Assembly (NCBI GenBank): GCA_045130235.1
Contig: JBGUPJ010000034.1
Location: 96,123-160,122, forward strand
Direction of reading: 5' to 3'
Source: Bacteroidales bacterium
GTDB lineage: Bacteria; Bacteroidota; Bacteroidia; Bacteroidales; WCHB1-69
Length of the DNA: 64,000 nucleotides
Below the pieces are notes generated by a model. It made no database searches. It worked only from the letters and a program-made list of their open reading frames with translations, and had not been told where the DNA came from. A program made the translations under genes and the position numbers. Every line of letters begins with the position of its first letter. Positions within the stretch are counted from its first letter, which is position 1. Of this stretch, positions 1 through 64,000 are shown in pieces.

Positions 1-495
1 GGACTTCGGCTGCTTGGGCTTCTCCTCGATAGAGACAGCATTCATGTTTTCATCAAACTCCACCACACCGTAGCGCTCGGGGTCAGACACGTGATAGGCG
101 AAAACAATGCCACCGTCGGGGTCGTTATTCTTATAGAGATTATGCTCGAACGCACTGCCGTAGAAGATGTTATCGCCCAGCACCAGCGATACCTTGTCGT
201 TGCCGATGAACTCGCGACCCAGCACGAAGGCCTGCGCCAGTCCGTTGGGCACCTCCTGCACCTTGTATTCGAAGCGGCATCCGATGCGGCTGCCATCACC
301 TAACAATCGCTCGAAATGCGGCAGGTCGGTGGGGGTGGAGATGATCAAAATCTCACGAATTCCCGCAGAAAGCAGCGTGGAGAGCGGATAGTAAATCATC
401 GGTTTGTTATAAATGGGCATCAGCTGTTTGCTCATGGCCAGCGTAATGGGATGCAATCTCGTGCCTGCACCGCCTGCTAAAATGATTCCTTTCAT
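1..495 (-). CDS. rfbA: Glucose-1-phosphate thymidylyltransferase (5' part; runs off window start)
   Basis: Not in ORF track; reverse complement from 495 reads [33 protein letters not shown], the RmlA/RfbA N-terminus. Confidence 0.93.
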
Positions 496-498
496 ATT

Positions 499-535
499 TG
501 ACAATTAATAATTTACAATTAACAATTTACAATTA
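499..535. repeat. Short degenerate heptamer run (ACAATTA/ACAATTT)
   Basis: tgacaattaataatttacaattaacaatttacaatta seen directly. Confidence 0.55.
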
Positions 536-543
536 TCGGGGGG

Positions 544-1689
544 TTATTTCTTTTTTAGAATAAGAAGATTGATTTCGGGCGTTGCCCCTAACCGGAACGG
601 CATCGCACCGCCCAGTCCGGTGGATACAAACAGTTTTTGACCATCCTCTTCGTACAGTCCACCCCATTCGTCGTACATCCATTTCACCGGTGAGAAGTTG
701 CCGATACGGAACTGCATGGCGTGGGTATGGCCCGATAGGGTGAGCGGGATGTTGGTCTGCGGCAGCACCTCCATGCGCCAGTGAGATGGATCGTGGCTGA
801 GCAACACGCTGAATGTTTGTGGGTTAAGGGAGTTTGTGGCCTTTTTCAGGTCGCCAAGCGGCTTGAAGGGGGGCTTCCCAATGTCGCCCACGCCTACTAT
901 GGCGATGCTGTCGTTGTCCCGTCGGATAATTACATTACTGTCTATCAGTAAGTTCCATCCTAAACTGCGTTCTATGTCAATCAGTCGCTGGCACTCTTCT
1001 GCCGAGTGAATACTGTCGTGATAGTAGGCGTAGGTGCCGTAGTCGTGGTTACCCAATATCGACAGCACACCATCTTTCGCATGAAGCGACGAGAGAATGT
1101 CGGTGAAAGGTGTCACTTCCGAAGCTCTGAGGTTGACCAAATCGCCGGTAAACACAATCAGGTCGGGGTGTAAGGAATTCGCCGAATCCACCACACGCTT
1201 CACGAAGTCGCTGCCGGCGTTGTACGAGCCGATATGGAAGTCGGAAATCTGCACGATGCGGTAGCCGTCGAAGGCGGGCGGCAGGTTGTTGAATGTGAGT
1301 TCTTGTTTCTTCACTTCAAGTTTGGTCATGCCGAAGGAGCAGGCATAGAGGGCGGTCAGCATCACGATGGCCGCTAAGCCCATGCTGATGTACAATCCGA
1401 TTTTTCTGCCTTTTTTAGACCAATGTCCTACAATCTGGGAGATAGTGTCACATACGGTGAAGATCGCTTTGGGGAGGGAGAGGCAGAGCAGGATATAGAA
1501 GAAGATGCGGCTCAATATGGGGGTGTTCTTCCCAAAAAACATGAGCATTCCTACCAATAGCACATAAAGCAGTGGCAGGAAGAAGAGCAGCGTCCATCCT
1601 ATCTTTTTTTTGCGCAGGAAAAAGTACCAGATGTAGAGGTCTGGTATCAGCAGCAGCGAGGCGAAAATGATGATAAGCGACAATCTCAT
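544..1689 (-). CDS. Membrane-anchored metallophosphoesterase (YkuE/YaeI-like)
   Basis: N-terminal TM helices; DFH, GDLVN, GNHDY, SHDP and GHTH motifs. Confidence 0.9.
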   Translation of the reverse strand: MRLSLIIIFASLLLIPDLYIWYFFLRKKKIGWTLLFFLPLLYVLLVGMLMFFGKNTPILSRIFFYILLCLSLPKAIFTVCDTISQIVGHWSKKGRKIGLYISMGLAAIVMLTALYACSFGMTKLEVKKQELTFNNLPPAFDGYRIVQISDFHIGSYNAGSDFVKRVVDSANSLHPDLIVFTGDLVNLRASEVTPFTDILSSLHAKDGVLSILGNHDYGTYAYYHDSIHSAEECQRLIDIERSLGWNLLIDSNVIIRRDNDSIAIVGVGDIGKPPFKPLGDLKKATNSLNPQTFSVLLSHDPSHWRMEVLPQTNIPLTLSGHTHAMQFRIGNFSPVKWMYDEWGGLYEEDGQKLFVSTGLGGAMPFRLGATPEINLLILKKK

Positions 1690-1695
1690 AGGACG

Positions 1696-2922
1696 TTATC
1701 GTTTCTCAAGCTCTTCGATTTCTCGGGTGAGATTCTTCGGGAGGTTGTTCACGCAGTGGTGGCACCTCATCTCCAAGGTGTACATACGGCCGATGCAGTA
1801 GTTGGAGTGTTTGCAGCCGCTACGCTCCTCACCTGCGGCGAGTTTGTTCACGAAGTCGGTGTCATGCACGAGCGCGCGGGCCATCTGCAGTCCGTCGAAA
1901 CCGGCATCCAGCACCTCCTCCATCTTGCTCTTGGAGACGAGGCCGCCCACATACACTAAGGGGAGCTTCAGCGCGGCGCGGAACTTCTTGGCATCCTCCA
2001 AGAAGTAGGCCTCCTTGAAGGGCACTTCCGGAATGAGGATATGGCCGAACATGCGCACACCGATCTTGAGCCACCAGAATTTCCAAGGGTTCATGTAGTG
2101 GGTGAGGGTCTTGTACGGCATGCAGCCGCGCATCACCGCCATCGGGGCCTTGCTGACGAAGCCTGCGGTGAGCACCAGCGCGTGTGCGCCCAGCCGTTCG
2201 AGTTCTTTGGCCACCTCGAGGCACTCGTCGAGTCCCAAACCGCCCTTGAAACCATCGTACATGTTGGTTTTCACGAAAACCGCCATATCATCGCCGGCCG
2301 CCCTCATCACCTCCTTCATCACCATGCGCATAAAGGTCATACGGTTGTCGAGCGAGCCGCCGAACTTGTCCTTCCGGCGGTTGGTATAGGGCGACAGAAA
2401 CTGGCTGATGAGGTAGCCGTGTCCGGCATGAATCTCCACAGCATCGAAGCCAGCCTCGCGAGCGAGGTTCACCGACCGGCCAAAATCTTTTACCAAACCC
2501 TCAATCTCAGCCTCGGTGAGTTTGCGGTGGAAGGTGGGCGAGTAGAAGTTGAAACCGCCGGAGGCTCCCACCGGCAGTTGTCCGCAGGTGCTGCGGTGCG
2601 TCATGTTGCCGCAGTGTCCCAGCTGGATGGAGGCTTTCGCACCCGCCGCATGGATGGCGTCGGTGAGCTTGCGCAAGTCGGGAATGATCTCCTCGCGCAT
2701 CCACAGTTGGCCGTCGAACGACACACCGCTACGGTTCACCGCCGCATAGGCGATGGTGGTCATGCCGATGCCGCCTTTGGCCACGGCTGTATGATAGTTG
2801 TACAAATCCTCTGAGGGCTTGTTGCCGTAACACATGTTCTCAAATGCGGCTGAACGAATCGTGCGGTTCCGCAGGGTCAGCGGACCGAAAGTCACTGGGG
2901 TGAAGATTTTGGAATCTGACAT
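1696..2922 (-). CDS. NADH:flavin oxidoreductase (Old Yellow Enzyme family; 5-beta-reductase-like)
   Basis: LRNR start, EIHAGHGYLISQFLSP..NRR.D.FGGSL.NR motif; adjacent to steroid 5-alpha-reductase-like gene. Confidence 0.9.
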   Translation of the reverse strand: MSDSKIFTPVTFGPLTLRNRTIRSAAFENMCYGNKPSEDLYNYHTAVAKGGIGMTTIAYAAVNRSGVSFDGQLWMREEIIPDLRKLTDAIHAAGAKASIQLGHCGNMTHRSTCGQLPVGASGGFNFYSPTFHRKLTEAEIEGLVKDFGRSVNLAREAGFDAVEIHAGHGYLISQFLSPYTNRRKDKFGGSLDNRMTFMRMVMKEVMRAAGDDMAVFVKTNMYDGFKGGLGLDECLEVAKELERLGAHALVLTAGFVSKAPMAVMRGCMPYKTLTHYMNPWKFWWLKIGVRMFGHILIPEVPFKEAYFLEDAKKFRAALKLPLVYVGGLVSKSKMEEVLDAGFDGLQMARALVHDTDFVNKLAAGEERSGCKHSNYCIGRMYTLEMRCHHCVNNLPKNLTREIEELEKR

Positions 2923-2971
2923 GAAAATGTTTTTTTTATGCTTAATTATGCTAAAAATTGGCAGAGTATGA

Positions 2972-3760
2972 CTAATAAATGAAGGGAATCACCCGCTTGA
3001 GTTTCTTGCCTTCCATCTCTTCATTAAAATCGTGTTGGTATTTGTGATAGAGAGTGTTAGCGCGGGGTACCAAGTTAGCAAAAGTCCAGATGAAGAACAC
3101 AAGGCCGGCCATCGACCAAGTCAGGATGGCGAATCCCAGCCACTCCATCAGTTCGCCGCAGTAGTTGGCGGAGGTGACGTAGTTGAACATGCCGCCCTTG
3201 GGCAGATAGTGGTTGTGGTCGTCGGGACTTTTGCGGAGGTGACGGATGATGTAGTCGGAACGCAGGTTGATGAAAAAACCGATGAAGAAGAGGATTGTGC
3301 CGAGAATGAACTGCGGGGAGGTGAGCCACTGTGTATCGGTATAGTGGAGACCGAAGGCGCTGTAGTTCACGTGGTACGACTCGTAGAAAATCCAGTAGCC
3401 CTGCATGATAGCGTTGAGGCAGTTGAAGCACACGCCCATCAGCATGATACCGATAGGCATCTTGCTTTTCCCTTTCATTAAAAAAGGAAAGACAAAGACT
3501 CGTTGGAAGTAGTGGAGTTCGAAAATCAGGAAGAAGACCAGCGGCACGAGGTCGAAGCGGTGGGGCGAGAGTGCCCACAGCACGACCATGGCGGCGAACA
3601 CCGGCACTTCCATGATGAACCAGGCCACCTTGTTATTGATGAGCTTGCCCCAACGGGCAGAGACCAGCATTCCGTAGCCGGCCTCCACGAAGTAGAGCGA
3701 CACGAACACGATGAGGGCGATGCCCGTCATCACGAGGAGGAAGATGTTGAAGAATGACAT
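2972..3760 (-). CDS. 3-oxo-5-alpha-steroid 4-dehydrogenase (steroid 5-alpha-reductase family)
   Basis: AWFIME.P, HYFQR, Y.LPKGGMFNYV.SANY.GE..EW.G motifs; multi-TM. Confidence 0.9.
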   Translation of the reverse strand: MSFFNIFLLVMTGIALIVFVSLYFVEAGYGMLVSARWGKLINNKVAWFIMEVPVFAAMVVLWALSPHRFDLVPLVFFLIFELHYFQRVFVFPFLMKGKSKMPIGIMLMGVCFNCLNAIMQGYWIFYESYHVNYSAFGLHYTDTQWLTSPQFILGTILFFIGFFINLRSDYIIRHLRKSPDDHNHYLPKGGMFNYVTSANYCGELMEWLGFAILTWSMAGLVFFIWTFANLVPRANTLYHKYQHDFNEEMEGKKLKRVIPFIY

Positions 3761-3762
3761 TG

Positions 3763-5664
3763 TTACTCAATGATAAATTCCATGGGCAGACGGGCCTGTA
3801 CGCCTTTCAGATGACGTATTTGGCGGAGGGCTGCGAAAGCGGGATAGAGCTCGCCAAGCTCGGTACGGTAGCGGTCTTCGATATTCACCTCTTCTTGTCC
3901 GACATTGTTACTAGTGAGCATTTCCATGAAGGTTTTCTTTTCGGGATAATATACCACTTCGTACTTGTCGTCAATGCCGGCTTTTTGGGCTGCCAGTTTG
4001 ATGGCATCTTGGAGGTTGCCCAGCTTGTTCACAAGACCGATTTTGAGAGCATCTTCGCCGGTCCATACGCGTCCCATACCGACACTGTCAACATCTTCTA
4101 CGCTCATTTTGCGACCTTTGGCCACGCGGCTGAGGAAGGTGGCGTAGGTGTCGTCCACGCTGTTCTGCATGAATTCGCTCTCTTTCTCGTCCATGGCGCG
4201 GTAGCCTGTAAGAGCGTCGGAGTGGGCATTGGTGTTCACACCATCAACGTAGATTTGCAAGTAGTTGGAAAGGAAGTTGCCGAAACTGGGAACCATGCCG
4301 AACACGCCGATGGAGCCCGTGATGGTGGTGGGTTCGGCCACGATGGCATCGGAGTTGCAGGAAATGTAATAACCACCGGAAGCGGCGTAGTCGCCCATGG
4401 AGGTCACCACTACTTTACCGGCCTTTTTGGCCTGCTCAATCTCATTCCAGATGACTTCAGAGGCAAGGGCACTGCCGCCGGGGGAGTTCACTCTCAGAAC
4501 GATGGCCTTCACATTTTCGTCCTGTGCAGCCCGACGTATCTCACGGCTCAGCGATGTGGAACCGATGACGCTCTCACTGCCTTCACCATCAATAATTTCA
4601 CCCACAGCATAGATGACAGCCACCTTTTTGCTGCTCGATTTCACCGATGACTCTTTCAGAGACGCTGTGTATTCGTCAAGACTGACCAGGGTGATTTTCT
4701 TTTTCTCATCCACACCTGACTTTGCGTGGAGGGCTTTTATATATTCGGTGCGGTAGTTCAATTCGTCCACCAGTTTGTATTGTAGGGCATCGGCGCCGCG
4801 CTGAATCAGCAGACTGTCGGCAATTTCGTTCAGTTGATCCACGGAAATCTTACGGGATTGGGCGATGGCTTTTGTGAAAGTTCCCCAAATAGAGTTGGCG
4901 AGCGCCTCCGATTGCTCGCGGCTGGCCTCGCTCATGTCGTAGCGGGAGTAGGGTTCCACCGCACTTTTGTAGCGGCCGTGTTTCACCACTTCGATGTCGA
5001 TTTGCAGCATATCTAAGAGTCCCTTGAAATAGTAATTCTGCAATGAAAGACCGCGAAGGTCAATCGTGCCTTGCGGGTTCAAATACACCTTGTCGGCCAC
5101 GGAAGCAATATAATATGCGCTCTGCGAATAGGTGTCGCTATAGGCATAGACGAATTTTCCGGATTGTTTGAATTCTTGCAAAGCTCTGCGAATTTCTTCC
5201 AAACTTGCCGGACTTCCAGATACTGCGGTGAGGTTCAGAGAGATACCTTTGATTTTGTCATCATTTTTGGCCTCATCGATAGCTCGCAGAATGTCATCCA
5301 GCCCGATGGGGCTTTTCATTCCCCGTATTGAGTACGCAAAAGCGTCGGAAGAACGCTCGGCGATAGGAGCGTCCAAAGTCAGCTCAAGGACGGAATTCTT
5401 GGGGATAGAGACACTGCTGTTGAAGGCAGCGACAAGGATGAACAGACCCAAAACGATGAGGAGGGTGTTGGCAAGAAGGAATCCCACGAAGGAGCCGAGT
5501 ACAGTTCTCCAGAATTTTCTGGAGCGGGTATCGGGCTTGGGCTCTTTCTTTTTGCATGATTGGGTTTGCTGCATTTCCTGCGCTGGCACCTCTGCGGTCG
5601 GCGGCTCAGGAATGAAATCAGGATTGAAATTGTTGGTTTCTTGGTTCAAATCTTGTGTATCCAT
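3763..5664 (-). CDS. sppA: Signal peptide peptidase SppA, 67 kDa type
   Basis: YKSAVEP, LRVNSPGGS, AASGGYY, TITGSIGVFG motifs. Confidence 0.95.
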   Translation of the reverse strand: MDTQDLNQETNNFNPDFIPEPPTAEVPAQEMQQTQSCKKKEPKPDTRSRKFWRTVLGSFVGFLLANTLLIVLGLFILVAAFNSSVSIPKNSVLELTLDAPIAERSSDAFAYSIRGMKSPIGLDDILRAIDEAKNDDKIKGISLNLTAVSGSPASLEEIRRALQEFKQSGKFVYAYSDTYSQSAYYIASVADKVYLNPQGTIDLRGLSLQNYYFKGLLDMLQIDIEVVKHGRYKSAVEPYSRYDMSEASREQSEALANSIWGTFTKAIAQSRKISVDQLNEIADSLLIQRGADALQYKLVDELNYRTEYIKALHAKSGVDEKKKITLVSLDEYTASLKESSVKSSSKKVAVIYAVGEIIDGEGSESVIGSTSLSREIRRAAQDENVKAIVLRVNSPGGSALASEVIWNEIEQAKKAGKVVVTSMGDYAASGGYYISCNSDAIVAEPTTITGSIGVFGMVPSFGNFLSNYLQIYVDGVNTNAHSDALTGYRAMDEKESEFMQNSVDDTYATFLSRVAKGRKMSVEDVDSVGMGRVWTGEDALKIGLVNKLGNLQDAIKLAAQKAGIDDKYEVVYYPEKKTFMEMLTSNNVGQEEVNIEDRYRTELGELYPAFAALRQIRHLKGVQARLPMEFIIE

Positions 5665-5881
5665 AAAGTGATTTTTAATGATTTATTTTCTCTAAAAAAA
5701 TTGTGCAAAAATACACATTTTTATGAATGGTTGGAGAAATTTCCCTAAAATATAACGTCATAGATTCAAGAAAATTGAGTGATTGTCAAAGGGAATAAAA
5801 ATCATAGGTGAAAGGGTGAATAATTATGAGATTTCAACTATCTTTGCACGCTGAAAGCGAAACAGATTTCAAATTTATTTT

Positions 5882-7315
5882 ATGGTGAAGAAAGATTATT
5901 TGAAGGAATTGAAAAATCCAATATATCAAATAGTTGGAGAAACGGCAGATGAGATGGGAGTAGTGGCTTACGCTGTGGGTGGTGTGGTGCGTGACATTTT
6001 TCTGAACCGTAATTCCAATGATATTGATGTCGTGGTGGTGGGTTCCGGCATCGAACTGGCGGAGGCTACCGCCGCGAAGATTTCGCCCCACCTTAACGTG
6101 AGCGTCTATCGCAATTTTGGTACCGCGCAGTTCACCCACAACGGGGTGATGGTGGAGTTCGTGGGTGCGCGCAGGGAGTCTTACTCCAGAGGTTCCCGCA
6201 AGCCTGTCGTTGAGGACGGCACCCTTCAGGATGACCAAAACCGCCGCGACTTCACCGTCAATGCCTTGGCCATCGCCCTCAATGGTCCTGAAAAAGGATG
6301 CCTCATCGACTCCTTCCATGGTCTCGATGACCTGAACAACAAGTTGATACGCACGCCTTTGGATCCGGATATTACCTTTTCTGACGACCCGTTGCGGATG
6401 CTCCGTGCCGTCCGTTTTGCCTCGCAACTCAACTTTACTATCGTTCCCGAAACCTACGACGCCATCGTGCGGAATGTTTCCCGCCTCGAAATTATTTCTA
6501 TGGAGCGCATCACCACGGAGATGAATAAGATTCTCCTTTCCCACAAACCTTCCATCGGACTCTCGCTGCTCGAAAAAACGGGACTGCTGGCGCAATTCCT
6601 GCCCGAGCTTGTCGCCTTGAAAGGGGTGGAGACAATCAACGGATTGAAACACAAGGACAATTTTCTGCACACCTTGGAAGTGGTGGACAAAATCGCCCTC
6701 GTCAGCAACAACCTCTATCTGATATGGGCCGCTCTGCTGCACGACATTGCCAAACCCAAGACCAAACGCTTTGACGAGAAAATTGGCTGGACATTCCACG
6801 GCCACGAGGTGGTGGGTGCCCGCATGGTGGCCCAGATCTTTCGCAGAATGAAGCTCCCCTGCGATGAGAAAATGAAATATGTGCAGAAGTTGGTGGGACT
6901 GCATCTTCGTCCGCAAGCTCTTGTGGATGAGAGTATTACTGACTCTGCTGTGCGTCGCCTCCTGTTCGAGGCCGGCGACGATGTGGATGACCTGATGCTC
7001 CTTTGCGAAGCCGACATCACCTCGAAAAACATGTTCAAGGTGAAACAATATCTACAGAATTTCGCCATTGTGCGGCAGAAGTTTGTGGAGATTGAGGAGA
7101 AGGACAAGATTCGCAACTGGCGGCCACCCATTGATGGCGGAATCATCATGAAAACCTTTCAGCTCAAGCCTTCGCGGGAAGTGGGTGTCATTAAAGATGC
7201 CGTGTGTGATGCCATCCTCGACGGCTTGATTGAGAACACCTACGAGGCGGCATTCGCGTACATGTTGGAGGTGGGAAAAGGACTGGGGCTTGAAGCTATT
7301 ACCCCATCCTTATGA
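5882..7315 (+). CDS. cca: CCA tRNA nucleotidyltransferase / HD-domain protein
   Basis: VGG.VRD, DIDV, RRDFT.NA, DDPLRMLRA.RF, LLHDIAK motifs. Confidence 0.9.
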   Translation: MVKKDYLKELKNPIYQIVGETADEMGVVAYAVGGVVRDIFLNRNSNDIDVVVVGSGIELAEATAAKISPHLNVSVYRNFGTAQFTHNGVMVEFVGARRESYSRGSRKPVVEDGTLQDDQNRRDFTVNALAIALNGPEKGCLIDSFHGLDDLNNKLIRTPLDPDITFSDDPLRMLRAVRFASQLNFTIVPETYDAIVRNVSRLEIISMERITTEMNKILLSHKPSIGLSLLEKTGLLAQFLPELVALKGVETINGLKHKDNFLHTLEVVDKIALVSNNLYLIWAALLHDIAKPKTKRFDEKIGWTFHGHEVVGARMVAQIFRRMKLPCDEKMKYVQKLVGLHLRPQALVDESITDSAVRRLLFEAGDDVDDLMLLCEADITSKNMFKVKQYLQNFAIVRQKFVEIEEKDKIRNWRPPIDGGIIMKTFQLKPSREVGVIKDAVCDAILDGLIENTYEAAFAYMLEVGKGLGLEAITPSL

Positions 7316-9144
7316 AATTGGCCACCATCCTCTTCAAAATTTGCTGGTACCTGACCGCCGCGGCGCTGGCTGGGGCCACTTTTGTGGAACAGTTGTGTGG
7401 GAAACCCTTTATCCATCAGCATTTTTACGGGCATTGGGCCTTTTGGACAGCTTTGAGTATGTTCGTGGTTTTGGGCACTCTTCTTTCATTTTTATCCTCC
7501 CAAAATAAAGTCGTGAAATGCCTTCACCTCACTCCGCTTTTTCTGCTGGTGGGAAGTTTTGTTTCCTTATGGCAGACATGGGGGAAAGCGATTGTGTTTG
7601 TTGGTTATGCTTGGTTTGCTGTATTTTATGTTCTAATGATGGCTAAAAAGGATGGAGAGTTTCGGGCTCTGCTGAAGAAATTGTCGATAGGGGCGCTGCC
7701 CATTCTCCTCTTTCCAATAGAAATGTCGGCGCAGAAAACCATCAGCCGAGAAGTCGCTCGTGAGATGGAGGATGTGGTGGTGGAATATGAGGGTAGGGAA
7801 GCCCCATTAGTGGCCTTGTGTGATGATTATCTGTTTGATATTTATGGAGATACCAAGTATGGGGATTTCAGTAGCGTGGAGGTGGTGATGGGGTGGGTGC
7901 TGTTTCCCGAAGAGTGGATTTCGGAGCCGATTGTGAAAATTTCTGGCAGAGTCACCCGACAAAAATTGCATTGTGGGAAATATGCCAGTCCTTTGCAATT
8001 GTTAGGAACAGGCCATTCTTCAGATATAGAAAATATTGATATTCAAGATGATAAAAATCTTCAAAAAGTAGTGCTGAAGCTGCGGCAGTTGCAATACCTG
8101 CGTTCAGGATTGGCTTTCAAAATGTTTCCCTCGCAACATCGATGGTTTGCCGCTGCCGATGATCTTTCTTCACTGCCATCAGAAGAAACAGTTTTTATCC
8201 ATCATTTTTTCAAAATATTATATATCAATACATTAAATAATCATTCTTCTCAAAATATTGTCTTAATAAAACAATTGAAGGAGAAACAGCGGGCACAGAT
8301 TCAACGGCCTCGTGCCATCCAAAGCGAAGTGTGCTATCACTATGCCAAAAAATGGTTAAGTCACTGGCTGCCCTGCCTGATCGTTCTTCTCCTTTTGGCA
8401 TTTCGTCATCTTTTTTTTAGTGGAAAAGAGGAAAGGATGATGGATTTGAGTTTCAGAATATTAGCTTTCATCCTCCTCTTGATGGCCATCGTCCATTGGA
8501 TTTGGCGTTGGACCTTGTGCGGACACATTCCCCTCAGCAGCAGCTACGACACATTACTGTTTTTATCTATCATTATTTTATTGATTACTAATATTTTATG
8601 GAAAAAGAATCCATTGCTTCCAATAGGTGGACTTTTTCTTTTGATGATGGTTTTTGTAGTGATGGGATTGTCGTTCAACAGTCCGAAAATCAGCCTGTTG
8701 CCTCCTGTTTTAGATTCGCCCTGGCTCAGTATCCATGTGCTGTTGATGATGGTGTCGTACGCCCTGCTGGCATTTACTTTTATTATCCCTATTATTTTAT
8801 TGGTTATCAAAATTCTTAATAAATTTTCTTTAGAAATTGAAGAAAAACTGACCGCCTTTTCGCGCCTGCTGTTATGGCCTGGAATTGGCTTGTTGGTTTT
8901 GGGCATCATGACTGGCTCGATATGGGGCGACACGGCGTGGGGGCACTATTGGAACTGGGATCCGAAGGAGGTGTGGGCGTTGGTGACGCTGATGCTTTAT
9001 GCGCCGGCGCTTCAGACGCGCTTTTTTCCCAGTTTTCGTCGGCCACTTTTTTACCATATATATATGATAGCCGCCTTTCTCTGTCTGCTGATGACCTATT
9101 TTGGGGTGAATTTTTGGCTGGGTGGTCTTCACGCATACGCCTAA
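7312..9144 (+). CDS. ccsA: Cytochrome c biogenesis protein CcsA (system II)
   Basis: C-terminal WG.YW.WDPKE.W tryptophan-rich signature, L.S.WL.IHV. Confidence 0.85.
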   Translation: MKLATILFKICWYLTAAALAGATFVEQLCGKPFIHQHFYGHWAFWTALSMFVVLGTLLSFLSSQNKVVKCLHLTPLFLLVGSFVSLWQTWGKAIVFVGYAWFAVFYVLMMAKKDGEFRALLKKLSIGALPILLFPIEMSAQKTISREVAREMEDVVVEYEGREAPLVALCDDYLFDIYGDTKYGDFSSVEVVMGWVLFPEEWISEPIVKISGRVTRQKLHCGKYASPLQLLGTGHSSDIENIDIQDDKNLQKVVLKLRQLQYLRSGLAFKMFPSQHRWFAAADDLSSLPSEETVFIHHFFKILYINTLNNHSSQNIVLIKQLKEKQRAQIQRPRAIQSEVCYHYAKKWLSHWLPCLIVLLLLAFRHLFFSGKEERMMDLSFRILAFILLLMAIVHWIWRWTLCGHIPLSSSYDTLLFLSIIILLITNILWKKNPLLPIGGLFLLMMVFVVMGLSFNSPKISLLPPVLDSPWLSIHVLLMMVSYALLAFTFIIPIILLVIKILNKFSLEIEEKLTAFSRLLLWPGIGLLVLGIMTGSIWGDTAWGHYWNWDPKEVWALVTLMLYAPALQTRFFPSFRRPLFYHIYMIAAFLCLLMTYFGVNFWLGGLHAYA

Positions 9145-9272
9145 GTTGAAGTTGGGAAAAGAAGTGAAATTTTTTTCGCGACCAAACAAATAATATTGTA
9201 TCTTTGCACCGCCAATGGCAAATACTGATTTTGCTATCATCAAAATATTATCAACATTAAAAATATCATCAG

Positions 9273-10469
9273 ATGAAAAAATTTGATCCCGCAACCCAAA
9301 TCCAAGCTATTGATCAAAAAGACCTGAACCGCGGTGTGAACCCGGCCATTTGCGACAGCGCAACCTTTATGTTCGAACAGGCTAAAACCATGACCGACAC
9401 TTTCCATGGTGAGACGGAAGGTTACTATCTCTATTCCCGTCACTGGAACCCCAGCACCTTTGCTCTTTGCCAGGCATTGGCCGCAATGGAGGGCACCGAA
9501 TGCGCATGGGCTACCGGTTCCGGTATGGCTGCCATCACCGTTGCGTTGCTTCACGAAGTGAAGGCTGGCGACCACATCCTCTCCAGCATGACCACCTACG
9601 GCGGCACGTTTGCTTTCTTGAACAACTACATCAAGAAATTTGGTGTGGAGGTGGATTTTGTGAATATGCAAGATCTGGATGCCGTGAAAAAGGCTGTCAA
9701 ACCCAACACCAAGGTGATCTATACCGAAACCATGAACAACCCGTTGCTCCGCATCGCCAACATTCCCGAGCTCTCGAAGATTGCTCATGCTGCTGGTGCC
9801 AAGCTGTTGGTTGACAACACCTTCACCCCGATGATTTTCTCCCCCTACCGTTTGGGTGCCGACGTGGTGATTTACAGTATGACCAAATATGTGAATGGTA
9901 TGAACGACTGTGTGGCAGGTGCCATCTGTGGTACGGCCGACTATATCAACTCGCTCATCAATGTGAACGACGGTACCGCCATGTTGCTGGGTCCCGTGCT
10001 TGATCCGATGCGTTCATCCAGCATTCAGAAGAACCTGCACACCTTGCACATCCGCATGAAAAAGCACAGCGAGAATGCCATGTATCTGGCCAAGAGATTC
10101 AAAGAAACCGGTATCAAATACAACTATCCCGGACTTCCCGAGCATGTGGATCACGAGCTGTTCAAATCCATGATGAATGAAGAGTACGGCTTCGGCGGTA
10201 TGATTTCCATTGACATGGGTACGGCTGAGAAGGCCAGCGCCATCATGGAAGAGATGCAGCGTCTGGGCGTGGGTTACCTCGCAGTGAGCCTCGGTTACTT
10301 CAAGACTTTGTTCAGCAACTCCGGCAAGTCCACCTCTTCTGAGGTTCCGGAAGACATCCAGAAGGAGATGGGTATGAGCGAAGGCCTCATCCGTTTCTCT
10401 GTTGGTTTGGACAACGATGCTGAAAGAACCTTCCAGCTCATCAAACAAGCCATTGAAGCAGTGAAATAA
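9273..10469 (+). CDS. Methionine gamma-lyase-like PLP enzyme (Cys/Met metabolism family)
   Basis: YSR..NP, SGMAAI, YGGT, VDNTF, S.TKY PLP lysine, LAVSLG. Confidence 0.88.
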   Translation: MKKFDPATQIQAIDQKDLNRGVNPAICDSATFMFEQAKTMTDTFHGETEGYYLYSRHWNPSTFALCQALAAMEGTECAWATGSGMAAITVALLHEVKAGDHILSSMTTYGGTFAFLNNYIKKFGVEVDFVNMQDLDAVKKAVKPNTKVIYTETMNNPLLRIANIPELSKIAHAAGAKLLVDNTFTPMIFSPYRLGADVVIYSMTKYVNGMNDCVAGAICGTADYINSLINVNDGTAMLLGPVLDPMRSSSIQKNLHTLHIRMKKHSENAMYLAKRFKETGIKYNYPGLPEHVDHELFKSMMNEEYGFGGMISIDMGTAEKASAIMEEMQRLGVGYLAVSLGYFKTLFSNSGKSTSSEVPEDIQKEMGMSEGLIRFSVGLDNDAERTFQLIKQAIEAVK

Positions 10470-10490
10470 TCTGCAATATGACAATACATA

Positions 10491-10520
10491 GGGGATGCTC
10501 GTTGGGCATCCCCTTTTTTG
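10491..10520 (+). terminator. Intrinsic terminator
   Basis: GGGGATGCTC-gttg-GGCATCCCC hairpin followed by T run. Confidence 0.8.
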
Positions 10521-10583
10521 TGGCATTTTCCCTCCTATCACCCTCCCTGTTCTTCTGCGGCATAGTTGCAGACCAGTCAGCTC

Positions 10584-11456
10584 TCACCACAGCCGCCGGA
10601 ACAGCTCAATTTCATTAACCTCATCGGGAGTGAACACTACATCAACATGTTTCCTTTTATTGGTTGAACTGACAAACCGGAAAATGAGTCCGTAGTCCAT
10701 GATGGAACATCCCGTTATGATTAGAAACAGGGATGAATTAGCATCCATCATCACATTAACAGTGTTGGCTTTCAATGCCTCGATGTTTTTCCTTAACATC
10801 TTGATATTGAAATTTTTATCCTCGAAAACTGTGTAATGATATTGCATATATCCTTTGTCGATGGACATCGAATCAACACGCATGTGTCTGTCAACAGTAG
10901 TGGGAAAAGTCTCGTTGACCTCTTTGACCAAATCGCGGAAATATTTTAAGACACGTTCTTTGGGAACTTCTTGTGAAAAGATGTCGGAAATCTCTTCTGG
11001 AGTATAAACAACCTCTGTTTTTCCCGTTGTATCTTTGAATGAGACAAGATAGGTAAGTCCCAGATGGCATCTCTTGATGATTTTAAAAAAGTGGGTGGTT
11101 CTTGACAATATAATCCACGAAGCCCCATCTTCTTTCGACTGTGTGTAATCTTTTGAATCGATGGATACATGATAGCAAACTTGCGGATGGCTGAACGAGA
11201 GACTATCCAGAGTGAGATTGCCGTATAAGGTCGTAGGACAGGAGGCGTTTATTTCGGGTATGCTTTCCACAAACTGTTGCAATATGATTTGGTCTTGAAC
11301 GCGCTCAGTTGTAATGGAATCCATTTCCGTCACCAAGTAGTTTTCTTGTATTTCATCATGGGTTGTTGTGCGTGTGGCAAGCGAATCTGTCTGACCATAG
11401 CCACAAAGGACTCCCATCCATAGGAGGAGCGCCGTCATTGCAATGTGTTTTTGCAT
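10584..11456 (-). CDS. Hypothetical exported protein
   Basis: 290 aa ORF with signal-peptide-like N-terminus; two weakly similar internal units. Confidence 0.65.
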   Translation of the reverse strand: MQKHIAMTALLLWMGVLCGYGQTDSLATRTTTHDEIQENYLVTEMDSITTERVQDQIILQQFVESIPEINASCPTTLYGNLTLDSLSFSHPQVCYHVSIDSKDYTQSKEDGASWIILSRTTHFFKIIKRCHLGLTYLVSFKDTTGKTEVVYTPEEISDIFSQEVPKERVLKYFRDLVKEVNETFPTTVDRHMRVDSMSIDKGYMQYHYTVFEDKNFNIKMLRKNIEALKANTVNVMMDANSSLFLIITGCSIMDYGLIFRFVSSTNKRKHVDVVFTPDEVNEIELFRRLW

Positions 11457-11586
11457 AGCTATTTTGTTGATTTGGATGGCAAAGATACTATAAATTTTTG
11501 GAAATAGAATGTCTAATCTACAAATACATACGAAAAGGCCCCTTCCGGCGGCCTCAGACTGGATTTATTAATTATGTATCACTATC

Positions 11587-12462
11587 CTATTTTATTGCTT
11601 CTAAGTAGGATACTATTGGGTATATTTTCAGATTCTTGTTCCTTACCAATAATTGGTATATTTCGTTAATCAAGTCCTGTTTTCGATGAATAGAAATGGT
11701 TGAAAGCAGAAACAAAATCACTCGTAACGCCCCCATGAGATTGTGGTGCTCGTTGCCGTTCAAATTGGAAATGGGGCCTCTTTTGATGGACTTTTGAAGT
11801 GTCAAGTCAAAGATGTTATGGCCATGAGCGCAAAGATTTCTCAAAACGCGAATGGTTCCGATATGGCTGTAATAGACATCAAGATTTCGAAAACCATGGT
11901 GTTCGGCAATGTCATTTTGCAAATTATTGTTTTTAAGGTTTTTACAAAGCATAATTATGTCACCCAATGTTGCATATTCCAATGTTTTCCATGCTGGGGC
12001 GACCAAATCACGCGGATACTTAATATGATGATGTCGTATGGCTGTGTTGTTTTTGATGTTTTCCAAGTATGTTTTTTGGAAATGTGTTACAAAGTCATAA
12101 TTGAGTATTGATGAATCTGCAAACCAAAGGGGATTGCCTTTGTATGCATGGGAAATGTGGTATATGACAAAAGTTCGCAGATTGATTTCAATCCTGCTGA
12201 GATAAGGAAGAAGAATGTTTCTCAAATCATGGTCAAAATAATACAGATTCACGGCATCTTCAAAGGAAGTTCCTTCTATAAAAACATGTGATCGGGTTCT
12301 ATCCTTTGCGGGATATGTTTTCTCAAATGGGAACCAATAAAACCCTAATCGATAATAACCGATATCCATCAGTATTTCTTTGGCCTTGTCTTCATTTCCA
12401 ATAATCATTCCCCTATTTTTTAGAAGCGCAATCTGCTCCTCAATGGTTGTTGCCTGTTTCAT
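11587..12462 (-). CDS. Abi family protein (Abi_2 / AbiD-AbiF, HEPN RNase)
   Basis: TIEEQI.LLK.RGM, IGYYRL..Y, LY.FD..LR, RIEI.LR and HEPN RNLCAH motifs; AT-rich. Confidence 0.9.
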   Translation of the reverse strand: MKQATTIEEQIALLKNRGMIIGNEDKAKEILMDIGYYRLGFYWFPFEKTYPAKDRTRSHVFIEGTSFEDAVNLYYFDHDLRNILLPYLSRIEINLRTFVIYHISHAYKGNPLWFADSSILNYDFVTHFQKTYLENIKNNTAIRHHHIKYPRDLVAPAWKTLEYATLGDIIMLCKNLKNNNLQNDIAEHHGFRNLDVYYSHIGTIRVLRNLCAHGHNIFDLTLQKSIKRGPISNLNGNEHHNLMGALRVILFLLSTISIHRKQDLINEIYQLLVRNKNLKIYPIVSYLEAIK

Positions 12463-12477
12463 TTTTTTTTGTTAAGA

Positions 12478-12561
12478 AAGAAAAGGGACACTCTAATGAG
12501 CATCCCTGTAATCCTTATTATAGTGCAGATAAACAGCTTGTACTTACCGGCACTCAATTAC
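12478..12561 (-). ncRNA. Putative structured leader / antitoxin RNA upstream of abi, ending in a terminator hairpin
   Basis: -7 element TATTTTTG near 12567-12574; hairpin AGUGCCGGUAAGUA-CAAGC-UGUUUAUCUGCACU, outer GUAAU/AUUAC pairing, then GGGAUGCUC-AUUA-GAGUGUCCC plus U run. Confidence 0.65.
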
Positions 12562-12633
12562 GGCTGCAAAAATACAATAATTATTTCATAAAAAATAACA
12601 AATCAAAAAAATGTTTGAAATTTTCTTAATGTG

Positions 12634-13899
12634 TTATTTGTTGATGGACGCCATGTCAGGAATCTCCTTGTCGTAGTCACCTTTGGCGAGGCGCTCCTTG
12701 ATGTCGCGGAAGGCCTCGAGGGTGCGGTCCACATCTTCGATGGAGTGAGCGGCCGTGGGGATGATGCGGAAGATGAGCATTCCGGGAGGAATGACGGGGT
12801 AGGTGACGATGGAGCAGAAGATGTTGTAGTTTTCGCGGAGGTCAACGGCGATGTTGGCGGCCTGGTTGATACCGCACTTGAGGATGACGGGCGTGACGCA
12901 GGCTTCGGCGGGTCCGATCTCGTAGCCGAGGTCGCGGAAACCTTTCTGCAGGCGGCGGGTCACCTCCCACAGTTTGGCACGGAGGGCGTCGCCTTCTGCG
13001 CTGCGGATGATTTCGAGACGCTTGAGGCAGCCCACCACGATCGGCATCGGGAGCGCCTTGGCGTACATCTGCGAGCGCATGTTGTATTTGAGGAAGTCGA
13101 TAATCGGCTTTTCGGTGGCGACGAAGCCGCCGATGGTGGCCATCGACTTGGCGTAGGCACCGATGTAGATGTCGATGTCGTCCATCACGCCGAAGTGTTC
13201 GGAGGTGCCGCGGCCGTGGGGGCCCATCACGCCGAAACCGTGGGCGTCGTCGATGAGGATGCGGAATTTGTATTTCTTCTTGAGGGCTGCGATCTGGTCG
13301 AGGATGCCGAGTGCGCCGGTCATGCCGAACACGCCTTCGGTGATGAGGAGCACGCCACCGCCCTGTTGTTCAGCCAGCGCGCAAGCTTTGGCCAGCACCT
13401 TTTCGCAATCTACTATATCATTGTGTTTGAATTTGATACGGGTGCCGATGTGGAGGCGCATACCATCAAGGAGGCAAGCGTGGGCTTCAGCATCGTAAAC
13501 GATGACGTCGTGGTGTGAGACGAGCGAGTCGATGGTGGAGAAGATGCCCTGGTAGCCGAAGTTGAACTCGAAGGCAGCCTCTTTCTTCTCAAAATCAGCC
13601 AGTTCGCGTTCCAGCTGCTCGTGCAGGGCGGTTTGGCCGGTGAGCATACGGCTTCCCATCGGGTAGGCCATGCCCCAGCGGGCGGCGCCTTCCGCGTCGG
13701 CTTTGCGCACCTCTGGGTGGTTGGCCAAGCCGAGGTAGTTGTTCAAGCTCCAGCAAAGCACCTCTTTGCCTCTGAATTTCATGTGAGGACCAAGTTCGCC
13801 TTCCAGCTTCGGGAAGATGAAATAGCCTTCGCAGGTTTTGCGGTATTGGCCGATCGGGCCGCCGGTGGACTGTTTAATCCTTTCAAAAATGTCTTTCAT
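12634..13899 (-). CDS. Alpha-oxoamine synthase family aminotransferase (serine palmitoyltransferase / BioF-like)
   Basis: NNYLGLANHP, GSR.L.G, EGVFGM.G, DDAHGFG, AKS motifs. Confidence 0.85.
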   Translation of the reverse strand: MKDIFERIKQSTGGPIGQYRKTCEGYFIFPKLEGELGPHMKFRGKEVLCWSLNNYLGLANHPEVRKADAEGAARWGMAYPMGSRMLTGQTALHEQLERELADFEKKEAAFEFNFGYQGIFSTIDSLVSHHDVIVYDAEAHACLLDGMRLHIGTRIKFKHNDIVDCEKVLAKACALAEQQGGGVLLITEGVFGMTGALGILDQIAALKKKYKFRILIDDAHGFGVMGPHGRGTSEHFGVMDDIDIYIGAYAKSMATIGGFVATEKPIIDFLKYNMRSQMYAKALPMPIVVGCLKRLEIIRSAEGDALRAKLWEVTRRLQKGFRDLGYEIGPAEACVTPVILKCGINQAANIAVDLRENYNIFCSIVTYPVIPPGMLIFRIIPTAAHSIEDVDRTLEAFRDIKERLAKGDYDKEIPDMASINK

Positions 13900-13929
13900 A
13901 TCCGTTATTATTTATGGTAAATTATAATT

Positions 13930-15216
13930 TTATTGCATTACAAGGGCGTCGGCCACGACTTCGGCCACGGATTTGATTTCCACGCCGAGTTTGTAGTGGT
14001 GGTCGATTTGCATGAGCTGGTCCACGCAGTTGTGGCAGGGGGTGATGACCACGTCGGCACCAGTTTTGCGAATCTGGTTGGCCTTGATTTCACCGATTTT
14101 GAGACGGCGTTCGTTGAACTCGCTCATGGCAAGCATGCCGCCGCCACCGCCGCAGCAGAAGTTCTCGTTGCCGTACGGGTCCATCTCAATCAGTTCGGGC
14201 ACGGCACTCTTCACCACGAAACGCAGGGTGTTGAACAGTCCGCCGTTGCGGGTGATGTTGCAGGGGTCGTGCAGGGTGTACTTCTTGGTATTCAGCGACT
14301 TGTCGAGTTTGATGCGCCCCGAGCGGATATATTGTTCAATGAGTTCCACGAGGGTAATCATCTGAAAGTCGGGGTGCTGTTTCATATAGTTGGGCGACTC
14401 CCAGCGGAGGGCGCGCGAACCATGACCGCACTCGCCGAGGATCAGCTTTTTGCAGTTCAGATTCTTCACCTCGTCGTACATGTGTTTGGCGATGAGGGTA
14501 GCCTCTTCGTCGTTGCCGGAGAAGTAGCCGTAGTTGGTTACATCGTACATCTTGGTTGAGAGGGTCCAGCTTTCGCCGGCGGCGTGGAAGATCTTGGCAG
14601 CGGCGGCGATGGAGAGCGGGAAGAACTTGGGTTCGCGGGGGTTGAGGGTGTAGAGCATCTCCTTGTCGGGCTGGTTGAGCGGGATTTCCGCAGTTTCGAA
14701 GCCCTCTTCATCCTGCATCTCCTCTTCCATCCACTGGATGGTATCCACAAACTCGTCTTCGGGAATGCCCATGTTGTTGCCGGTGTTCACGGCGGCATCC
14801 ACGGTGGCTTGCAGCGACTGGGGTACCATGCCCATAGTGGCGAGCATCCGGCGGCCGGTGCGCACCACGAAGGGAATATCAACGCCGATGGAGCAGTGGG
14901 CCACGCAGCGTCCGCACATGGTGCAGGCTCCGTAGAGCGAATCCACCATCTCGGCGATCATCTCATCGTCGAGGTCGCGGGCATGGGTCAGCTTGGGTGC
15001 CACCTTGCCCATGGTGGTGCAGTAGCGGCGGTACAGAGAGGCCACCAAGTCCACCTTCTTGCCAGGAATGTATTTCGGGTCGTCGAAAGACTTGTAGAAG
15101 AGACAGCTGGTGCCACACAACCCGCAGTGTACGCAGGAGTTGAGGTGGGTGATCAGCTTGCTGTCCGCGGGGTGGCGGAGGATGTCCAGTGCTTTTTCGG
15201 TCAGTTCAGGGTTCAT
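13930..15216 (-). CDS. Fe-S oxidoreductase (4Fe-4S dicluster plus CCG domains, HdrD/HmcF-like)
   Basis: CVHCGLC and CTMCGRC ferredoxin motifs, HDPC, CCGGGGG, PCHNC; start taken at MNPELTEK. Confidence 0.85.
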   Translation of the reverse strand: MNPELTEKALDILRHPADSKLITHLNSCVHCGLCGTSCLFYKSFDDPKYIPGKKVDLVASLYRRYCTTMGKVAPKLTHARDLDDEMIAEMVDSLYGACTMCGRCVAHCSIGVDIPFVVRTGRRMLATMGMVPQSLQATVDAAVNTGNNMGIPEDEFVDTIQWMEEEMQDEEGFETAEIPLNQPDKEMLYTLNPREPKFFPLSIAAAAKIFHAAGESWTLSTKMYDVTNYGYFSGNDEEATLIAKHMYDEVKNLNCKKLILGECGHGSRALRWESPNYMKQHPDFQMITLVELIEQYIRSGRIKLDKSLNTKKYTLHDPCNITRNGGLFNTLRFVVKSAVPELIEMDPYGNENFCCGGGGGMLAMSEFNERRLKIGEIKANQIRKTGADVVITPCHNCVDQLMQIDHHYKLGVEIKSVAEVVADALVMQ

Positions 15217-15226
15217 GTGGTTGTTT

Positions 15227-16408
15227 TTATTTAACAGCTTGATTTCCAAATGTTTCTAATAAACGATTCATCGCTTGTTCCACAGTGGCGCGGGGGCAGG
15301 CGAGGTTGATGCGCATGAAGTTGTCGCCGGCGGTGCCGAAGGCTTTGCCGTCGTTGAGTCCGAGGCGGGCTTCCTTGATCAGCTTTTCGGAGAGCTGCTC
15401 GTGGGTGAGCCCTAACCCTTTGAAGTTGACCCACAGGAGGTAGGTGGCCTCATGGCGATAGGTTTTGAGTTGCGGGAGGTTATCGGCGATAAACTGCTGG
15501 CAGTAAGCCACATTGCCGGTGAGGTAGCGGCACAGTTGGTCGAGCCAGTCGGCGCCGTGGGCGTAGGCGGCTTGTGAGGCGACGCTGCCAAACACATTGC
15601 CGTAGATATGCACCGTGTCGTTCATGAAGTTCTTGAAGCGGGTGCGGAGTTCGGGGTTGGGGATGATGATTTCGGAGGTGAACATGGCCGCGAGGTTGAA
15701 GGTCTTGCTCGGTGCCATGCAGGTGATGGTGTTCTGGGCGATGGCTTCCGACAGGGTGGCCACCGGCGTATGTTTGTAGCCGGTCATCATCAGGTCGGAA
15801 TGGATTTCGTCGCTGATTAACAGACAGTTGTATTTGAGGCACAACTCCGCTACGGGCTTCAGCTCGGCGGGAGTCCAGCAGCGACCCACCGGATTGTGCG
15901 GGTTGCTGATGATCATCAGTTTGGGATGTTGTTTCAGTTTCTCCTCCAAGTCGTTGAGGTCCATCTCATATACGTTGCCGTTGACCACGAGCGGGTTGAA
16001 AATCAGTTCACGTCCATTTTTTTCAACTACCTCATAAAAAGGAGGATATACAGGCGTTTGGATGAGAACTTTATCATTCTTTTCAGTAAAAATCTGCACT
16101 AAAAAAGAGAGACCGGCGACCACACCCGGCGAGAAGCAGATCCACTTGGAGGAGATATTCCACTGGTGGCGTTTCTGCATCCATGCCACGATGGCCTGGT
16201 AGTAAGCCTCGGGGTGGAAGAAATAGCCCATCACGGGATGCTCGAGGCGCTCTTTCAGCGCATTCAGCACAAAATCGGGGGTGCGGAAATCCATGTCGGC
16301 AATCCACATCGGAAGAACATCCTCGCTTCCAAAAAAGTCACCTATCTTGTCGTATTTCAAACAGTTGCTTCCTTTTCTGGGAATAATTTCGTCGAAGTTG
16401 TATTCCAT
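15227..16408 (-). CDS. PatB/MalY family C-S lyase (cystathionine beta-lyase-like)
   Basis: YNFDEII.R, LPMWIADMDF, NPHNP.G, SDEIH.D, APSKTFNL, RINLAC. Confidence 0.92.
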   Translation of the reverse strand: MEYNFDEIIPRKGSNCLKYDKIGDFFGSEDVLPMWIADMDFRTPDFVLNALKERLEHPVMGYFFHPEAYYQAIVAWMQKRHQWNISSKWICFSPGVVAGLSFLVQIFTEKNDKVLIQTPVYPPFYEVVEKNGRELIFNPLVVNGNVYEMDLNDLEEKLKQHPKLMIISNPHNPVGRCWTPAELKPVAELCLKYNCLLISDEIHSDLMMTGYKHTPVATLSEAIAQNTITCMAPSKTFNLAAMFTSEIIIPNPELRTRFKNFMNDTVHIYGNVFGSVASQAAYAHGADWLDQLCRYLTGNVAYCQQFIADNLPQLKTYRHEATYLLWVNFKGLGLTHEQLSEKLIKEARLGLNDGKAFGTAGDNFMRINLACPRATVEQAMNRLLETFGNQAVK

Positions 16409-16534
16409 AATTTCCGTGCGTGATATTTTGCGTGCAAAGGTACGGCATTTTTTTTGATTTTTTAGAATTAAAAACTCTTTATTAAAAAGCGATAAGTCAA
16501 AAAGAATTTTTATTTTTGCAATTCTTACCGAAAT

Positions 16535-17326
16535 ATGAATAAAAGAATACAACTTCTTGTTATACTGTTACTTGCGATATTTTCGTGGGGGTGTTCTTCT
16601 GATAAGAAGGAAGGAGAGAATGCGCAGAATAGCGTGGTGATGAAGGGAACTGTGAAGAATAGTGAGGGAAAATCGCTGTATCTTCACTTGATGTTGGTGG
16701 ACACTACCGGCGTGGGTGGGGTGGAATATGACGGTTTGAGCAACAGCACGGTCACAGATGGGGCATTCAGCCTCCAATATCAGCCCGACGATGCGGAGCC
16801 GCAGTTCTACCGTATCGGTTTTGGCGGGCAAAATACCATCACCACGATTGCCCGACGCGGCGAGCAGCTGACCTTCACCTTCAACAATGCTGACACATTG
16901 TGCCGCAACTACAAGGTAAAAGGCGGAGAGGATGCGCAGCTGATGTGGGAACTCGACCAGCGGCTGTCGCGTTTCATAGATTCTGCCGAACACCTCACCC
17001 TTTGGTATGAATATACCGATGATGACAGTTCGCACATGGTCATCAATAATGCTTATACACTCATCAAAGGCCATCATCGGGATTTTCTGGTTCAGTTTAT
17101 CACCCATCACCCCACTTCGTTGGCCACGATTACGGCGTTTTACCAAAAATATCAGATGGGTACTTTCTTCGATGAGGCGGAAGATCTTGATTTTTTAGAG
17201 AAAATATATGAGAATTTGAAGAAAAAGTATCCGCACAACCTCAATGTGATTTGGCTGTCCAAGCGCATTGATTTTATTCATAAAAATATTGATAATCAAT
17301 TAATAACAGAAAATAATTCATTTTAA
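16535..17326 (+). CDS. Lipoprotein, DUF4369-like
   Basis: Lipobox SWGC; architecture resembles the N-terminus of Bacteroidetes TlpA/DUF4369 proteins but lacks a thioredoxin domain. Confidence 0.6.
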   Translation: MNKRIQLLVILLLAIFSWGCSSDKKEGENAQNSVVMKGTVKNSEGKSLYLHLMLVDTTGVGGVEYDGLSNSTVTDGAFSLQYQPDDAEPQFYRIGFGGQNTITTIARRGEQLTFTFNNADTLCRNYKVKGGEDAQLMWELDQRLSRFIDSAEHLTLWYEYTDDDSSHMVINNAYTLIKGHHRDFLVQFITHHPTSLATITAFYQKYQMGTFFDEAEDLDFLEKIYENLKKKYPHNLNVIWLSKRIDFIHKNIDNQLITENNSF

Positions 17327-17352
17327 TTTATCAACTTTTAAACATCAAAAAA

Positions 17353-19122
17353 ATGAAAAGAATCCTTACAATTTTTGCAGGCGCATTGATGATGGTATTG
17401 GCTTTCTGTGCCAATCAATCTTTTGCGCAAAATGCCCCTATCTTTTCGCAAGACTTCACTTCGGTGACGGGCAGCGGTACACAGCAGTGTGATGCCAGTG
17501 GTTCAGCATTCAACGCCACCACGTTGGGTGATGCTCTTCCGGGCTGGAGTTCCTACAAAGCTTATCCCGCTAACGGAAAGGTGAAAGTGGGTACCGGTTC
17601 TGAGAACGGCTGGATTGAGACTCCCGCCATCGACCTGAGCGGTGTGGGCAGCATCCGCATTGTGTTCGACGCCCGCGCTTGGAACACCAACAATGCTACC
17701 GAAGGCACCACCATGACGGTAACGGTCAACAGCACAGCTTACACCGTTGAGGGTCTTCCCAACAGTGGTTCCACCCAGGATGTGCAGTGCGACCTCGCCA
17801 CTTTCGAGATTATCGCTGCTGGCGGCGGTGCCACCACCATCCGTTTCGAGGGTTCTCCCAGAGCTTTCATCGACAATATTTATATTTATGCTGCCACCGA
17901 CCCGACCATGAGCGTTCAGGGTACCACCAGCTTCAACAACGTGTCGGTCAACCAGGCTTGCACCTCCACGCTGATTGCTCATGGTTACAACCTCACTGCA
18001 GGCGGCACCACTACCGTATCCATCAGTGGTGATACTCAGTTTGCTACCACCGCCACCACCGTCGCCAACGACGATCTGATGACCGACAACGGTGTGGCCA
18101 TCCCGATCAGCTTCAGCGCTGCCGCTGCCGGCAACTACACCGCCACCCTCACCCTCACCAACAGCGACTATACCGCCACTGTGGGACTCACCGCCCACGT
18201 TATCGAAATCACCGATGTTCCTACTATCGCTGCCCTCCGCGCCCTCATCGACAACAGCGATGTGAACGCCAACGTAACCGACACCTCCGCCTTCTACAGA
18301 TATACCGGACAAGGTTATGTGACCCAGGTCTTCAAGACCGGCAGCTACACCAAATGGATCCAGGACGAGACCGGCGCTATCCAGCTCTATGACCCCGATG
18401 CTCATCTTACCAATGTGTCTGTTGACCAAGAGATTACAAACGTGATTGGTCATGTCAGCAACTATTTCGGTTACACCGAATTCAAGGTGATGGCAGGTAT
18501 TTCCAACGCCGACATCAACGCCTTCCCCTCCGCAGCTCCCGCCCCCATCGTGGTGACTTTGGCCCAGCTGCAGGATCAGGAGTACATGGATGGCATTCAG
18601 GGACAGCTCATCAAGCTCGAGAATGTTACCTTCAACGAGACCGGTACTTTCACCAAGCAGATTCGCTACACGGTTACCCAGAACGGTGTTACCGACACGG
18701 CCGTATATTTCACGGGCCAGTACGACACGCAGGTGGGTGCTGACATCCCGACCGTCGCTTGTGACATTATCGGTGTGAACATGCGTACTGCCGCCTACTC
18801 CAATGGTTACGGTTCTCCTCGTGTAGAATCCCGCTACTACATCCTGCCCAAGACCCTCGGTGATGGTACGCTGGTGAACGAAAATCCGGCTCTCCAGACT
18901 GTGGTTTATCCGAACCCGACCCCGGGCAATATCACCCTCGAAATCAATGGTGAGGCCACCCACGCAGCCATCTACAACATGATGGGCGAGCTGGTCGACA
19001 GCCAGGCCATCAACAATGGTGCTAACACCATCAAGATGAGCCAGCTTTCACAGGGCGTTTATTTCATCTGCATCTTCAACGGCAACGAAATGGTGGGTAA
19101 GACCAAAGTTGTGAGACAATAA
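17353..19122 (+). CDS. Secreted T9SS type A sorting-domain protein
   Basis: Signal peptide; C-terminal VYPNP...IYNMMG...LSQGVYF...KVV sorting domain. Confidence 0.88.
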   Translation: MKRILTIFAGALMMVLAFCANQSFAQNAPIFSQDFTSVTGSGTQQCDASGSAFNATTLGDALPGWSSYKAYPANGKVKVGTGSENGWIETPAIDLSGVGSIRIVFDARAWNTNNATEGTTMTVTVNSTAYTVEGLPNSGSTQDVQCDLATFEIIAAGGGATTIRFEGSPRAFIDNIYIYAATDPTMSVQGTTSFNNVSVNQACTSTLIAHGYNLTAGGTTTVSISGDTQFATTATTVANDDLMTDNGVAIPISFSAAAAGNYTATLTLTNSDYTATVGLTAHVIEITDVPTIAALRALIDNSDVNANVTDTSAFYRYTGQGYVTQVFKTGSYTKWIQDETGAIQLYDPDAHLTNVSVDQEITNVIGHVSNYFGYTEFKVMAGISNADINAFPSAAPAPIVVTLAQLQDQEYMDGIQGQLIKLENVTFNETGTFTKQIRYTVTQNGVTDTAVYFTGQYDTQVGADIPTVACDIIGVNMRTAAYSNGYGSPRVESRYYILPKTLGDGTLVNENPALQTVVYPNPTPGNITLEINGEATHAAIYNMMGELVDSQAINNGANTIKMSQLSQGVYFICIFNGNEMVGKTKVVRQ

Positions 19123-19138
19123 TCTTTCCAAAGAACCT

Positions 19139-19171
19139 CAAACGGGCACATGAAAATGTGCCCGTTTTTTT
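19139..19171 (+). terminator. Intrinsic terminator
   Basis: AAACGGGCACAT-gaaa-ATGTGCCCGTTTTTTT. Confidence 0.85.
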
Positions 19172-19186
19172 AGAAACATAAAATTT

Positions 19187-20230
19187 ATGGCTCGAATCTT
19201 ATTCTTCATCTTTTTTATGGCCTTCATCATCGTGATGTTGGCATTGGACTTGGGCGTTTTTCATAAAAAAGACCATGCTATCAGCAACAAGGAGGCGGCC
19301 ACGTGGACGTTGGTATGGGTGCTTTTGGCCATGGGTTTTGCCGCACTGTTGTGGTTCAAGGCCGAGTGGATTCATGGCATCGGCAACATGGAGGATTTGC
19401 TGGCCTTTGTGGGCAACAGCGACCTCTCGAAGCTGATTCATGAGGGGATGGACTATGAGAGCAGTTTACAAATCTATCGCAAGGAGATTTTCACCCAATA
19501 CTTGGCTGGCTACTTCTTGGAAGAGTCGCTTTCCATCGACAATATCTTCGTGATGATTATGATTTTTGTGAGCTTTGGCATCGACAAAAAGTACTATCAT
19601 CGGATATTGTTTTGGGGAATTTTGGGGGCCATCATCCTGCGTTTCGCCTTTATTTTTGCATTGGGAGCCATGGTGCAGAAATTCTCGTGGGTGCTGGCCA
19701 TTTTCGGTGCCATTCTGATTTTTAGTGGTATCAAAATGTTTGTCAGCAAGAGTGATGAGAAGGTGGATACCGCCAACCATCCCATTGTGAAGTTTGCCGC
19801 CAAGCACTTCCGCACCACGCCGGAGGTGCATGGCCACGATTTCTTCACCAAGATTGACGGCAAAAATTTCATGACCCCCCTGTTTTTGGTGCTGCTGGTC
19901 ATTGAGTTCAGCGACATCATTTTTGCGGTGGACTCCATCCCGGCGGTCTTTTCCGTCACCACTGACCCCTTCATTGTGTTTTTCTCTAACATATTTGCTA
20001 TCATGGGGTTGCGTTCGCTATTTTTCCTGCTCAGCAATGTCACTTCGCTCTTTTGGCTGCTCAAATATGGTTTGGGCGTGCTGCTGACCTTTATTGGGGT
20101 GAAGATGATCGGGCATGAATTTTTCCACTTGGAGATTTCCACCCTGCTCTCCCTGTTGATTATTTTGGGGATTTTGGTGATGTCGATTGTGGGATCATTG
20201 ATTTTCCCGCACAAAAAAGCGACAGAGTAG
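19187..20230 (+). CDS. TerC/Alx family metal homeostasis membrane protein
   Basis: E.SLS.DNIFV, LFWGILGAI.LR, DIIFAVDSIPA, SNIFAIMGLRSL motifs. Confidence 0.92.
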   Translation: MARILFFIFFMAFIIVMLALDLGVFHKKDHAISNKEAATWTLVWVLLAMGFAALLWFKAEWIHGIGNMEDLLAFVGNSDLSKLIHEGMDYESSLQIYRKEIFTQYLAGYFLEESLSIDNIFVMIMIFVSFGIDKKYYHRILFWGILGAIILRFAFIFALGAMVQKFSWVLAIFGAILIFSGIKMFVSKSDEKVDTANHPIVKFAAKHFRTTPEVHGHDFFTKIDGKNFMTPLFLVLLVIEFSDIIFAVDSIPAVFSVTTDPFIVFFSNIFAIMGLRSLFFLLSNVTSLFWLLKYGLGVLLTFIGVKMIGHEFFHLEISTLLSLLIILGILVMSIVGSLIFPHKKATE

Positions 20231-20233
20231 CCG

Positions 20234-20812
20234 ATGACTTTTGTAGAAGCCGTTGTTTTAGGACTTGCCCTTTGTGTGGATACGTTAGTCGTATCGACCA
20301 CTTGCGGTTTGAAGTCGAAGTTCAGTTACTCGCGGGGGGTGCTGATGGCGGTTACTTTTGCGCTGTTTCAGGGCGGGTTTCCGCTGTTGGGTGCGCTCAT
20401 CGGCAATGTGTGCCAGCGGTTGATCGAGAGTGTGGACCATTGGATTGCGTTCGGGTTGTTGGCCGCGGTGGGAGTCAAGATGATCGTGGACGGCATTCGC
20501 AACGATGAAGGCGACGGCAATTTCGATGTGTCGCGTTTTTGGGTGATCTGCACGTTGGCGGTGGCCACCAGCATTGATGCTTTCGTGGTGGGCATCGGGT
20601 TAGGGGTGGACAACACCATTCCGCAGATTCTGATGACGGTGCTGGTGATTGCCGTCGTGACCTTTCTGTCGGCCATGCTGGGCATTTTTCTCGGCAAACG
20701 CAAATTCCCCATTCCGGCCAAGTGGGCTTCTATCACGGCAGGCGTTGTGCTGATAGGCCTTGGCGTACATACCTTGTACGAGCATGGTGTTTTCTCTTTT
20801 ATAAATCTGTAA
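20234..20812 (+). CDS. mntP: Manganese efflux pump MntP family
   Basis: L.VD...VS, DHWIAF.LL, ATSIDAF.VG motifs. Confidence 0.88.
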   Translation: MTFVEAVVLGLALCVDTLVVSTTCGLKSKFSYSRGVLMAVTFALFQGGFPLLGALIGNVCQRLIESVDHWIAFGLLAAVGVKMIVDGIRNDEGDGNFDVSRFWVICTLAVATSIDAFVVGIGLGVDNTIPQILMTVLVIAVVTFLSAMLGIFLGKRKFPIPAKWASITAGVVLIGLGVHTLYEHGVFSFINL

Positions 20813-20826
20813 ATAAAATAGTTACA

Positions 20827-21795
20827 TTATAATCGGCCCATCACCACGAGCGAGGCGGTGAGAATCATCAGCAGTATCTCGCTGGATATGGCGAAATTAC
20901 GCGCAGGGATGAAGGAGATAATGAAAACTGTAATTGGTGTGAGCAGGTAGAAGAGAGAGTAGGGGAACGGCACGTTGGAAATGAGCATCATGGCGATGGT
21001 GAAGCCAAAGAGGATGCACAGACGAAGGTACCGTCGCCTAATGACAATCAGCTTGTTTTGGTAAAGCACCTTAACTCTTGCCATCACGTATATGACCAGC
21101 AACAGGCAGACCCCCATCGCGATGAGAGCGTAGATGGAGTGGGGGGTGAAAATAGGAAACTGAAAGCGGATTTGGGAGAAAGATTGTAGATAATTAGGCA
21201 GGGAGCCGGCAAAGAAATGATAGGCAAGGAGGTAGAGATAGGAGATGAGGGCTCCACACAAGGTGGCCAGCAAAGCGCGCAGTTTGTCAATCTGGCTGAT
21301 GAGGACATGCAGGATGAAGAAGAGAAGAAGTAGTGCGGCGGCAGGGTCAAACAGGGTGGCGGTTCCAATAATGATTCCAGCACAGAGAAGAGCGGTTTTG
21401 CTGATAGAAGAGGTGCCCTGGTTGCTGATGTTTAGCACGGCAAGGATGGCTGTATTGGTGAGCCAAGCAGGCGTCAGCGGCAAGAAAATGCCCATGCCAA
21501 CTGAAATTGCACAGAAAAAAAGGAGGGAAAGCACGTTCTCTTCGTCCAAAAATCCGCTTTGTCTGATATAATTGAACATCAAAACAGATTGGAGAAGGAG
21601 GAGTAATAAAGCGAAAAAATGTGTTCCTGTCGGATGCAAAATCATCCAGTTCGCAAGACTGTCGGTACAGGGGAGCGAGTTACTAAAATAGCTGATATCC
21701 AATGGTTTTATAAAAATTTCCACCCCGCATAATAATAGTGCGGATACCCCGACCAACAATTGTAAAATATGCGCTTTCCTAAGCAGATAGAACAT
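20827..21795 (-). CDS. Conserved Bacteroidetes multi-pass membrane protein (DUF6427-like)
   Basis: Many TM segments; divergent from the DUF3822/rsmD cluster. Confidence 0.6.
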   Translation of the reverse strand: MFYLLRKAHILQLLVGVSALLLCGVEIFIKPLDISYFSNSLPCTDSLANWMILHPTGTHFFALLLLLLQSVLMFNYIRQSGFLDEENVLSLLFFCAISVGMGIFLPLTPAWLTNTAILAVLNISNQGTSSISKTALLCAGIIIGTATLFDPAAALLLLFFILHVLISQIDKLRALLATLCGALISYLYLLAYHFFAGSLPNYLQSFSQIRFQFPIFTPHSIYALIAMGVCLLLVIYVMARVKVLYQNKLIVIRRRYLRLCILFGFTIAMMLISNVPFPYSLFYLLTPITVFIISFIPARNFAISSEILLMILTASLVVMGRL

Positions 21796-21933
21796 GTTTG
21801 ATTTTTTGAATTGCAAACATACATGAATTTTTTTTACAAAAACAAAAAATGATGCTGGCACAATCTGAAAATTTAGTATTTTTGCACTCTGTTTTTTTAG
21901 AATAAAGAATTAAAAATAAATTAGTGAAATTCT

Positions 21934-22683
21934 ATGAAAAGTAAAGTGGCTTTGACCGTTTTTTTAGGCCTCGTGGTATTGGTTCTTCTGTTCTTCAATC
22001 TGCGGGCAATTCTCCGTCCTGCTAAGTATGCCGATGTTTATCAGGAGCGTATCGAATTAAACACCAACCGTCTCACCGCCATTCAGGTGCTGCAGGAACT
22101 CTATCATGAACGCTACCATTGCTATGCCTCTCATATCGATACTCTGATTGATTTTTACGAGAATGGAGTGCTGATCTCCATCAACTCGAGAGAAAATCCC
22201 CCGCAGGATAGTATGCAAGATGAGAAATTCATGGAGAAGTTCATGAACATGACCATGAAACAGCGTGAGGAGCGTGGCTATGTGATATTTGATACTACCA
22301 AAACTACAGTCAAGGATAGAGTAATCAGCGAGTTGGCCGAGAAGAATGCTAAAAAAGACGGCAACTTGATTACGATGGACGAATTTTACTATATCCCCTA
22401 TACAAAGACCAAATACAAGATTGAGACTTCCGCTGCTGACAGTGTCATCACTAAATTCGCCATTTACGTGCCCATTGAGGATTTAATGGTCAATTTCAAA
22501 GAATCATTGCCGAAAAACATCTTCTTAAAAGGCTTTTATAATCACATGGAAGATGTTTATGACCCGAAAGTGAAAAATCAAAGTTTGAAAGATTTGCGTG
22601 AAATCCGCACCTATACAGGGTTGCAGTTAGGCGACACCACCGTCAACTCACTTGAAATCACCGCCTATGGTGCCTCCAATTAA
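21934..22683 (+). CDS. Hypothetical protein with N-terminal membrane anchor
   Basis: 249 aa ORF upstream of DUF3822-rsmD. Confidence 0.7.
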   Translation: MKSKVALTVFLGLVVLVLLFFNLRAILRPAKYADVYQERIELNTNRLTAIQVLQELYHERYHCYASHIDTLIDFYENGVLISINSRENPPQDSMQDEKFMEKFMNMTMKQREERGYVIFDTTKTTVKDRVISELAEKNAKKDGNLITMDEFYYIPYTKTKYKIETSAADSVITKFAIYVPIEDLMVNFKESLPKNIFLKGFYNHMEDVYDPKVKNQSLKDLREIRTYTGLQLGDTTVNSLEITAYGASN

Positions 22684-23428
22684 TGCCCCCTATTACGCTG
22701 TCCACTTTTCTCCTGAGGGATTCTCACTGCTTAAAAGCCAGCCTTCGGGATCATATATAGTTGAAACATATAAAAGTACCACGCTTTCTGCTATGCAAAG
22801 GGAGTGTGGTGCTTTCTTTGATGCCCCCGCCGAGCAGACCGTCGTGTCGCTCAACTTCACGCCTCCGTTCCTCGTGCCCAAGGCATTATACCACCCCCCC
22901 GCCTCACAGTACTTGAAAATGCAGCAGGAGGTGTCGGACAGCGACGAGGTGTTTGAGGATGATTTGGGAGAGTATGTGGCCATATACGCCCTGCCGTTGA
23001 GCAAGACTTTGCCCATTCGTACCACGCTTCAGAACCCGAAATTCCGTCACACCTATACGCTGCTCTACCATTATCTGGCACAGAGTCCGTCGGATTTGCC
23101 CAACCAGCTGTTGCTCCATTTCTGTGGCAATAGGATGGGTTTTATTCTGGTGAAAAATGGCCGATTGTTTATCATCAGTGAGCTGACCTATACCACGAAA
23201 GAGGATGCCTTCTATTATGTGTTGCATATTCTTCAGCAGCAGGCGGCTCGTCGCGATGAAACCGAAGTGGTGGTCACGGGCGATGCGCCGGAGTTCAAGG
23301 GCATTGTTCAGCTGATCAAACGCCATCTTCCTCATCTGCGAAACGTGGAAAAAGGAGTGAGTGTGGCGGATGTGAAAGGCCAGAAAGAATCGGCAGCTGC
23401 TTATATACAACTTATCGGAATTCAGTAA
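22667..23428 (+). CDS. DUF3822 family protein
   Basis: LVPK.LY and T.EDA.YYVL motifs; position upstream of rsmD; start uncertain (22652 TTG or 22667 ATG). Confidence 0.72.
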   Translation: MVPPINAPYYAVHFSPEGFSLLKSQPSGSYIVETYKSTTLSAMQRECGAFFDAPAEQTVVSLNFTPPFLVPKALYHPPASQYLKMQQEVSDSDEVFEDDLGEYVAIYALPLSKTLPIRTTLQNPKFRHTYTLLYHYLAQSPSDLPNQLLLHFCGNRMGFILVKNGRLFIISELTYTTKEDAFYYVLHILQQQAARRDETEVVVTGDAPEFKGIVQLIKRHLPHLRNVEKGVSVADVKGQKESAAAYIQLIGIQ

Positions 23429-23431
23429 ACT

Positions 23432-23974
23432 ATGCGTATTATCGCCGGAAAGAATAAAGGAAGGAAGATTGTGGCTCCCACCACGCTTCCCGTCAGGCCC
23501 ACCACCGACTTGGGCAAGGAGAGCCTGTTCAACATTCTCAACAACTACTTTTTCTTCGACGCCATCACCGTCATCGACCTCTTTGCCGGCACGGGCAACG
23601 TGAGTCTGGAGTTTGCCTCGCGTGGGGCCATCTCCGTCACCTCCGTCGATTCCTACGCGGGGTGTGTGGATTTCATCAAGAAGACTGCCGCCCAGCTGCA
23701 ATACCTGAATGTTACCGCCATCAAGGCCGACGCGTTCCAGTACGTGGAACGGTTGCGTCAGCCGGTGGACATCATCTTCGCCGACCCGCCCTACGACCTG
23801 GAAGGGGTGGAGCGCCTGCCGCAAATTGTGTTCGAGCGCAATCTTTTGAAACCTGACGGGTGGCTCATCATCGAGCATGGTAAAGACCGTAACTTTTCAC
23901 AACATCCTAATTTTTACCAACTTAGAAAATATGGGAAATTGCATTTTTCTTTTTTGGTGAATATGACGGAGTAG
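23432..23974 (+). CDS. rsmD: 16S rRNA (guanine966-N2) methyltransferase
   Basis: MRIIAG..KGR, RPTTD..KESLFN, DLFAGTG, FADPPY. Confidence 0.93.
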   Translation: MRIIAGKNKGRKIVAPTTLPVRPTTDLGKESLFNILNNYFFFDAITVIDLFAGTGNVSLEFASRGAISVTSVDSYAGCVDFIKKTAAQLQYLNVTAIKADAFQYVERLRQPVDIIFADPPYDLEGVERLPQIVFERNLLKPDGWLIIEHGKDRNFSQHPNFYQLRKYGKLHFSFLVNMTE

Positions 23975-24006
23975 ATTTATGGCAATCATCTTAAATATAT
24001 TATAGT

Positions 24007-24693
24007 ATGAAAAAAATGGTGGTACTATCGGGTGCTGGAGTCAGTGCCGAAAGTGGTATTAAGACCTTCCGCGACAGCGACGGGTTGTGGGAGAATTACA
24101 ACGTGGAGGAGGTGGCCACCATTGAGGGGTGGTATAGAAATCCCGCGCTCATGGTGCAGTTTTACAACGAGCGCCGCCGCCAGCTGAAGACCGCCCAACC
24201 CAACGAGGCTCACAAGATTATCGGTGAGTTGGAGCAGTATTTCGACGTGACGGTCGCCACCCAGAATGTGGACAATTTGCACGAGCGGGGCGGCTCCACC
24301 CATGTTATCCACCTGCATGGCGAATTGACGAAAGTGTGCAGCGATAGAGGGAAGAAGTGTGTGGAAGATATTGGTTATGAGGAATATGAATACGGCAGGA
24401 AGTGTGCCGACGGCGGCATGATGCGCCCGTTCATCGTATGGTTTGGCGAGGATGTGCCGTTGCTGGCCGATGCCGCTGACGCGGTGGAGAAGGCCGACAT
24501 TCTCATCATTATCGGCACCTCGCTCAATGTATATCCGGCGGCGGGACTCATCTACTATGCCCGTCCCGACTGTAAGATTTATCTGATTGACCCGAAGGAG
24601 GTGCAGACGCACTCTTCTCGCGTGGAGTTCATTCAGGAGAAGGCCACCGTAGGCATGCGTATCTTGAAAGAAAAGTTGTTGCAATGTTTGTAA
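24007..24693 (+). CDS. cobB: NAD-dependent deacylase (sirtuin)
   Basis: GAGVSAESGI.TFR, TQNVDNLHER.G, HLHG, RP.IVWFGE, GTSL.VYPAA. Confidence 0.93.
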   Translation: MKKMVVLSGAGVSAESGIKTFRDSDGLWENYNVEEVATIEGWYRNPALMVQFYNERRRQLKTAQPNEAHKIIGELEQYFDVTVATQNVDNLHERGGSTHVIHLHGELTKVCSDRGKKCVEDIGYEEYEYGRKCADGGMMRPFIVWFGEDVPLLADAADAVEKADILIIIGTSLNVYPAAGLIYYARPDCKIYLIDPKEVQTHSSRVEFIQEKATVGMRILKEKLLQCL

Positions 24694-25445
24694 GACTCTT
24701 GGGTACAGGTACTTCGCAGGGTATTCCCATCATTGGGTGTCACTGTCCGGTTTGCACCAGCACCGATGAGCGCGACCATCGGTTGCGTACTTCCGCGCTG
24801 GTGGAGGTGGACGGGGTGAACATTCTGATTGATGCGGGACCCGACCTGCGGCAGCAGCTGTTGCGCTGCGGCGTCACCCGCCTCGATGCGTTGTTGCTGA
24901 CCCACGAGCACAAAGACCATACCGGTGGCATCGACGACGTGCGCCCTATCAACTTCCTGATGAAAACGCCCCTCAACATTTACGGGCAGCCCCGTGTGAT
25001 GAAAGCTGTCCGCAACGACTACTCCTACGCTTTTGGTCCCGACCAGTACCCAGGTGTGCCGCAGCTGGTGCTGAATCCCTTGCAGCCCGAACCCTTCGAG
25101 GTGAAGGGGGTGGAGGTGATTCCCGTGAAGGTGCGCCACATGACGCTGCCGATTTTTGGCTATCGCATCCGCAATTTCGGTTACATCACCGATGCGAGTT
25201 TCATATCCGAAACCGAGAAGAAGAAACTGATGGGTGTAAAAGTTTTGGTTATCAATGCGTTGAGAAGAGAGCAGCACTACTCGCACTTCAATCTGGAGCA
25301 GGCGTTGGCCATCATTGAAGAGATCAAGCCCGAGCGCGCCTACCTCACTCATGTCAGTCACCGTCTTGGCAAGTATGTGGACGTGTCGCAGGAGCTACCG
25401 CAGAATGTTTTTTTAGGGATAGACAATCAAGTGATAGAGGTGTAG
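24684..25445 (+). CDS. MBL-fold hydrolase (PhnP-like)
   Basis: LGTGTS.G.P, THEHKDH, HF...A, LTH.SH. Confidence 0.9.
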   Translation: MFVRLLGTGTSQGIPIIGCHCPVCTSTDERDHRLRTSALVEVDGVNILIDAGPDLRQQLLRCGVTRLDALLLTHEHKDHTGGIDDVRPINFLMKTPLNIYGQPRVMKAVRNDYSYAFGPDQYPGVPQLVLNPLQPEPFEVKGVEVIPVKVRHMTLPIFGYRIRNFGYITDASFISETEKKKLMGVKVLVINALRREQHYSHFNLEQALAIIEEIKPERAYLTHVSHRLGKYVDVSQELPQNVFLGIDNQVIEV

Positions 25446-25454
25446 TGCTGCCTT

Positions 25455-26366
25455 TTACTTGTTCCGCTGAGCCATCTTCTTGCAGATAGTGGCCATCTCT
25501 TTCCGCAACGCTTTGGGGTACAGCACTTCCGTTGTATCGCCCAAGGCCAATAGTTCCTGCCGGAAGTCGTAAGTGATGCGCAGGAAATAACTGAAAATGG
25601 TATATTCTTTCGTCTGCTCGACCACTTTCTGCGAATGGTGGAGCGGCAGCGTGCGCAAATAATTGGCCTGTCCCGACTCCACCTTCAGCCGGATGCACTG
25701 TGGCTCTTCATCTCCAACGATGATGCCGTAGCAGGTGGAGAAGAAGGCCTCCGCGCTGAAATTCTCCGGCATTTCAAACTTGTTGAATTCGATGTCAATA
25801 TCCAACATCCGGTCCAAAGCATAGATGCGCAAGGGATTATTCCCGTATTTCCCCAACAGGTACCAGCGGCGTTTGAACACCTTCAGCGCGTAGGGCTCCA
25901 CATTGAAATAGTGTGACACCCTCCCCTCCATCCAGAACGGGTGGTAATCGAACATGATGGTGCAGTTGTCGCGCATGGCCTCGAGGATGGTGGAAAGAAA
26001 CTCCCCGCCCGACGGGTTCGGCTCGAGCAGGATGCGGTCTTTCAGCTGCGCGCTCTCGTTGATATGGTTGTTGACCGTCAGCGTTTCCAGCAGCCACCGC
26101 CGGAACGCCGATGTGTCGGTGAGGCTGCCGCGTTCCACAATATAATACGAGTTGGTGCTCTTGTGGCAGTCGATCTCCACCCCGAAAAGCTCCCACACAT
26201 CGTTCCGGTGGCGCATAAAGGTGCGCCAGTTGTACTCAGCCCCCTTTGACAGGAGTTCATCGTCTTTCCATTTTTCAGACAAATCATGGAAAGTAATGCC
26301 TGCGGAACCAGCCTGATAGATGGTATCCACAAGCCATACGTAGCGGGATAATAATTGCTTGCTCAT
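25455..26366 (-). CDS. WYL-domain transcriptional regulator (wHTH-WYL-WCX)
   Basis: N-terminal RY.WLVDTI...RTF.RHR HTH; VEPYALK.FKRRWYLLG...IYALDRM WYL motif; YLRTLPLH.SQ WCX motif. Confidence 0.92.
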   Translation of the reverse strand: MSKQLLSRYVWLVDTIYQAGSAGITFHDLSEKWKDDELLSKGAEYNWRTFMRHRNDVWELFGVEIDCHKSTNSYYIVERGSLTDTSAFRRWLLETLTVNNHINESAQLKDRILLEPNPSGGEFLSTILEAMRDNCTIMFDYHPFWMEGRVSHYFNVEPYALKVFKRRWYLLGKYGNNPLRIYALDRMLDIDIEFNKFEMPENFSAEAFFSTCYGIIVGDEEPQCIRLKVESGQANYLRTLPLHHSQKVVEQTKEYTIFSYFLRITYDFRQELLALGDTTEVLYPKALRKEMATICKKMAQRNK

Positions 26367-26386
26367 CGTTTTAAAATTTCACGCGG

Positions 26387-26422
26387 CAAATATAGGCTTT
26401 TTCTATGACAAAACGTGTCATA
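26387..26422 (-). promoter_or_regulatory. WYL box 0 (perfect palindrome) plus -7 element of the WYL gene
   Basis: Minus strand TATGACA-cgttt-TGTCATA-9 nt-TATATTTG. Confidence 0.8.
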
Positions 26423-26428
26423 TTGAAC

Positions 26429-26464
26429 TGTGATATGTTTTGTCATACTTGTAGACTAATTTTG
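26429..26464 (+). promoter_or_regulatory. WYL box 1 plus -7 element
   Basis: TGTGATA-tgttt-TGTCATA-cttgtagac-TAATTTTG. Confidence 0.8.
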
Positions 26465-26500
26465 CGGCAGTTTTCAAACCAATCATCAAAAAACTGTTTT

Positions 26501-27244
26501 ATGAACGAAAAAACACTTCACGTAACCAGCGAATCGGCCAATGCCGGAACGGTAAGCCACGCACTGCACAACATGAAAATATCTGAGGAGGTGGTATATT
26601 GTCCCATCGATTTGTCTTGTGGGTATTTACCGAAAGATTTTTCAGACAAAGAACTCTGTTTTGCAGTTGCCTCACAGAGCTATGCAGTGACCACCCAAGA
26701 ACGAATAGAGCTTTTGGATGAGCTGAAAAAGTTCGTCTCAACCGATTATTCTGTTTATGACAAAATCATCGTATGGCACGGCTGGTCTTCCAAAGATCTA
26801 ATGACGTTGTACTTGATGTCCGTCCTTATTGAAAGGAATCTGTATCATATTGACATAAGGGATTGTAGTACATTTATGTCTAGAATGTCCTCGACCCCGT
26901 TCCCTGACATGGGGCATGTTAGTTCCGATTCTATACAGGAAATGATTCCTCTCGCAAAACCAGTCTCAGCTGCTGAAAAACAAAAATATCAGAAACAGTG
27001 GCACAAATGGATTCATTCAAAACACCCTTATCGCTTGAGTGATCCACAGACGGGTGTCATAAAAGGGTTCCCCGAGAATTTTATGGATAAAACCATATAT
27101 GAATCGGCCAAGACCAATCCCAGCATTATCATCCTCACTTCCAGAGTCTGGAAAGAGTACCTACACTTATCCATTTCTCCTTCCAATATTTGTGCACGGA
27201 TTCTCGAACTCTCACAAAAGGGAAGACAAAAGATAACGTTATAG
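26501..27244 (+). CDS. DUF1835/DUF3658-like protein
   Basis: LHV..SES..G, DLS.G.L, KIIVWHG and W..W motifs; ATG at 26501. Confidence 0.65.
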   Translation: MNEKTLHVTSESANAGTVSHALHNMKISEEVVYCPIDLSCGYLPKDFSDKELCFAVASQSYAVTTQERIELLDELKKFVSTDYSVYDKIIVWHGWSSKDLMTLYLMSVLIERNLYHIDIRDCSTFMSRMSSTPFPDMGHVSSDSIQEMIPLAKPVSAAEKQKYQKQWHKWIHSKHPYRLSDPQTGVIKGFPENFMDKTIYESAKTNPSIIILTSRVWKEYLHLSISPSNICARILELSQKGRQKITL

Positions 27245-27246
27245 GT

Positions 27247-27381
27247 GAATTCGAAAAAAGACCAGACAATTTTCCGGACAAGTCGGCAAAAATTGATTTT
27301 TTGAAAGAGCTGATTGCCGACATTCAGGAGTGCATTGAAAAGGTGGAGAATGAGGAGGGGGATAACTGGTTAGGATTGTGA
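27247..27381 (+). pseudogene. 3' remnant of a paralog of the small gene at 32670-32882
   Basis: EFEKRPDNFPDKSAKIDFLKELIADIQECIEKVE versus EFEANPDNFPDKSAKIEFLKELIADIEECVERVE; no own start. Confidence 0.8.
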
Positions 27382-27501
27382 GATGAATGATTTTTTGCAT
27401 TTTTACAGCGTTATATTTTCAGATTTTGTTTCAAGGGGCTTCGGCAGGGTTTGGATGTATGACGTAATTAGCTAATAACAAGAAGTCTCTTTATTACTCT
27501 T

Positions 27502-28563
27502 ATGGCACAGTGGAAGACGTACACCATCAAGGACATTATTAATGAAATTGAATCAGAAACCTTCGTATTACCAATAATACAAAGAGAATTAGTTTGGGAT
27601 AAAGATAAGATTATTGCGTTATTTGAAACCATTATGCTGCAAGAATCTTTCGGCGGAATAATGACTGTAAAGGAACCAGCAAAGAAAGAGCCTTTATTTG
27701 CATATAAATCTTTTATAAAAGAATATTTAGGACATACTCCCGAAGCCAAAGAACATAAATTAACTGACAAGGAAATAAGTTATGTTATTGATGGGCAACA
27801 ACGTTTGTCTGCCATATATATTGGCGTTGCAGGTGAATATAATGGTGAGTCTTTATATTTTGACCTAAATGGGGAAGCCCAAAAAGGTGTGTTTAATTTT
27901 ACTTTTGCAAAAGATTACACATCAAACAAATTATCGAAAGACATCGATAATTTCGATGCATCATCTCGCAGATCAACTGCATGGATTCAAGTTTCTGACT
28001 TGTATCAATTAGCCATAGATGCTGGTGGCTTGCACACGACTATTATGGATGATGATAAAATAGTTGATTTCATTGATAAGGGAGCAGACAGGGAGACAAT
28101 ACTAGATAATATCTTATTGTTTACATCTTCATTTTTAATGAATTCCGTTATCGGTGTGTGTAGTGTTGATTATGACAAGCACAAAGATATTGATGAAAAT
28201 CGGGTTAGAATTGTGAAACTATTTCAAAAACTCAATCAAGGTGGCACAAAGCTCACAGCAATAGAGTTGATGTGAGCTTTTTTGAAATCATATTCTGTTA
28301 GTAACGAAATCAGGGACAAATATTCCGATGTTGGATTCAACAAGATGCTGTAATAAGTAACAGAAATATTGTCGTATAAGAGATATTGTGGTTATGGAAA
28401 ACAATTATTGAAATCCATATACTACCATTGTAAAGATTTAGGATTCAGACTATTTATCGAAAACACGGTGCTTCCTTTTTATCAAAGCATGGTAAGAAGG
28501 GGCGCAACCATCATTGAATATGGGAATATGGTTGAAATAACCAACAAAACAAATCTTGATTAG
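27502..28563 (+). pseudogene. DUF262 (GmrSD-like) protein, truncated at 28275 with degenerate remainder
   Basis: LP.IQRE.VW, VIDGQQRL, F.KLN.GGT.L; TGA immediately after the DUF262 domain; AT-rich debris follows. Confidence 0.75.
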
Positions 28564-28575
28564 TCTCTTCCCTTA

Positions 28576-28670
28576 TGCCCACCACCCTCATCACCTTCCA
28601 TCGCTACCACACCAATACGTAAAAATCCGCGTTTCCCGCGGGGTGAAAACCTTGTTCCTTTTTGCCCTGC
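28576..28670 (+). repeat. C-rich boundary repeat plus class II box
   Basis: tgcccaccaccctcatcacc...aaaatccgcGTTTCCCgcgggGTGAAAAccttg; copies at 34906, 43500 and partial at 34079. Confidence 0.8.
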
Positions 28671-28705
28671 ACCTTTCCATTTTCAATTCTCAATTTTCCA
28701 TTCCC

Positions 28706-28741
28706 TATGTCGTGGTTTGGCATACGTGGACCCTATTTTTG
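28706..28741 (+). promoter_or_regulatory. WYL box 2 plus -7 element
   Basis: TATGTCG-tggtt-TGGCATA-cgtggaccc-TATTTTTG. Confidence 0.72.
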
Positions 28742-28796
28742 TCGGCGAATTATCAACCTTTAGCAGTTGCGCCCGACACGAAGCAGGGCAGGAATT

Positions 28797-28931
28797 ATGT
28801 ACACCTTAAATTTTCCAAATGGCATGAGCCAAACGTACTCATCTGAAAGTGCACTGAGAGTTGCCGCAGAAAAGATGGGAGGAACAGCCAAACACATTGG
28901 CAACAAAACTTACGTGTTTGTGCCGAAGTAG
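28797..28931 (+). CDS. Small protein, 44 aa (below the ORF-track cutoff)
   Basis: MYTLNFPNGMSQTYSSESALRVAAEKMGGTAKHIGNKTYVFVPK*, between WYL box 2 and a terminator. Confidence 0.65.
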   Translation: MYTLNFPNGMSQTYSSESALRVAAEKMGGTAKHIGNKTYVFVPK

Positions 28932-28940
28932 TAGCAAGGG

Positions 28941-28970
28941 GAGGGGGAGGCTTCGGCCTCCCTCTTTTTC
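28941..28970 (+). terminator. Intrinsic terminator
   Basis: GGGAGGC-ttcg-GCCTCCC followed by TCTTTTT. Confidence 0.85.
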
Positions 28971-29060
28971 TACATAATGCCCCTGCATCATTCCACCAGC
29001 ACAGCAAGTCGCTGGCGGAATTCCCACCTTTCAGTTTTCAATTCTCAATTTTCAATTTCC

Positions 29061-29096
29061 TATGTCACGTTCTGTCATACCTGTACCCTAATTTTG
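29061..29096 (+). promoter_or_regulatory. WYL box 3 plus -7 element
   Basis: TATGTCA-cgttc-TGTCATA-cctgtaccc-TAATTTTG. Confidence 0.82.
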
Positions 29097-29138
29097 CCGG
29101 CAGTTTTCAAAACAATCATTCATCAAAAATGAAAAAAT

Positions 29139-29759
29139 ATGGAAAAACAACAATTAGACGATTATCTACTGAGCAAACAACTCAGGATAGAAGCTTTCAA
29201 AGAATTATCTGGTAGTTACCTGCTGACGGAGGAAATGATGCTCGCTTTTCAAAACGAATTAGACTGGACGAAAGTGTCTGCCAACAACAGTATTCCTTGG
29301 TGTGCCGGGAAAATCGAGCGGTGGAAAAGCCGTATTGACTGGAAGGTCTTCTCAAGCAACGTAAGTGCGAATGCTCTAACACCCAACAATATAGAACGGT
29401 TTAAGGACTATTGGGATTGGGAAGCGTTGTCCGGGAGATACGACTTGATTTACACTTGCGAGCTCATCGACAAATACCTCGACCGTTGGAATTGGACTAA
29501 ACTTATTAACAACTATTACAACAATGTCCAAAGATACTTCTACCATACCCATTACAGCCGGCTCGGCAGACGCACAGATTATGACCCTAAACACATTTCA
29601 TATCCACTGCCTCCTAAGGTTTTTCTTGAACGTTACCAGCAATATATACCTGTGGAAGATTTTGAAAACAGTGCTCTTTGGGATGCTCTCGTGGAAGACG
29701 AAAAAATGAGAATTGAGCAGGAGCTTGTAGAAATCGAGTGGCCAAATAAAAGCAAATAA
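29139..29759 (+). CDS. Tryptophan-repeat hypothetical protein A
   Basis: Repeated (I/W)DW..(L/F)S units; paralog of next ORF. Confidence 0.75.
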   Translation: MEKQQLDDYLLSKQLRIEAFKELSGSYLLTEEMMLAFQNELDWTKVSANNSIPWCAGKIERWKSRIDWKVFSSNVSANALTPNNIERFKDYWDWEALSGRYDLIYTCELIDKYLDRWNWTKLINNYYNNVQRYFYHTHYSRLGRRTDYDPKHISYPLPPKVFLERYQQYIPVEDFENSALWDALVEDEKMRIEQELVEIEWPNKSK

Positions 29760-29793
29760 AAACATTATTCAATACCAAACAGACACTTTAGTG

Positions 29794-30363
29794 ATGGACT
29801 CTCAAAAATCAAACTTCCCTCTGATAGAAAGAAGAATCCGGAAAGCGGCAATGAAGCGCATATCCGAAGATTATCCTCTTACAGAAGAATTATTAGAGTT
29901 TTATAAAGACGAGTTGGAGTGGTCTGGAATCTCGTTCAATCGTAATATCAAATGGAATGAACGAATGATCGAGCGGTGGAAAGACCGTATTGACTGGAAT
30001 GTCTTCTCACGCACTGTGGACACGGGAATTTTAACACCCAATAACATTGAACGGTTTAAGGACTATTGGGACTGGGGAGAACTCACCATGCGATTAACCT
30101 TGTCTTGCGAACTGATAGATCTGTATATCGACCGTTGGGAATGGTGGGTGATGCATGCCCCAAAGAGTGAACATATAGTGGCTGTCGATTCTTCGGAAGA
30201 AGCAGTTTCTCCCATGGATTTCCTATTGCGGTATTATCAGCACCTTCCCTTTGAGATTCTGCAATACAAATCGGGATTTTGGGGTCAGCTGGTCGAGGAA
30301 GAAATGAGGAATATTGTAAAAGAGTGGAACGCGTGCACAACTATATCAGCGACGACAACCTGA
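29794..30363 (+). CDS. Tryptophan-repeat hypothetical protein B
   Basis: Shares IERWK.RIDW.VFS and LTPNNIERFKDYWDW with protein A; 3' end runs into the rtcB fragment. Confidence 0.75.
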   Translation: MDSQKSNFPLIERRIRKAAMKRISEDYPLTEELLEFYKDELEWSGISFNRNIKWNERMIERWKDRIDWNVFSRTVDTGILTPNNIERFKDYWDWGELTMRLTLSCELIDLYIDRWEWWVMHAPKSEHIVAVDSSEEAVSPMDFLLRYYQHLPFEILQYKSGFWGQLVEEEMRNIVKEWNACTTISATTT

Positions 30364-30710
30364 TCCGCAAGGGTGCCATCTCCGCCCAAGAAGGCGAACG
30401 CTGCATCATTCCGCTCAACATGCGCGACGGCTCGCTCATCTGCATCGGCAAGGGCAACGCGGACTGGAACTGCTCTGCGCCGCATGGAGCCGGGCGCGTG
30501 ATGAGCCGTTCAAAGGCCTTCAAGGAACTGCGGCTGGATGATTTCAAAAGCTCCATGGAAGGCATTTACAGCGAAACCATTTCCAACGAAACCCTTGACG
30601 AAGCACCGATGGTGTATAAGCCTATGGATGAGATTCTGGCCAACATACAGGATACCGTTCGGGTGGAGAGCATCATCAAGCCGGTGTTCAATTTCAAAGC
30701 CGCCGAATAA
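30333..30710 (+). pseudogene. rtcB: RtcB RNA ligase, C-terminal fragment only
   Basis: HNY...IRKGA, IIPLNMRDGS, SAPHGAGR.MSR and DEAP..YK motifs; N-terminal two thirds absent. Confidence 0.88.
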
Positions 30711-30764
30711 CGACCAACGGTGGATGCGGCCAATCTTTTCCCTCAAATCTTAAACAACACGCCC

Positions 30765-30878
30765 CATTCCGCCAGCACTACCTTTCTGTTTTCCGTTTTC
30801 AGCCTTGAGACGGTGCATGCACCGTCTCTACCTTTCCATTTTCAATTCTCAATTTTCCATTTTCCGTTTTCCATTTCC
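30765..30878 (+). repeat. Intergenic module: CATTCCGCCAGCACTAC, REP-like palindrome GAGACGGTGCATGCACCGTCTC, heptamer run
   Basis: Near-identical copies at about 35790-35853 and 43971-44070. Confidence 0.85.
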
Positions 30879-30914
30879 TATGTCATGTCTTATCATACGT
30901 GGGTGCTAATTTTG
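30879..30914 (+). promoter_or_regulatory. WYL box 4 plus -7 element
   Basis: TATGTCA-tgtct-TATCATA-cgtgggtgc-TAATTTTG. Confidence 0.78.
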
Positions 30915-30941
30915 CTGGCGTAAAACATAATAAAAAGCATT

Positions 30942-31601
30942 ATGATTCATTGTAATGATTACACCATTGAACGGATAGAGCAGGAGATTGTAGCGGAATA
31001 CGACCGATTCCCTGTTGATTATCCCGAACACCGTTACCTGCTGAAGTTGCGCAAAGACCTGCTCAACCGGCAGGCGTTGGCGCTCCAGTCGGAACTACTG
31101 CCCGACATCATCGCCTTTAACGATGCACTACGCAACGCCCTGCACTCCATGTATAAACACACCCATCAGGTGTGGAACGACCTCGCCGGCCTTCACTATG
31201 AAAATTTCGAGGTGACGGCCCGATGCTACCTCGGCAGCGACTACCCGACGCTGCATCCTTTGCAGAATAACTCACGACAAGATCTGTGGGATGCGCTCCG
31301 CGACAGCGGCTACAACCCGCTGTACGAGGATGGCGTATCCCTCTCAACACTGATGCTTCCCAATGACCTCCACGAATCGTTCGACGACTTCATCGGCATG
31401 ACCTGTCCGCCGCCCAACTGGAACGAGGGACTGGACCAAGATCTGACCAAAGAGTTGCACCTCATCAGTCCGTTCCACCACCTCTTCGACCACACAAATT
31501 TCGCCCTCACCGATTTCATCTTCGTGCGGGACTTTCGAACGGAGATCAATGTGGAAATCGACAACGAAATCATTGATGGCAAGCAATCTACCAACATTTA
31601 A
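30942..31601 (+). CDS. Hypothetical protein
   Basis: 219 aa ORF directly after WYL box 4. Confidence 0.72.
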   Translation: MIHCNDYTIERIEQEIVAEYDRFPVDYPEHRYLLKLRKDLLNRQALALQSELLPDIIAFNDALRNALHSMYKHTHQVWNDLAGLHYENFEVTARCYLGSDYPTLHPLQNNSRQDLWDALRDSGYNPLYEDGVSLSTLMLPNDLHESFDDFIGMTCPPPNWNEGLDQDLTKELHLISPFHHLFDHTNFALTDFIFVRDFRTEINVEIDNEIIDGKQSTNI

Positions 31602-31621
31602 TTATAAACTACAAAGAATTA

Positions 31622-32581
31622 TTGGACAAAGTCTCCTTTGACGAGATAGCGGTGTTTATCCATAAATTTTCCTATAACCTTGCGCTTTACAAAACCCACT
31701 ACGATATGCTCCGGCACCTTATGCTGCAACAGGCCCCAGATGGCAACAAGACCGTTGAAATCAAATACGAAAAGGATGGTTACGAAGGTGCGGAACCCTA
31801 TCTCGATGCCTATCCGTTGGAGGGCGACTTGTGGGAGGTGAGTCTGGCGAAGGAGTTGATTGTGCAACCGGATGTGAAGGAGAGTTGGCCGGAGATCGCT
31901 GCCCGTTGCTTGTGGCACACTTCATTCTACGGTTTCACCCGTGAACAGCGCAACGAGACGTTCGATAAGTTGAATTACTACGAACAAAACTTGCTGGACT
32001 ATGACATCGTGCGCATCAGGGCACAAAAAGTGGCCCGACAGCTCGAGAATATAGGCAGCGACATCCCGTCAAAAAAAGATTTCCTGAAAATTTCCTCTTT
32101 CCGTGCAGCAGTAAGAAAAAGGATGTCTTGTTTCAAAGCGAAACGGTTGAGACGCAGAATTGCGAGAAGGCGTATTGCGAGGGAGTACTATAGCCGCATC
32201 TGCACCATTGGCGGCTTCATTGTGAATGCCGCGCCCGACGAAACCAGCCAAAGCGACATTACGTTGAAGGAACTTTGCGAACTCTTCAGAGCCAACCGCA
32301 TCCAAACCTATGACTACCGTTCTTACGCTTACAATGCGGCCGAGCGAGCACAATGGATGTTGGATCTGGTGAGGAAGTATAACGCCTTCCACCATGGCAT
32401 TTTCAACAATTGTGTGGTCTGTCTCAGCGCCTCCTCCGAGCACCCGCTGAGCGAAGCCGACCGCCGCGTAGCCGATTATGTACTGGAAATGTGTGAGGGC
32501 CATCGTAACCTTATCTTGAAAACCGACGACAGTTTGGGCGAGGAGATAAGGTTGATGGTGGCGTTTTATGAGATGGCGTAA
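31622..32581 (+). CDS. Hypothetical protein (possible DUF6557-like motif)
   Basis: 319 aa ORF, TTG start; EIAARCLWHTSFYGF motif. Confidence 0.6.
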   Translation: MDKVSFDEIAVFIHKFSYNLALYKTHYDMLRHLMLQQAPDGNKTVEIKYEKDGYEGAEPYLDAYPLEGDLWEVSLAKELIVQPDVKESWPEIAARCLWHTSFYGFTREQRNETFDKLNYYEQNLLDYDIVRIRAQKVARQLENIGSDIPSKKDFLKISSFRAAVRKRMSCFKAKRLRRRIARRRIAREYYSRICTIGGFIVNAAPDETSQSDITLKELCELFRANRIQTYDYRSYAYNAAERAQWMLDLVRKYNAFHHGIFNNCVVCLSASSEHPLSEADRRVADYVLEMCEGHRNLILKTDDSLGEEIRLMVAFYEMA

Positions 32582-32583
32582 GG

Positions 32584-32619
32584 TCTGCCCTGTTCTGTCA
32601 TACCTGTGCCCTAATTTTG
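32584..32619 (+). promoter_or_regulatory. WYL box 5 (degenerate left half) plus -7 element
   Basis: TCTGCCC-tgttc-TGTCATA-cctgtgccc-TAATTTTG. Confidence 0.72.
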
Positions 32620-32669
32620 CCAACGTATTACAAACCTTTAATAGTTGCACCCGACACGAATCAGGGATT

Positions 32670-32882
32670 ATGAATATGAACGATTACTATTTTTACGTTG
32701 CCCCAGACGAAGAAGGTTTGGGATGGGAATTCACAATCAGCGACTTGATTGAGAGTGAATTCGAAGCAAACCCCGACAATTTTCCAGACAAATCTGCAAA
32801 AATCGAGTTCTTGAAAGAATTGATTGCTGACATTGAGGAGTGTGTTGAAAGAGTGGAGAGGGAGGAGGAAATAACTGGATAG
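32670..32882 (+). CDS. Small acidic protein, 70 aa
   Basis: MNMNDYYFYVAPDEEGLGWEFTISDLIESEFE...; supported by a paralogous remnant at 27247. Confidence 0.72.
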   Translation: MNMNDYYFYVAPDEEGLGWEFTISDLIESEFEANPDNFPDKSAKIEFLKELIADIEECVERVEREEEITG

Positions 32883-32899
32883 AGCTATGGGGTGAAAGG

Positions 32900-32920
32900 G
32901 ATATTTTTGTAATTTTGCGG
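32900..32920 (+). promoter_or_regulatory. Repeated promoter module P* (GATATTTTTGTAATTTTGC)
   Basis: Identical core at 41867-41885 and 42785-42805, degenerate at 27389-27410; contains TAATTTTG. Confidence 0.7.
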
Positions 32921-33010
32921 GGTCATATTTTTCGTACTTTGTTTAGCGAACCTCGCATTGTATGGAAATGTGGCGAGAAAGAGTCAAAAATAGAGGTTCC
33001 CTAATGAATT

Positions 33011-34066
33011 ATGAAAAGGAATTATTGGATACATCGCATTAGTCATATTGCAGAGATTTCATACACTTTGCTTGATGATAATTATCTGAGTTACGGTTGG
33101 AGTGACTTCGAAGAAGATGGATTTATAGAAGGGGTTAGAAATGAGGGAGGTTGGCAATTCTTAGAAGAACGTTTTTTATCAGAATGGGGTGAATTGTCAA
33201 GAGGAAGATACCAATTATGGAATTTCATCAAAGAAATGAAAGCTGGTGACTGGGTTATAGTACCCACCAATGGTGCATTTTCCATATATGAACTATTGGA
33301 AAACGAACCAATCATGATAAAGGATATCAAAAATGTTGTAATAAAGAATTGGAATGGAGAAGAAATTCAAAGAGACGATAATGGTTATTTGATAAATAAT
33401 AATAACGATAGAATAGATCTTGGTTTTGCGAGGCGTGTTAAAGTCATACAAAAAAATATATCAAGATACGATTATGCTGATGCTGCATTAACTGCACGAT
33501 TGAAAGTAAGACAGACGAATGTCTGTATTAATGACTTACAAGAAAGTGTTCTAAAAGCGTTAGAAGGATATTTGAACAACAAACCTATTCATTTCCGAAA
33601 TGAAATCAACGATGTGATTCCCAATATTTGCTCAATTATTCAAACAAAATTGAACCCTAATAAGTTTGAGTATCTGGTAAAATGGTATTTTGAGAGAATT
33701 GGAGCAAGTTCTGTTGTCATCCCTCCCAAAAACCCATCTAGCAAAGTTGACTATGAGGATGTGGACGTAATAGCTACATTTGATTTACTGAAAACCATCT
33801 ATTATGTACAAGCTAAACATTATCGTGGAGAAACAGGCTCTTGGGGCGCTGATCAAATATCACATTTAAAAGAATTAGAATCGATTAAAGATGATAGACA
33901 AGACGATGGGTATACCAAAGTTTATTGGCTTATATCTTCTTCGGAACTCTTCACAGACGAATGTGTTAACAAAGCGAAGGAAACCAATGTGCAATTAATT
34001 GACGGCAAAATGTTTTCTTCAATGCTTTTAGATGCTGGTTTTCTTGGAGTAGGAGATGTGTTATAA
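33011..34066 (+). CDS. Mrr-type (type IV) restriction endonuclease
   Basis: C-terminal P..FE.LV, DVDVIA, VQAKH, LIDG Mrr catalytic motifs; N-terminal YGW...MK.GD.VIVP domain; AT-rich. Confidence 0.85.
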   Translation: MKRNYWIHRISHIAEISYTLLDDNYLSYGWSDFEEDGFIEGVRNEGGWQFLEERFLSEWGELSRGRYQLWNFIKEMKAGDWVIVPTNGAFSIYELLENEPIMIKDIKNVVIKNWNGEEIQRDDNGYLINNNNDRIDLGFARRVKVIQKNISRYDYADAALTARLKVRQTNVCINDLQESVLKALEGYLNNKPIHFRNEINDVIPNICSIIQTKLNPNKFEYLVKWYFERIGASSVVIPPKNPSSKVDYEDVDVIATFDLLKTIYYVQAKHYRGETGSWGADQISHLKELESIKDDRQDDGYTKVYWLISSSELFTDECVNKAKETNVQLIDGKMFSSMLLDAGFLGVGDVL

Positions 34067-34197
34067 ATAGGATATCCTTCATCACAGACTCCGCCCACTA
34101 CACCGCCGTGCTTGACCGCGCCATGAAGGCCAAGCCTCATTGTGGATTAGAACTGTCGATATCAAAGACAATGAAGATACTTTTTAACAGCACATTT

Positions 34198-34902
34198 ATG
34201 AAAAACAACTACTTAGACCCCTGCGATACAAAATACGATAATCAATTTGATAATATCAACCTTCTTCTAAGATATCCTTGGGTTGGCAATAATTATACAA
34301 GCAGCAAATGCCATGTGTTATTGTTAGGTGATAGCCATTATGCTACAAATGAAGATGGCTCTCATTCTGAAGAAGAGGAAATAAGATTCAAAACGGATAA
34401 AGGATCCACCCGTGGAACGATTAATTGCGTAATTGAAAACTTCTGCGAACAAGGTTCTTCATGGAAATTTTTTAACGGTCTTCTTAATACTTTCACCGGA
34501 ACAACTCCTGATTCTGTAAAGTCGTTTTTTGGAAAGGTTGCTTTCTATAATTTCATTCAAGAACCAATGAAACGCAGCAAGAGTAAACCGACGCCAAAAC
34601 AACAAAAAGACGGTTGGCAATGTTTGGCTAAGGTGACAGAGATATTGAATCCTGACTATATTATTCTTTTTGGCATACGGAATTGGTACGGGCTAGAAAG
34701 TCAAAAGATGGGAAATCTGACATGGGGAAAAAAGAAAAATGACAATTGTACGCCCGCCACAGGTTTTTTATTCACTTCAAATGGGGAAACTCCTCTTGCA
34801 ATAATCAAACATGCTGCATCACGAGGAGGATATAATCCATCAGCGTGGAGTAATTACCTCAAAGAGAAAGCACCAGATATCATGTCTTTTTTAATGAAAT
34901 AG
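34198..34902 (+). CDS. Uracil-DNA glycosylase-like superfamily protein 1
   Basis: PWVG.NY, LLLGDSHY, AFYNFIQ, L.PD.IILFG, IKH motif order; AT-rich. Confidence 0.6.
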   Translation: MKNNYLDPCDTKYDNQFDNINLLLRYPWVGNNYTSSKCHVLLLGDSHYATNEDGSHSEEEEIRFKTDKGSTRGTINCVIENFCEQGSSWKFFNGLLNTFTGTTPDSVKSFFGKVAFYNFIQEPMKRSKSKPTPKQQKDGWQCLAKVTEILNPDYIILFGIRNWYGLESQKMGNLTWGKKKNDNCTPATGFLFTSNGETPLAIIKHAASRGGYNPSAWSNYLKEKAPDIMSFLMK

Positions 34903-35011
34903 TCTTGCCCACCACCATCATCACTGACTCCAACCACTACACCACAATGCTTGACCTCGCGTTTTCCGCTGACTGAAACCCTTATATCCTTTCGTCCTCC
35001 CACAACACATC

Positions 35012-35641
35012 ATGCCCTATCCCATCATCGAAATCACCAAAACTTCCGAGTTGTTCCCGCCAGCTTTGTTGGCCATTGGCGAGGATTGTCCCGAAAGGCT
35101 GTGGCTGAGGGGCAACCTCGAGCTCCTGAAAACTGAAAAGAGCGTGGCCATCATCGGGGCACGGGCCGCCGATGCCGCTGGCTGCGCAAAAGCCTACAAC
35201 CTCGCAGTGGAGTTCGCACAGAAAGGCTATGTGATCGTGTCGGGCTTGGCATTGGGCTGCGACACCGCCGCCCACCAAGGCTGCCTCGCCGTCCACGGGA
35301 AAACCATCGCCATCGTCGGCTCCGGTCTGGACATCGTTCACCCCGTGGAGAACACGGAGCTGCAGGATCACATCCTCCGCCAGCAGGGACTGGTCATCAG
35401 CGAGCAGCCCCTTGGCGTGAAGGCCACCCCGAAGACACTCGTGAGGAGAAACCGTCTGCAAGCCGCCCTCAGTCAGATGGTGGTGGTGGCCCAATGCCCC
35501 GCCAAAAGCGGCACCCTCTACACGGTGGACTATGCCCTCAAGTATGGAAAAGCAGTGCTGGCCGCACAGTTCCCCTACCACAACGAAGCCACCGCCGGCA
35601 ACGACAACCTCCTGCGTGAGGGCATCGCCAGCCTGATTTAA
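35012..35641 (+). CDS. dprA: Short DprA/SMF-family protein
   Basis: P..L..RGN, VAIIGAR, IVSGLALGCDT.AH, RNRLQA.LS, SGT..T; lacks N- and C-terminal accessory domains. Confidence 0.9.
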   Translation: MPYPIIEITKTSELFPPALLAIGEDCPERLWLRGNLELLKTEKSVAIIGARAADAAGCAKAYNLAVEFAQKGYVIVSGLALGCDTAAHQGCLAVHGKTIAIVGSGLDIVHPVENTELQDHILRQQGLVISEQPLGVKATPKTLVRRNRLQAALSQMVVVAQCPAKSGTLYTVDYALKYGKAVLAAQFPYHNEATAGNDNLLREGIASLI

Positions 35642-35683
35642 TCCTTACCCCCACCAATCTCACGTTTCATGCGGGCAGTGATT

Positions 35684-35706
35684 GGACGCATGCGATGCGT
35701 CCCTAC
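35684..35706. repeat. REP-like palindrome GGACGCATGCGATGCGTCCCTAC
   Basis: Identical copy at 43872-43894; related inverted copy at 57878-57901; GTAG foot on reverse strand. Confidence 0.75.
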
Positions 35707-35856
35707 ATTGTCTCTCACCCTTTCCCAAAAAATTTCCGCGTTTCCCGCGGGGTGAAAACCTTGTATCATTTTGCCCTGCATTCTCGCACCATTCCGCCAG
35801 CACTACCTTTCAGTTTTCCGTTTTCAGCTTTGAGACGGTGCATGCACCGTCTCTGC

Positions 35857-35892
35857 TATGACACGATTTGACATACCCGTATCTTATTTTTG
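35857..35892 (+). promoter_or_regulatory. WYL box 6 plus -7 element
   Basis: TATGACA-cgatt-TGACATA-cccgtatct-TATTTTTG. Confidence 0.78.
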
Positions 35893-36041
35893 TATGCGTG
35901 AAAATGCGTGCAAAAACAGGTGGGCTCTTTGTGCCCTTTGCAGCCCCATGCAACTGTCTGCTATTAGCAAACCACATAAAGCCGAGATTTTGCATTGTAT
36001 TTTTGCATCGTTTTTTTTAGAGAATCAAACAACGTAAATAT

Positions 36042-37109
36042 ATGGCAATTAACACACACGAACTGTACGAAATCTTGGAGGCGATGCCCGCCTCGCAAAA
36101 CCTGATGCTGGTGGGAAAACACGGCATCGGCAAATCGGAGATCCTCACCCACTACTTCGAGCGGCTGGGCATTCCCGTCAACACCCTGTTTCTCGGGCAG
36201 ATGAGCGACCCGGGCGACCTCATCGGTCTGCCCCGTCTGGACGAAACCACCGGCAAGACCGTCTTCATGCCGCCCTACTGGTTTCCCACCGACGGCCAGC
36301 CCATCGTGCTCTTCCTCGACGAGCTGAACCGCGCCCGTCCCGAGGTGCTGCAAACCGTGATGGATCTCACCCTCAACCGCAAACTGGCCGGCCGCGCCCT
36401 GCCCGAAGGCAGTCGCCTTATCGCCGCCGTGAACGACGGGGAGGAGTACCAGCTCACCGACCTCGACCCCGCCCTCGTGTCGCGCTTCAACATCTACACC
36501 TTCCGCCCCTCCGCACAGGAATGGCTGCTCTGGGCCAGCACGAACCAACTCGACCCACGGGTGATTGACTTCATCCGCCACAACCCGAAGATGCTCGACG
36601 GCGATGGCAGCGCCGATAACCCCGACCGCGGTCTCGACAAGACGCCCGACCGCCGCGCATGGAAAAAGGTGTCCGACTGCATCGCGCCCATCGAACAGCT
36701 GGGCGACCTCCACAAAAAGTTGATCGCTGGCATCGTCGGCCCCATCGCCACACAAGCCTTCTTCTCGTTCCTCACCACCAACCGCATCCTTTCCGGACAG
36801 GACATTCTGCTCAACTATGCCAAAAACAAGTCTGCCCTCCGCAAGTACCACCTGCATGAGATGGCCATGGTGAACGAAAGTATCTTCCGCTTCTTGGAGG
36901 TGAACGAGCTTACTGCAGAACAAACCAAGTCTGCCGCTGATAATTTGAAGCTGTACGTCAACGACTTGGAGAAAAGCCATCGTAACGAGGAGCTGGCACA
37001 CTTCGCCTCCTTCTTTGAAAAAGAAAGCTACCCCAATGCCATCAGCTTTATCCTTACGGAAGCCAATGAGGTGTATGATACGGTCATCCAGTTTGTCCAA
37101 AATTTGTAA
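36042..37109 (+). CDS. MoxR/dynein-related AAA+ ATPase
   Basis: Walker A GKHGIGKS, D..DL.GLP, Walker B LFLDELNRA, DPAL.SRF. Confidence 0.92.
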   Translation: MAINTHELYEILEAMPASQNLMLVGKHGIGKSEILTHYFERLGIPVNTLFLGQMSDPGDLIGLPRLDETTGKTVFMPPYWFPTDGQPIVLFLDELNRARPEVLQTVMDLTLNRKLAGRALPEGSRLIAAVNDGEEYQLTDLDPALVSRFNIYTFRPSAQEWLLWASTNQLDPRVIDFIRHNPKMLDGDGSADNPDRGLDKTPDRRAWKKVSDCIAPIEQLGDLHKKLIAGIVGPIATQAFFSFLTTNRILSGQDILLNYAKNKSALRKYHLHEMAMVNESIFRFLEVNELTAEQTKSAADNLKLYVNDLEKSHRNEELAHFASFFEKESYPNAISFILTEANEVYDTVIQFVQNL

Positions 37110-37190
37110 GTAGGAAGTAAAAAGTAGAAAGTTAAAAGTAAAAAGTAAAAAAATATGAGGCTGTTAACTCTTAACTCTTAGTTCTTAACT
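37110..37190. repeat. Convergent heptamer runs (AAAAGTA... / ...TTAACTC)
   Basis: aagtaaaaagtagaaagttaaaagtaaaagtaaaa then ttaactcttaactcttagttcttaact. Confidence 0.6.
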
Positions 37191-38495
37191 ATGAAAGAAA
37201 TGATTACCAAAATTGTGGAACTGTGGTTTTTGAGCGAGCCCGCTCTGTTCGCCATCTACTGCAACCAGCAGCTGCGTGAGAACCACAACATGCAGTGCGG
37301 GGTGCGGTGCGGGAAAGGTTTTGTGGAATACAACCCCACGCTCCTCGAAACGGAGAAGGTGAGCGAAGAACAGCTGGAAGAGCTGATGCGTACGGAGATG
37401 ATCCGGCTGTTTCTGAAGCACCCGTACCAGCGGCAGCCGGAGAATGTCCTGCCTGAAGCACTCACCCTCGGCAGCGACATGGTGCTGGCGCAACATTACC
37501 GCCTGCAACGTACGGGAATGATCACCCCTGATGCATTCCAACTTACTAAAAACCAATGTTTTGAATGGTATGTCAACAGGTTGGACGGACTGCTGCGGCA
37601 ACCCTTTCAGGCCAACACTCAGGATTCGGGAAAGAATGAAGATGAAACCGGAGGCAGTGATTCTGACCAAAAGTTGGGAAATAGCTTGAGCGATGACGGC
37701 ATGAATGGCAAGGGCGAAGGAAACGGCGACGGTGCGGCACAAGGGAGCGGAGGTGGCGGAATGAAGCTGGAAAGAGAAGGACAGAGCAGTCAAAGTAGTG
37801 GCACCCTTTCAGACCGGCAGCGCCGGGCACTGGCCGACCAGTCGGGCCTGTGGGAGGAGGACGAGCTGCGGCAGCAGGAGATCAACGAGATCATCCGCGA
37901 CACCACCCAGTGGGGTACGATTCCGGGCGACATGGTGGAACAGATCCTCGCCTCGCTGGTGGTGAAGATGGACTACCGCAAGGTGCTGTCGGCATTCCAC
38001 ACCAGCATCCTGACGAGCCGCCGCAAGCTCACCCGCATGAAACCCAACCGGCGGAGTGGTTTCGCACAGATGGGCAGTCGCTACGACCTCGCCTCCAAAC
38101 TGTTGGTGGCGGTGGACGTGAGCGGCTCCATCAGCACGAAGACCTTGACGGCCTTCTATTCAGCCATCGCGCGGTTCTTCCAATACGGCGTGGAAACCAT
38201 CGATGTGGTGCAGTTCGACACGGTGCTGCGCGAGGTGACCACCTTCGGGAAACGTCCGCGCATGGTGGAGGTGAAAGGGCGCGGCGGCACCAGCTTCCAA
38301 CCCATCTTCGACCACCTGAAAACGCACCCAGACTACGACGGCTGCATCATCTTCACCGACGGCTATGCCGATGAACCCCATGTGGACTTCCTCCTTAAAT
38401 CCAAGGTGTTATGGGTGTGCCGCAGCGAAAAAGAATATAACGAGCACGCCAAATGGATGCGGGAAACAGGAAAATCTTGCTGGATTGAATTTTAG
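37191..38495 (+). CDS. DUF2201 family VWA-like domain protein
   Basis: Low-complexity G/S/D linker; MIDAS VDVSGS, QFD, GRGGT.F.P, IIFTDG. Confidence 0.88.
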   Translation: MKEMITKIVELWFLSEPALFAIYCNQQLRENHNMQCGVRCGKGFVEYNPTLLETEKVSEEQLEELMRTEMIRLFLKHPYQRQPENVLPEALTLGSDMVLAQHYRLQRTGMITPDAFQLTKNQCFEWYVNRLDGLLRQPFQANTQDSGKNEDETGGSDSDQKLGNSLSDDGMNGKGEGNGDGAAQGSGGGGMKLEREGQSSQSSGTLSDRQRRALADQSGLWEEDELRQQEINEIIRDTTQWGTIPGDMVEQILASLVVKMDYRKVLSAFHTSILTSRRKLTRMKPNRRSGFAQMGSRYDLASKLLVAVDVSGSISTKTLTAFYSAIARFFQYGVETIDVVQFDTVLREVTTFGKRPRMVEVKGRGGTSFQPIFDHLKTHPDYDGCIIFTDGYADEPHVDFLLKSKVLWVCRSEKEYNEHAKWMRETGKSCWIEF

Positions 38496-38506
38496 AAATT
38501 TTAAAT

Positions 38507-39874
38507 ATGGATATACAAGAATTAAAAGATCTTTCGGTAGAAAATTTTAACACCATCCACACACAGTTGTGGAATAGGATTCTCCGTCAAAAGTATGAAA
38601 AGGAGTTTTTCTCCCATAAAGAGAAGAAGCCTGTTCAGATTGACAAGTTGCCTGAACGCATGAAAGCGCTCTACCCAGGTGCGAAAATCACTTTTGAAAA
38701 AATTAGTCAGAATGGAAAAGAAAAGGAACAGTGGAAATACATTGTTCTGCCCAATGTGGGCGTTGAAAGGCTGCCCTATTGGGGAACCCCGCTCGGGATT
38801 GAAGGCGCGAGTACGGGTAACTATTGCCGTATTGCCGATCCATTGGGATTTCTGAAAGACATTAACGAGCAGATGCCGAAGTGGAAAGAGGAATTCAGGG
38901 AGTTGTGCAAAAAATATGAAACTGAACTGAAAGCCCTGGAATACAGGCGGCTGGAGTATTGTATAAAGGAGGGTGAGACCCATGTGGATAATTTACAATA
39001 CAGGCTGGATGACTTTTTGCTGCTGGAACGTTCCATGCCCCGTAATCCGGAACATCTGCTGCAGGAGTTCAACGCTTCTGCGGATGTAAAAGCAAGCATT
39101 ACGGACAATGCTTTGACAAAATACCAGTTGCGGAACATGCAAGTGCGCTTTTGGAAAAGTGAATTGCGGTATTACTTTATTGTAAGAGAAAACTTTCATC
39201 GTTCCGAACTTGACATCGGAGAGAAAGAACTTTCACTGAAAAAACTTCAAGAAATTGACTGTCAGCTTCCTATATGGGAAGAGGAGACAAAAAACCTCTT
39301 GTTTGAATTACAGAAAAAAGAGAAGACCGACAAAATCGGGCAGAACGTGCTGCAGACGCTGGTGATGCAGCGGATGCGGGAACTGGGGCTGGAATACCAG
39401 ATTGAAAAAAAGGACCTCTGTGGGGATATTGAGCTGACGGTGAAGCTGAAGAAACGGAGGATGCTGAAAATCACCTTGCAAGCCAACGACAGCGACCGCG
39501 TGCAACAGCAGATTGACAATTTGGCACAGTACGTGGCCACCCTCAACATGCTCTCGGGTGACTATCGCATCGAAAAGGAAAGAAAACAGAAAACCTCTGA
39601 GAAGCAAGATGTGGTGCAGCGTCTGGCAGAACAAAAGATGCAGGAATTGGGACTGGAGTACAGGATAGAAAAAGACTACTGGTTCGTTACGCTGATCGTG
39701 GAGTTGGAAAAACAGAGGTGCCTGAAGATAAAGCTGCCTACCGGTCACCCCGAGTGGGTGGAGCAAAAGCTTGCCCATCTTGCACAGGATGTCGCCACCC
39801 TCAACCATATCCCGGTGGAGTTCTGCATCACTCCGCAAGATGTCAATATAGAATGGCAGAAGGAAAGAAGATAG
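38507..39874 (+). CDS. Hypothetical protein P1 (C-terminal domain tandemly duplicated)
   Basis: MRELGLEYQIEK... repeated as MQELGLEYRIEK...; paralog of next ORF. Confidence 0.78.
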   Translation: MDIQELKDLSVENFNTIHTQLWNRILRQKYEKEFFSHKEKKPVQIDKLPERMKALYPGAKITFEKISQNGKEKEQWKYIVLPNVGVERLPYWGTPLGIEGASTGNYCRIADPLGFLKDINEQMPKWKEEFRELCKKYETELKALEYRRLEYCIKEGETHVDNLQYRLDDFLLLERSMPRNPEHLLQEFNASADVKASITDNALTKYQLRNMQVRFWKSELRYYFIVRENFHRSELDIGEKELSLKKLQEIDCQLPIWEEETKNLLFELQKKEKTDKIGQNVLQTLVMQRMRELGLEYQIEKKDLCGDIELTVKLKKRRMLKITLQANDSDRVQQQIDNLAQYVATLNMLSGDYRIEKERKQKTSEKQDVVQRLAEQKMQELGLEYRIEKDYWFVTLIVELEKQRCLKIKLPTGHPEWVEQKLAHLAQDVATLNHIPVEFCITPQDVNIEWQKERR

Positions 39875-39904
39875 CAGAAACGCATTAAATTGATTTTTAA
39901 GAAT

Positions 39905-41023
39905 ATGGATATACAGAAATTATTAAACAGTTCTTTGAAGAGCAACAGAACCACGCTCACTTCGTTGTATTTGGAATTCATTAGAGAGAAAAACAATCAA
40001 CTGGTATCCCAGCACTTCGAAGGTCGTACTCCCTACAATACCCTGCCGTATCTTCTTCGGAATACTATGCCTGAAACCGAGGTGATTCTTTATACCGGAG
40101 ATAAGGTCAGCGTTCTTGAAAAGGGGGTGCATGCGTGGCGCTATCTTGTCCTTCCGAACGTGGTTTTTCAAAGTCATGGATCCGCGAGCTACCGTAGCCT
40201 TTCCATTTGTGAAGAGACTGTGTGGTTGGGTACCAATTCCGTGAACTACCTCATCGCCGTCAACAATCAGATGCCGCAGTGGAAAGCGGAATTTAAGGAG
40301 ATTTGTTCACAATATAAATCTGAAATACAGGAGATTGAACGAAAACGGCAGGAGAAGATCGCCCAACATCACCTTCATGCCTTCATCTCGACCTATCTTC
40401 AGGACAAGGTCGATGACTGGCTGTTGTTGGAGCGCCGCACACCCGATTATGCGGAGCGGTTGCTGCGTTGCATCATGGCGGCGGCGGGCAAGACATTTGA
40501 TTGGAAAAAACGGGACTATAGCGTCGAATACAAGCTGCCGAACATGCGGGTGATGGTTCAGAAGGGAAGTCCGTGGTTTTTTCCCCAGGCAACCATTTCC
40601 TACAAGGGCAACACCCTCAAATTCAGGGAGCGGGACATTTCGTTGGAAATGTTGCAAGAACTTGACCATCAATTATCTATCTGGAATGAAGAGGCAAAGA
40701 CCATCCTGCTCGACTTGCAGAAAAAGGAGAAGGCGGAACAGCTCGGTCGCAATGTGATGCGTGCACTGGTGAAGCAGAAAATGCGGGAACTCAAAATGGA
40801 ATACCAGCTTGAGGACGATCTCGAAAAGGGAAATCTGATTTTGGCTTTGAAGTTGGAGAAGCGGAGGATGATAAAAGTCACTCTGCGGTCGGGGCATATT
40901 GACTTGATGAAGCGGCAGCTCGACACCTTGGAGGAGATTGTGAGTGCGCTCAACGCCGTGCCGATGGATTACCGCATCTATTTCCAAAGCAACAACACAG
41001 TGTGGCAGAAGGAGGCGGAATAG
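39905..41023 (+). CDS. Hypothetical protein P2 (paralog of P1)
   Basis: Shared MDIQ, W.Y.VLPNV, QMP.WK.EF.E.C, LLLER, LQKKEK and W.KE motifs. Confidence 0.78.
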   Translation: MDIQKLLNSSLKSNRTTLTSLYLEFIREKNNQLVSQHFEGRTPYNTLPYLLRNTMPETEVILYTGDKVSVLEKGVHAWRYLVLPNVVFQSHGSASYRSLSICEETVWLGTNSVNYLIAVNNQMPQWKAEFKEICSQYKSEIQEIERKRQEKIAQHHLHAFISTYLQDKVDDWLLLERRTPDYAERLLRCIMAAAGKTFDWKKRDYSVEYKLPNMRVMVQKGSPWFFPQATISYKGNTLKFRERDISLEMLQELDHQLSIWNEEAKTILLDLQKKEKAEQLGRNVMRALVKQKMRELKMEYQLEDDLEKGNLILALKLEKRRMIKVTLRSGHIDLMKRQLDTLEEIVSALNAVPMDYRIYFQSNNTVWQKEAE

Positions 41024-41084
41024 CGGGATTGATAATTCCACCACCATTTCATTTTCAATTTTTCGTTTCCCATTTTCCATTTGC

Positions 41085-41120
41085 TATGTCACGTTCTGTC
41101 ATACCTGTACCCTAATTTTG
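41085..41120 (+). promoter_or_regulatory. WYL box 7 plus -7 element
   Basis: TATGTCA-cgttc-TGTCATA-cctgtaccc-TAATTTTG, identical to box 3. Confidence 0.82.
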
Positions 41121-41142
41121 CCGCATCCAAAAACCCACACCT

Positions 41143-41856
41143 ATGACAACCACCACACAACCACAAAACAACGAGGAATCTCTTCGACAGGCGGTAGAAA
41201 TCTTGAACGAAGTAGTGGCCTCCACCGCCCACATTGAGGATGATGCGAGGCGCATTAAGCACATCCTGTTGCACCGGCACCAATGCAGCCTGGATGCGCT
41301 CACCAACAAATGTGAAATGGACAGCCATTGGATGAGGATGGAGAAAATGCTGCACATTGAGGCTTTTTGGACCTTCATCAACCCGAAGCCAGACGACCCG
41401 CGGTATGCACAGCACCGGATGAACTATGTGATCGAGATGCTGCTGCGGTGCGAAAAGAATGCGACGGGGTCTTTCGTGGACGTGGATGCACGGCTGCAAC
41501 AGAACCCGCACTACCTGTTTGAGCGCTGCCTGCCCATCATGCTGGACATGGAGGCCGAAAAAGTGCCATTTCTGCGATGCGACCTCTCCCTTGACGAGCT
41601 GATGGAGGAGGAATTGCTGATGCCCGTCTGCCTGCACGAAATCAGTCCGGGGATGTTTGCGCTTTGGATGGCGGTGAAAATGATGTTCGAGCGGATGTGG
41701 TCGTGGTACACCCATATGGAATTGGATTACAAGGAGGAGTGCTTCGAGGCGGATGCCAACGGCGTGCGCGACCTCCTCTCACAATTCATCGAAGCCAAAG
41801 AGGAAGACCTCGTCCCGACCGGCAAAACGTTGGGGGACTATTTGGGGGAGGATTAA
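41143..41856 (+). CDS. Hypothetical protein
   Basis: 237 aa ORF directly after WYL box 7. Confidence 0.72.
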   Translation: MTTTTQPQNNEESLRQAVEILNEVVASTAHIEDDARRIKHILLHRHQCSLDALTNKCEMDSHWMRMEKMLHIEAFWTFINPKPDDPRYAQHRMNYVIEMLLRCEKNATGSFVDVDARLQQNPHYLFERCLPIMLDMEAEKVPFLRCDLSLDELMEEELLMPVCLHEISPGMFALWMAVKMMFERMWSWYTHMELDYKEECFEADANGVRDLLSQFIEAKEEDLVPTGKTLGDYLGED

Positions 41857-41969
41857 GTGTGAGTGAGATATTTTTGTAATTTTGCAGAGTAAACTCATTA
41901 CGATTTGCTTCTCCATAAAGAGGTTTTTGCTAAGCATTTTCCAAAATAATTCAATAAATACACAATACT

Positions 41970-42782
41970 ATGTTAGGCGCAATTATTGGCGACACCGCCG
42001 GTTCGGTGTATGAATTTGACAACATTAAAACAACGGATTTCCCGTTTTTTAATAATCGCAGTGAATTTACGGATGACAGTTTGATGTCGTTTGCCGTGGC
42101 CGACTGGCTGTTGCACGACAGCGACCACACGCACCCTGCGTTGGAGGAGGCGATGGTGCGTATCGCCCATGAGTTCCCCAATCCGATAGGTGGTTATGGG
42201 GGTAGTTTTTACCGATGGCTGTTCAGCGGACGGGAACGCAAGCCCTACAACTCATGGGGCAACGGCTCGGCTATGCGTGTGAGTGCCGTGGGATGGGCTT
42301 TTGACACATTGGAGGAGACCCTCCGTGTGGCCGAGATTTCGGCTTCCATCACCCACAACCATCCAGAGGGCATCAAGGGGGCGCAAGCCACTGCTGCCGC
42401 CATCTTTCTTGCCCGAAACGGCAAGGCAAAGAACGAGATCAAGTCCTATATTGAAGAGACATTCGGCTATGACCTGCACCGCACTTGCGATGAGATTCGA
42501 CCATACTATCAATTTGATGAGAGCTGTCAGGGCACGGTGCCGGAAGCCATCATTGCTTTCCTCGACAGCAGCGATTTCGAGAATGCCATCCGGCTGGCCG
42601 TTTCGCTTGGCGGCGACAGCGACACCATCGCCTGCATCACCGGCGGCATCGCCGAAGCTTACTACAAGGAGATTTCTGAAGAAATCGTCCGGCAGATGTG
42701 GCAGCGGCTTCCCGAGTGTTTCCGCGAAATATTGCGGGAGATGAGGGAAAGGTTCGGGTACCCATTACCGATAAGGGAGTAA
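41970..42782 (+). CDS. ADP-ribosylglycohydrolase family protein
   Basis: GAIIGD..GS.YEF, FTDD, GNGSAMRVS, THNHP, GGDSDTIA.I.G. Confidence 0.93.
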   Translation: MLGAIIGDTAGSVYEFDNIKTTDFPFFNNRSEFTDDSLMSFAVADWLLHDSDHTHPALEEAMVRIAHEFPNPIGGYGGSFYRWLFSGRERKPYNSWGNGSAMRVSAVGWAFDTLEETLRVAEISASITHNHPEGIKGAQATAAAIFLARNGKAKNEIKSYIEETFGYDLHRTCDEIRPYYQFDESCQGTVPEAIIAFLDSSDFENAIRLAVSLGGDSDTIACITGGIAEAYYKEISEEIVRQMWQRLPECFREILREMRERFGYPLPIRE

Positions 42783-42863
42783 AGGATATTTTTGTAATTT
42801 TGCGGCTGATATTATTAAACCAAATGTTGCATTTGTAACTTGAATTCAGTAAATCAATGTAAA

Positions 42864-43487
42864 ATGGTAAAGCAAGAATTATTCATTGGAAACCATTATT
42901 ATAATGGTATATATGGCAAAAAAGTAATGGTCGTCGGCCACCAAAAACATGCTACAGATAAGGAAAGAGCTCTGTATAAGGACAATCCTATGGCATATAA
43001 TGTATCAACCGATAATACAGACATGTTAAAAGAGCTCATTAGTGGTGAGTGTATGGAATGGGAACATAGAGACCGTAAAGCTTGGTTGCAGTTTGGAAAA
43101 ATGCTCTCAGGGAATCTCAACTTTAATTTAGGAACAGAACAAAGTTCTAAACTGTTTGATTCTATAGCATTCTGTAATTATCTTCAAATTCCAGATATTG
43201 CATTAGACAATAGGCAAGGTAAAGATGAGGAATGCTTATATGTATATTCAGAGAATATTTTTAAAGAATACTTAGAGGAAGCAAAACCAGACAAAATCAT
43301 AGTTTGGGGTGAACCATACAAATATATCAAAAAGATAGGCACAGAACTTGATGATAGAAATTGTAGAATTGCATCGCCTTTGCATGGGAAAATTGATGTC
43401 TTAAAGATCAATCATCCATGCAGAGTTGAAAGAGGTGGTTATGATGAAATGATTAAAAGAATAAAAGCTTTTATTCAGAAGAATTAG
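42864..43487 (+). CDS. Uracil-DNA glycosylase-like superfamily protein 2
   Basis: FIG..Y, KVMVVGH, IAFCNYLQ, KPD.IIVWG, INHP motif order; AT-rich. Confidence 0.58.
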   Translation: MVKQELFIGNHYYNGIYGKKVMVVGHQKHATDKERALYKDNPMAYNVSTDNTDMLKELISGECMEWEHRDRKAWLQFGKMLSGNLNFNLGTEQSSKLFDSIAFCNYLQIPDIALDNRQGKDEECLYVYSENIFKEYLEEAKPDKIIVWGEPYKYIKKIGTELDDRNCRIASPLHGKIDVLKINHPCRVERGGYDEMIKRIKAFIQKN

Positions 43488-43607
43488 GTTTTATTACTAT
43501 GCCCACCACCCTCATCATCTTCCATCACTAACACACCACCGTGCTAAAAAATCCGCGTTTCCCGAGGGGTGAAACCCTTATGTCCTTTCGTCCTCCCACA
43601 ACCCATC

Positions 43608-43841
43608 ATGCCCTATCCCATCATCGAAATCACCCAAGCTTCCGAGCTGTTCCCGCCCTTGCTGCGGGCCATTGGCGAGGATTGTCCCGAAAGGCTGTGG
43701 CTGAGAGGCAACCTCGAGCTTTTGAAAGCTGAAAAGAGCGTGGCCATCATCGGGGTACGGGCCGCACAGTTCCCCTACCGCAACGAAGCCACCGCCGGCA
43801 ACGACAACCTCCTGCACGAGGGCATCGCTGGATTGATTTAA
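43608..43841 (+). pseudogene. dprA: dprA duplicate with in-frame 396-bp internal deletion
   Basis: Closely matches both ends of 35012-35641, joined at a GGCCGC microhomology. Confidence 0.9.
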
Positions 43842-44070
43842 TAATACTGCGTTTTTTCGCGGAATATAATCGGACGCATGCGATGCGTCCCTACATTGTC
43901 TCTCTCCCTTTCCCCAAAAAAATCCGCGTTTCCCGCGGGGTGAAAACCTTGTGGCTTTTTTGTCCGAACACCATTCCGCCAGCACTACCTTTCAGTTTTC
44001 CGTTTTCAGCTTTAAGACGGTGCATGCACCGTCTCTACCTTTCCATTTTCAATTTCCATTTTCCATTTAC

Positions 44071-44106
44071 CATGCCGCACTTTGTCATACCTGCGCCGTA
44101 CTTTTG
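44071..44106 (+). promoter_or_regulatory. WYL box 8 plus -7 element
   Basis: CATGCCG-cactt-TGTCATA-cctgcgccg-TACTTTTG. Confidence 0.72.
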
Positions 44107-44163
44107 CCACCGAAAAAACTTGTACCTTTGCCGCCCGAAAATGCCGGCACCAAAAAGACTCGT

Positions 44164-44658
44164 ATGAAAAACTTCGCAGCCATTGATTTCGAGACCGCCA
44201 ACGGACAGCGCAGCAGCGTGTGCAGCGTGGGCGTGGTGGTGGTGCGCGACGGCGTCATCACCGACACCTTCTACAGCCTCATCCATCCCGTGCCTAATTA
44301 CTACGCGTGGTTCTGCCAGCAGGTGCACGGACTGGGCCCGGAAGACACCGACAACGCCCCGTCCTTTCCGGAAGTGTGGAAACAGATCTCCCCGCGCATC
44401 GCCGGACTGACCCTTGTGGCGCACAACAGCCCCTTCGACGAGGGTTGCCTCAAAGCCGTGTTCCAAACCTACCAAATGGAGTATCCCGGCTACCGGTTCC
44501 GCTGCACCTGCCGGGCCTCACGCCGGCATTTCGGCAAACAACTACCCAACCACCAGCTGCATACCGTGGCCAAAGCCTGCGGCTTCAATCTGGAAAACCA
44601 CCACCACGCCCTCGCCGATGCCGAGGCCTGCGCAAGGATCGCCATGACGATTCTGTAG
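44164..44658 (+). CDS. DEDDh 3'-5' exonuclease (DnaQ-like)
   Basis: AIDFETAN, VAHN..FD, HH.ALADAEAC. Confidence 0.92.
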   Translation: MKNFAAIDFETANGQRSSVCSVGVVVVRDGVITDTFYSLIHPVPNYYAWFCQQVHGLGPEDTDNAPSFPEVWKQISPRIAGLTLVAHNSPFDEGCLKAVFQTYQMEYPGYRFRCTCRASRRHFGKQLPNHQLHTVAKACGFNLENHHHALADAEACARIAMTIL

Positions 44659-44682
44659 AGACGTTGCGCGCAACGTCTCTAC
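44655..44682. repeat. REP-like palindrome GTAGAGACGTTGCGCGCAACGTCTCTAC
   Basis: Perfect inverted repeat with GTAG ends; left half repeated at 45757-45778. Confidence 0.85.
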
Positions 44683-44768
44683 GATAATATTAAAAAAATC
44701 GAATAATCATATAATTATGTAAATATTATTGTTAATTTTACCAAAAATTATTTTATAAATCAATAATT

Positions 44769-45755
44769 ATGGAAAATATTAACAATCAAATTGTTATTTA
44801 TCAAACTGAGGATGGCAATACTGCCATTGATGTCCGATTGGAAAACGAAACGGTATGGCTTTCGCAAGCACAGATGTCACAATTGTTTCAAAAAGACCGC
44901 TCCGTTATTGCTCGTCACATTGCTAATGTGTATAAAGAAGGTGAATTGGATGCTGATACCACATGTGCAAAATTTGCACACATGGGGTCAGATGGAGATC
45001 AAACTTATTATACCACATTGTATTCCCTTGATGTCATTATTTCTGTCGGTTACCGGGTGAAAAGCCGCAATGGAACCCTGTTCCGCATTTGGTCCAACCG
45101 CGTGCTGAAGGAGTATCTTGTCAAGGGATTTGCCGTCAGAAACAAGCTGACGGAGCAGAAGTACAAAGAACTGAACCAGATGGTGAAGCTGCTCGGGCGT
45201 ACCATCGATTCTCACCGTCCGCTCACGAGTGACGACTACGACTCACTTTTTCAGGTAGTGTCGGATTACGCCTACGCTTTGCAGGTGCTTGACCGTTATG
45301 ATTACCAGCAGCTTACGATGGAAGCTACGACTTCGGAGTCACAATTCCAAGCCACTTACGAAAATGCGATGGAGACCATCATGAAGTTGAAAGAACGCTT
45401 TAGCGAGAGCACTCTTTTCGGCAACGAGAAAGATGGCTCCTTTAAGAGTTCTATCGGTCAGATATACCAGACTTTTGACGGTCAGGAGTTGTATCCCTCC
45501 GTGGAGGAAAAGGCCGCCATGTTGCTTTATCTTGTAGTGAAGAATCACTCTTTCTCCGACGGCAACAAGCGTATTGCGGCCACCCTCTTTATATGGTTCT
45601 TGTTCCGCAATGGCATCCTTTACGCTCCTGACGGCCGCAAGCGCATTGCCGACAACACTCTCGCCGCCCTCACCCTGATGATTGCCGAAAGCCGTCCCGA
45701 AGAGAAGGACGTGATGGTAAAGGTGGTGGTGAACCTGATCAACCAAAAAAATTGA
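44769..45755 (+). CDS. RhuM-Fic/DOC fusion protein
   Basis: ETVWLSQ.QM..LF, Y.LDVIISVGYRVKS (RhuM); KNHSFSDGNKR (Fic motif). Confidence 0.92.
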   Translation: MENINNQIVIYQTEDGNTAIDVRLENETVWLSQAQMSQLFQKDRSVIARHIANVYKEGELDADTTCAKFAHMGSDGDQTYYTTLYSLDVIISVGYRVKSRNGTLFRIWSNRVLKEYLVKGFAVRNKLTEQKYKELNQMVKLLGRTIDSHRPLTSDDYDSLFQVVSDYAYALQVLDRYDYQQLTMEATTSESQFQATYENAMETIMKLKERFSESTLFGNEKDGSFKSSIGQIYQTFDGQELYPSVEEKAAMLLYLVVKNHSFSDGNKRIAATLFIWFLFRNGILYAPDGRKRIADNTLAALTLMIAESRPEEKDVMVKVVVNLINQKN

Positions 45756-45779
45756 TGATTCTGTAGAGACGTTGCGCGT

Positions 45780-45957
45780 GCCACCGGGCGCGCGGTATTC
45801 CACGTGGATATCAGCGAGGCCAAGAGCTGCTGGTACGGCGAAAGCCAGAAGCTGGTGAAAGGCATTTTCACCGATTATAAAAAGCTGTGCGAGGAGGAGA
45901 AACGGAAGCCCATCCTGCTGTTCAACGAGGCCGACGCTTTGCTGAGCAGTCGCCATA
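45780..45957 (+). pseudogene. Internal fragment of an AAA+ ATPase
   Basis: VDIS..KSCWYGES.K and ILLFNEADA Walker B-like; no Walker A or start. Confidence 0.78.
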
Positions 45958-45974
45958 ACATCCCCATCACCTCT

Positions 45975-46036
45975 CGTCCCGAAGGGACGAAATCTCAGTA
46001 ACCCCAGACAAGGCCGTTAAGGCCGCAGTCTGGGGG
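45975..46036. repeat. Palindromic REP-like element
   Basis: tcgtccc-gaa-gggacga and ccccagac...gtctgggg hairpins. Confidence 0.55.
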
Positions 46037-46136
46037 ATGGAATGGGCGGCGCATCAACCGCGGCACGATGGCAGGCGGTTAGAACCTGACAGCAAGTTTG
46101 CCGCGGAAGAACGGGCAGTCTCTTTCCTCCCCCCAA

Positions 46137-46475
46137 TTAGGACTCTCTATTTTCTCGCACCAACTCCATGATTCTCTCTGCTAGCTTTTTTCGTTTCGGA
46201 TTGCTCATACATAAGCCGATGTAAGAAAGACGGCCTTTGGAACAGACCAATCGCAGCGTCTCTGGTTTTCTAAGCCACATCCACGATACGCGACCTTCAA
46301 ACAACTCTACTTTCTGTATGGTTGACAAGGGAATTTCCTTGTGCTTGTAGAAAATACACCCTTTTCTTTCGATAACAAGATTCCCGTGTTGTACCGAAAT
46401 GACTTCACTGCCACGAACCCATTTCATCCGAGCGTCTATCATGGCCAAAGTTACCATGCACCCCCCGACCAACAC
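46137..46475 (-). CDS. Hypothetical protein, possibly 5'-truncated
   Basis: 112 aa ORF with non-ATG start. Confidence 0.4.
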   Translation of the reverse strand: MLVGGCMVTLAMIDARMKWVRGSEVISVQHGNLVIERKGCIFYKHKEIPLSTIQKVELFEGRVSWMWLRKPETLRLVCSKGRLSYIGLCMSNPKRKKLAERIMELVRENRES

Positions 46476-46508
46476 AACGTATCATTATTAAATATTCAGA
46501 AAGAAACC

Positions 46509-47111
46509 TTATCGGTAGAACTCCCACGTGTCGGTGTGGCCGTCGCGGTAGAGGAAACTCCACTGCAGTTTGTGTGCGGTCAGCGTGTCGAGGTGGAATT
46601 TGTACTCGTAGTCGATGCTGCCGCCCACAGTCTTGACAATCTCTTTTGCCAGTTCGGCAGCACGGTCATCGTCGCACCCATTGAGGATGGTTTCCGTTAC
46701 CTCCATGCGGAAATCCTCCTTGATGCCGGAGAAGAAGAAGTCAGAACCGTCCAAACGCCATCGGCTGGGACTGACGTAGTTGAACACCAACGTCACCGTG
46801 CCGCCCTCCTTGAGGGTGACCTCATACACCTGCCGCGCCGAGTCGAGGGCGCTGCCATCCGCATGGAAGTCCATTGTGCCGGTCTCGTGCACGTCGAGGT
46901 GGTTTCCCTGCAGGTCATAATTGAAAGCGTGCGCATAAATGTAGTGCCCCGGCACAGTCGGCGCAGTGTCGGGATTGATCACCGTGGTGGAAAGGTCATA
47001 ACGCTCCAGGAATGCTTGCGGGGCCTTCTGCGCGTAACTGACCATAAACCAAAGCAAAATAGCGACAGTCATCGCCATTTTTTGCATCGTTCTATAAAGC
47101 AAGGGTTGCAT
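46509..47111 (-). CDS. Hypothetical exported protein
   Basis: Signal-peptide-like N-terminus, host-like codon use. Confidence 0.65.
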   Translation of the reverse strand: MQPLLYRTMQKMAMTVAILLWFMVSYAQKAPQAFLERYDLSTTVINPDTAPTVPGHYIYAHAFNYDLQGNHLDVHETGTMDFHADGSALDSARQVYEVTLKEGGTVTLVFNYVSPSRWRLDGSDFFFSGIKEDFRMEVTETILNGCDDDRAAELAKEIVKTVGGSIDYEYKFHLDTLTAHKLQWSFLYRDGHTDTWEFYR

Positions 47112-47186
47112 AGTATTTTTTTGATGTAATTTTTACAAAACGGGTAAATGGTAATATGTTGATAATTAATATATTATAAATACCAA

Positions 47187-48149
47187 TTATTCCCAATACT
47201 CAATTTCGTATATTAAACGCGTGGAGAATCCATTTTTTTTGCCCAGCCCCCAGCGTTCACTTGTACTCTCTATAAAATTGCCAAAGTGATCGTATAAAGA
47301 GTTGAAAGTCATTATGATATTCCCATCGCTGTCACATTCCATCCCCTTCTGCATCTTGTTCTGTGCATCATACTCATAGTAACTTGTACGGGACAATTCC
47401 CCATCGTAAAACAACTGTTTCTTTGTTATTTTGCCACCTTCGTTGTATTCGTACAATTCTCTCTCGGTTTCCTCTTCACCGGTGAATTCACCGGTGAAAT
47501 AGTCAAAGACGAAATCCCTGCGCAAATATTCTATTACACGTCCATTGGCATCATACTGGCATTGCACAATGTATGAGGTATCTTCATCCAAAATCTCGGC
47601 CTCGCCGATGCAATGCCCAACAGAATCGTACAGAAAAGGATGCTCTAAGATCTTATAAACGTCTGGTTCATTGGGATCAATAAACCTCTCATAACGAATA
47701 CAATGCCCTTCATGATCATAGCAATATCTGTAACAAGAATCTGGCTTCTCGTTCCGTCTGGTGCGCACAGAGTGACTGAATCGTCCGAGACTATCGTAAA
47801 CTGCCCTTTCGGAAAATGTGCCATCAGAAGAGTATCGAGACTCAAAACGGTTTAGGGAATCGTAAGTATAATACTGGATGATCGTGTCTTTAGTGATACT
47901 ACTGGCCCATCTGGCTTCAATCAATTGACCGATACGGTTAAACTTTAAGGTGGAGCCAAATTCATGGTAGACGCTGTCGCCCTTTAGGGAGAAATCTGTA
48001 TATTTGACTGACTTTACAGGACCATACAATCCCTGCTCGGACGCCGATTTGGGAATATTTCCCTGTTCATATACATTTATTTTCTGCTGCGCTGACAGTT
48101 GTCCTACCATGCACAGCCATAGAGTCGCCAGAAAGAACACTCGCTTCAT
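47187..48149 (-). CDS. Exported YD/RHS-like repeat protein
   Basis: Signal peptide; GL.GPVKSV start; repeated Y.YD..G units; IEYW end. Confidence 0.75.
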   Translation of the reverse strand: MKRVFFLATLWLCMVGQLSAQQKINVYEQGNIPKSASEQGLYGPVKSVKYTDFSLKGDSVYHEFGSTLKFNRIGQLIEARWASSITKDTIIQYYTYDSLNRFESRYSSDGTFSERAVYDSLGRFSHSVRTRRNEKPDSCYRYCYDHEGHCIRYERFIDPNEPDVYKILEHPFLYDSVGHCIGEAEILDEDTSYIVQCQYDANGRVIEYLRRDFVFDYFTGEFTGEEETERELYEYNEGGKITKKQLFYDGELSRTSYYEYDAQNKMQKGMECDSDGNIIMTFNSLYDHFGNFIESTSERWGLGKKNGFSTRLIYEIEYWE

Positions 48150-48291
48150 ATTAGGTGAAATTTGCCGCTGCAAATTTACAAAAATCCAGTGATGAATTTC
48201 ATCCTTTGCGGAAGCGTGCGAGATTTTCATTATCAAAGGAATTATTTAGAAAAAAATTGTATTTTTGCGCATTCATTAAAATTAAAAAGAA

Positions 48292-49491
48292 ATGGCAAAA
48301 GTTTTAATCATTGGCGCCGGAGGAGTTGGCGCAGTTGTGGCACACAAATGTGCTTCCGTTCCTGAAGTTTTTAGTGAGATTGTGATTGCCAGCCGTACAA
48401 AGGCCAAGTGCGACAAGCTGGCCGCCGCCATCGGCAAACCGAATATCCGCACCGCCCAGGTGGATGCTGACAACGTGCCGGAAACCATCGCCCTGCTTGA
48501 AAAGGAGAAACCCGACCTGCTCATCAATGTCGCCCTCCCGTATCAGGACCTCCCGCTGATGGACGCCTGTCTCGCTACCCGCACCAACTATATGGACACC
48601 GCCAACTACGAGCCCAAGGATGTCGCCAAGTTCGAATACAAGTGGCAGTGGGCCTACCAAGACCGCTTCAAAGAGGCCGGCATCATGGCGCTGCTCGGCT
48701 GCGGCTTCGACCCCGGTGTCACCAGCGTATATACCGCCTACGCCGCCAAACATCACTTCGACGAAATCCACTACCTCGACATTGTGGACTGCAACGCCGG
48801 CGACCATGGCAAGGCTTTCGCCACTAACTTCAACCCCGAAATCAACATCCGCGAAATCACCCAGCGCGGCAAATACTGGCAGGATGGCCAGTGGATTGAA
48901 ATCGCCCCGATGAGCATCCACAAGAGCGTGGAGTATCCCAATATCGGCGAACGAGAGTCGTATCTGCTCTACCACGAAGAGCTTGAATCGCTCACCAAGA
49001 ACTATCCCACCATCAAGCGCGCCCGCTTCTGGATGACCTTCGGTCAGAAATACCTCACGGTGCTCAACGTGCTGCAAGAGGTCGGCCTCACCTCCATCAA
49101 GCCTATCAACTACGAGGGCAAGGAGATTGTGCCGCTCCAGTTTCTGAAAGCCGTGCTGCCCGAACCCTCATCCCTCGGCGAAGGCTACACCGGACAGACC
49201 TCCATCGGCTGCCAGATCCGCGGCATCAAAGACGGCAAAGAACGCACCTACTACGTGTGGAACAACTGCGACCACGCCCAGTGCTTCAAGGAAGTGGGCG
49301 CACAGGCCGTTTCGTACACCACCGGCGTGCCTTGCATGCTCGGTGCCAAGATGATCCTCACCGGCCAATGGAAAGGTACCGGCGTGTTCAACATCGAACA
49401 GTTCGACCCCGATCCGTTTATGGCTGAAATCGGCAAGTACGGTCTGCCGTGGAACGAGCGCATCGACGAACCCCTTCCCATCGAAAAATAA
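48292..49491 (+). CDS. Saccharopine dehydrogenase family / carboxynorspermidine synthase
   Basis: IIGAGGVG, NVALPYQDL, DTANYEP, GFDPG, FATNFNPEINIRE, QAVSYTTGVP. Confidence 0.92.
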   Translation: MAKVLIIGAGGVGAVVAHKCASVPEVFSEIVIASRTKAKCDKLAAAIGKPNIRTAQVDADNVPETIALLEKEKPDLLINVALPYQDLPLMDACLATRTNYMDTANYEPKDVAKFEYKWQWAYQDRFKEAGIMALLGCGFDPGVTSVYTAYAAKHHFDEIHYLDIVDCNAGDHGKAFATNFNPEINIREITQRGKYWQDGQWIEIAPMSIHKSVEYPNIGERESYLLYHEELESLTKNYPTIKRARFWMTFGQKYLTVLNVLQEVGLTSIKPINYEGKEIVPLQFLKAVLPEPSSLGEGYTGQTSIGCQIRGIKDGKERTYYVWNNCDHAQCFKEVGAQAVSYTTGVPCMLGAKMILTGQWKGTGVFNIEQFDPDPFMAEIGKYGLPWNERIDEPLPIEK

Positions 49492-49499
49492 ACAACACC

Positions 49500-49943
49500 T
49501 TGAAACTCAACCGCCTCACCATCTTCCTCCTCGGCTTCGCCCTGATAGTGGCCGTCTATTTCTCCCAGCGTGCCTACGTGTACCGCCACAGCGAGTTCAC
49601 CCACGGCATGTTCGTGTGCGACAATGAAGACGACCTCCGTCTCTACGAGGCCGACCTGTCGCTGCACTATTATGTGGACGGCAAAGAGTTTGTGGTGCAG
49701 AGCCGTGACGAGACGAAGCTGGCCTACCGCGAGGTGCAGGTGCGCTACCCGAAAGAGTCTCCCGAAAAGGGGCGTTACTACACACCGGGCCGCTTCTGGG
49801 GACTTTCCGCCCTCTGGCTGCTCATCCCCACCATGCTCTGGGGCGCGCTGGTTTTTACCCTCTTCAACGAAAATTCAGGAATCCAACTCTCCATCAACAA
49901 AAATCAACCCAAAAAATCTTCCAACAATCTATTGAAAACGTGA
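49500..49943 (+). CDS. Hypothetical membrane protein
   Basis: TTG start, two TM segments. Confidence 0.55.
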   Translation: MKLNRLTIFLLGFALIVAVYFSQRAYVYRHSEFTHGMFVCDNEDDLRLYEADLSLHYYVDGKEFVVQSRDETKLAYREVQVRYPKESPEKGRYYTPGRFWGLSALWLLIPTMLWGALVFTLFNENSGIQLSINKNQPKKSSNNLLKT

Positions 49944-50036
49944 AAATTATGTGCCAATTTTCGTAACAAATCCGTTGGTCTTTCGTATGTGTGAAAAGTA
50001 AAATTTGAAAAATAATCATTAAAAATAAACCCGACT

Positions 50037-51179
50037 ATGAAATTTATTGTATCCCGCAATGAACTGTACAAAAACCTCAGTGCCATCAGCGGCGTGCTGA
50101 GCACCAACAACACCATGCCGATTCTGGACAATTTCTTGTTCACGGTATCTGGTAAAACGCTGACCCTCACCGCTTCTGACCTCGACTGCACCATGAGCGC
50201 CGAAATTCAGCTCGACACGGTGGAAGGCGAAGGTTCCATCGCTGTTCCCTCGAAATATCTCTTGGAGACCCTGAAATTGATGAGCGAGATGCCCATCAAC
50301 TTCGCTACCGAAGAGGATGGCGAGAGCATCAGCCTGAAATTTTCCGTCACCGATGGTGAGTACAACGGTCATTGCTTCAAAGGCGATGAATATCCCACCA
50401 CGCCTGTGATGAGCGAGAACGCCACTGGCTTCGACATCGATGCCAATATCCTGTATCGCGCCATCTCTAAGACCCTCTTCGCTACCGGCACCGACGACCT
50501 TCGTCCCACGATGATGGGTGTGTTGTGTGAGCTGAACGAAGACAACATCACTTTCGTGGCTACCGATGCCCATAAGCTGGTGAAATACAGAAACAACGCC
50601 GTCAAGACCATCAATCCCACCTCGTTCATCCTGCCCAAGAAACCTCTTCAGCAGCTCAAAGGTGTGATTGGCAGCGAGAGCGGTGCCATCCATGTGGACT
50701 ATTCGGCCGAGAACAACCATATCCGTTTCAGCTTCGGCAACATCGTGCTGTACTCTTCCCTTTTGGAAGGCAACTATCCGAAGTACAAATCGGTCATCCC
50801 GACCAACAACACCAAGACCTTTGTGGTGTCGCGTGAGGCGTTCCTGCAGTGCATCCGCCGTGTGGGTATCTACTCCAACCCCTCCACCTACCAGATCCGC
50901 GTGTCGTTGGAGGCTGACAACACCAGCATCAAGGCTGAGGATATCGACTACTCAAACGAGGCACACGAGAGCATCACGGGTACCTACAACGGTACGCCCA
51001 TGAACATCGGTTTCAACTCGAAGTTCCTCCGCGAAATTTTGGAGAACATCGACACGCCGGAGGTGCAGATGGACATGTCGGAGCCGAACCGCGCCGCCAT
51101 CATCTACCCCGTCAACCAGAAAGAGGAAGACGCAGAGTACATCCTGATGCTCATCATGCCGGTGATGCTGAACAACTAA
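50037..51179 (+). CDS. dnaN: DNA polymerase III beta clamp
   Basis: MKF.VS, PILDNFLF, ASDL, VATDAHKL, YP.Y..VIP, IGFN, LIMPV. Confidence 0.96.
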   Translation: MKFIVSRNELYKNLSAISGVLSTNNTMPILDNFLFTVSGKTLTLTASDLDCTMSAEIQLDTVEGEGSIAVPSKYLLETLKLMSEMPINFATEEDGESISLKFSVTDGEYNGHCFKGDEYPTTPVMSENATGFDIDANILYRAISKTLFATGTDDLRPTMMGVLCELNEDNITFVATDAHKLVKYRNNAVKTINPTSFILPKKPLQQLKGVIGSESGAIHVDYSAENNHIRFSFGNIVLYSSLLEGNYPKYKSVIPTNNTKTFVVSREAFLQCIRRVGIYSNPSTYQIRVSLEADNTSIKAEDIDYSNEAHESITGTYNGTPMNIGFNSKFLREILENIDTPEVQMDMSEPNRAAIIYPVNQKEEDAEYILMLIMPVMLNN

Positions 51180-51233
51180 GCCAGTTTTGTGCCGAAGGTG
51201 CAGAGTGTAACCATCAAGTTACAAATATCTTAC

Positions 51234-51268
51234 AAAAAAAGATTGTCCCAACGGACAATCTTTTTTTA
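51234..51268. terminator. Bidirectional intrinsic terminator
   Basis: AAAAAAAGATTGTCC-caac-GGACAATCTTTTTTT. Confidence 0.85.
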
Positions 51269-51297
51269 TGGGGGGAGGGGAGTCTCAGCAGAATTCG

Positions 51298-51978
51298 CTA
51301 TTTCCACAGCTCCAATTCTTTAATCAGCGAATCCACATCCTTCTTATTATCGGAAAGACCAATGTTGACAGATTTGCCCTTTGATTTGTAGGCAGCGTTC
51401 ATCGCCCTTTCGTACTCTTCTTTTGTGATTTCCGTTAAATCATCTGTATCATCCGCAATGCCACGGTAATATTGTGAATATTGTTCAATTAATTTTTGTT
51501 CGTATGCCTCATCGTAATTCTCTGCCTCATCCATCGACCCGTACACCGATTGAAAATCGATGACTATGGTAAACGTAAGCACTGGGTGAAAAAGTTGATT
51601 CAAATAAAGGACATATTCGCAAAAATATCCCATGCCTCCATAATAACTGCTAAGAAGGCCACTTTGAGGAATATAGGATGGATTGCCGTCGCCAAGCGCC
51701 TGTGCCACAACACCTCCGCTTTGCACAGACAGGATGTAATTGCCTGTTGCGTCGTCTTTTCCATACAAAAGCAGTTCGGGAATATCGTCTGAATCAAGGT
51801 AGATATATTCCCAGCCATCACACCAGTCCAAATACCATTCCCAATCCGTGAAATTTTTGCTGAATTCTTCACTTTTGATAAATTCACGATACAATTTCTT
51901 GTAATCATTACCCTGTCCGTAACCTGTGGTAAGGAGGAAGAGGGTAATGAAAAATAGCAGAGTACGTTTCATATTCAT
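51298..51978 (-). CDS. Hypothetical exported protein
   Basis: Signal peptide MKRTLLFF; YLDSDDIPELL motif. Confidence 0.65.
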   Translation of the reverse strand: MNMKRTLLFFITLFLLTTGYGQGNDYKKLYREFIKSEEFSKNFTDWEWYLDWCDGWEYIYLDSDDIPELLLYGKDDATGNYILSVQSGGVVAQALGDGNPSYIPQSGLLSSYYGGMGYFCEYVLYLNQLFHPVLTFTIVIDFQSVYGSMDEAENYDEAYEQKLIEQYSQYYRGIADDTDDLTEITKEEYERAMNAAYKSKGKSVNIGLSDNKKDVDSLIKELELWK

Positions 51979-52057
51979 GTAATTGGTTTGTTGAAAATTT
52001 CTGCAAAAATACGATTTTTTCTGAAAATCTTTTTTCAACGGGTGGGTGTGTGGAAAT

Positions 52058-52477
52058 TTAGTTATCTCTGTTGCTTAACATTTTAACAAATTCATCAATG
52101 CCCATCACAGCTATTTTGGGAAACTCAACCTGTTTGAGCACAGCAAAATGCTTGTCTTCTGTGACAATGCATTTCGCATTGGCCGCAATTGCACAATCTA
52201 CAAACTTATTGTCATCTTCATCAACAGTAATCAGATGAAAATGATAATGAGGATCCAATTTCCATACGTTTTTCCTTGTAAGGATGGTATATAGAACAGC
52301 ATCTGCTATATGTTGGCTTAAGTTTCGAGCGAGAACTTCATGGTATTCCTCAATGATTTCATTGCTAACACAGAGCATGAAATCGCCTGCCAGAAAACTT
52401 TGCCAAATTCTGTGATATTTGTTTTTTGACGATACGCACATCAAAAGGCAGTTCGTGTCCAGAACGATATTGTCCAT
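52058..52477 (-). CDS. PIN-family putative toxin
   Basis: IVLDTN, EI.EEY, D.DDNKFVDCAIA, IVTED.HF. Confidence 0.9.
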   Translation of the reverse strand: MDNIVLDTNCLLMCVSSKNKYHRIWQSFLAGDFMLCVSNEIIEEYHEVLARNLSQHIADAVLYTILTRKNVWKLDPHYHFHLITVDEDDNKFVDCAIAANAKCIVTEDKHFAVLKQVEFPKIAVMGIDEFVKMLSNRDN

Positions 52478-52483
52478 GCCCAA

Positions 52484-52702
52484 TTATTTATAGGGGGTTC
52501 TTTCATGAAGATTTCTAAATGACTCCACACGATCATCGTTCATTTCGCCATTTTGCCACATTCTATCAATTTCTTCATCCACTTTTTGTGCAAAAAAATC
52601 GGAGATGGCTTGCTTTAAATCCGACAGAGTCTCTTTCGACTTGGCATACGCCATTAAATTGAGAATCTCCAATTGGGCACTATTAAAAACGGTTCGTTCC
52701 AT
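52484..52702 (-). CDS. Putative antitoxin
   Basis: Small ORF immediately upstream of PIN gene; FN.AQL..L...H.RTPY. Confidence 0.78.
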   Translation of the reverse strand: MERTVFNSAQLEILNLMAYAKSKETLSDLKQAISDFFAQKVDEEIDRMWQNGEMNDDRVESFRNLHERTPYK

Positions 52703-52767
52703 TGTCAAAAAATTTCTGCAAAAATACTATTTTTTCTGAAATTATCCTCTCACCCACAAGGGATTTG

Positions 52768-52936
52768 AATGGTGGCCAGCATGTAGAGGCTCTTTTCGGT
52801 GAAGGCTTTGGGAAGCTGAGGAGAAAAACGCAGGTTTTGGAGGTGGTCAAAATTTTTGACCACCTTTCCTTTTTCTTGATTATCAAGTTAAAAGATGTAC
52901 CCTTCAGGGAACTTTTCAGGATTGTTGCGAACAGCT
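52768..52936 (-). pseudogene. ORF6N-domain gene fragment
   Basis: Manual translation AVRNNPEKFPEGYIF*LDNQEKGKVVKNFDHLQNLRFSPQLPKAFTEKSLYMLATI with internal stop. Confidence 0.8.
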
Positions 52937-52996
52937 TTTCTTTATCCTGTATATCTTTGATTTATAATATTTTATATAAAACTTTCTCTATTTATC

Positions 52997-55180
52997 CTAC
53001 AAATTCTCCAAGATGAAGTTGGTGAGTTTGTAGTAGAGGTGCAGACGGGTGTTGCCGCCGTAAATGGAGTGGTTCTTGTTGGGATAGAAGAACATCTCAT
53101 ACTGCTTGTTGGCCTTGTTGAGCTGCGTCACAAGGTCGATGGCATTTTGGAAATGCACGTTGTCGTCGGCAGTGCCGTGGATGAGCAGATAGTTGCCCTC
53201 CAGCTGGTCGGCGAAGAAGCAGGGCGAGTTGTCGTCGTAGCCCGACGGGTTGTCCTGCGGCTTTTGCAGATAACGTTCGGTGTAGATGTTGTCGTAGTAG
53301 CGCCAGTTGGTGACAGGTGCCACCGAGATGGCCATCTTGAAGGTGCCCTCGCCCTTGAACATGGAGAGCGCGGAAAGGTAGCCGCCGAAGCTCCATCCCC
53401 AGATGCCGACACGGTCTTTGTCAACATACGGCAGCGACTGGAAATACTTGGCCGCCTCGATCTGGTCGATGGCCTCGCATTTGCCCATCTGCTTGTAAAT
53501 CACCTTGGTGAAGGCATCGCCCTTGCGGCCGGTGCCACGGCCGTCCACACAGGCCACAATGTAGCCCTTCTGGCACAGCATCTGGTACCACACGTAGTTG
53601 AGCGGATCGTCGTAGGAGTTCAGCACCTGCGGGGTCTCGGGACCGCCATACACGTACATCAGCACCGGATATTTCTTGTTGGGGTTGAAGTCAGCCGGCT
53701 TCATCATCCAGCCGTTCAGCTCCACACCTTCCGAAGTGGTGAAGGTGAACAGGTCTTTGCTGGTGAAGTTGTAGCTCTGCATCTTGGCCTTGAAAGCCTC
53801 ATTATCCTCAATAGTATAAAGTTTCTTGCCCGATGCGTTGTGCAGGGTGAAAACGGGCGGTGTGTTGGCATTGCTGTACTGGTTGCAGTAGAAATGGGCG
53901 TTGCTGTTGAAGGTGGGCTCGTTCCAGCCAGTGCCGTCGGTGAGCATCTTTTTCTTCTTGCCGTCGAAATTAATGCTGAACAAGTCCTGGTTGGGTACGG
54001 CCACCTCGTTGGAGAGGTAGAAGATGGTCTTCTTCGGGAAATCGATGGCGCAGATGCTGGCCACCTCGTAGTTGCCGCTGGTGAGCTGCACGGGCGTTTT
54101 CCCAAATTCAGCCTTGTAGATGTGACGGTAGCCGCTGCGTTCCGACAGGAAAATCACGGTCTTGTTGTCGTTCAGGAAATAATAGTTGTCGGTGATGTCA
54201 ATCCAGCAGTCGTTCTCGTCGGTCAGCACCACCTCTTTCGAACCATTCAACGTGTTGCAGCGATAGAATTCTACTTTATTCTGCAAACGATTCATTTTCA
54301 AAACGATAAGGTCGGTGGAGTTGTCCAGCCAGTAGATTCTCGGGAAGTAGCAGTCCTCGTGCGGGAAGTTGAGTTTCTCGCATTTGTTGGCTTTCACATC
54401 ATACACAAAAATATCCACTACCGAGTTGTCCTCGCCGGCTTTCGGATATTTGTATTTGTATTCTTCGGGATAAAGTTCGCCCCAGATGGTCATCGAGAAC
54501 TCTTTCACCTGGCTCTCATCGAAGCGCAAGAAGGCGAGTTTGCTGCCGTCGGGCGACCAGGTGAAGTATTTAGCCTGGCTGAGTTCCTCTTCATAAACCC
54601 AGTCGGCCCAGCCGTTGCGGATTTCGTTCTCTTTCCCGTCGAAGGTGATCTGTGTCTCTTTGCCGGTAGAAAGGTCGGTATAGAAGAGGTTGTAGTCGCG
54701 CACGAAGGCCACCTTGCTGCCGTCGGCGGAGAAGTCGGCGAAGTTGATCTTGCCCTTCTCGGGGTCGGCTAACGGCATGAGTTTGTTGGTGGTAAGGTCA
54801 TAAACATAGAAATTCGAGCGGGTGGAGCGGCGGTAAATGCTCTCTCCCTCGGTGGAAAGAAGGATTTTTTTGCACGAATTGTCGAATGTGTATTCATCAA
54901 TGTCGTTGATGGTGAGCTTCCCGTCGGAAGCCTTTTTCAGCATGTTGTTGCTTAAAATCTCTTCTATCTCCTTGCCTGTCTCGAAGCTGTGTTTGGAGAT
55001 AGACACCATATCCTTGACGGTGTAGTAGTCGCTGTTGGGCATCGACTCAAACCCGCGGATGTAGGAGGGAACGAACTGGTAATATTTCCAGATTCCTTCC
55101 AGGGTGATTTCTTTTTGTGCGCTGACGGTGATGCAGGAACAAACCGCGATCAGCAGGAAAAGGCTTTTGATGATTCTCAT
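52997..55180 (-). CDS. dpp4: Dipeptidyl peptidase IV (S9B)
   Basis: DWVYEEE, YPKAG, GWSFGG, HGTADDNVH. Confidence 0.95.
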   Translation of the reverse strand: MRIIKSLFLLIAVCSCITVSAQKEITLEGIWKYYQFVPSYIRGFESMPNSDYYTVKDMVSISKHSFETGKEIEEILSNNMLKKASDGKLTINDIDEYTFDNSCKKILLSTEGESIYRRSTRSNFYVYDLTTNKLMPLADPEKGKINFADFSADGSKVAFVRDYNLFYTDLSTGKETQITFDGKENEIRNGWADWVYEEELSQAKYFTWSPDGSKLAFLRFDESQVKEFSMTIWGELYPEEYKYKYPKAGEDNSVVDIFVYDVKANKCEKLNFPHEDCYFPRIYWLDNSTDLIVLKMNRLQNKVEFYRCNTLNGSKEVVLTDENDCWIDITDNYYFLNDNKTVIFLSERSGYRHIYKAEFGKTPVQLTSGNYEVASICAIDFPKKTIFYLSNEVAVPNQDLFSINFDGKKKKMLTDGTGWNEPTFNSNAHFYCNQYSNANTPPVFTLHNASGKKLYTIEDNEAFKAKMQSYNFTSKDLFTFTTSEGVELNGWMMKPADFNPNKKYPVLMYVYGGPETPQVLNSYDDPLNYVWYQMLCQKGYIVACVDGRGTGRKGDAFTKVIYKQMGKCEAIDQIEAAKYFQSLPYVDKDRVGIWGWSFGGYLSALSMFKGEGTFKMAISVAPVTNWRYYDNIYTERYLQKPQDNPSGYDDNSPCFFADQLEGNYLLIHGTADDNVHFQNAIDLVTQLNKANKQYEMFFYPNKNHSIYGGNTRLHLYYKLTNFILENL

Positions 55181-55192
55181 AATGGTAGGATT

Positions 55193-57682
55193 TTATTTTT
55201 TTCTGAAGGATTTCTTTTTGGCGGTCGGTGCCGTGGAGGTGACGATTTCCATGCACTCCTGATAGGTAAGGTTTTCTGCCACAGTGCCTTTCGGGATCTT
55301 GAAGTTGTCGGTGCCATTGGTGATGTAGGGACCGTAGCGGCCGTTCATCACTTTGATGTCCGCATTCTCGTCGAAGCTCTTGAGTACGTTTTTGTTCTTC
55401 GAGTTGGCGATATGCTCGATGGCCTGTTCGAGGGTCATTTCGGCAATCATGGTGCCTTTCTCGAGGGTGTAGTTCTTGTCGTCGTATTTGAGGTACGGAC
55501 CGAAGCGGCCGACGGCGGCGGTGATTTCCTTGCCCTCGTACTCGCCCAGCACCCGCGGGGCGCGCTCCACATCCTGCTTCCGTTTCTGCTCGATGAGTTC
55601 GATGCAACGCTCGCAGCTGATTTCTGTGGGTTCCTCGCCTTTCGGCACGGAGATGAACTTGTTGTCGAATTTGATGTAAGCGCCGAAACGGCCGATGCCC
55701 ACGGTGATGTCCTTGTCTTCGAACTGTCCCACGGTACGGGGCAGTTTGAAGAGTTCCAGGGCCTCCTCGAGGGTGATGCTCTCAATAGACTGATGCGGTT
55801 TCAGACGGGCGTAGCGGGGCTTCTGGTCCTCGTAGTTCTCGCCAATCTGCACCATTGGACCGAACTTGCCGAGTTTGGCATACACGTTCTCGTTGGTCTT
55901 GGGGTCTTGTCCCAACAAACGCTCGCCGCTGGCCTTCTTCGAGTAGGTGAGGGCCTCCTCAATGGATTCGTGGAAATTGTCGTAGAAGCTCTGCAACATA
56001 TTCTGCCACTGTATGTTGCCTTCGGCAATGTCATCGAACTCCTTCTCCACCTTGGCGGTGAAACTGTAGTCCATGATGGATTCGAAGTTGTTCTGCAAAT
56101 ATTCGTTCACCACGATGCCGATGTCGGTCGGGAAGAGTTTGTCTTTCTCGTAACCGTATTTTTCTTTCTTGGTCTCCTCTTTGATCTGTTCTTTTTTGAG
56201 GATGAGCTGGCAAAATTCGCGTTCGCTGCCTTGACGTGTTTCCCGCACCACATACTCGCGTTTCTGGATGGTGGAGATGGTGGGGGCGTAGGTGGAAGGA
56301 CGGCCGATGCCGAGCTCTTCCAGCTTCTTCACGAGGCTGGCTTCGGTATATCTCGCGGGCGGCTGGGCAAATTTCTGCATCGCCTTGATTTCGGTGTAAG
56401 CCAGAGGGTTGCCCACTTCTACCGGCGGAAGCCATCCCTTTACCTCCTCCTCCTCCTCGTCAGACGATTCGGTATAGACTTTCAAGAAGCCTTGGAACAG
56501 AATCACCTCGCCGTTGGCCACAAACTTCTCTTCGCGGCCGGGTACAGGAATGGTGATGGTGGTCTTTTCGGTTTTGGCGTCGCTCATCTGGCAGGCGAGG
56601 GTGCGCTTCCAGATCAGCTCGTACAAACGCTTGGCGAAGGTGTCGCCGGGAATGGTATGGTTGGCCATCGAGGTGGGGCGGATAGCCTCGTGGGCTTCCT
56701 GCGCACCGATGGATTTGGTCTGGTATTTGCGGGTTTTGGCGTATTCAGCGCCGTACAGCTTCACAATCTCTTCTTTGGCGGAGGCCAGTGCGAGGGTGGA
56801 GAGGTTCACGGAGTCGGTACGCATGTAGGTGATGTAACCGGCTTCGTACAGCTGCTGGGCCACCACCATGGTTTTGCTCACCGAGAAGCCGAGTTTGCGG
56901 GCGGCTTCCTGTTGCAGGGTGGAGGTGGTGAACGGCGGGGCCGGCGCCTTCTTGCCGGGGTTTTTCTCCACCGCTTCGGCCATGAAATGGGCGCCTTTGC
57001 AGTGCTCCAAGAACTTCATGGCATCCTCTTTCGCCTCAAAGCGGGTGTTGAGCTCAGCGTCAAACTCCTGTTTGCCCTGCTCGTCGGCCGTGAAGCGACC
57101 CACCACGCGGTAGGCCGAGCTGGTCTTGAACTGGTTGATTTTGCGTTCGCGCTCCACAATCAGCTTGACGGCCACCGACTGCACACGACCGGCCGACAGC
57201 TGCGGTTTCACCTTGCGCCACAGCACCGGCGACAGCTCGAAGCCCACGAGGCGGTCGAGGATACGGCGGGCCTGCTGGGCATTCACGAGGTCCACATCCA
57301 GCTGACGGGGGTTGGCCAAAGCGTTGTCAATGGCCGACTTCGTGATTTCGTGGAAAACAATTCTCTTGGTCTTCTCCGCAGGAATGCCGGCAGCCTCCAT
57401 CAGATGCCAGGAAATGGCCTCTCCCTCGCGGTCATCATCAGTTGCGAGCCAGACCGTGTCTGCCTCGTTCACCATCTTCTTGATGTCGGTGATCAGTTTC
57501 TTCTTTTCTGAAAGAATTTCATATTGTGGGGAGAAATGCTTAGAAATATCGATCCCCAGGTCCTTCTGGGGCAGGTCGCGCACGTGACCTTTGCTGGAAA
57601 TGACCGTGTAGTCTTTCCCAATGAATTTCTGAATAGTTTTAGCTTTCGCAGGAGACTCAACGATGATCAGATTTTTGCTCAT
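55193..57682 (-). CDS. topA: DNA topoisomerase I
   Basis: IVESPAKAKTI, DDDREGEAI, SAGRVQS, ITYMRTDS, GIGRPSTY, C-terminal GRFGPY repeats. Confidence 0.97.
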   Translation of the reverse strand: MSKNLIIVESPAKAKTIQKFIGKDYTVISSKGHVRDLPQKDLGIDISKHFSPQYEILSEKKKLITDIKKMVNEADTVWLATDDDREGEAISWHLMEAAGIPAEKTKRIVFHEITKSAIDNALANPRQLDVDLVNAQQARRILDRLVGFELSPVLWRKVKPQLSAGRVQSVAVKLIVERERKINQFKTSSAYRVVGRFTADEQGKQEFDAELNTRFEAKEDAMKFLEHCKGAHFMAEAVEKNPGKKAPAPPFTTSTLQQEAARKLGFSVSKTMVVAQQLYEAGYITYMRTDSVNLSTLALASAKEEIVKLYGAEYAKTRKYQTKSIGAQEAHEAIRPTSMANHTIPGDTFAKRLYELIWKRTLACQMSDAKTEKTTITIPVPGREEKFVANGEVILFQGFLKVYTESSDEEEEEVKGWLPPVEVGNPLAYTEIKAMQKFAQPPARYTEASLVKKLEELGIGRPSTYAPTISTIQKREYVVRETRQGSEREFCQLILKKEQIKEETKKEKYGYEKDKLFPTDIGIVVNEYLQNNFESIMDYSFTAKVEKEFDDIAEGNIQWQNMLQSFYDNFHESIEEALTYSKKASGERLLGQDPKTNENVYAKLGKFGPMVQIGENYEDQKPRYARLKPHQSIESITLEEALELFKLPRTVGQFEDKDITVGIGRFGAYIKFDNKFISVPKGEEPTEISCERCIELIEQKRKQDVERAPRVLGEYEGKEITAAVGRFGPYLKYDDKNYTLEKGTMIAEMTLEQAIEHIANSKNKNVLKSFDENADIKVMNGRYGPYITNGTDNFKIPKGTVAENLTYQECMEIVTSTAPTAKKKSFRKK

Positions 57683-57877
57683 ACGATATATTTATATAAT
57701 TAGTAAATTGGGGCGGCAAAATTACGTGAAATTTTCAAATTTTCGGGACTCCCAGCAAAAAAAGTTTCAAATCCGCAAAATTGCGGAAGCTACGGAAGGG
57801 ACAAATCTGTCAGATTACCAAAAAGATACACAGTATCTTTAATCGCGTAAAATTTGTAAAGATGAATGCGTGGCAGG

Positions 57878-58206
57878 GTGGGGGACGCACCGCGTGCGTC
57901 CGTGAAACAATGGATTCCGCCTGCTCACTGCGTTCGCGGCGGAATGGTGTGCGCTACAGGACATTGCTTAAAGGAAAAGATGGGCGGCGGGGAACCTTGT
58001 GGTTGCAAGATACGTTGCGGTCGCCGCCCATCTTTTCCCCTTATTTTCCCGTGTAGAATGCACCATTCCGCGAAACGCAAAGCGTTGAGCGGAATCTCCA
58101 CCGCCTTTGGCATGCCTGCCGCCTTAATGGCCATTCCACCTCACACTGCTCCCCACTTCGTTTCGCTGATGTGAGGATATTGAAAGTTTGTGTCGTCGAC
58201 ACAAAC
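57878..58206. repeat. Cluster of nested inverted repeats (REPIN/MITE-like)
   Basis: 17-bp IR 57973-57989 / 58022-58038; outer arms 57939-57949 / 58061-58071 and 57913-57920 / 58089-58096. Confidence 0.65.
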
Positions 58207-58288
58207 GGTTTGAGCTATTTTCCCGCGAAACTCATAGGACTACTGATCAAGACCTCTTCAAATTGGAGCATTACCCGAAGCTAGTGGT

Positions 58289-59047
58289 TCATCTTTTTTT
58301 TATTTGCCCAAGCCATTTATTTACCCTTTCCCAAATGATTTTTTCATATTTATGATTAAAATCAGAATATGAAGGATGGTAGGCATCAACATAGAGACGT
58401 TGGCGATTTTGGTCATAATAGAAATTTAGTTTTACATTACGACATCGACTCCAACAGGTTAATTTCTCATGATTAAAAAGAGTGGTGTAAAGTTGAAATG
58501 TATTTCCAAAAATAATAATATCAGGACTGTATTCTTCTATCTGCTCTGTGATTATTGGAGTCCAAACTTGTGCGTACTTTTGCAATTTAGCCATATCAGT
58601 GCTTTTCCTATCTCCAGTAGTGGCAGGCATTTTACTGCTATTGATATAAGCTATCGATCTAATAGTTTCTCCGCATACCCTATCGATGTCAACTTTCCCT
58701 TTATACTCTGGATGTAGTATCCTATAGCTTGCTCGAATCATGGGGTGATATGTTGGGCGTCCTTGCTTTTTATTGATAAACTCCCGGTCGATAATTCCAG
58801 CTTCATTATTTTTGATAACTTCCATAATAGCATCTGTAATACTCCATCCCCCATGTCCCTTATGGCCTTTTTCATCTTCATCATAAGGCTCCTTTAAAAT
58901 CCATAGTATTTTTATTTTTTGTTTCTTGTATGTATCATTATCAAAAATTCCATCAGTGATGGGTTCCATTTTTGAATTTATTCGGAATCCTAATTCTTTT
59001 TTATGCTCCTGGGCAAATTCCTTAATTTTTTCACTAAAATCTTTCAT
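58289..59047 (-). CDS. Uracil-DNA glycosylase-like superfamily protein 3
   Basis: KILWILKEP, IAYIN..K, QI....PDIIIFGN, YHPS motif order; AT-rich. Confidence 0.6.
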   Translation of the reverse strand: MKDFSEKIKEFAQEHKKELGFRINSKMEPITDGIFDNDTYKKQKIKILWILKEPYDEDEKGHKGHGGWSITDAIMEVIKNNEAGIIDREFINKKQGRPTYHPMIRASYRILHPEYKGKVDIDRVCGETIRSIAYINSSKMPATTGDRKSTDMAKLQKYAQVWTPIITEQIEEYSPDIIIFGNTFQLYTTLFNHEKLTCWSRCRNVKLNFYYDQNRQRLYVDAYHPSYSDFNHKYEKIIWERVNKWLGQIKKR

Positions 59048-59158
59048 GAATTAACTCAACAAAAGGACTTCTATTTTTACTCTTTCACTCGACATTTCTC
59101 CAGACTTTGCGAAGTCCGCTAAATAAAACCTGAAGATTTCCCGCTGCAAATTTACAAC

Positions 59159-59629
59159 TTATTTTTTCACATATTTGACAATGAACGGGAATTGGTCGTA
59201 ATCCTTTAAGGCCATCTCCGTACCGCGTGCAACGGCGTTCAACGGGTCGTCGGCGATGTGCACTGGCAAATGGATTGCTTCGGAGATTCGCTTGTCGAGA
59301 CCTCGCAGTAAGGCGCCATCGCCGGCCAAATAGATGCCGTTCTTGTAGATATCAGCGGATGACTCCGGCGGAGTGCTCTCCAAAACGCTCAGGATGGCTG
59401 CTTCAATCTCGGAAATGGAATGGTCGAGTGCGCCGGCAATCTGGATGGAACGGCTTGATACAATGCCGCCAAGCGCCAGAACGGCCACCTCGCACGTATC
59501 ACTACCGATATGTACCACCATACTGGCATCAGGACTCAACACGTCCAACCCGATACCGATGGCTGCAGCCACAGGCTCATAGATGCAGGCATTGAAACTT
59601 ACGGGAATAATGATGGTTTTGATGTGCAT
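59159..59629 (-). pseudogene. mreB: Truncated, internally deleted MreB-like ORF
   Basis: EP.AAAIG.G, IVSS.SI.IAG joined directly to LD.SIS.IE.AI, TPPE..ADI..NGIYLAG.GALL.GLD, DDPL.AVARG. Confidence 0.8.
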
Positions 59630-59655
59630 AATCGTAATGTTTATTTTTACGGCTG

Positions 59656-59691
59656 CAAAAATAATATACGATTATGAAAATGTATGGCATA
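59656..59691 (-). promoter_or_regulatory. Distal WYL box 9 plus -7 element
   Basis: Minus strand TATGCCA-tacat-TTTCATA-atcgtatat-TATTTTTG. Confidence 0.6.
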
Positions 59692-59756
59692 GTCGCACGC
59701 CTTCATATCTCGGCGTGAAGAAAACGGCTTGGAGCGAGCGTTAAGAAAGAACAATC

Positions 59757-61811
59757 CTACTGCACCGTGCTCCCGGCATTCACCTCCTTGCCGGGCTGCA
59801 TCAGCGCCAGACTGCCGTCGGCGTTGGCGGCCATCAGCACCATGCCGTGCGATTTCACCCCCTTGATCTCCTTCGGCGCCAGGTTGATGAGCATCAGCAC
59901 CTGCTGGCCCACGAGTTTCTCGGGCTCGTAAAATTCGGCAATACCCGACACAATCTCGCGCTCATCTACGCCTGTATTTACTTTCAGCTTCAGCAATTTC
60001 TTGGTCTTCGGCACCCGCTCGGCTTCCAGAACCGTCACCACACGCAAGTCCATCTTCTGAAATTCGTCGTAGGTGATGTCGTCTTTGGCGGGCGTGGCAG
60101 GCGCATTCGCCAAAGCATTGGCCTTCTTCGCATCCTCTAACTTCTGCACTTGTGCCGCAATGGCCTCATCTTCCACCTTCACAAACAGAAATTCTGGGGT
60201 ATTGATGGTGTCGCCTGCCTTCAACAGATCGGTGCGGCCGCCATCAATCCACTTTTTATTGCTGATATTCAACATTTTCTGCAACTTCTCAGCGGTGAAG
60301 GGCAGGAACGGCTCGCACAAAATCGACAGGCTGGCACAAATTTGCAAGGAGATGTGCAGGATGCTTCTCACATAGTCGGGATTCTCTTTCTGCTTCTTCC
60401 ACGGCTCGGTCTCGGTGAGGTACTTGTTGCCGAGACGGGCCAGGTTCATCAGTTCGGCCTGTGCCTCGCGGAAACGGTATCGCTCCACACTGTCGCCGAT
60501 GCGCTGCGGGAACTGCCGTATCTGCTCCAGCACCTCTTTCTCCAAGTCGGTCACGGGTCCCATCTCGGGAATCACACCGCCGTAATATTTGTGCGTCAGC
60601 GCCACCGTGCGGTTGACAAAGTTGCCGAAGATGGCGAGCAGCTCGTTGTTGTTCTTGGCCTGGAAGTCGCTCCAGGTGAAGTCGGCGTCCTTGGTCTCCG
60701 GCGCAATGGAGGTGAGCATATAGCGCAACGAATCCTGCTTACCCGGGAACTCGCGGAGGTACTCGTGCAGCCAGACGGCCCAGTTGCGTGAGGTGGATAT
60801 TTTCTCACCCTCGAGGTTCAGGAATTCGTTGGCGGGCACGTTCTCCGGCAGGATGTAACTGCCGTCGGCTTTCAGCATGCACGGGAAGATGATGCAGTGG
60901 AACACGATGTTGTCCTTGCCGATGAAATGCACCAGCTCGGTCTCCTCGTCTTTCCACCACTTCTCCCAGTCGCTACGACCCTGTGCGGCCGTCCACTCCT
61001 TGGTGGCGGAGATGTAGCCGATGGGTGCATCGAACCATACGTACAGCACCTTGCCTTCGGCCTCTTTCAACGGCACTTTCACACCCCAGCTGAGGTCGCG
61101 GGTCACCGCACGCGGGTGCAAACCGGCCTCAATCCACGATTTGCACTGTCCGTAAACATTCACCTTCCAGTCCTCTTTGTGACCGTCCAAAATCCACTCC
61201 TTCAACCACGGTTCATACTGATCCAAAGGAAGATACCAGTGTTTGGTTTCTTTCATCACCGGCGGATTACCGCTCAGCGTGGATTTCGGATTGATGAGGT
61301 CGGTGGCGTTTAGTGTCGCGCCGCACGCCTCGCACTGGTCGCCATAGGCCTTCTCGTTGTGGCAGTGCGGACATTCGCCCGTGATATAGCGGTCGGCCAA
61401 AAACTGTTGGGCCGCCTCGTCGTAATATTGCTGCGAGGTCTGCTCAATGAGCTTGCCTTCGTTGTACAATTTGGTGAAGAAGGCCGCCGCCGTCTCGTGG
61501 TGAGTAGGGTTGGAGGTGCGGGAGTAGATGTCGAAAGAGATGCCCAACTCCTTGAACGACTCTTTGATAATGTTGTGGTAGCGGTCCACTATGTCTTGTG
61601 GGGTCACGCCCTCTTTGCGGGCTTTCAGCGTGATCGGCACGCCGTGCTCGTCGGAGCCGCCCAGGAAAAGCACCTCCTTGCCGTTGTTGCGGAGGTAGCG
61701 GGCATAGATGTCGGCAGGGATGTAAACACCGGCCAGGTGACCGATATGTACAGGGCCGTTGGCATACGGCAGTGCCGAGGTGATGGTATAGCGTTTGGGT
61801 TCTTTTTTCAT
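59757..61811 (-). CDS. metG: Methionine--tRNA ligase
   Basis: ALPYANG..HIGH, zinc knuckles, YVWFDA, KISTS, C-terminal tRNA-binding domain; start at MKKEPKRY. Confidence 0.97.
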
Positions 61812-61853
61812 ATCAGGTGATTTTATTTTCGTTTTATAATCAATAATTTCGAT

Positions 61854-61884
61854 AAAAAAGGGGCTCACCAGTGGAGCCCCCTTC
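61854..61884 (-). terminator. Intrinsic terminator after mmdB
   Basis: GGGGCTC...GAGCCCC hairpin with T run on minus strand. Confidence 0.75.
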
Positions 61885-61906
61885 TGTAACATATTCCACT
61901 GACGGT

Positions 61907-63088
61907 TTAGTTGTAGAGGAAGCTCAGCAACACACCGGCAGCTACGGCACTACCGATGACACCAGCCACATTCGGACCCATAGCGTGCATCAGCAGGTAG
62001 TTGGTCTTGTCGTATTTCAAACCCTCCACATTCGACACACGGGCGCTGTCGGGCACGGCCGATACGCCAGAGTTACCAATAAGCGGGTTGATTTTATTGC
62101 CCTCTTTGAGGAAGAGGTTGAAAAGTTTCACAAACAGCACGCCCGTAGCGGTGGCGATGACGAACGACACAGCACCGAGGAAGAAAATCAGCACCGACTT
62201 GGTGTTCAGGAAGGTAGAAGCCTGCGTGGAGCAACCTACCGTCAAACCGATGAGGATGGTGACGATGTCGATGAGGGCGTTGGAAGCCGTGTTAGCCAAA
62301 CGCTTGGTAACACCACTTTCTTTCAATAAGTTACCGAAGAAAAGCATACCGAGCAGCGGCAGGCCCGACGGTACGATGAAAGCGGTGAGCAAGATACAAA
62401 GGATGGGGAAGAGGATCTTCTCGCGACGGGTAACCACGCGGGGCGGACGCATACGGATGCGACGCTCCTTGTCGGTGGTGAGCAGGCGCATGATAGGCGG
62501 CTGAATCACCGGCACCAAGGCCATGTACGAGTAGGCCGAAATGGCGATGGCTCCCATCAAACTCGGGGCTAACTTCGAGGAGATGAAGATGGCGGTAGGA
62601 CCGTCAGCACCACCGATGATGCCGATAGCACCAGCTTCCATCGGAGTGAAATTCAACGCCAGAGCAATGATGTAGGCGCCAAAAATACCGAACTGCGCCG
62701 CCGCTCCGATGAGGATGAGCTTCGGATTGGAAATCAACGCCGAGAAGTCGGTCATGGCACCGATGCCCAAAAATATCAGTGGGGGATAAAACCCCTTTAA
62801 CACACCGAAATACAGGTAGTTGAGCACGGCTCCATTTTCATATACACCGATTTGCAAACCATCAACAAAGGGGATGTTACCCACGATGATACCAAAACCG
62901 ATGGGGATGAGCAACATCGGCTCAAACTCTTTCAGAATAGCAAGGGCAATGAAGAAAATGCCGATGATAATCATGATGATGTTTCCGAGCTGCGCATTGG
63001 AAAAACCAGTGTACCCCCAGAAATTTTTTACACCCTCTAAAAAGTCAGCGCCAACGCCCAATAGACTTGAAGTGAAGATACTATTCAT
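61907..63088 (-). CDS. mmdB: Na+-translocating decarboxylase beta subunit (OadB/MmdB)
   Basis: [48 protein letters not shown]. Confidence 0.93.
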
Positions 63089-63110
63089 AATAGGTTAAAA
63101 TAAGTCTGTT

Positions 63111-63521
63111 TTATTTGGTGGGATCTTCGCAGAGTTCGGTAAGAACGCCGCCGGTGCTCTTCGGGTGGAGAAAGCCAATCTGAAGGCCTTCAGCGCCCGC
63201 ACGCGGAGTTTTGTCAATCAGTCGGACACCTTTATCGGCCATCTCGTTCAACGCATTGGCAGCGTTGTCCACGCAGAAAGCGATGTGATGGATGCCCTCG
63301 CCGCGCTTCTCGATGAAACCGGCAATGGTGCTCTCCTCACAGGTGGGCTCCAACAACTCGATTTTGGTCTGTCCGACCATGAAAAATGCAGTGCGTACCT
63401 TCTGGTCTGCAACCTCTTCAGTGGCATAACACTTCATGCCAAGGATGTTTTCATAATACGGAATTGCATCTTTCAAACTCTTAACGGCAATTCCAATGTG
63501 TTCAATATGTGATATTTGCAT
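63111..63521 (-). CDS. mce: Methylmalonyl-CoA epimerase
   Basis: IEHIGIAV, KIELLEP, GEGIHHIAF, FLHPKST.GVLTEL. Confidence 0.95.
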   Translation of the reverse strand: MQISHIEHIGIAVKSLKDAIPYYENILGMKCYATEEVADQKVRTAFFMVGQTKIELLEPTCEESTIAGFIEKRGEGIHHIAFCVDNAANALNEMADKGVRLIDKTPRAGAEGLQIGFLHPKSTGGVLTELCEDPTK

Positions 63522-63604
63522 AACAAAAAATGTTTTCCAAATTAACGGCGCAAAAGTACAAAAAAAAGTAAAAATTTCAAACCTTTTCTGAAATATTATT
63601 TAAT

Positions 63605-63638
63605 AAAAAAAGCGGCCGAAATTTCAACCGCTTTTTTG
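63605..63638 (-). terminator. Intrinsic terminator
   Basis: AAAAAAAGCGG...CCGCTTTTTT. Confidence 0.65.
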
Positions 63639-63658
63639 ACCTGTCAATGAGGGAAAAT

Positions 63659-64000
63659 TTAGGCGTGCAAAGCCTCCTCTGCCGCCTTCTCCTTTTGCTC
63701 ATACTGATAAATTTCGCGACACAAAGCATCGTACTTTTTGTACAAAGCCGCACGGCGCAGCTTCAATGTCTGCGAAAGCTCGCCCGTCTGTGGACTCCAC
63801 GTGTCGGCCACCAACCGGAACTTGCGAATCTGCTCGTGCTCCGCCAACGTGTCGTTCAACTTCGTGATCTCTCGTTGAATACGCTTGATGACCTCGGCAT
63901 TGGTACACAGCTCCTCGTTCGACGAATAGTGAATCTTGTGCTTCGCACACCAGAAGTGCAACGTGTCGAAGTTGGGCACCAGAATCGCCGCCGCAATCTT
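63659..64000 (-). CDS. Long-chain fatty acid--CoA ligase, C-terminal part (runs off window end)
   Basis: LVPNF, EQIRKF.L, WS..TGELS.TLKLRR. Confidence 0.85.
   Translation of the reverse strand, partial: KIAAAILVPNFDTLHFWCAKHKIHYSSNEELCTNAEVIKRIQREITKLNDTLAEHEQIRKFRLVADTWSPQTGELSQTLKLRRAALYKKYDALCREIYQYEQKEKAAEEALHA

Follow-up and report, generated by a model that had tools for sequence, protein, structure and literature searches.

A 303-amino-acid protein with HTH, WYL and WCX domains, encoded within a 64-kb window of Bacteroidales DNA (the whole stretch that we analysed), is probably an activator of the DriD type that controls its own gene and about 20 neighbours through boxes of 7-5-7 architecture, most likely in response to single-stranded DNA. 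In the mechanism that we favour, a homodimer of the protein would bind the box TATGWCA-N5-TGWCATA, which would extend from roughly −40 to −22 in nine Bacteroidota promoters of the sigma-A type, predicted to combine a −7 element, TAnnTTTG, with a poor and G+C-rich upstream context. RNA polymerase would be recruited from this fixed register, either as by DriD or, through the −26 element, as by PafBC. The single-stranded DNA would come from damage or phage attack, and the effector-bound regulator would turn on, besides its own gene, predicted targets that include a DEDDh exonuclease, a MoxR–VWA pair, a DprA/ShosA-like protein, an Mrr-like nuclease, an ADP-ribosylglycohydrolase and several uncharacterized proteins.

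Boxes and promoter register

A pattern search of the window recovered all nine boxes that the initial annotation had listed between positions 25455 and 44106, with the N5 and N9 lengths constant in every case and TAnnTTTG always 9 bp downstream. The box at 26404 on the minus strand is, as had been claimed, a perfect palindrome (TATGACA-CGTTT-TGTCATA) that reads toward the WYL gene, and the distal half-sites are degenerate at 32584 (TCTGCCC) and 44071 (CATGCCG). An ATG-started open reading frame (ORF) follows each of the nine, its start lying 21–150 nt past the G of TAnnTTTG; from this ORF adjacency, rather than from mapped transcript starts, each copy is predicted to head a transcription unit, as the annotation had stated more firmly.

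With the 19-nt box and up to 2 mismatches, we found 15 strand-matches in the window compared with 0.68 expected, a number reached by 0 of 100 shuffles; this search recovers seven of the nine sites, and those at 32584 and 44071 need the 36-nt pattern with 3 mismatches. The initial annotation had proposed motif searches of the whole genome and of the neighbourhoods of WYL orthologues. Across the genome (2,510,255 bases (2.51 Mb), 50 contigs), the 36-nt pattern matches 11 sites when up to 3 mismatches are allowed, 9 of them within the 19-kb island and the others at 59656–59691 (−) of the window and at 26062 (−) of contig C30, and the arrangement is in this sense restricted to the regulon. TAnnTTTG lies within 40 nt downstream in 21 of the 547 box-like strand matches (up to 3 mismatches); in these 21 pairs a spacing of 9 was seen 11 times and any other spacing at most twice. 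Chance resemblance among A/T-rich promoters, which is favoured only by TAnnTTTG being common in general (the genome has 1,943 copies), was rejected as next to impossible on the shuffles, the clustering of the genome sites within 19 kb and the single spacing peak.

The N9 spacers of the nine island promoters contain on average 3 A/T of 9, whereas 925 other promoters with TAnnTTTG have an A/T fraction of 0.73, and the G+C richness of the island spacers fits weak basal promoters. No clear −33 TTTG peak was found across the promoters of this genome, so a lack of the −33 element in the island promoters is unusable as evidence. The promoter modules inside the island are repeats, 65–83% identical to one another, and the fixed spacing within it could therefore have been inherited through duplication; the argument from spacing is for this reason carried by other WYL paralogues, which have 7-5-7 palindromes of their own at N9, and by promoters in another family (below).

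Genes of the island

The regulator gene (25455..26366, −) lies behind box 1, which with N9 and TATATTTG spans 26387..26422 (−); its ATG is 21 nt past the −7 element. All remaining island features are on the plus strand, and box coordinates, from the pattern search, include N9 and the −7 element. Box 2 (26429..26464; TAATTTTG) stands back to back with box 1 across a 6-bp gap and precedes the gene for a 247-aa DUF1835/DUF3658 protein (26501..27244; Pfam), followed by a GmrSD-like (DUF262) nuclease represented by its N-terminal half alone (257 aa, 27502..28275; Pfam GmrSD_N 1.1e-22), whose PADLOC HEC-05 match covers profile positions 20–269 of 600. Box 3 (28706..28741; TATTTTTG) precedes a 44-aa ORF (28797..28931), and box 4 (29061..29096; TAATTTTG) two tandem paralogous genes of no assigned family (206 and 190 aa, 29139..30363; repeat families D11–D13) and a C-terminal fragment of the RNA ligase RtcB (30279..30710; Pfam RtcB 5.8e-25, profile positions 278–425 of 426). 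Behind box 5 (30879..30914; TAATTTTG) are the ORFs p219 (30942–31601) and p319 (31622–32581), neither of a known family.

Box 6 (32584..32619; TAATTTTG) is followed by a 70-aa ORF (32670..32882), an Mrr_cat nuclease (33011–34066; Pfam 9.6e-11), a 264-aa protein of no assigned family (34108–34902) and a DprA-like/ShosA-like protein (35012–35641; Pfam DNA_processg_A 1.2e-57, PADLOC ShosA 4.8e-59); a PADLOC PDC-S02 match falls within the block 33011..35641. Box 7 (35857..35892; TATTTTTG) heads a block at 36042..41023 that encodes a MoxR-type AAA_5 ATPase (36042–37109; Pfam), a VWA/DUF2201 metallopeptidase-like protein (37191–38495; Pfam), p455 (38507–39874) and p377 (39890–41023). Box 8 (41085..41120; TAATTTTG) is followed by p237 (41143–41856), an ADP-ribosylglycohydrolase (ARH; 41970–42782; Pfam ADP_ribosyl_GH 3.2e-39) and p215 (42840–43487), and box 9 (44071..44106; TACTTTTG) by a 164-aa DEDDh (DnaQ-like) 3'-5' exonuclease (44164..44658; Pfam RNase_T 6.5e-17, PADLOC PDC-S48). 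The Mrr_cat, ARH and p215 genes have a separate promoter-like module without a box. An outlying box of another specificity class, TATGCCA-N5-TTTCATA with N9 and TATTTTTG (59656..59691, −), lies upstream of an MreB-like ORF and recurs identically in genome G001; it is doubtful whether this box belongs to the regulon.

Conservation and covariation

The regulator's own promoter has a box at the orthologue loci of all nine congeneric genomes, and the back-to-back pair of boxes 1 and 2, with its 6-bp gap, is present in all five class-A genomes. The DEDDh exonuclease is box-driven in five genomes of the genus and is the most conserved member of the regulon. In genome G016, the 44-aa ORF behind box 3 is 100% identical and has an identical box ahead of it, and the box 7 sequence recurs identically before the DEDDh exonuclease; p219 stands behind a box in G016 and G009, and p237 in G006.

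The recognition helix of the regulator and the box change together. In five genomes with the helix WRTFMRH(R/K)NDV, the proximal half-site is TTTCATA in 1 of 24 boxes, compared with 17 of 19 in four genomes with WRTFMNHK.D.; N in place of R52 accompanies a regulon-wide box change to TATGCCA-N5-TTTCATA, which extends to the boxes that precede the DEDDh orthologues and counts as one event, since the genomes are divided, 5 versus 4, by a single phylogenetic split. Together with the box in the regulator's own promoter, this covariation supports the earlier prediction that the WYL protein reads the box and regulates its own gene.

Boxes identical to the DriD site occur in the island register elsewhere in the order (43 matches in 26 of 301 genomes; reversed control, 11). 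In another Bacteroidales family, such boxes precede orthologues of the island MoxR (66% identical) and VWA (52–69%) genes in G243 and G114 and, in G243, the DEDDh orthologue (78%) and a p219 homologue (41%). The box-driven orthologues of G243 are spread over at least four contigs, and local duplication therefore does not explain them. The proposed ~20-kb island, controlled promoter by promoter, agrees with the sites of this genome, most of which lie inside it; however, in the other family the core genes of the regulon are box-driven and dispersed, and the regulon is not purely island-bound.

These comparisons bear on a different origin of the boxes, as parts of an intergenic module (terminator hairpin, T-rich stretch and promoter) that is spread by recombination and read by another factor or by none, with the WYL gene incidental. 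Seventeen direct-repeat families fill the intergenic regions of the island, cassette content relative to G016 changes at module boundaries, and, in other metagenomes, modules are the points at which contigs join cassettes (short sides, and weak evidence). We nevertheless consider this origin improbable: the modules preserve the half-sites and TAnnTTTG but not the sequences of N5 and N9, the box nearly copies the operator of the best-matching solved protein, the box change parallels that of the recognition helix, orthologues are box-driven on separate contigs of G243, and a WYL gene lies within 1.5 kb at 8 of 20 DriD-type box loci examined.

Relation to known WYL regulators

The regulator consists of a wHTH domain, a helical linker, WYL (Pfam 2.2e-11) and WCX (1.1e-08). 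Its AF2 model has a mean pLDDT of 83.5, with low confidence in the helical linker (51–62, residues 81–120). Foldseek ranks 1–10 are all DriD (E 1.5e-13 to 2e-11, with identities of only 18–22%), followed by PafBC (1.6e-10), CapW (2.1e-06) and BrxR (7.1e-06), and phmmer against the PDB returned five sequences, every one DriD.

DriD, the homodimeric WYL activator of an SOS-independent damage response in Caulobacter crescentus, is thus the closest solved match in both sequence and fold, and has the same domain order. Its site, given in PMC10853764 and PMC13004042 as ATACGAC(X)7GTCGTAT, reads TACGACA-N5-TGTCGTA and is also a 7-5-7 palindrome, from which the island box TATGACA-N5-TGTCATA differs by one base per half-site. 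According to PMC13004042, published in 2026, DriD sites overlap the −35 position, and their distance from the −10 is the same in all regulated promoters; in a DriD promoter oligonucleotide of that paper this distance is 9 nt (8–10), with the −10 placed by our own count. Both systems also have a site in the regulator's own promoter. The initial annotation had found the operator unfamiliar, but by its sequence the box is a variant of a published operator and not a new kind. DriD promoters have an alphaproteobacterial −10, whereas those of the island use the Bacteroidota −7 element, and the island targets (DEDDh exonuclease, MoxR–VWA, DprA-like, Mrr-like and uncharacterized proteins) lie mostly in one cassette-like island. 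By analogy with DriD, the island regulator may sense single-stranded DNA and activate transcription.

PafBC of Actinobacteria, which acts by sigma adaptation at the −26 element, also has WYL and WCX domains. In its motif, tGTCgg(N10)tA(N3)T, TGTC precedes the 'TA' of the −10 by 16 nt in promoters without a usable −35, and by our count the proximal TGTC of the island box has the same 16-nt register to the −10-like element. However, PafBC is a heterodimer with a non-palindromic motif and no DNA binding without polymerase, whereas the island has a single regulator gene and a palindrome with both half-sites conserved. DdaA of Moraxellaceae, a WYL activator of damage-response and anti-phage genes, has the motif CGWCA-N5-TGWCG, with the core GWCA-N5-TGWC in common with the island box; the DdaA motif is ~50 bp ahead of the start of transcription, and a PafBC-type arrangement is disputed by the authors of that work, whereas the island box is set against the −7 element with the N9 spacing. 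The DdaA regulon includes recA, ssb and uvrA/C. BrxR and CapW, repressors of BREX and CBASS, are likewise HTH–WYL–WCX proteins beside defence genes and bind palindromic operators, but their fold matches are weaker (E 2e-06 to 1e-04). We know of no fixed promoter register for BrxR or CapW.

A repressor of this last kind, sitting on −40 to −22 and silencing nuclease and defence cassettes that could be toxic, with a ligand needed for its release, is a possible but clearly less probable reading. The box overlaps the promoter, from where a block of polymerase is equally conceivable; in a genome with no −33 peak, basal transcription may need no more than the −7 element; own-gene regulation is common among repressors; and the island has defence-like genes (HEC-05, PDC-S02, ShosA and PDC-S48). 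Repression of defence operons by WYL proteins is well documented (PMC9186387). Activation, which the initial annotation also favoured, is nevertheless suggested by the modelled fold, approximately seven orders of magnitude in E closer to DriD and four closer to PafBC than to CapW and BrxR, and by the N9 register, kept exactly across paralogues with other half-sites and across families and equal, in our count, to that of PafBC and DriD promoters, whereas a repressor needs overlap and no single register. The G+C-rich spacers are unlike the ordinary promoters of the genome, and a PADLOC scan of 20 proteins from the island and its flanks revealed no component of BREX or CBASS.

Implications

The recA promoters of five of five congeners are without a box, which sets this regulon apart from the classical repair regulons of DriD, PafBC and DdaA. 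Its predicted targets are nuclease, repair-like and defence-like genes of an uncultured rumen bacterium. The class of regulator is already known; new here are the conserved gene set that it is predicted to control and the cassette-like island in which that set is found.

A fixed register between box and promoter

The initial annotation had described nine palindromic boxes in the island, the ~19-kb region of the window that carries the WYL regulator gene, and all nine were recovered (26404, 26429, 28706, 29061, 30879, 32584, 35857, 41085 and 44071). Each follows the pattern TATGWCA-N5-TGTCATA, nine nucleotides (N9) and the -7 element TAnnTTTG, which is reportedly the Bacteroidota counterpart of the -10 element; aligned, the nine suggest 7-nt palindromic arms around 5 nt, with a G.C core (TATGWCA-N5-TGWCATA). 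With up to two mismatches, the 19-nt TATGWCA-N5-TGTCATA yielded 15 strand-matches across the window where 0.68 were expected, a number reached in none of 100 shuffles; the sites at 32584 and 44071 have degenerate distal half-sites and were picked up only by the full 36-nt pattern at three mismatches. Across the whole assembly (2,510,255 bases in 50 contigs, with the window at C34:96123-160122), the 36-nt pattern with at most three mismatches occurs at 11 sites, nine of them in the island and the other two at window 59656-59691 (minus strand) and C30:26062 (minus strand). The claim of an invariant 9-nt spacing was borne out at 9/9 island boxes and 11/11 genome-wide sites. Among 547 box-like strand matches genome-wide, 21 have TAnnTTTG within 40 nt downstream, at spacing 9 in 11 cases and at every other spacing in no more than 2. 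Only four perfect 7-5-7 palindromes lie upstream of TAnnTTTG in the genome, one of them at spacing 9, which is too few for a spacing test; at a match of at least 6/7, spacing 9 accounts for 10 cases (four of them island boxes) compared with 0-6 at other spacings. An ATG-started ORF lies 21-150 nt past the -7 element at each island box, so that the proposal that each copy heads a transcription unit holds as gene adjacency, RNA ends being no part of its basis.

A DriD-like regulator and operator

The regulator gene (25455-26366, minus strand) encodes 303 amino acids with Pfam WYL (residues 122-191) and WCX (225-299) domains, and box 1 lies in its own promoter, 21 nt upstream of the start codon. 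An AF2 model from a 20-sequence alignment (mean pLDDT 83.5, weak at residues 81-120, the linker) has helices with a wing at residues 3-61, helices at 85-132 and then beta-rich domains; the predicted chain thus combines wHTH, helical linker, WYL and WCX in the order of DriD-type activators, in which the linker is a 3-helix bundle, WCX serves dimerization and the chain has about 300-330 aa. A phmmer search of PDB sequences gave five distinct matches over the WYL-WCX part, all DriD (E = 3.9e-06 to 1.6e-05). In Foldseek, DriD occupies ranks 1-10 (E = 1.5e-13 to 2.0e-11), followed by PafBC (1.6e-10 and 2.3e-10), CapW (2.1e-06) and BrxR (7.1e-06), an order that is suggestive of a place for the modelled regulator among the WYL activators. 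DriD itself is activated by ssDNA that its WYL domain binds, and the regulator here may share this ligand.

The operator, which the initial annotation did not recognize as described for Bacteroidales, belongs to a known type. DriD binds a site reported as ATACGAC(X)7GTCGTAT, with TACGACA-N5-TGTCGTA as the crystallized duplex (PMC10853764, PMC13004042), and TATGACA-N5-TGTCATA differs from it by one base per half-site. In the literature searched, neither an operator nor a regulon of a WYL protein is described for Bacteroidales; one preprint mentions a WYL gene of B. uniformis in passing. DdaA of Moraxellaceae is reported to bind CGWCA-N5-TGWCG (PMC12392091), the same core motif, but ~50 bp upstream of the transcript start, whereas the box here ends 9 nt before the -7 element.

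The register is shared with two other systems. For PafBC, an in vivo motif tGTCgg(N10)tA(N3)T is described, with a GTC triplet that PafB recognizes at -23 to -28 (PMC8635444); its TGTC lies 16 nt ahead of the 'TA' of the -10 element, as does that of TGTCATA plus N9. DriD sites are described as overlapping the -35 place at an identical distance to the -10 in all regulated promoters, which have no good -35 hexamers and at which the main effect is polymerase recruitment (PMC13004042). The constancy of N9 reproduces this placement of a target over the -35 position at a fixed distance from a -10-type element. In the DriD promoter oligo of the same paper, 9 nt separate the 7-5-7 site from the -10 at a 17-nt spacer (8-10 for 16-18 nt); this figure is our own count from the oligo and the 'optimised -35' version in the Methods, as the text consulted gives no number. 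The same N9 precedes TAnnTTTG at different 7-5-7 palindromes associated with other WYL paralogues, such as TGTTTCA/TGAAACA at locus L019 and ACTCCCA/TGAGAGT in the promoter that precedes a source-genome paralogue on C48. PafBC is a heterodimer of two WYL paralogues encoded together and has a non-palindromic motif, unlike the single regulator gene and palindromic boxes here.

We consider it probable that the WYL regulator activates the box promoters. The fold ranking, the register common to two structurally solved activators, its retention across paralogues and the composition of the spacers would all favour activation; the N9 spacers of the island promoters contain a mean of 3 A/T in 9, against an A/T fraction of 0.73 in 925 other TAnnTTTG promoters of the source genome. 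Occupancy of -40 to -22 could also obstruct the polymerase, and WYL repressors of defence genes exist; repression of the same promoters is nevertheless unlikely given that DriD and PafBC outrank CapW and BrxR in Foldseek, that the register is as in DriD and PafBC promoters, and that N9 is G+C-rich. BrxR and CapW, the weaker fold matches, sit beside the BREX or CBASS operon that they repress, whereas no such operon genes were matched here: BREX and CBASS models had no match among the 20 proteins of the island and its flanks scanned with PADLOC. Readings other than activation or repression appear very improbable. The absence of a -33 TTTG was dropped as a sign of activator dependence because this element forms no clear peak among 934 putative promoters of the source genome.

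Covariation of regulator and boxes

Eight further genomes encode an orthologue of the regulator (59-86% identity); seven belong to the genus and the eighth, G023, to a sister genus. The named relatives of the source genome are rumen Bacteroidales MAGs. As in DriD, the regulator's own promoter carries a site: a box at N9 from TAnnTTTG is present there in 9/9 genomes, the source genome (G000) included. The orthologues fall into two classes. Class A (G000, G004, G005, G006 and G016) has the recognition helix WRTFMRH(R/K)NDV, with R52, and boxes of the TATGACA/TGTCATA type, the proximal half-site TTTCATA appearing in only 1 of 24 boxes, the outlier at window 59656-59691. Class B (G001, G009, G014 and G023) has the helix WRTFMNHK.D., with N in place of R52, and TTTCAT(A/C) in 17 of 19 boxes; the scan that collected these boxes left the varying positions unscored. 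Five genomes have a box upstream of their DEDDh exonuclease orthologue; G001, G009 and G014 carry TTTCATA there, and the boxes of G000 and G016 are of the TGTCATA or TGACATA type. A change at every promoter of a regulon together is what a shared reader would predict. The replacement of R52 by N, together with loss of the G in GTC, would fit an arginine-guanine contact like those described for PafB R46/R50 (PMC8635444) and for DriD R37. Because the class split is a single phylogenetic event, the statistical weight of this covariation is small.

Beside these classes stand several observations on the regulator genes. The WCX end of the source-genome regulator (window 25455-25700; the last ~60 residues, from about PLHHSQKVVEQ) is almost the same as in the G001 orthologue, which is class B, and differs from that of other class-A orthologues, which suggests that the DNA-reading and dimerization parts have different histories, with recombination within the gene. 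In G001, in whose lineage the boxes are asymmetric (TATGCCA/TTTCATA), a second WYL gene with 34-35% identity directly adjoins the orthologous regulator (C30:24005-25905); in G014 a WYL paralogue lies on another contig. The class-B lineage could conceivably have a PafBC-like heterodimer.

Two sites lie outside the island. The box at window 59656-59691 (minus strand) is of class-B type (TATGCCA-N5-TTTCATA, N9, TATTTTTG) and precedes an ORF of 156 aa (59159-59629, minus strand) that matches only the C-terminal part of Pfam MreB, in two stretches (positions 245-324 of 327). An identical site is present in G001, whose regulator is class B; either the box occurs by chance or, in the class-B lineage, it marks a link with cell-shape genes. 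The eleventh box, outside the window at C30:26062-26097 (minus strand; TATGACA-CAGAA-TGGCACA, N9, TATTTTTG), precedes ORFs of 119 and 609 aa and then a RhuM-like gene. Boxes resembling it (TATGTCAC..AATGGCATA) occur in G001, G008, G016 and G018; they may be read by a different paralogue, since the regulator has no close orthologue in G008 and G018.

Some boxes are paired, either back to back or as a tandem; the two are then separated by exactly 6 bp, with their centres 25 bp apart. Such a pair marks the regulator's divergent promoter in 5/5 class-A genomes (window 26404-26447; L021-L024), and the same gap is seen between boxes identical to the DriD site in two genomes of another Bacteroidales family (G114 C5:31845-31890 and G243 C1:241797-241840).

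Occurrence across the order

DriD-identical boxes followed by N9 and TAnnTTTG (up to two mismatches) number 43 in 26 of 301 genomes of the order, compared with 11 for a reversed control pattern, and a WYL gene lies within 1.5 kb in 8 of 20 loci fetched around such boxes. In the well-assembled, near-complete G243 and G114, they stand in the N9 register ahead of homologues of island genes: a MoxR protein (66% identity to the window protein), a VWA/DUF2201 protein (52-69%), a DEDDh exonuclease (78%), the family-less p219 (41%) and a distant homologue of p455/p377. Further DriD-identical boxes in these genomes precede Nmad2 proteins, on which a literature search returned nothing relevant, and a 593-aa AAA ATPase; one box unit contains a 36%-identical WYL gene. 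The G243 sites are spread over at least four contigs. The gene set is thus conserved under a different operator, and a regulon of this type need not form an island: the proposed ~20-kb island layout fits the nine promoters clustered here but is not that of G243.

The regulon of Caulobacter DriD includes recA and other DNA-repair genes. Here the box is absent from the recA promoters of 5/5 congeners, so the regulon does not duplicate the repair regulons of DriD, PafBC or DdaA; recA membership is a property of the Caulobacter regulon, not of the protein family. In the source assembly (86.4% complete) recA was not found, and the only Peptidase_S24 (LexA/UmuD-type) gene found is a 155-aa open frame outside the window (C34:73401-73748, minus strand).

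Cassette-like structure of the island

The island lies between core genes, with SIR2, metallo-beta-lactamase-fold and RsmD-like proteins on the left and saccharopine dehydrogenase, dnaN, the MreB-like ORF and metG on the right. Its plus-strand genes encode a DUF1835/DUF3658 protein downstream of box 2, the N-terminal half of a GmrSD/HEC-05-like nuclease (27502-28275), two small ORFs of 44 and 70 aa and two tandem paralogues, the C-terminal third of RtcB (30279-30710), p219 and p319 (no family), a Mrr_cat nuclease with a 264-aa protein without family, a DprA-like protein (PADLOC ShosA match, 4.8e-59), a MoxR-type AAA_5 ATPase with its VWA/DUF2201 partner, p455, p377 and p237, an ADP-ribosylglycohydrolase with p215, a truncated second DprA-like copy (43569-43841, 90% identical) and the 164-aa DEDDh exonuclease, followed by a RhuM/Fic gene without a box. 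NCBIfam names only the DprA-like, ARH, DEDDh and Doc-like proteins, and ESM Atlas gave no usable match for p219 or p237.

The intergenic regions are made of 17 direct-repeat families. A T-rich stretch of TTTTCMATT-like units stands ahead of five of the nine boxes, and a G+C-rich hairpin ahead of several. Scans of the island for sigma-70 promoters and terminators were uninformative, with terminator-like sites near the shuffle level (23 versus 21.6); three of these sites lie in repeated modules upstream of boxes 3, 7 and 9. G016 and the source genome are colinear apart from blocks exchanged at the modules (window positions 27404-28620, 33011-34902 and 35893-43753 are specific to the source genome), and in G016 a box identical to box 7 directly precedes the exonuclease. 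The truncated GmrSD, RtcB and DprA genes are compatible with repeated recombination at module joints. Contigs from four metagenome runs, probably DNA, join cassettes in other orders at junctions within modules, a weak hint given the short sides (23-58 nt) and 90% likeness. A search for RNA datasets covering the island gave none.

Leaders are shared between boxes 3 and 6 (28742-28796 and 32620-32669; 77% identical over 81 nt) and between boxes 2 and 4 (26460-26486 and 29093-29119; 89% over 27 nt), as repeat families D8 and D15, with different ORFs after them; Rfam gave no matches in the whole window at gathering thresholds, so these are not known RNA families. A second repeated promoter-like module without a WYL box (32890-32920, 41857-41887 and 42775-42805; its consensus resembles GGGTGAAAGGGATATTTTTGTAATTTTGCGG and has TTTG immediately ahead of TAATTTTG) lies upstream of the Mrr_cat, ADP-ribosylglycohydrolase and p215 genes. 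TTTG abuts TAnnTTTG in 101 of the 934 putative promoters of the source genome and may form an extended -7 element of strong promoters.

Discussion

The mechanism that we propose is that of DriD and is already known; new are the conserved gene set, the drift of the operator and the cassette organization. Tentatively, and with some doubt, we suggest an as yet undescribed, order-wide, LexA-independent alarm regulon under DriD-like WYL activators, in which the operator has drifted while the register and core genes were kept. The operator would have diverged between lineages as TACGACA, TATGACA and TATGCCA/TTTCATA, and the core set would comprise the DEDDh exonuclease, the MoxR-VWA/DUF2201 pair, p219 and p455/p377-like proteins. 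The rumen genus would hold this regulon as one recombining array of cassettes next to the regulator, with the activator-dependent promoter module and its terminator hairpin serving as a joint at which homologous recombination could add, remove or truncate cassettes. A gene inserted behind such a module would at once become inducible by damage or phage.

Little is known of how Bacteroidales of the gut and rumen perceive DNA damage or an attack by phage. The locus supplies a regulator and its operator together with nine promoters whose geometry can be tested, with the same logic recurring under a DriD-identical operator in G114 and G243. If the proposal is correct, fixed-register activation of the kind described for DriD and PafBC would reach a phylum in which the primary sigma factor recognizes another kind of promoter, and the uncharacterized MoxR-VWA/DUF2201 proteins, the small DEDDh exonuclease and p219 would gain a role in a stress response. 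It would also mean that a stretch of chromosome can become an array of co-regulated, exchangeable cassettes by way of a promoter module that brings its activator site along.

Follow-up and report, generated by a model that had tools for sequence, protein, structure and literature searches.

The segment from 25.4 to about 46 kb of the analysed window (the whole stretch of 64,000 nucleotides) is likely an anti-phage defence island on the chromosome of an uncultured gut or rumen Bacteroidales bacterium, variable among strains and species. In our opinion, its main organising feature, missed in the first-pass annotation, is probably a repeated operator-promoter tied to a divergent WYL regulator, and the mosaic of genes wired in this way would be turned over by homologous or short-homology recombination. 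The scaffold between the genes consists of four kinds of elements, namely ordinary promoters, genome-wide punctuation, relics of rearrangements and the island-specific operator-promoter. The assembly under study (G000) comprises 2.51 Mb in 50 contigs and is 86% complete. Core genes flank the island on the left (RsmD-like methyltransferase, Sir2, MBL) and on the right (saccharopine dehydrogenase, DnaN, TopA). In agreement with the earlier description of the enclosed genes as AT-rich, GC content is 33–35% at 27.5–28.5, 33–34 and 43–43.5 kb against a mean of 49.9% in the genome; at 35–35.5 kb it is 61%.

The WYL regulator and its putative operator-promoter

The head of the island is a minus-strand gene (25455..26366) of a 303-aa WYL-WCX regulator (Pfam WYL 2.2e-11, WCX 1.1e-8; PADLOC WYL 5.9e-29); the other genes and copies described below lie on the plus strand. 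Its best matches among PDB sequences are the C-terminal parts of DriD (E about 4e-6), no HTH domain was found by Pfam in its first 120 residues, and the search against solved structures gave no sequence match to BrxR or CapW structures. In the divergent control region (26383..26468, inverted repeat I1) lie the palindrome TATGACA-N5-TGTCATA, another, diverged copy of it and two -7 boxes, one for each direction. Orthologous control regions have two perfect palindromes in the related genomes G004, G005 and G006 and one in G016. The first unit after the regulator is a DUF1835/DUF3658 gene (26501..27244, Pfam), whose start was fixed by a 247-aa G016 orthologue, 98.8% identical.

This 7-N5-7 palindrome, always 9 nt upstream of a -7 box, forms the island-specific module. 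It stands at the head of 8 of the 11 inferred transcription units, with a further copy at the divergent WYL gene, and the operator pattern gave 10 matches at 7 sites in the 64-kb window versus 0.14 expected, all copies lying on the plus strand between 26.4 and 44.1 kb. Operator-promoter copies were found at 28706..28742 before a 44-codon ORF (about 28797), at 29061..29097 before the tandem paralogues 29139–29759 and 29791–30363, within 30764..30915 for the genes 30942–31601 and 31622–32581, and, in degenerate form, at the end of 35681..35893, after REP2, REP1 and HP hairpins. Two more begin composite segments: one (32584..32918) continues with a small gene (32670–32882, 70 aa) and the promoter-like module P* at 32900, and the other (41085..41885) with an unknown gene (41143–41856) and P* at 41867. 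The 25-mer of the operator (≤3 mismatches) occurs in 5 of 41 genomes, there only on island contigs, and in each of these five one copy adjoins a WYL gene. The composite motif (≤1 mismatch) is present in 7 copies in G000, all on the island's contig, and its backward control gave 0 copies across the genus.

The modules are clearly mutual copies (families D1, D4 and D6, 65–96% identity) and pseudogene fragments are many, as would be expected if segments had simply been duplicated and had decayed without any common regulation, the palindrome being no more than a conserved portion of an intergenic block copied in this way. Such an explanation seems unlikely to us, however, because among 27 aligned copies the palindrome and the -7 box are the best conserved columns while the spacers vary, the distance between them is constant, and two clades each show one half-site variant both at the regulator's promoter and in the array. 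In eight genomes, the half-site is TGTCATA in five and TTTCATA in three, each at both places, the exception being one of the eight boxes from the TTTCATA genomes. According to the preferred reading of a WYL-wired island, the regulator would bind the palindrome at all copies, in which case a single signal would control the whole island, and its action might be activation or repression. Since the left half-site is degenerate in several array operators, another factor, or none, could act there.

Promoters, punctuation and gene stubs

All the repeats listed in the first-pass annotation were found by repeat and sequence searches, and it is their nature that differs from the earlier reading. The left module P* (GATATTTTTGTAATTTTGC) recurs exactly at 32900, 41867 and 42785, as reported, and these are its only exact copies in the entire assembly; the copy at 27389 is degenerate and contains no TAnnTTTG, none being present upstream of 27502. 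P* is a T-rich tract followed by the generic Bacteroidota promoter -7 box, TAnnTTTG, a consensus quoted in PMC7366714. Within 3 mismatches, 70 sites were found in the genome versus 1 in each of two controls, almost all with an ATG within about 110 nt (judged by eye, ORFs not being called). Of the 18 other genomes examined in the genus, 13 contain P*, and identical 19-mers also occur at unrelated promoters, e.g. GATTTTTTTGTATTTTTGC in four copies. With 70 sites before ordinary genes, P* does not look like a dedicated recombination site; being general and scattered, it shows what the first-pass annotation had itself named as speaking against its reading, and this concerns P* only.

The right module (TGCCCACCACCNTCATCA) is indeed located at 28576, 34906 and 43500 (3 matches versus 0.00 expected from 100 shuffles), and the partial copy at 34079–34175 lacks the first ~12 nt. 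It is the start codon and 40–58 nt of a 171-aa PLD-nuclease gene (gene Y). Intact 171-aa ORFs opening with the same 18-mer were found at the loci of four relatives, one of them matching PLDc_2 at 2.1e-14, and the copies in G000 end after 10–23 codons. The module is a pseudogene stub of a gene intact in relatives and does not look like a dedicated recombination site. Stub 1 (15 codons), a solo copy at 28575, is followed by a REP1 hairpin element (28575..28671), and the homology with G016 picks up again exactly at 28621, inside this segment. The copy without a start codon (34079..34175) was read against intact copies. Stub 2 (23 codons, TTG for ATG) precedes REP1-like sequence (34905..35011), and stub 3 opens a segment (43499..44107) of REP1-like sequence, a deleted ShosA copy (43608–43841), REP2, REP1, HP, heptamers and an operator-promoter.

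Hairpins of the GAGACG...CGTCTC type followed by TTTTCAA-type T-rich runs are genome-wide intergenic punctuation, read as terminator- or REP-like. The HP hairpin family has 49 copies versus 1 in the control and the heptamer arrays number 89 versus 13, and neither looks like a dedicated recombination site. The D4 block at 30764..30915, where an HP hairpin and T-rich heptamers precede the operator-promoter, is 93–96% identical to 35785–35854 and 43971–44071.

Integrons and CALINs likewise consist of units arranged in tandem on one strand, whose content varies while the sequences at their boundaries recur. The comparison with integrons made in the first-pass annotation holds only as an analogy; the island has no IntI, its boundaries consist of promoters, REP hairpins and a gene stub, its transcription units have promoters of their own and its modules do not look like dedicated recombination sites. 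A true integron-like platform, in which P* and the right module were sites for a recombinase encoded elsewhere that moves promoterless cassettes, could account for the cargo varying inside identical boundaries in G016 and G006, the P* on both sides of the ADP-ribosylglycohydrolase gene, the gene-Y stub found immediately behind each of four different genes, as a 3' cassette site would be, and the breaks of homology only a few nt away from the -7 box. We nevertheless regard it as highly improbable: P* is a promoter consensus across the genome, the right module represents the 5' end of a real 171-aa gene, one truncation with subsequent duplication of the stub-REP1-ShosA block accounts for 3 of the 4 stubs, of 20 genes, 11 possess a -7 box of their own, no tyrosine recombinase is encoded on the island's contig, and the Rfam search gave no match. 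At three P* sites, as at the 35869 box, genome-to-genome homology stops 0–5 nt from the -7 box, and in a contig of one metagenome run a 29073-type promoter is fused to the MoxR leader just past the box. Breaks as sharp as these might point to some mechanism more specific than general recombination, and they count against the explanation preferred here.

Defence genes and their probable turnover

By Pfam and PADLOC, the defence content of the island includes GmrSD_N, Mrr, ShosA, DEDDh, PDC-S23 and WYL, besides the predicted UDG fold of the protein X1. The array begins with the remaining 3' end of a gene paralogous to the small gene 32670–32882 and a decayed P* promoter (27245..27407); the recurrence of the small gene, noted earlier, amounts to 76% identity between 27245–27431 and 32755–32944 (tblastn 58% over 60 aa). 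Then come a truncated GmrSD_N (DUF262) type IV restriction gene (27502..28275; Pfam 1.1e-22, N-domain only; PADLOC HEC-05, positions 20–269 of a 600-position profile), replaced by a PDDEXK_4 gene in G016, the tandem paralogues (41% protein identity) and a C-terminal fragment of an RtcB gene (30279..30710, Pfam profile positions 278–425 of 426). The Mrr-type restriction gene (33011..34066, Mrr_cat 9.6e-11) has a pair of GmrSD genes in its place in G016. Further on there are a block of MoxR AAA+, VWA/DUF2201 and two paralogous unknown genes (36042..41023, Pfam; paralogues 38507–39874 and 39890–41023, 35% identical), absent from G016, and the ADP-ribosylglycohydrolase gene with P* at 42785 (41970..42803, Pfam 3.2e-39); in G006 the P*-ADP-ribosylglycohydrolase-P* block recurs at 93% identity, and a 544-aa GmrSD gene comes next. 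Towards its right side the island contains RNase T/DEDDh exonuclease and RhuM-Fic genes (44164..45755; Pfam; PADLOC PDC-S48/DEDDh, PDC-S23). The earlier labels of DUF262, Mrr, ADP-ribosylglycohydrolase and DprA genes all correspond to Pfam matches.

Two genes had been called UDG-like. Neither product, X1 (34198..34902, about 234 aa) or X2 (42864..43487), has a Pfam match, and the X1 family includes 68 proteins without a Pfam domain. The AlphaFold2 model of X1 (pLDDT 92.9) matched TDG, MUG and UdgX in Foldseek (E from 6e-5), and the best 44 PDB matches listed are TDG, MUG, UdgX, SMUG1 or family-4 UDG, so the predicted fold of X1 is that of the UDG superfamily, in support of the label. X2 is a distant homologue (BLASTP 21% over 220 aa, E 4e-4) and matches the X-family profile, of which it is itself one input row. 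By this predicted fold, the X proteins resemble UDG-superfamily defence glycosylases such as Brig1. The gene labelled dprA is a ShosA-like gene of the DprA fold (35012..35641, 209 aa, DNA_processg_A 1.2e-57; PADLOC ShosA 4.8e-59, profile positions 84–271 of 303, positions 1–83 missing), resembling in this the Shosta (ShosTA) system by the PADLOC model; ShosT was not detected by PADLOC, and ShosA adjoins X homologues elsewhere in 0 of 11 loci. Its block with REP elements does recur, 34906–35169 being 85% identical to 43500–43765 and 35560–35854 being 83% identical to 43760–44036, from which it follows that the second copy lacks about 390 nt internally. Together with the four PLD-gene 5' stubs, the small-gene remnant and the RtcB and GmrSD fragments, this pair probably represents relics of earlier rearrangements.

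The ADP-ribosylglycohydrolases and small unknown proteins could presumably be candidate immunity proteins. The island would then be a recombinase-less relative of rAID-1 carrying mainly orphan immunity genes against interbacterial toxins rather than phage defence, which we find very unlikely. The rAID-1 arrays of Bacteroidales, likened to integrons by their authors (10.1101/471110), resemble the island in host order, co-directional genes, repetitive intergenic sequence and several low-GC genes, but their defining traits are an XerD-like recombinase at the 5' end and immunity genes. Here, a WYL regulator stands instead at the 5' end, where no such recombinase is present, the identified cargo comprises nucleases and known families of defence genes, Pfam gave no match to an immunity family, and about half of the array has 50–61% GC.

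The preferred reading of a mosaic defence island agrees with the content of relatives, the comparison covering different species and metagenome contigs, the latter possibly chimeric at repeats, rather than strains within a single species. Inside the same boundaries, other defence genes are found in related genomes and in animal-gut metagenome contigs, including PDDEXK_4, GmrSD pairs, AAA_14-DUF4143 with a PLD nuclease, AAA ATPases, HSDR_N and Mrr_N. The variable slots suggested earlier were thereby borne out: three copies of the unit are recognisable, with the scaffold 83–96% conserved and the cargo unrelated or only 21% identical. G016 lacks 35893–43753, the segment between the two ShosA blocks, and has one hybrid gene instead of the tandem paralogues, which, with a 112-nt stretch of 82% identity, is consistent with unequal crossover. 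Contigs of the metagenome runs X2 and X3 jump from 38503 to 39902, between the two paralogues, with 14 nt common at the joint. The solo stub-REP1 at 28575 is a further footprint of recombination. Duplication, deletion, gene conversion and replacement would result from recombination, homologous or over short homologies, among the repeated modules and likewise with incoming related DNA, presumably with no dedicated site-specific recombinase. In agreement with the first-pass annotation, no recombinase was found in the window by Pfam scans, nor any integrase near the island, and PF00589 gave one match above the cut-off in the whole assembly, on contig C23, not the island contig; at 86% completeness, a recombinase could be missing from the data.

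A metagenome-assembled genome of 50 contigs and 86% completeness, with many relatives' contigs stopping within the island, may raise the suspicion that the repeats are assembly chimeras, which seems extremely improbable, since independent assemblies are collinear over the module-gene junctions, with the G016 and G006 blocks spanning key ones, and contigs of other runs bridge the P*-Mrr, X1-stub-ShosA and stub-REP1-promoter junctions (32775–33896, 34204–35233 and 28500–28930).

Regulated islands and the probable signal

According to PMC9122601, BrxR of the pEFER island is a wHTH-WYL-WCX regulator of a defence island, CapW being named too. As here, its gene borders a mosaic of restriction-type defence genes, and an inverted-repeat operator with a 5-bp spacer occurs at its own and a further island promoter. 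BrxR is a repressor with two R-BOX sites of 11-bp arms, whereas in the present island the palindrome occurs nine times, has 7-bp arms, keeps a distance of 9 nt to the Bacteroidota -7 box that follows and has been duplicated along with about 80 nt of flanking sequence. By sequence, the regulator of this island matches DriD among solved structures, not BrxR.

DriD of Caulobacter and PafBC of mycobacteria are described in PMC9186387 as WYL activators, the ligand of DriD being single-stranded DNA. The 20-bp palindromic operator of DriD is also found at its own promoter, an arrangement that the island shares, and PafBC promoters without a functional -35 are comparable to the island operator directly upstream of the -7 box. 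The regulons of DriD and PafBC comprise DNA-damage genes scattered over the chromosome, whereas the island sites are clustered in one variable defence island. By analogy with these regulators, the signal that would control the island is probably single-stranded DNA arising from damage or phage attack.

Repeated sequences of the island

The first-pass annotation described 27245-44110, within the island at about 25.4-46 kb of the window, as an array of variable genes between shared left and right modules, and these repeats were confirmed by a repeat search and blastn self-comparison. The left module P* has three exact copies (32900, 41867 and 42785), and three copies of TGCCCACCACCNTCATCA were found at the right modules (28576, 34906 and 43500), the right-module pattern being observed 3 times against 0.00 expected from shuffling the window 100 times. 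The duplication of the block carrying the gene labelled dprA was borne out by two separate alignments (34906-35169 against 43500-43765, 85% identity; 35560-35854 against 43760-44036, 83%), so the second copy of this gene is without about 390 nt internally. The repeat at the small gene is also real (27245-27431 against 32755-32944, 76% identity). Except for two weak chance matches elsewhere, every module is on the + strand, within 26.4-44.7 kb. The GC content is 33-35% in the enclosed genes at 27.5-28.5, 33-34 and 43-43.5 kb, against 49.9% in the genome (G000), and the gene labels GmrSD_N, Mrr_cat, ADP_ribosyl_GH and DNA_processg_A were upheld by Pfam. Since the key junctions are spanned in independent assemblies and in contigs of other sequencing runs, the repeats are not chimeras of the G000 assembly. 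The flanks consist of housekeeping genes, namely those of a T9SS-tailed protein, TerC, an RsmD-like methyltransferase, Sir2 and MBL on the left and of saccharopine dehydrogenase, DnaN, DPP-IV and TopA on the right. Both the promoter type described below and the T9SS sorting domains are marks of a Bacteroidota. The sequencing runs containing this stretch are animal gut metagenomes, with no RNA run listed among them.

Neither module looks like a dedicated recombination boundary. With up to 3 mismatches, 70 genomic sites match P*, while the reversed and the complemented control match 1 each; of the 18 remaining genomes of the genus, 13 have P*-like sites. An ATG follows at about 20-110 nt after nearly all of the 70 sites, often that of an ordinary gene, according to a listing read by eye with ORFs uncalled. 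The common core, a T-run followed by GTAnnTTTGC, includes TAnnTTTG, described as the Bacteroidota -7 box (PMC7366714). Judging by its sequence context, P* is a promoter occurring genome-wide. Unrelated promoters also have identical 19-mers, one of which, GATTTTTTTGTATTTTTGC, is found four times in the genome, so the agreement of the three island copies over 19 nt is weak support for a common origin. In the copy at 27389 the -7 box is gone, and the next gene downstream is a truncated GmrSD_N gene.

The right module has another nature. Its 18-mer, with an A before it, opens an intact 171-aa ORF in four loci of relatives (L017, start 2933; L016, 13818; L021, 6215; L024, 2415), and the L024 protein matches PLDc_2 (2.1e-14). 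In G000, three copies of this PLD-nuclease gene, gene Y, end after 10-23 codons and are followed by a REP1-like hairpin, so that the module is the 5' stub of a gene intact in relatives. A fourth stub, without a start codon, is located at 34079-34175. Two of the stubs belong to the duplicated block, which is composed of stub, REP1-like element, ShosA-like gene, REP2, REP1, HP hairpin, heptamers and promoter; the solo stub-REP1 at 28575 would be the expected remnant of a REP1-by-REP1 deletion of such a block. The gene labelled dprA (35012..35641) is ShosA-like, its product matching profile positions 84-271 of 303 in PADLOC (4.8e-59). The Shosta system requires a ShosA and ShosT pair, whereas the island has a ShosA-like match without a detected ShosT, none being matched by PADLOC among the 20 island proteins scanned. 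In L016 (12520-14331), L018, L021 and L024, the gene of a 427-aa AAA_14-DUF4143 ATPase is directly followed by gene Y or its opening sequence; among these four genomes the gene Y ORF is intact (171 aa) in two and runs off the fetched locus in one. From this arrangement, AAA_14-DUF4143 and gene Y may be regarded as a candidate two-gene defence system.

Other punctuation of the array is shared with the rest of the genome. GAGACG-N-CGTCTC, the HP hairpin, is present in 49 genomic copies against 1 for a control palindrome, and arrays of at least three TTTTCAA-type heptamers number 89 genome-wide against 13 in the control, with 11 of the 89 ending within 10 nt of a -7 box. Heptamer arrays are frequent in intergenic DNA, often after a GAGACG...CGTCTC hairpin, and may represent T-rich terminator tails. 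REP1 and the operator-promoter considered below are island-specific within the G000 genome; counts of REP2 cover the window and the fetched loci. The RNase T gene is followed, at 44655-44682, by a perfect 28-nt palindrome (GTAGAGACG...CGTCTCTAC type), which belongs to the genome-wide hairpin family and has identical copies on at least seven other contigs. The right end of the island carries a MITE- or REP-like dispersed repeat (about 145 nt, 45970-46119); at least 10 other contigs have copies 71-92% identical to it, and it is also present in relatives. The sole other right-module match, on contig C48, was rejected as a second island, being unrelated and apparently coding sequence. A scan for sigma-70 promoters and terminators was set aside because its model is not applicable to Bacteroidota. 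Competence-driven exchange via uptake sequences was dropped as an explanation: the 10-nt Neisseria uptake motif was counted only three times, and the promoters are of the Bacteroidota type.

A repeated putative operator-promoter and the WYL regulator

Eight transcription units of the island are preceded by the same arrangement, consisting of heptamers, the palindrome TATGnCA-N5-TGTCATA, 9 nt and TAATTTTGC, with the start codon 21-57 nt further on; the MoxR unit differs by a second -7 box nearer its start. The palindrome pattern gave 10 matches at 7 sites of the window, against 0.14 expected. At the left end of the island, a divergent gene (25455..26366, - strand) encodes a 303-aa regulator with WYL (PF13280) and WCX (PF25583) domains according to Pfam and a WYL assignment in PADLOC, and residues 1-120 gave no Pfam or NCBIfam match, including none to an N-terminal wHTH. 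By sequence comparison with solved structures, this protein is closest to DriD. Its own promoter region contains the same palindrome at the same 9 nt from its own -7 box, perfect in five genomes. With up to 3 mismatches, the operator 25-mer was found only on island contigs, in 5 of 41 related genomes, each having one copy beside the WYL gene. The WYL protein used as a query for related loci gave four close relatives only.

Three genomes have a more diverged WYL protein (62-68% identity), and in these the half-site TGTCATA is replaced by TTTCATA in both the WYL promoter and the arrays, with one exception in eight boxes. Of the arguments for the palindrome as the operator of this regulator, this covariation is the strongest. 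Among characterized proteins, BrxR is described as binding inverted repeats, their halves 5 bp apart, at two promoters within its island (PMC9122601), and DriD as binding a 20-bp palindrome, also at its own promoter, and being switched by ssDNA (PMC9186387). The island regulator is predicted to bind the palindrome and, by activation or repression, to control the units behind it. In the literature searched, no paper was found to describe an island with a WYL operator-promoter copied in front of every unit, the supplementary inverted-repeat list of the BrxR paper (193 homologues) lying outside its scope.

Some related sequences were observed elsewhere. One operator-promoter copy with a TTTCATA-type half-site (TATGCCATACATTTTCATA, 9 nt, TATTATTTTTG) lies outside the island at 59656-59691 (- strand), about 35 nt before the ATG of an ORF whose end looks MreB/actin-like by eye, and an orthologous site is present in the relative G001. 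Five more WYL-protein matches are distributed over contigs C15, C21, C41 and C48 of the G000 genome; one on C41 is about 1.4 kb from an RtcB gene, and the island has an RtcB C-terminal fragment (30279-30710). The G001 island is headed by two tandem WYL genes (L016, 2003-3921) with 68% and 34% identity to the window protein.

Cargo genes and their turnover

The named cargo of the G000 island includes a truncated GmrSD, Mrr, X1 (34198..34902), X2 (42864..43487), ShosA, a MoxR-VWA cassette, ADP-ribosylglycohydrolase, a DEDDh exonuclease and RhuM-Fic. NCBIfam gave no useful name for 10 island proteins, 12 of 20 had no match in PADLOC, and a search of the ESM Atlas gave mostly unnamed clusters and one weak UDG lead. 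X1 and X2, which had been labelled UDG-like, belong to a family of 68 proteins with no Pfam domain; X1 had no match in the PDB by sequence. The structural model (pLDDT 92.9) has a UDG alpha/beta fold with TDG, MUG and UdgX as the top Foldseek matches, and all 20 PDB matches with E≤0.001 are of the UDG superfamily (TM 0.34-0.55); a UDG-superfamily fold is predicted for X1 and X2. An obligate pairing of X with ShosA was rejected, as a ShosA-like neighbour was found in none of 11 X loci elsewhere (fetched flanks up to about 1.5 kb); ShosA directly after a GmrSD pair in the relative G016 also counts against it. Two adjacent paralogues without an assigned function (38507-41023), 35% identical, share a 21-nt region at their start (repeat family D11). 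The segment 45772-45971 has 95% identity to a stretch of G001 immediately downstream of the gene for a 605-aa AAA ATPase and reads by eye like a fragment of an ATPase gene.

Comparison of relatives supported the earlier expectation of different cargo between the same boundaries. In G016, a PDDEXK_4 gene occupies the GmrSD_N slot, a GmrSD pair stands where G000 has Mrr and X1, and 35893-43753 is absent; in G006, a 544-aa GmrSD gene, not X2, follows the same P*-ADP-ribosylglycohydrolase-P* block; in G001, the gene set is largely different. Homology ends 0-5 nt past the -7 box at 32923, 35892 and 42803 and picks up again where REP1 begins (28621), at the ShosA start codon (35009) or where a palindrome begins (41079). 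Among metagenome contigs, which may be chimeric at repeats, those of two other runs have precisely lost 38507-39874 between the two paralogues, one of which is left; in two further variants, the 29073-type promoter is fused to the MoxR leader and gene 41143 stands before the 30891 promoter. Uncovered parts (for example, 27401-28067 and most of 31.4-44 kb in X16, another run) are holes in contig cover and alone were not counted as evidence, and joints with sides of 20-25 nt (32882 to 42783, 29056 to 42787) were discarded as promoter or heptamer similarity only.

Several footprints in these sequences point to probable turnover by homologous or short-homology recombination. They are the tandem-paralogue hybrid of G016, formed at a 112-nt stretch of 82% identity, the segment between both ShosA blocks missing in the same genome, the internal ShosA deletion, whose joined ends have a short GGCCGC-like repeat (by eye), and the solo stub. 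A bolder reading is that the left operator-promoter and the right stub/REP blocks are portable homology arms, by which incoming defence genes would be swapped in precisely where transcription begins and come immediately under the WYL sensor, giving an integrase-free, recombination-based cassette platform with one alarm signal for a changing arsenal. The sharp loss of homology just past the -7 box, seen in five comparisons, would be its footprint. Such ends are expected wherever a conserved promoter meets a gene-specific leader and are also compatible with this reading, which we consider rather unlikely.

Comparison with known systems and significance

The absence of a recombinase from the window, stated in the first-pass annotation, was corroborated: none was found on the island contig C34 in a PF00589 search of the whole, 86%-complete assembly, which gave a single match above the cut-off (C23) and a weak fragment (C28), and none in Pfam scans of the island and flank ORFs. 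The likeness to integrons drawn from the repeats is one of analogy only. Integrons and CALIN are associated with an IntI-type tyrosine recombinase beside the array, whereas the island is without one. Integron cassettes each end in a 3' attC site; in the island, a search with Rfam families gave 0 matches, and what recurs at 3' ends is a gene stub together with short, perfect hairpins that belong to a genome-wide family. Finally, integron cassettes are promoterless and expressed from a common Pc, whereas the island units have their own promoters: TAnnTTTG was found within 160 nt upstream of 11 of 20 genes and the remaining genes follow a gene having one, so that the array is not made of promoterless cassettes.

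For rAID-1 elements, the published criteria include a 5' XerD-like recombinase with >44% identity to BF9343_RS08045 and at least two co-directional downstream genes with GC ≤41% (10.1101/471110). In contrast to these elements, the island contig is without any recombinase, as judged by PF00589. The island genes are all on the + strand; only three segments have GC ≤41%, others having 50-61%. The content of rAID-1 is immunity genes, whereas the named cargo of the island, as assigned by Pfam and PADLOC, is nucleases and defence families. On defining features, the locus fits neither integrons nor rAID-1.

Its sequence organization fits a putatively WYL-regulated mosaic defence island with unusually many copied operator-promoters. 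One caution is that what looks like a dedicated recombination module may be a Bacteroidota -7 box or a REP hairpin. The island also supplies candidate defence genes for testing, namely the UDG-fold X family, the MoxR-VWA cassette and the pair of AAA_14-DUF4143 and PLD genes. Mosaic defence islands are already known, as are WYL regulators adjacent to them; they leave the question of how defence genes that keep changing remain under common regulation. At the sequence level, one answer shown by this island is a copy-and-paste promoter with the putative site of the regulator before nearly every unit and cargo varying immediately downstream. If binding and induction are confirmed, it would be a clear and testable case of a regulon growing by duplication of a promoter module and not by site-by-site evolution.
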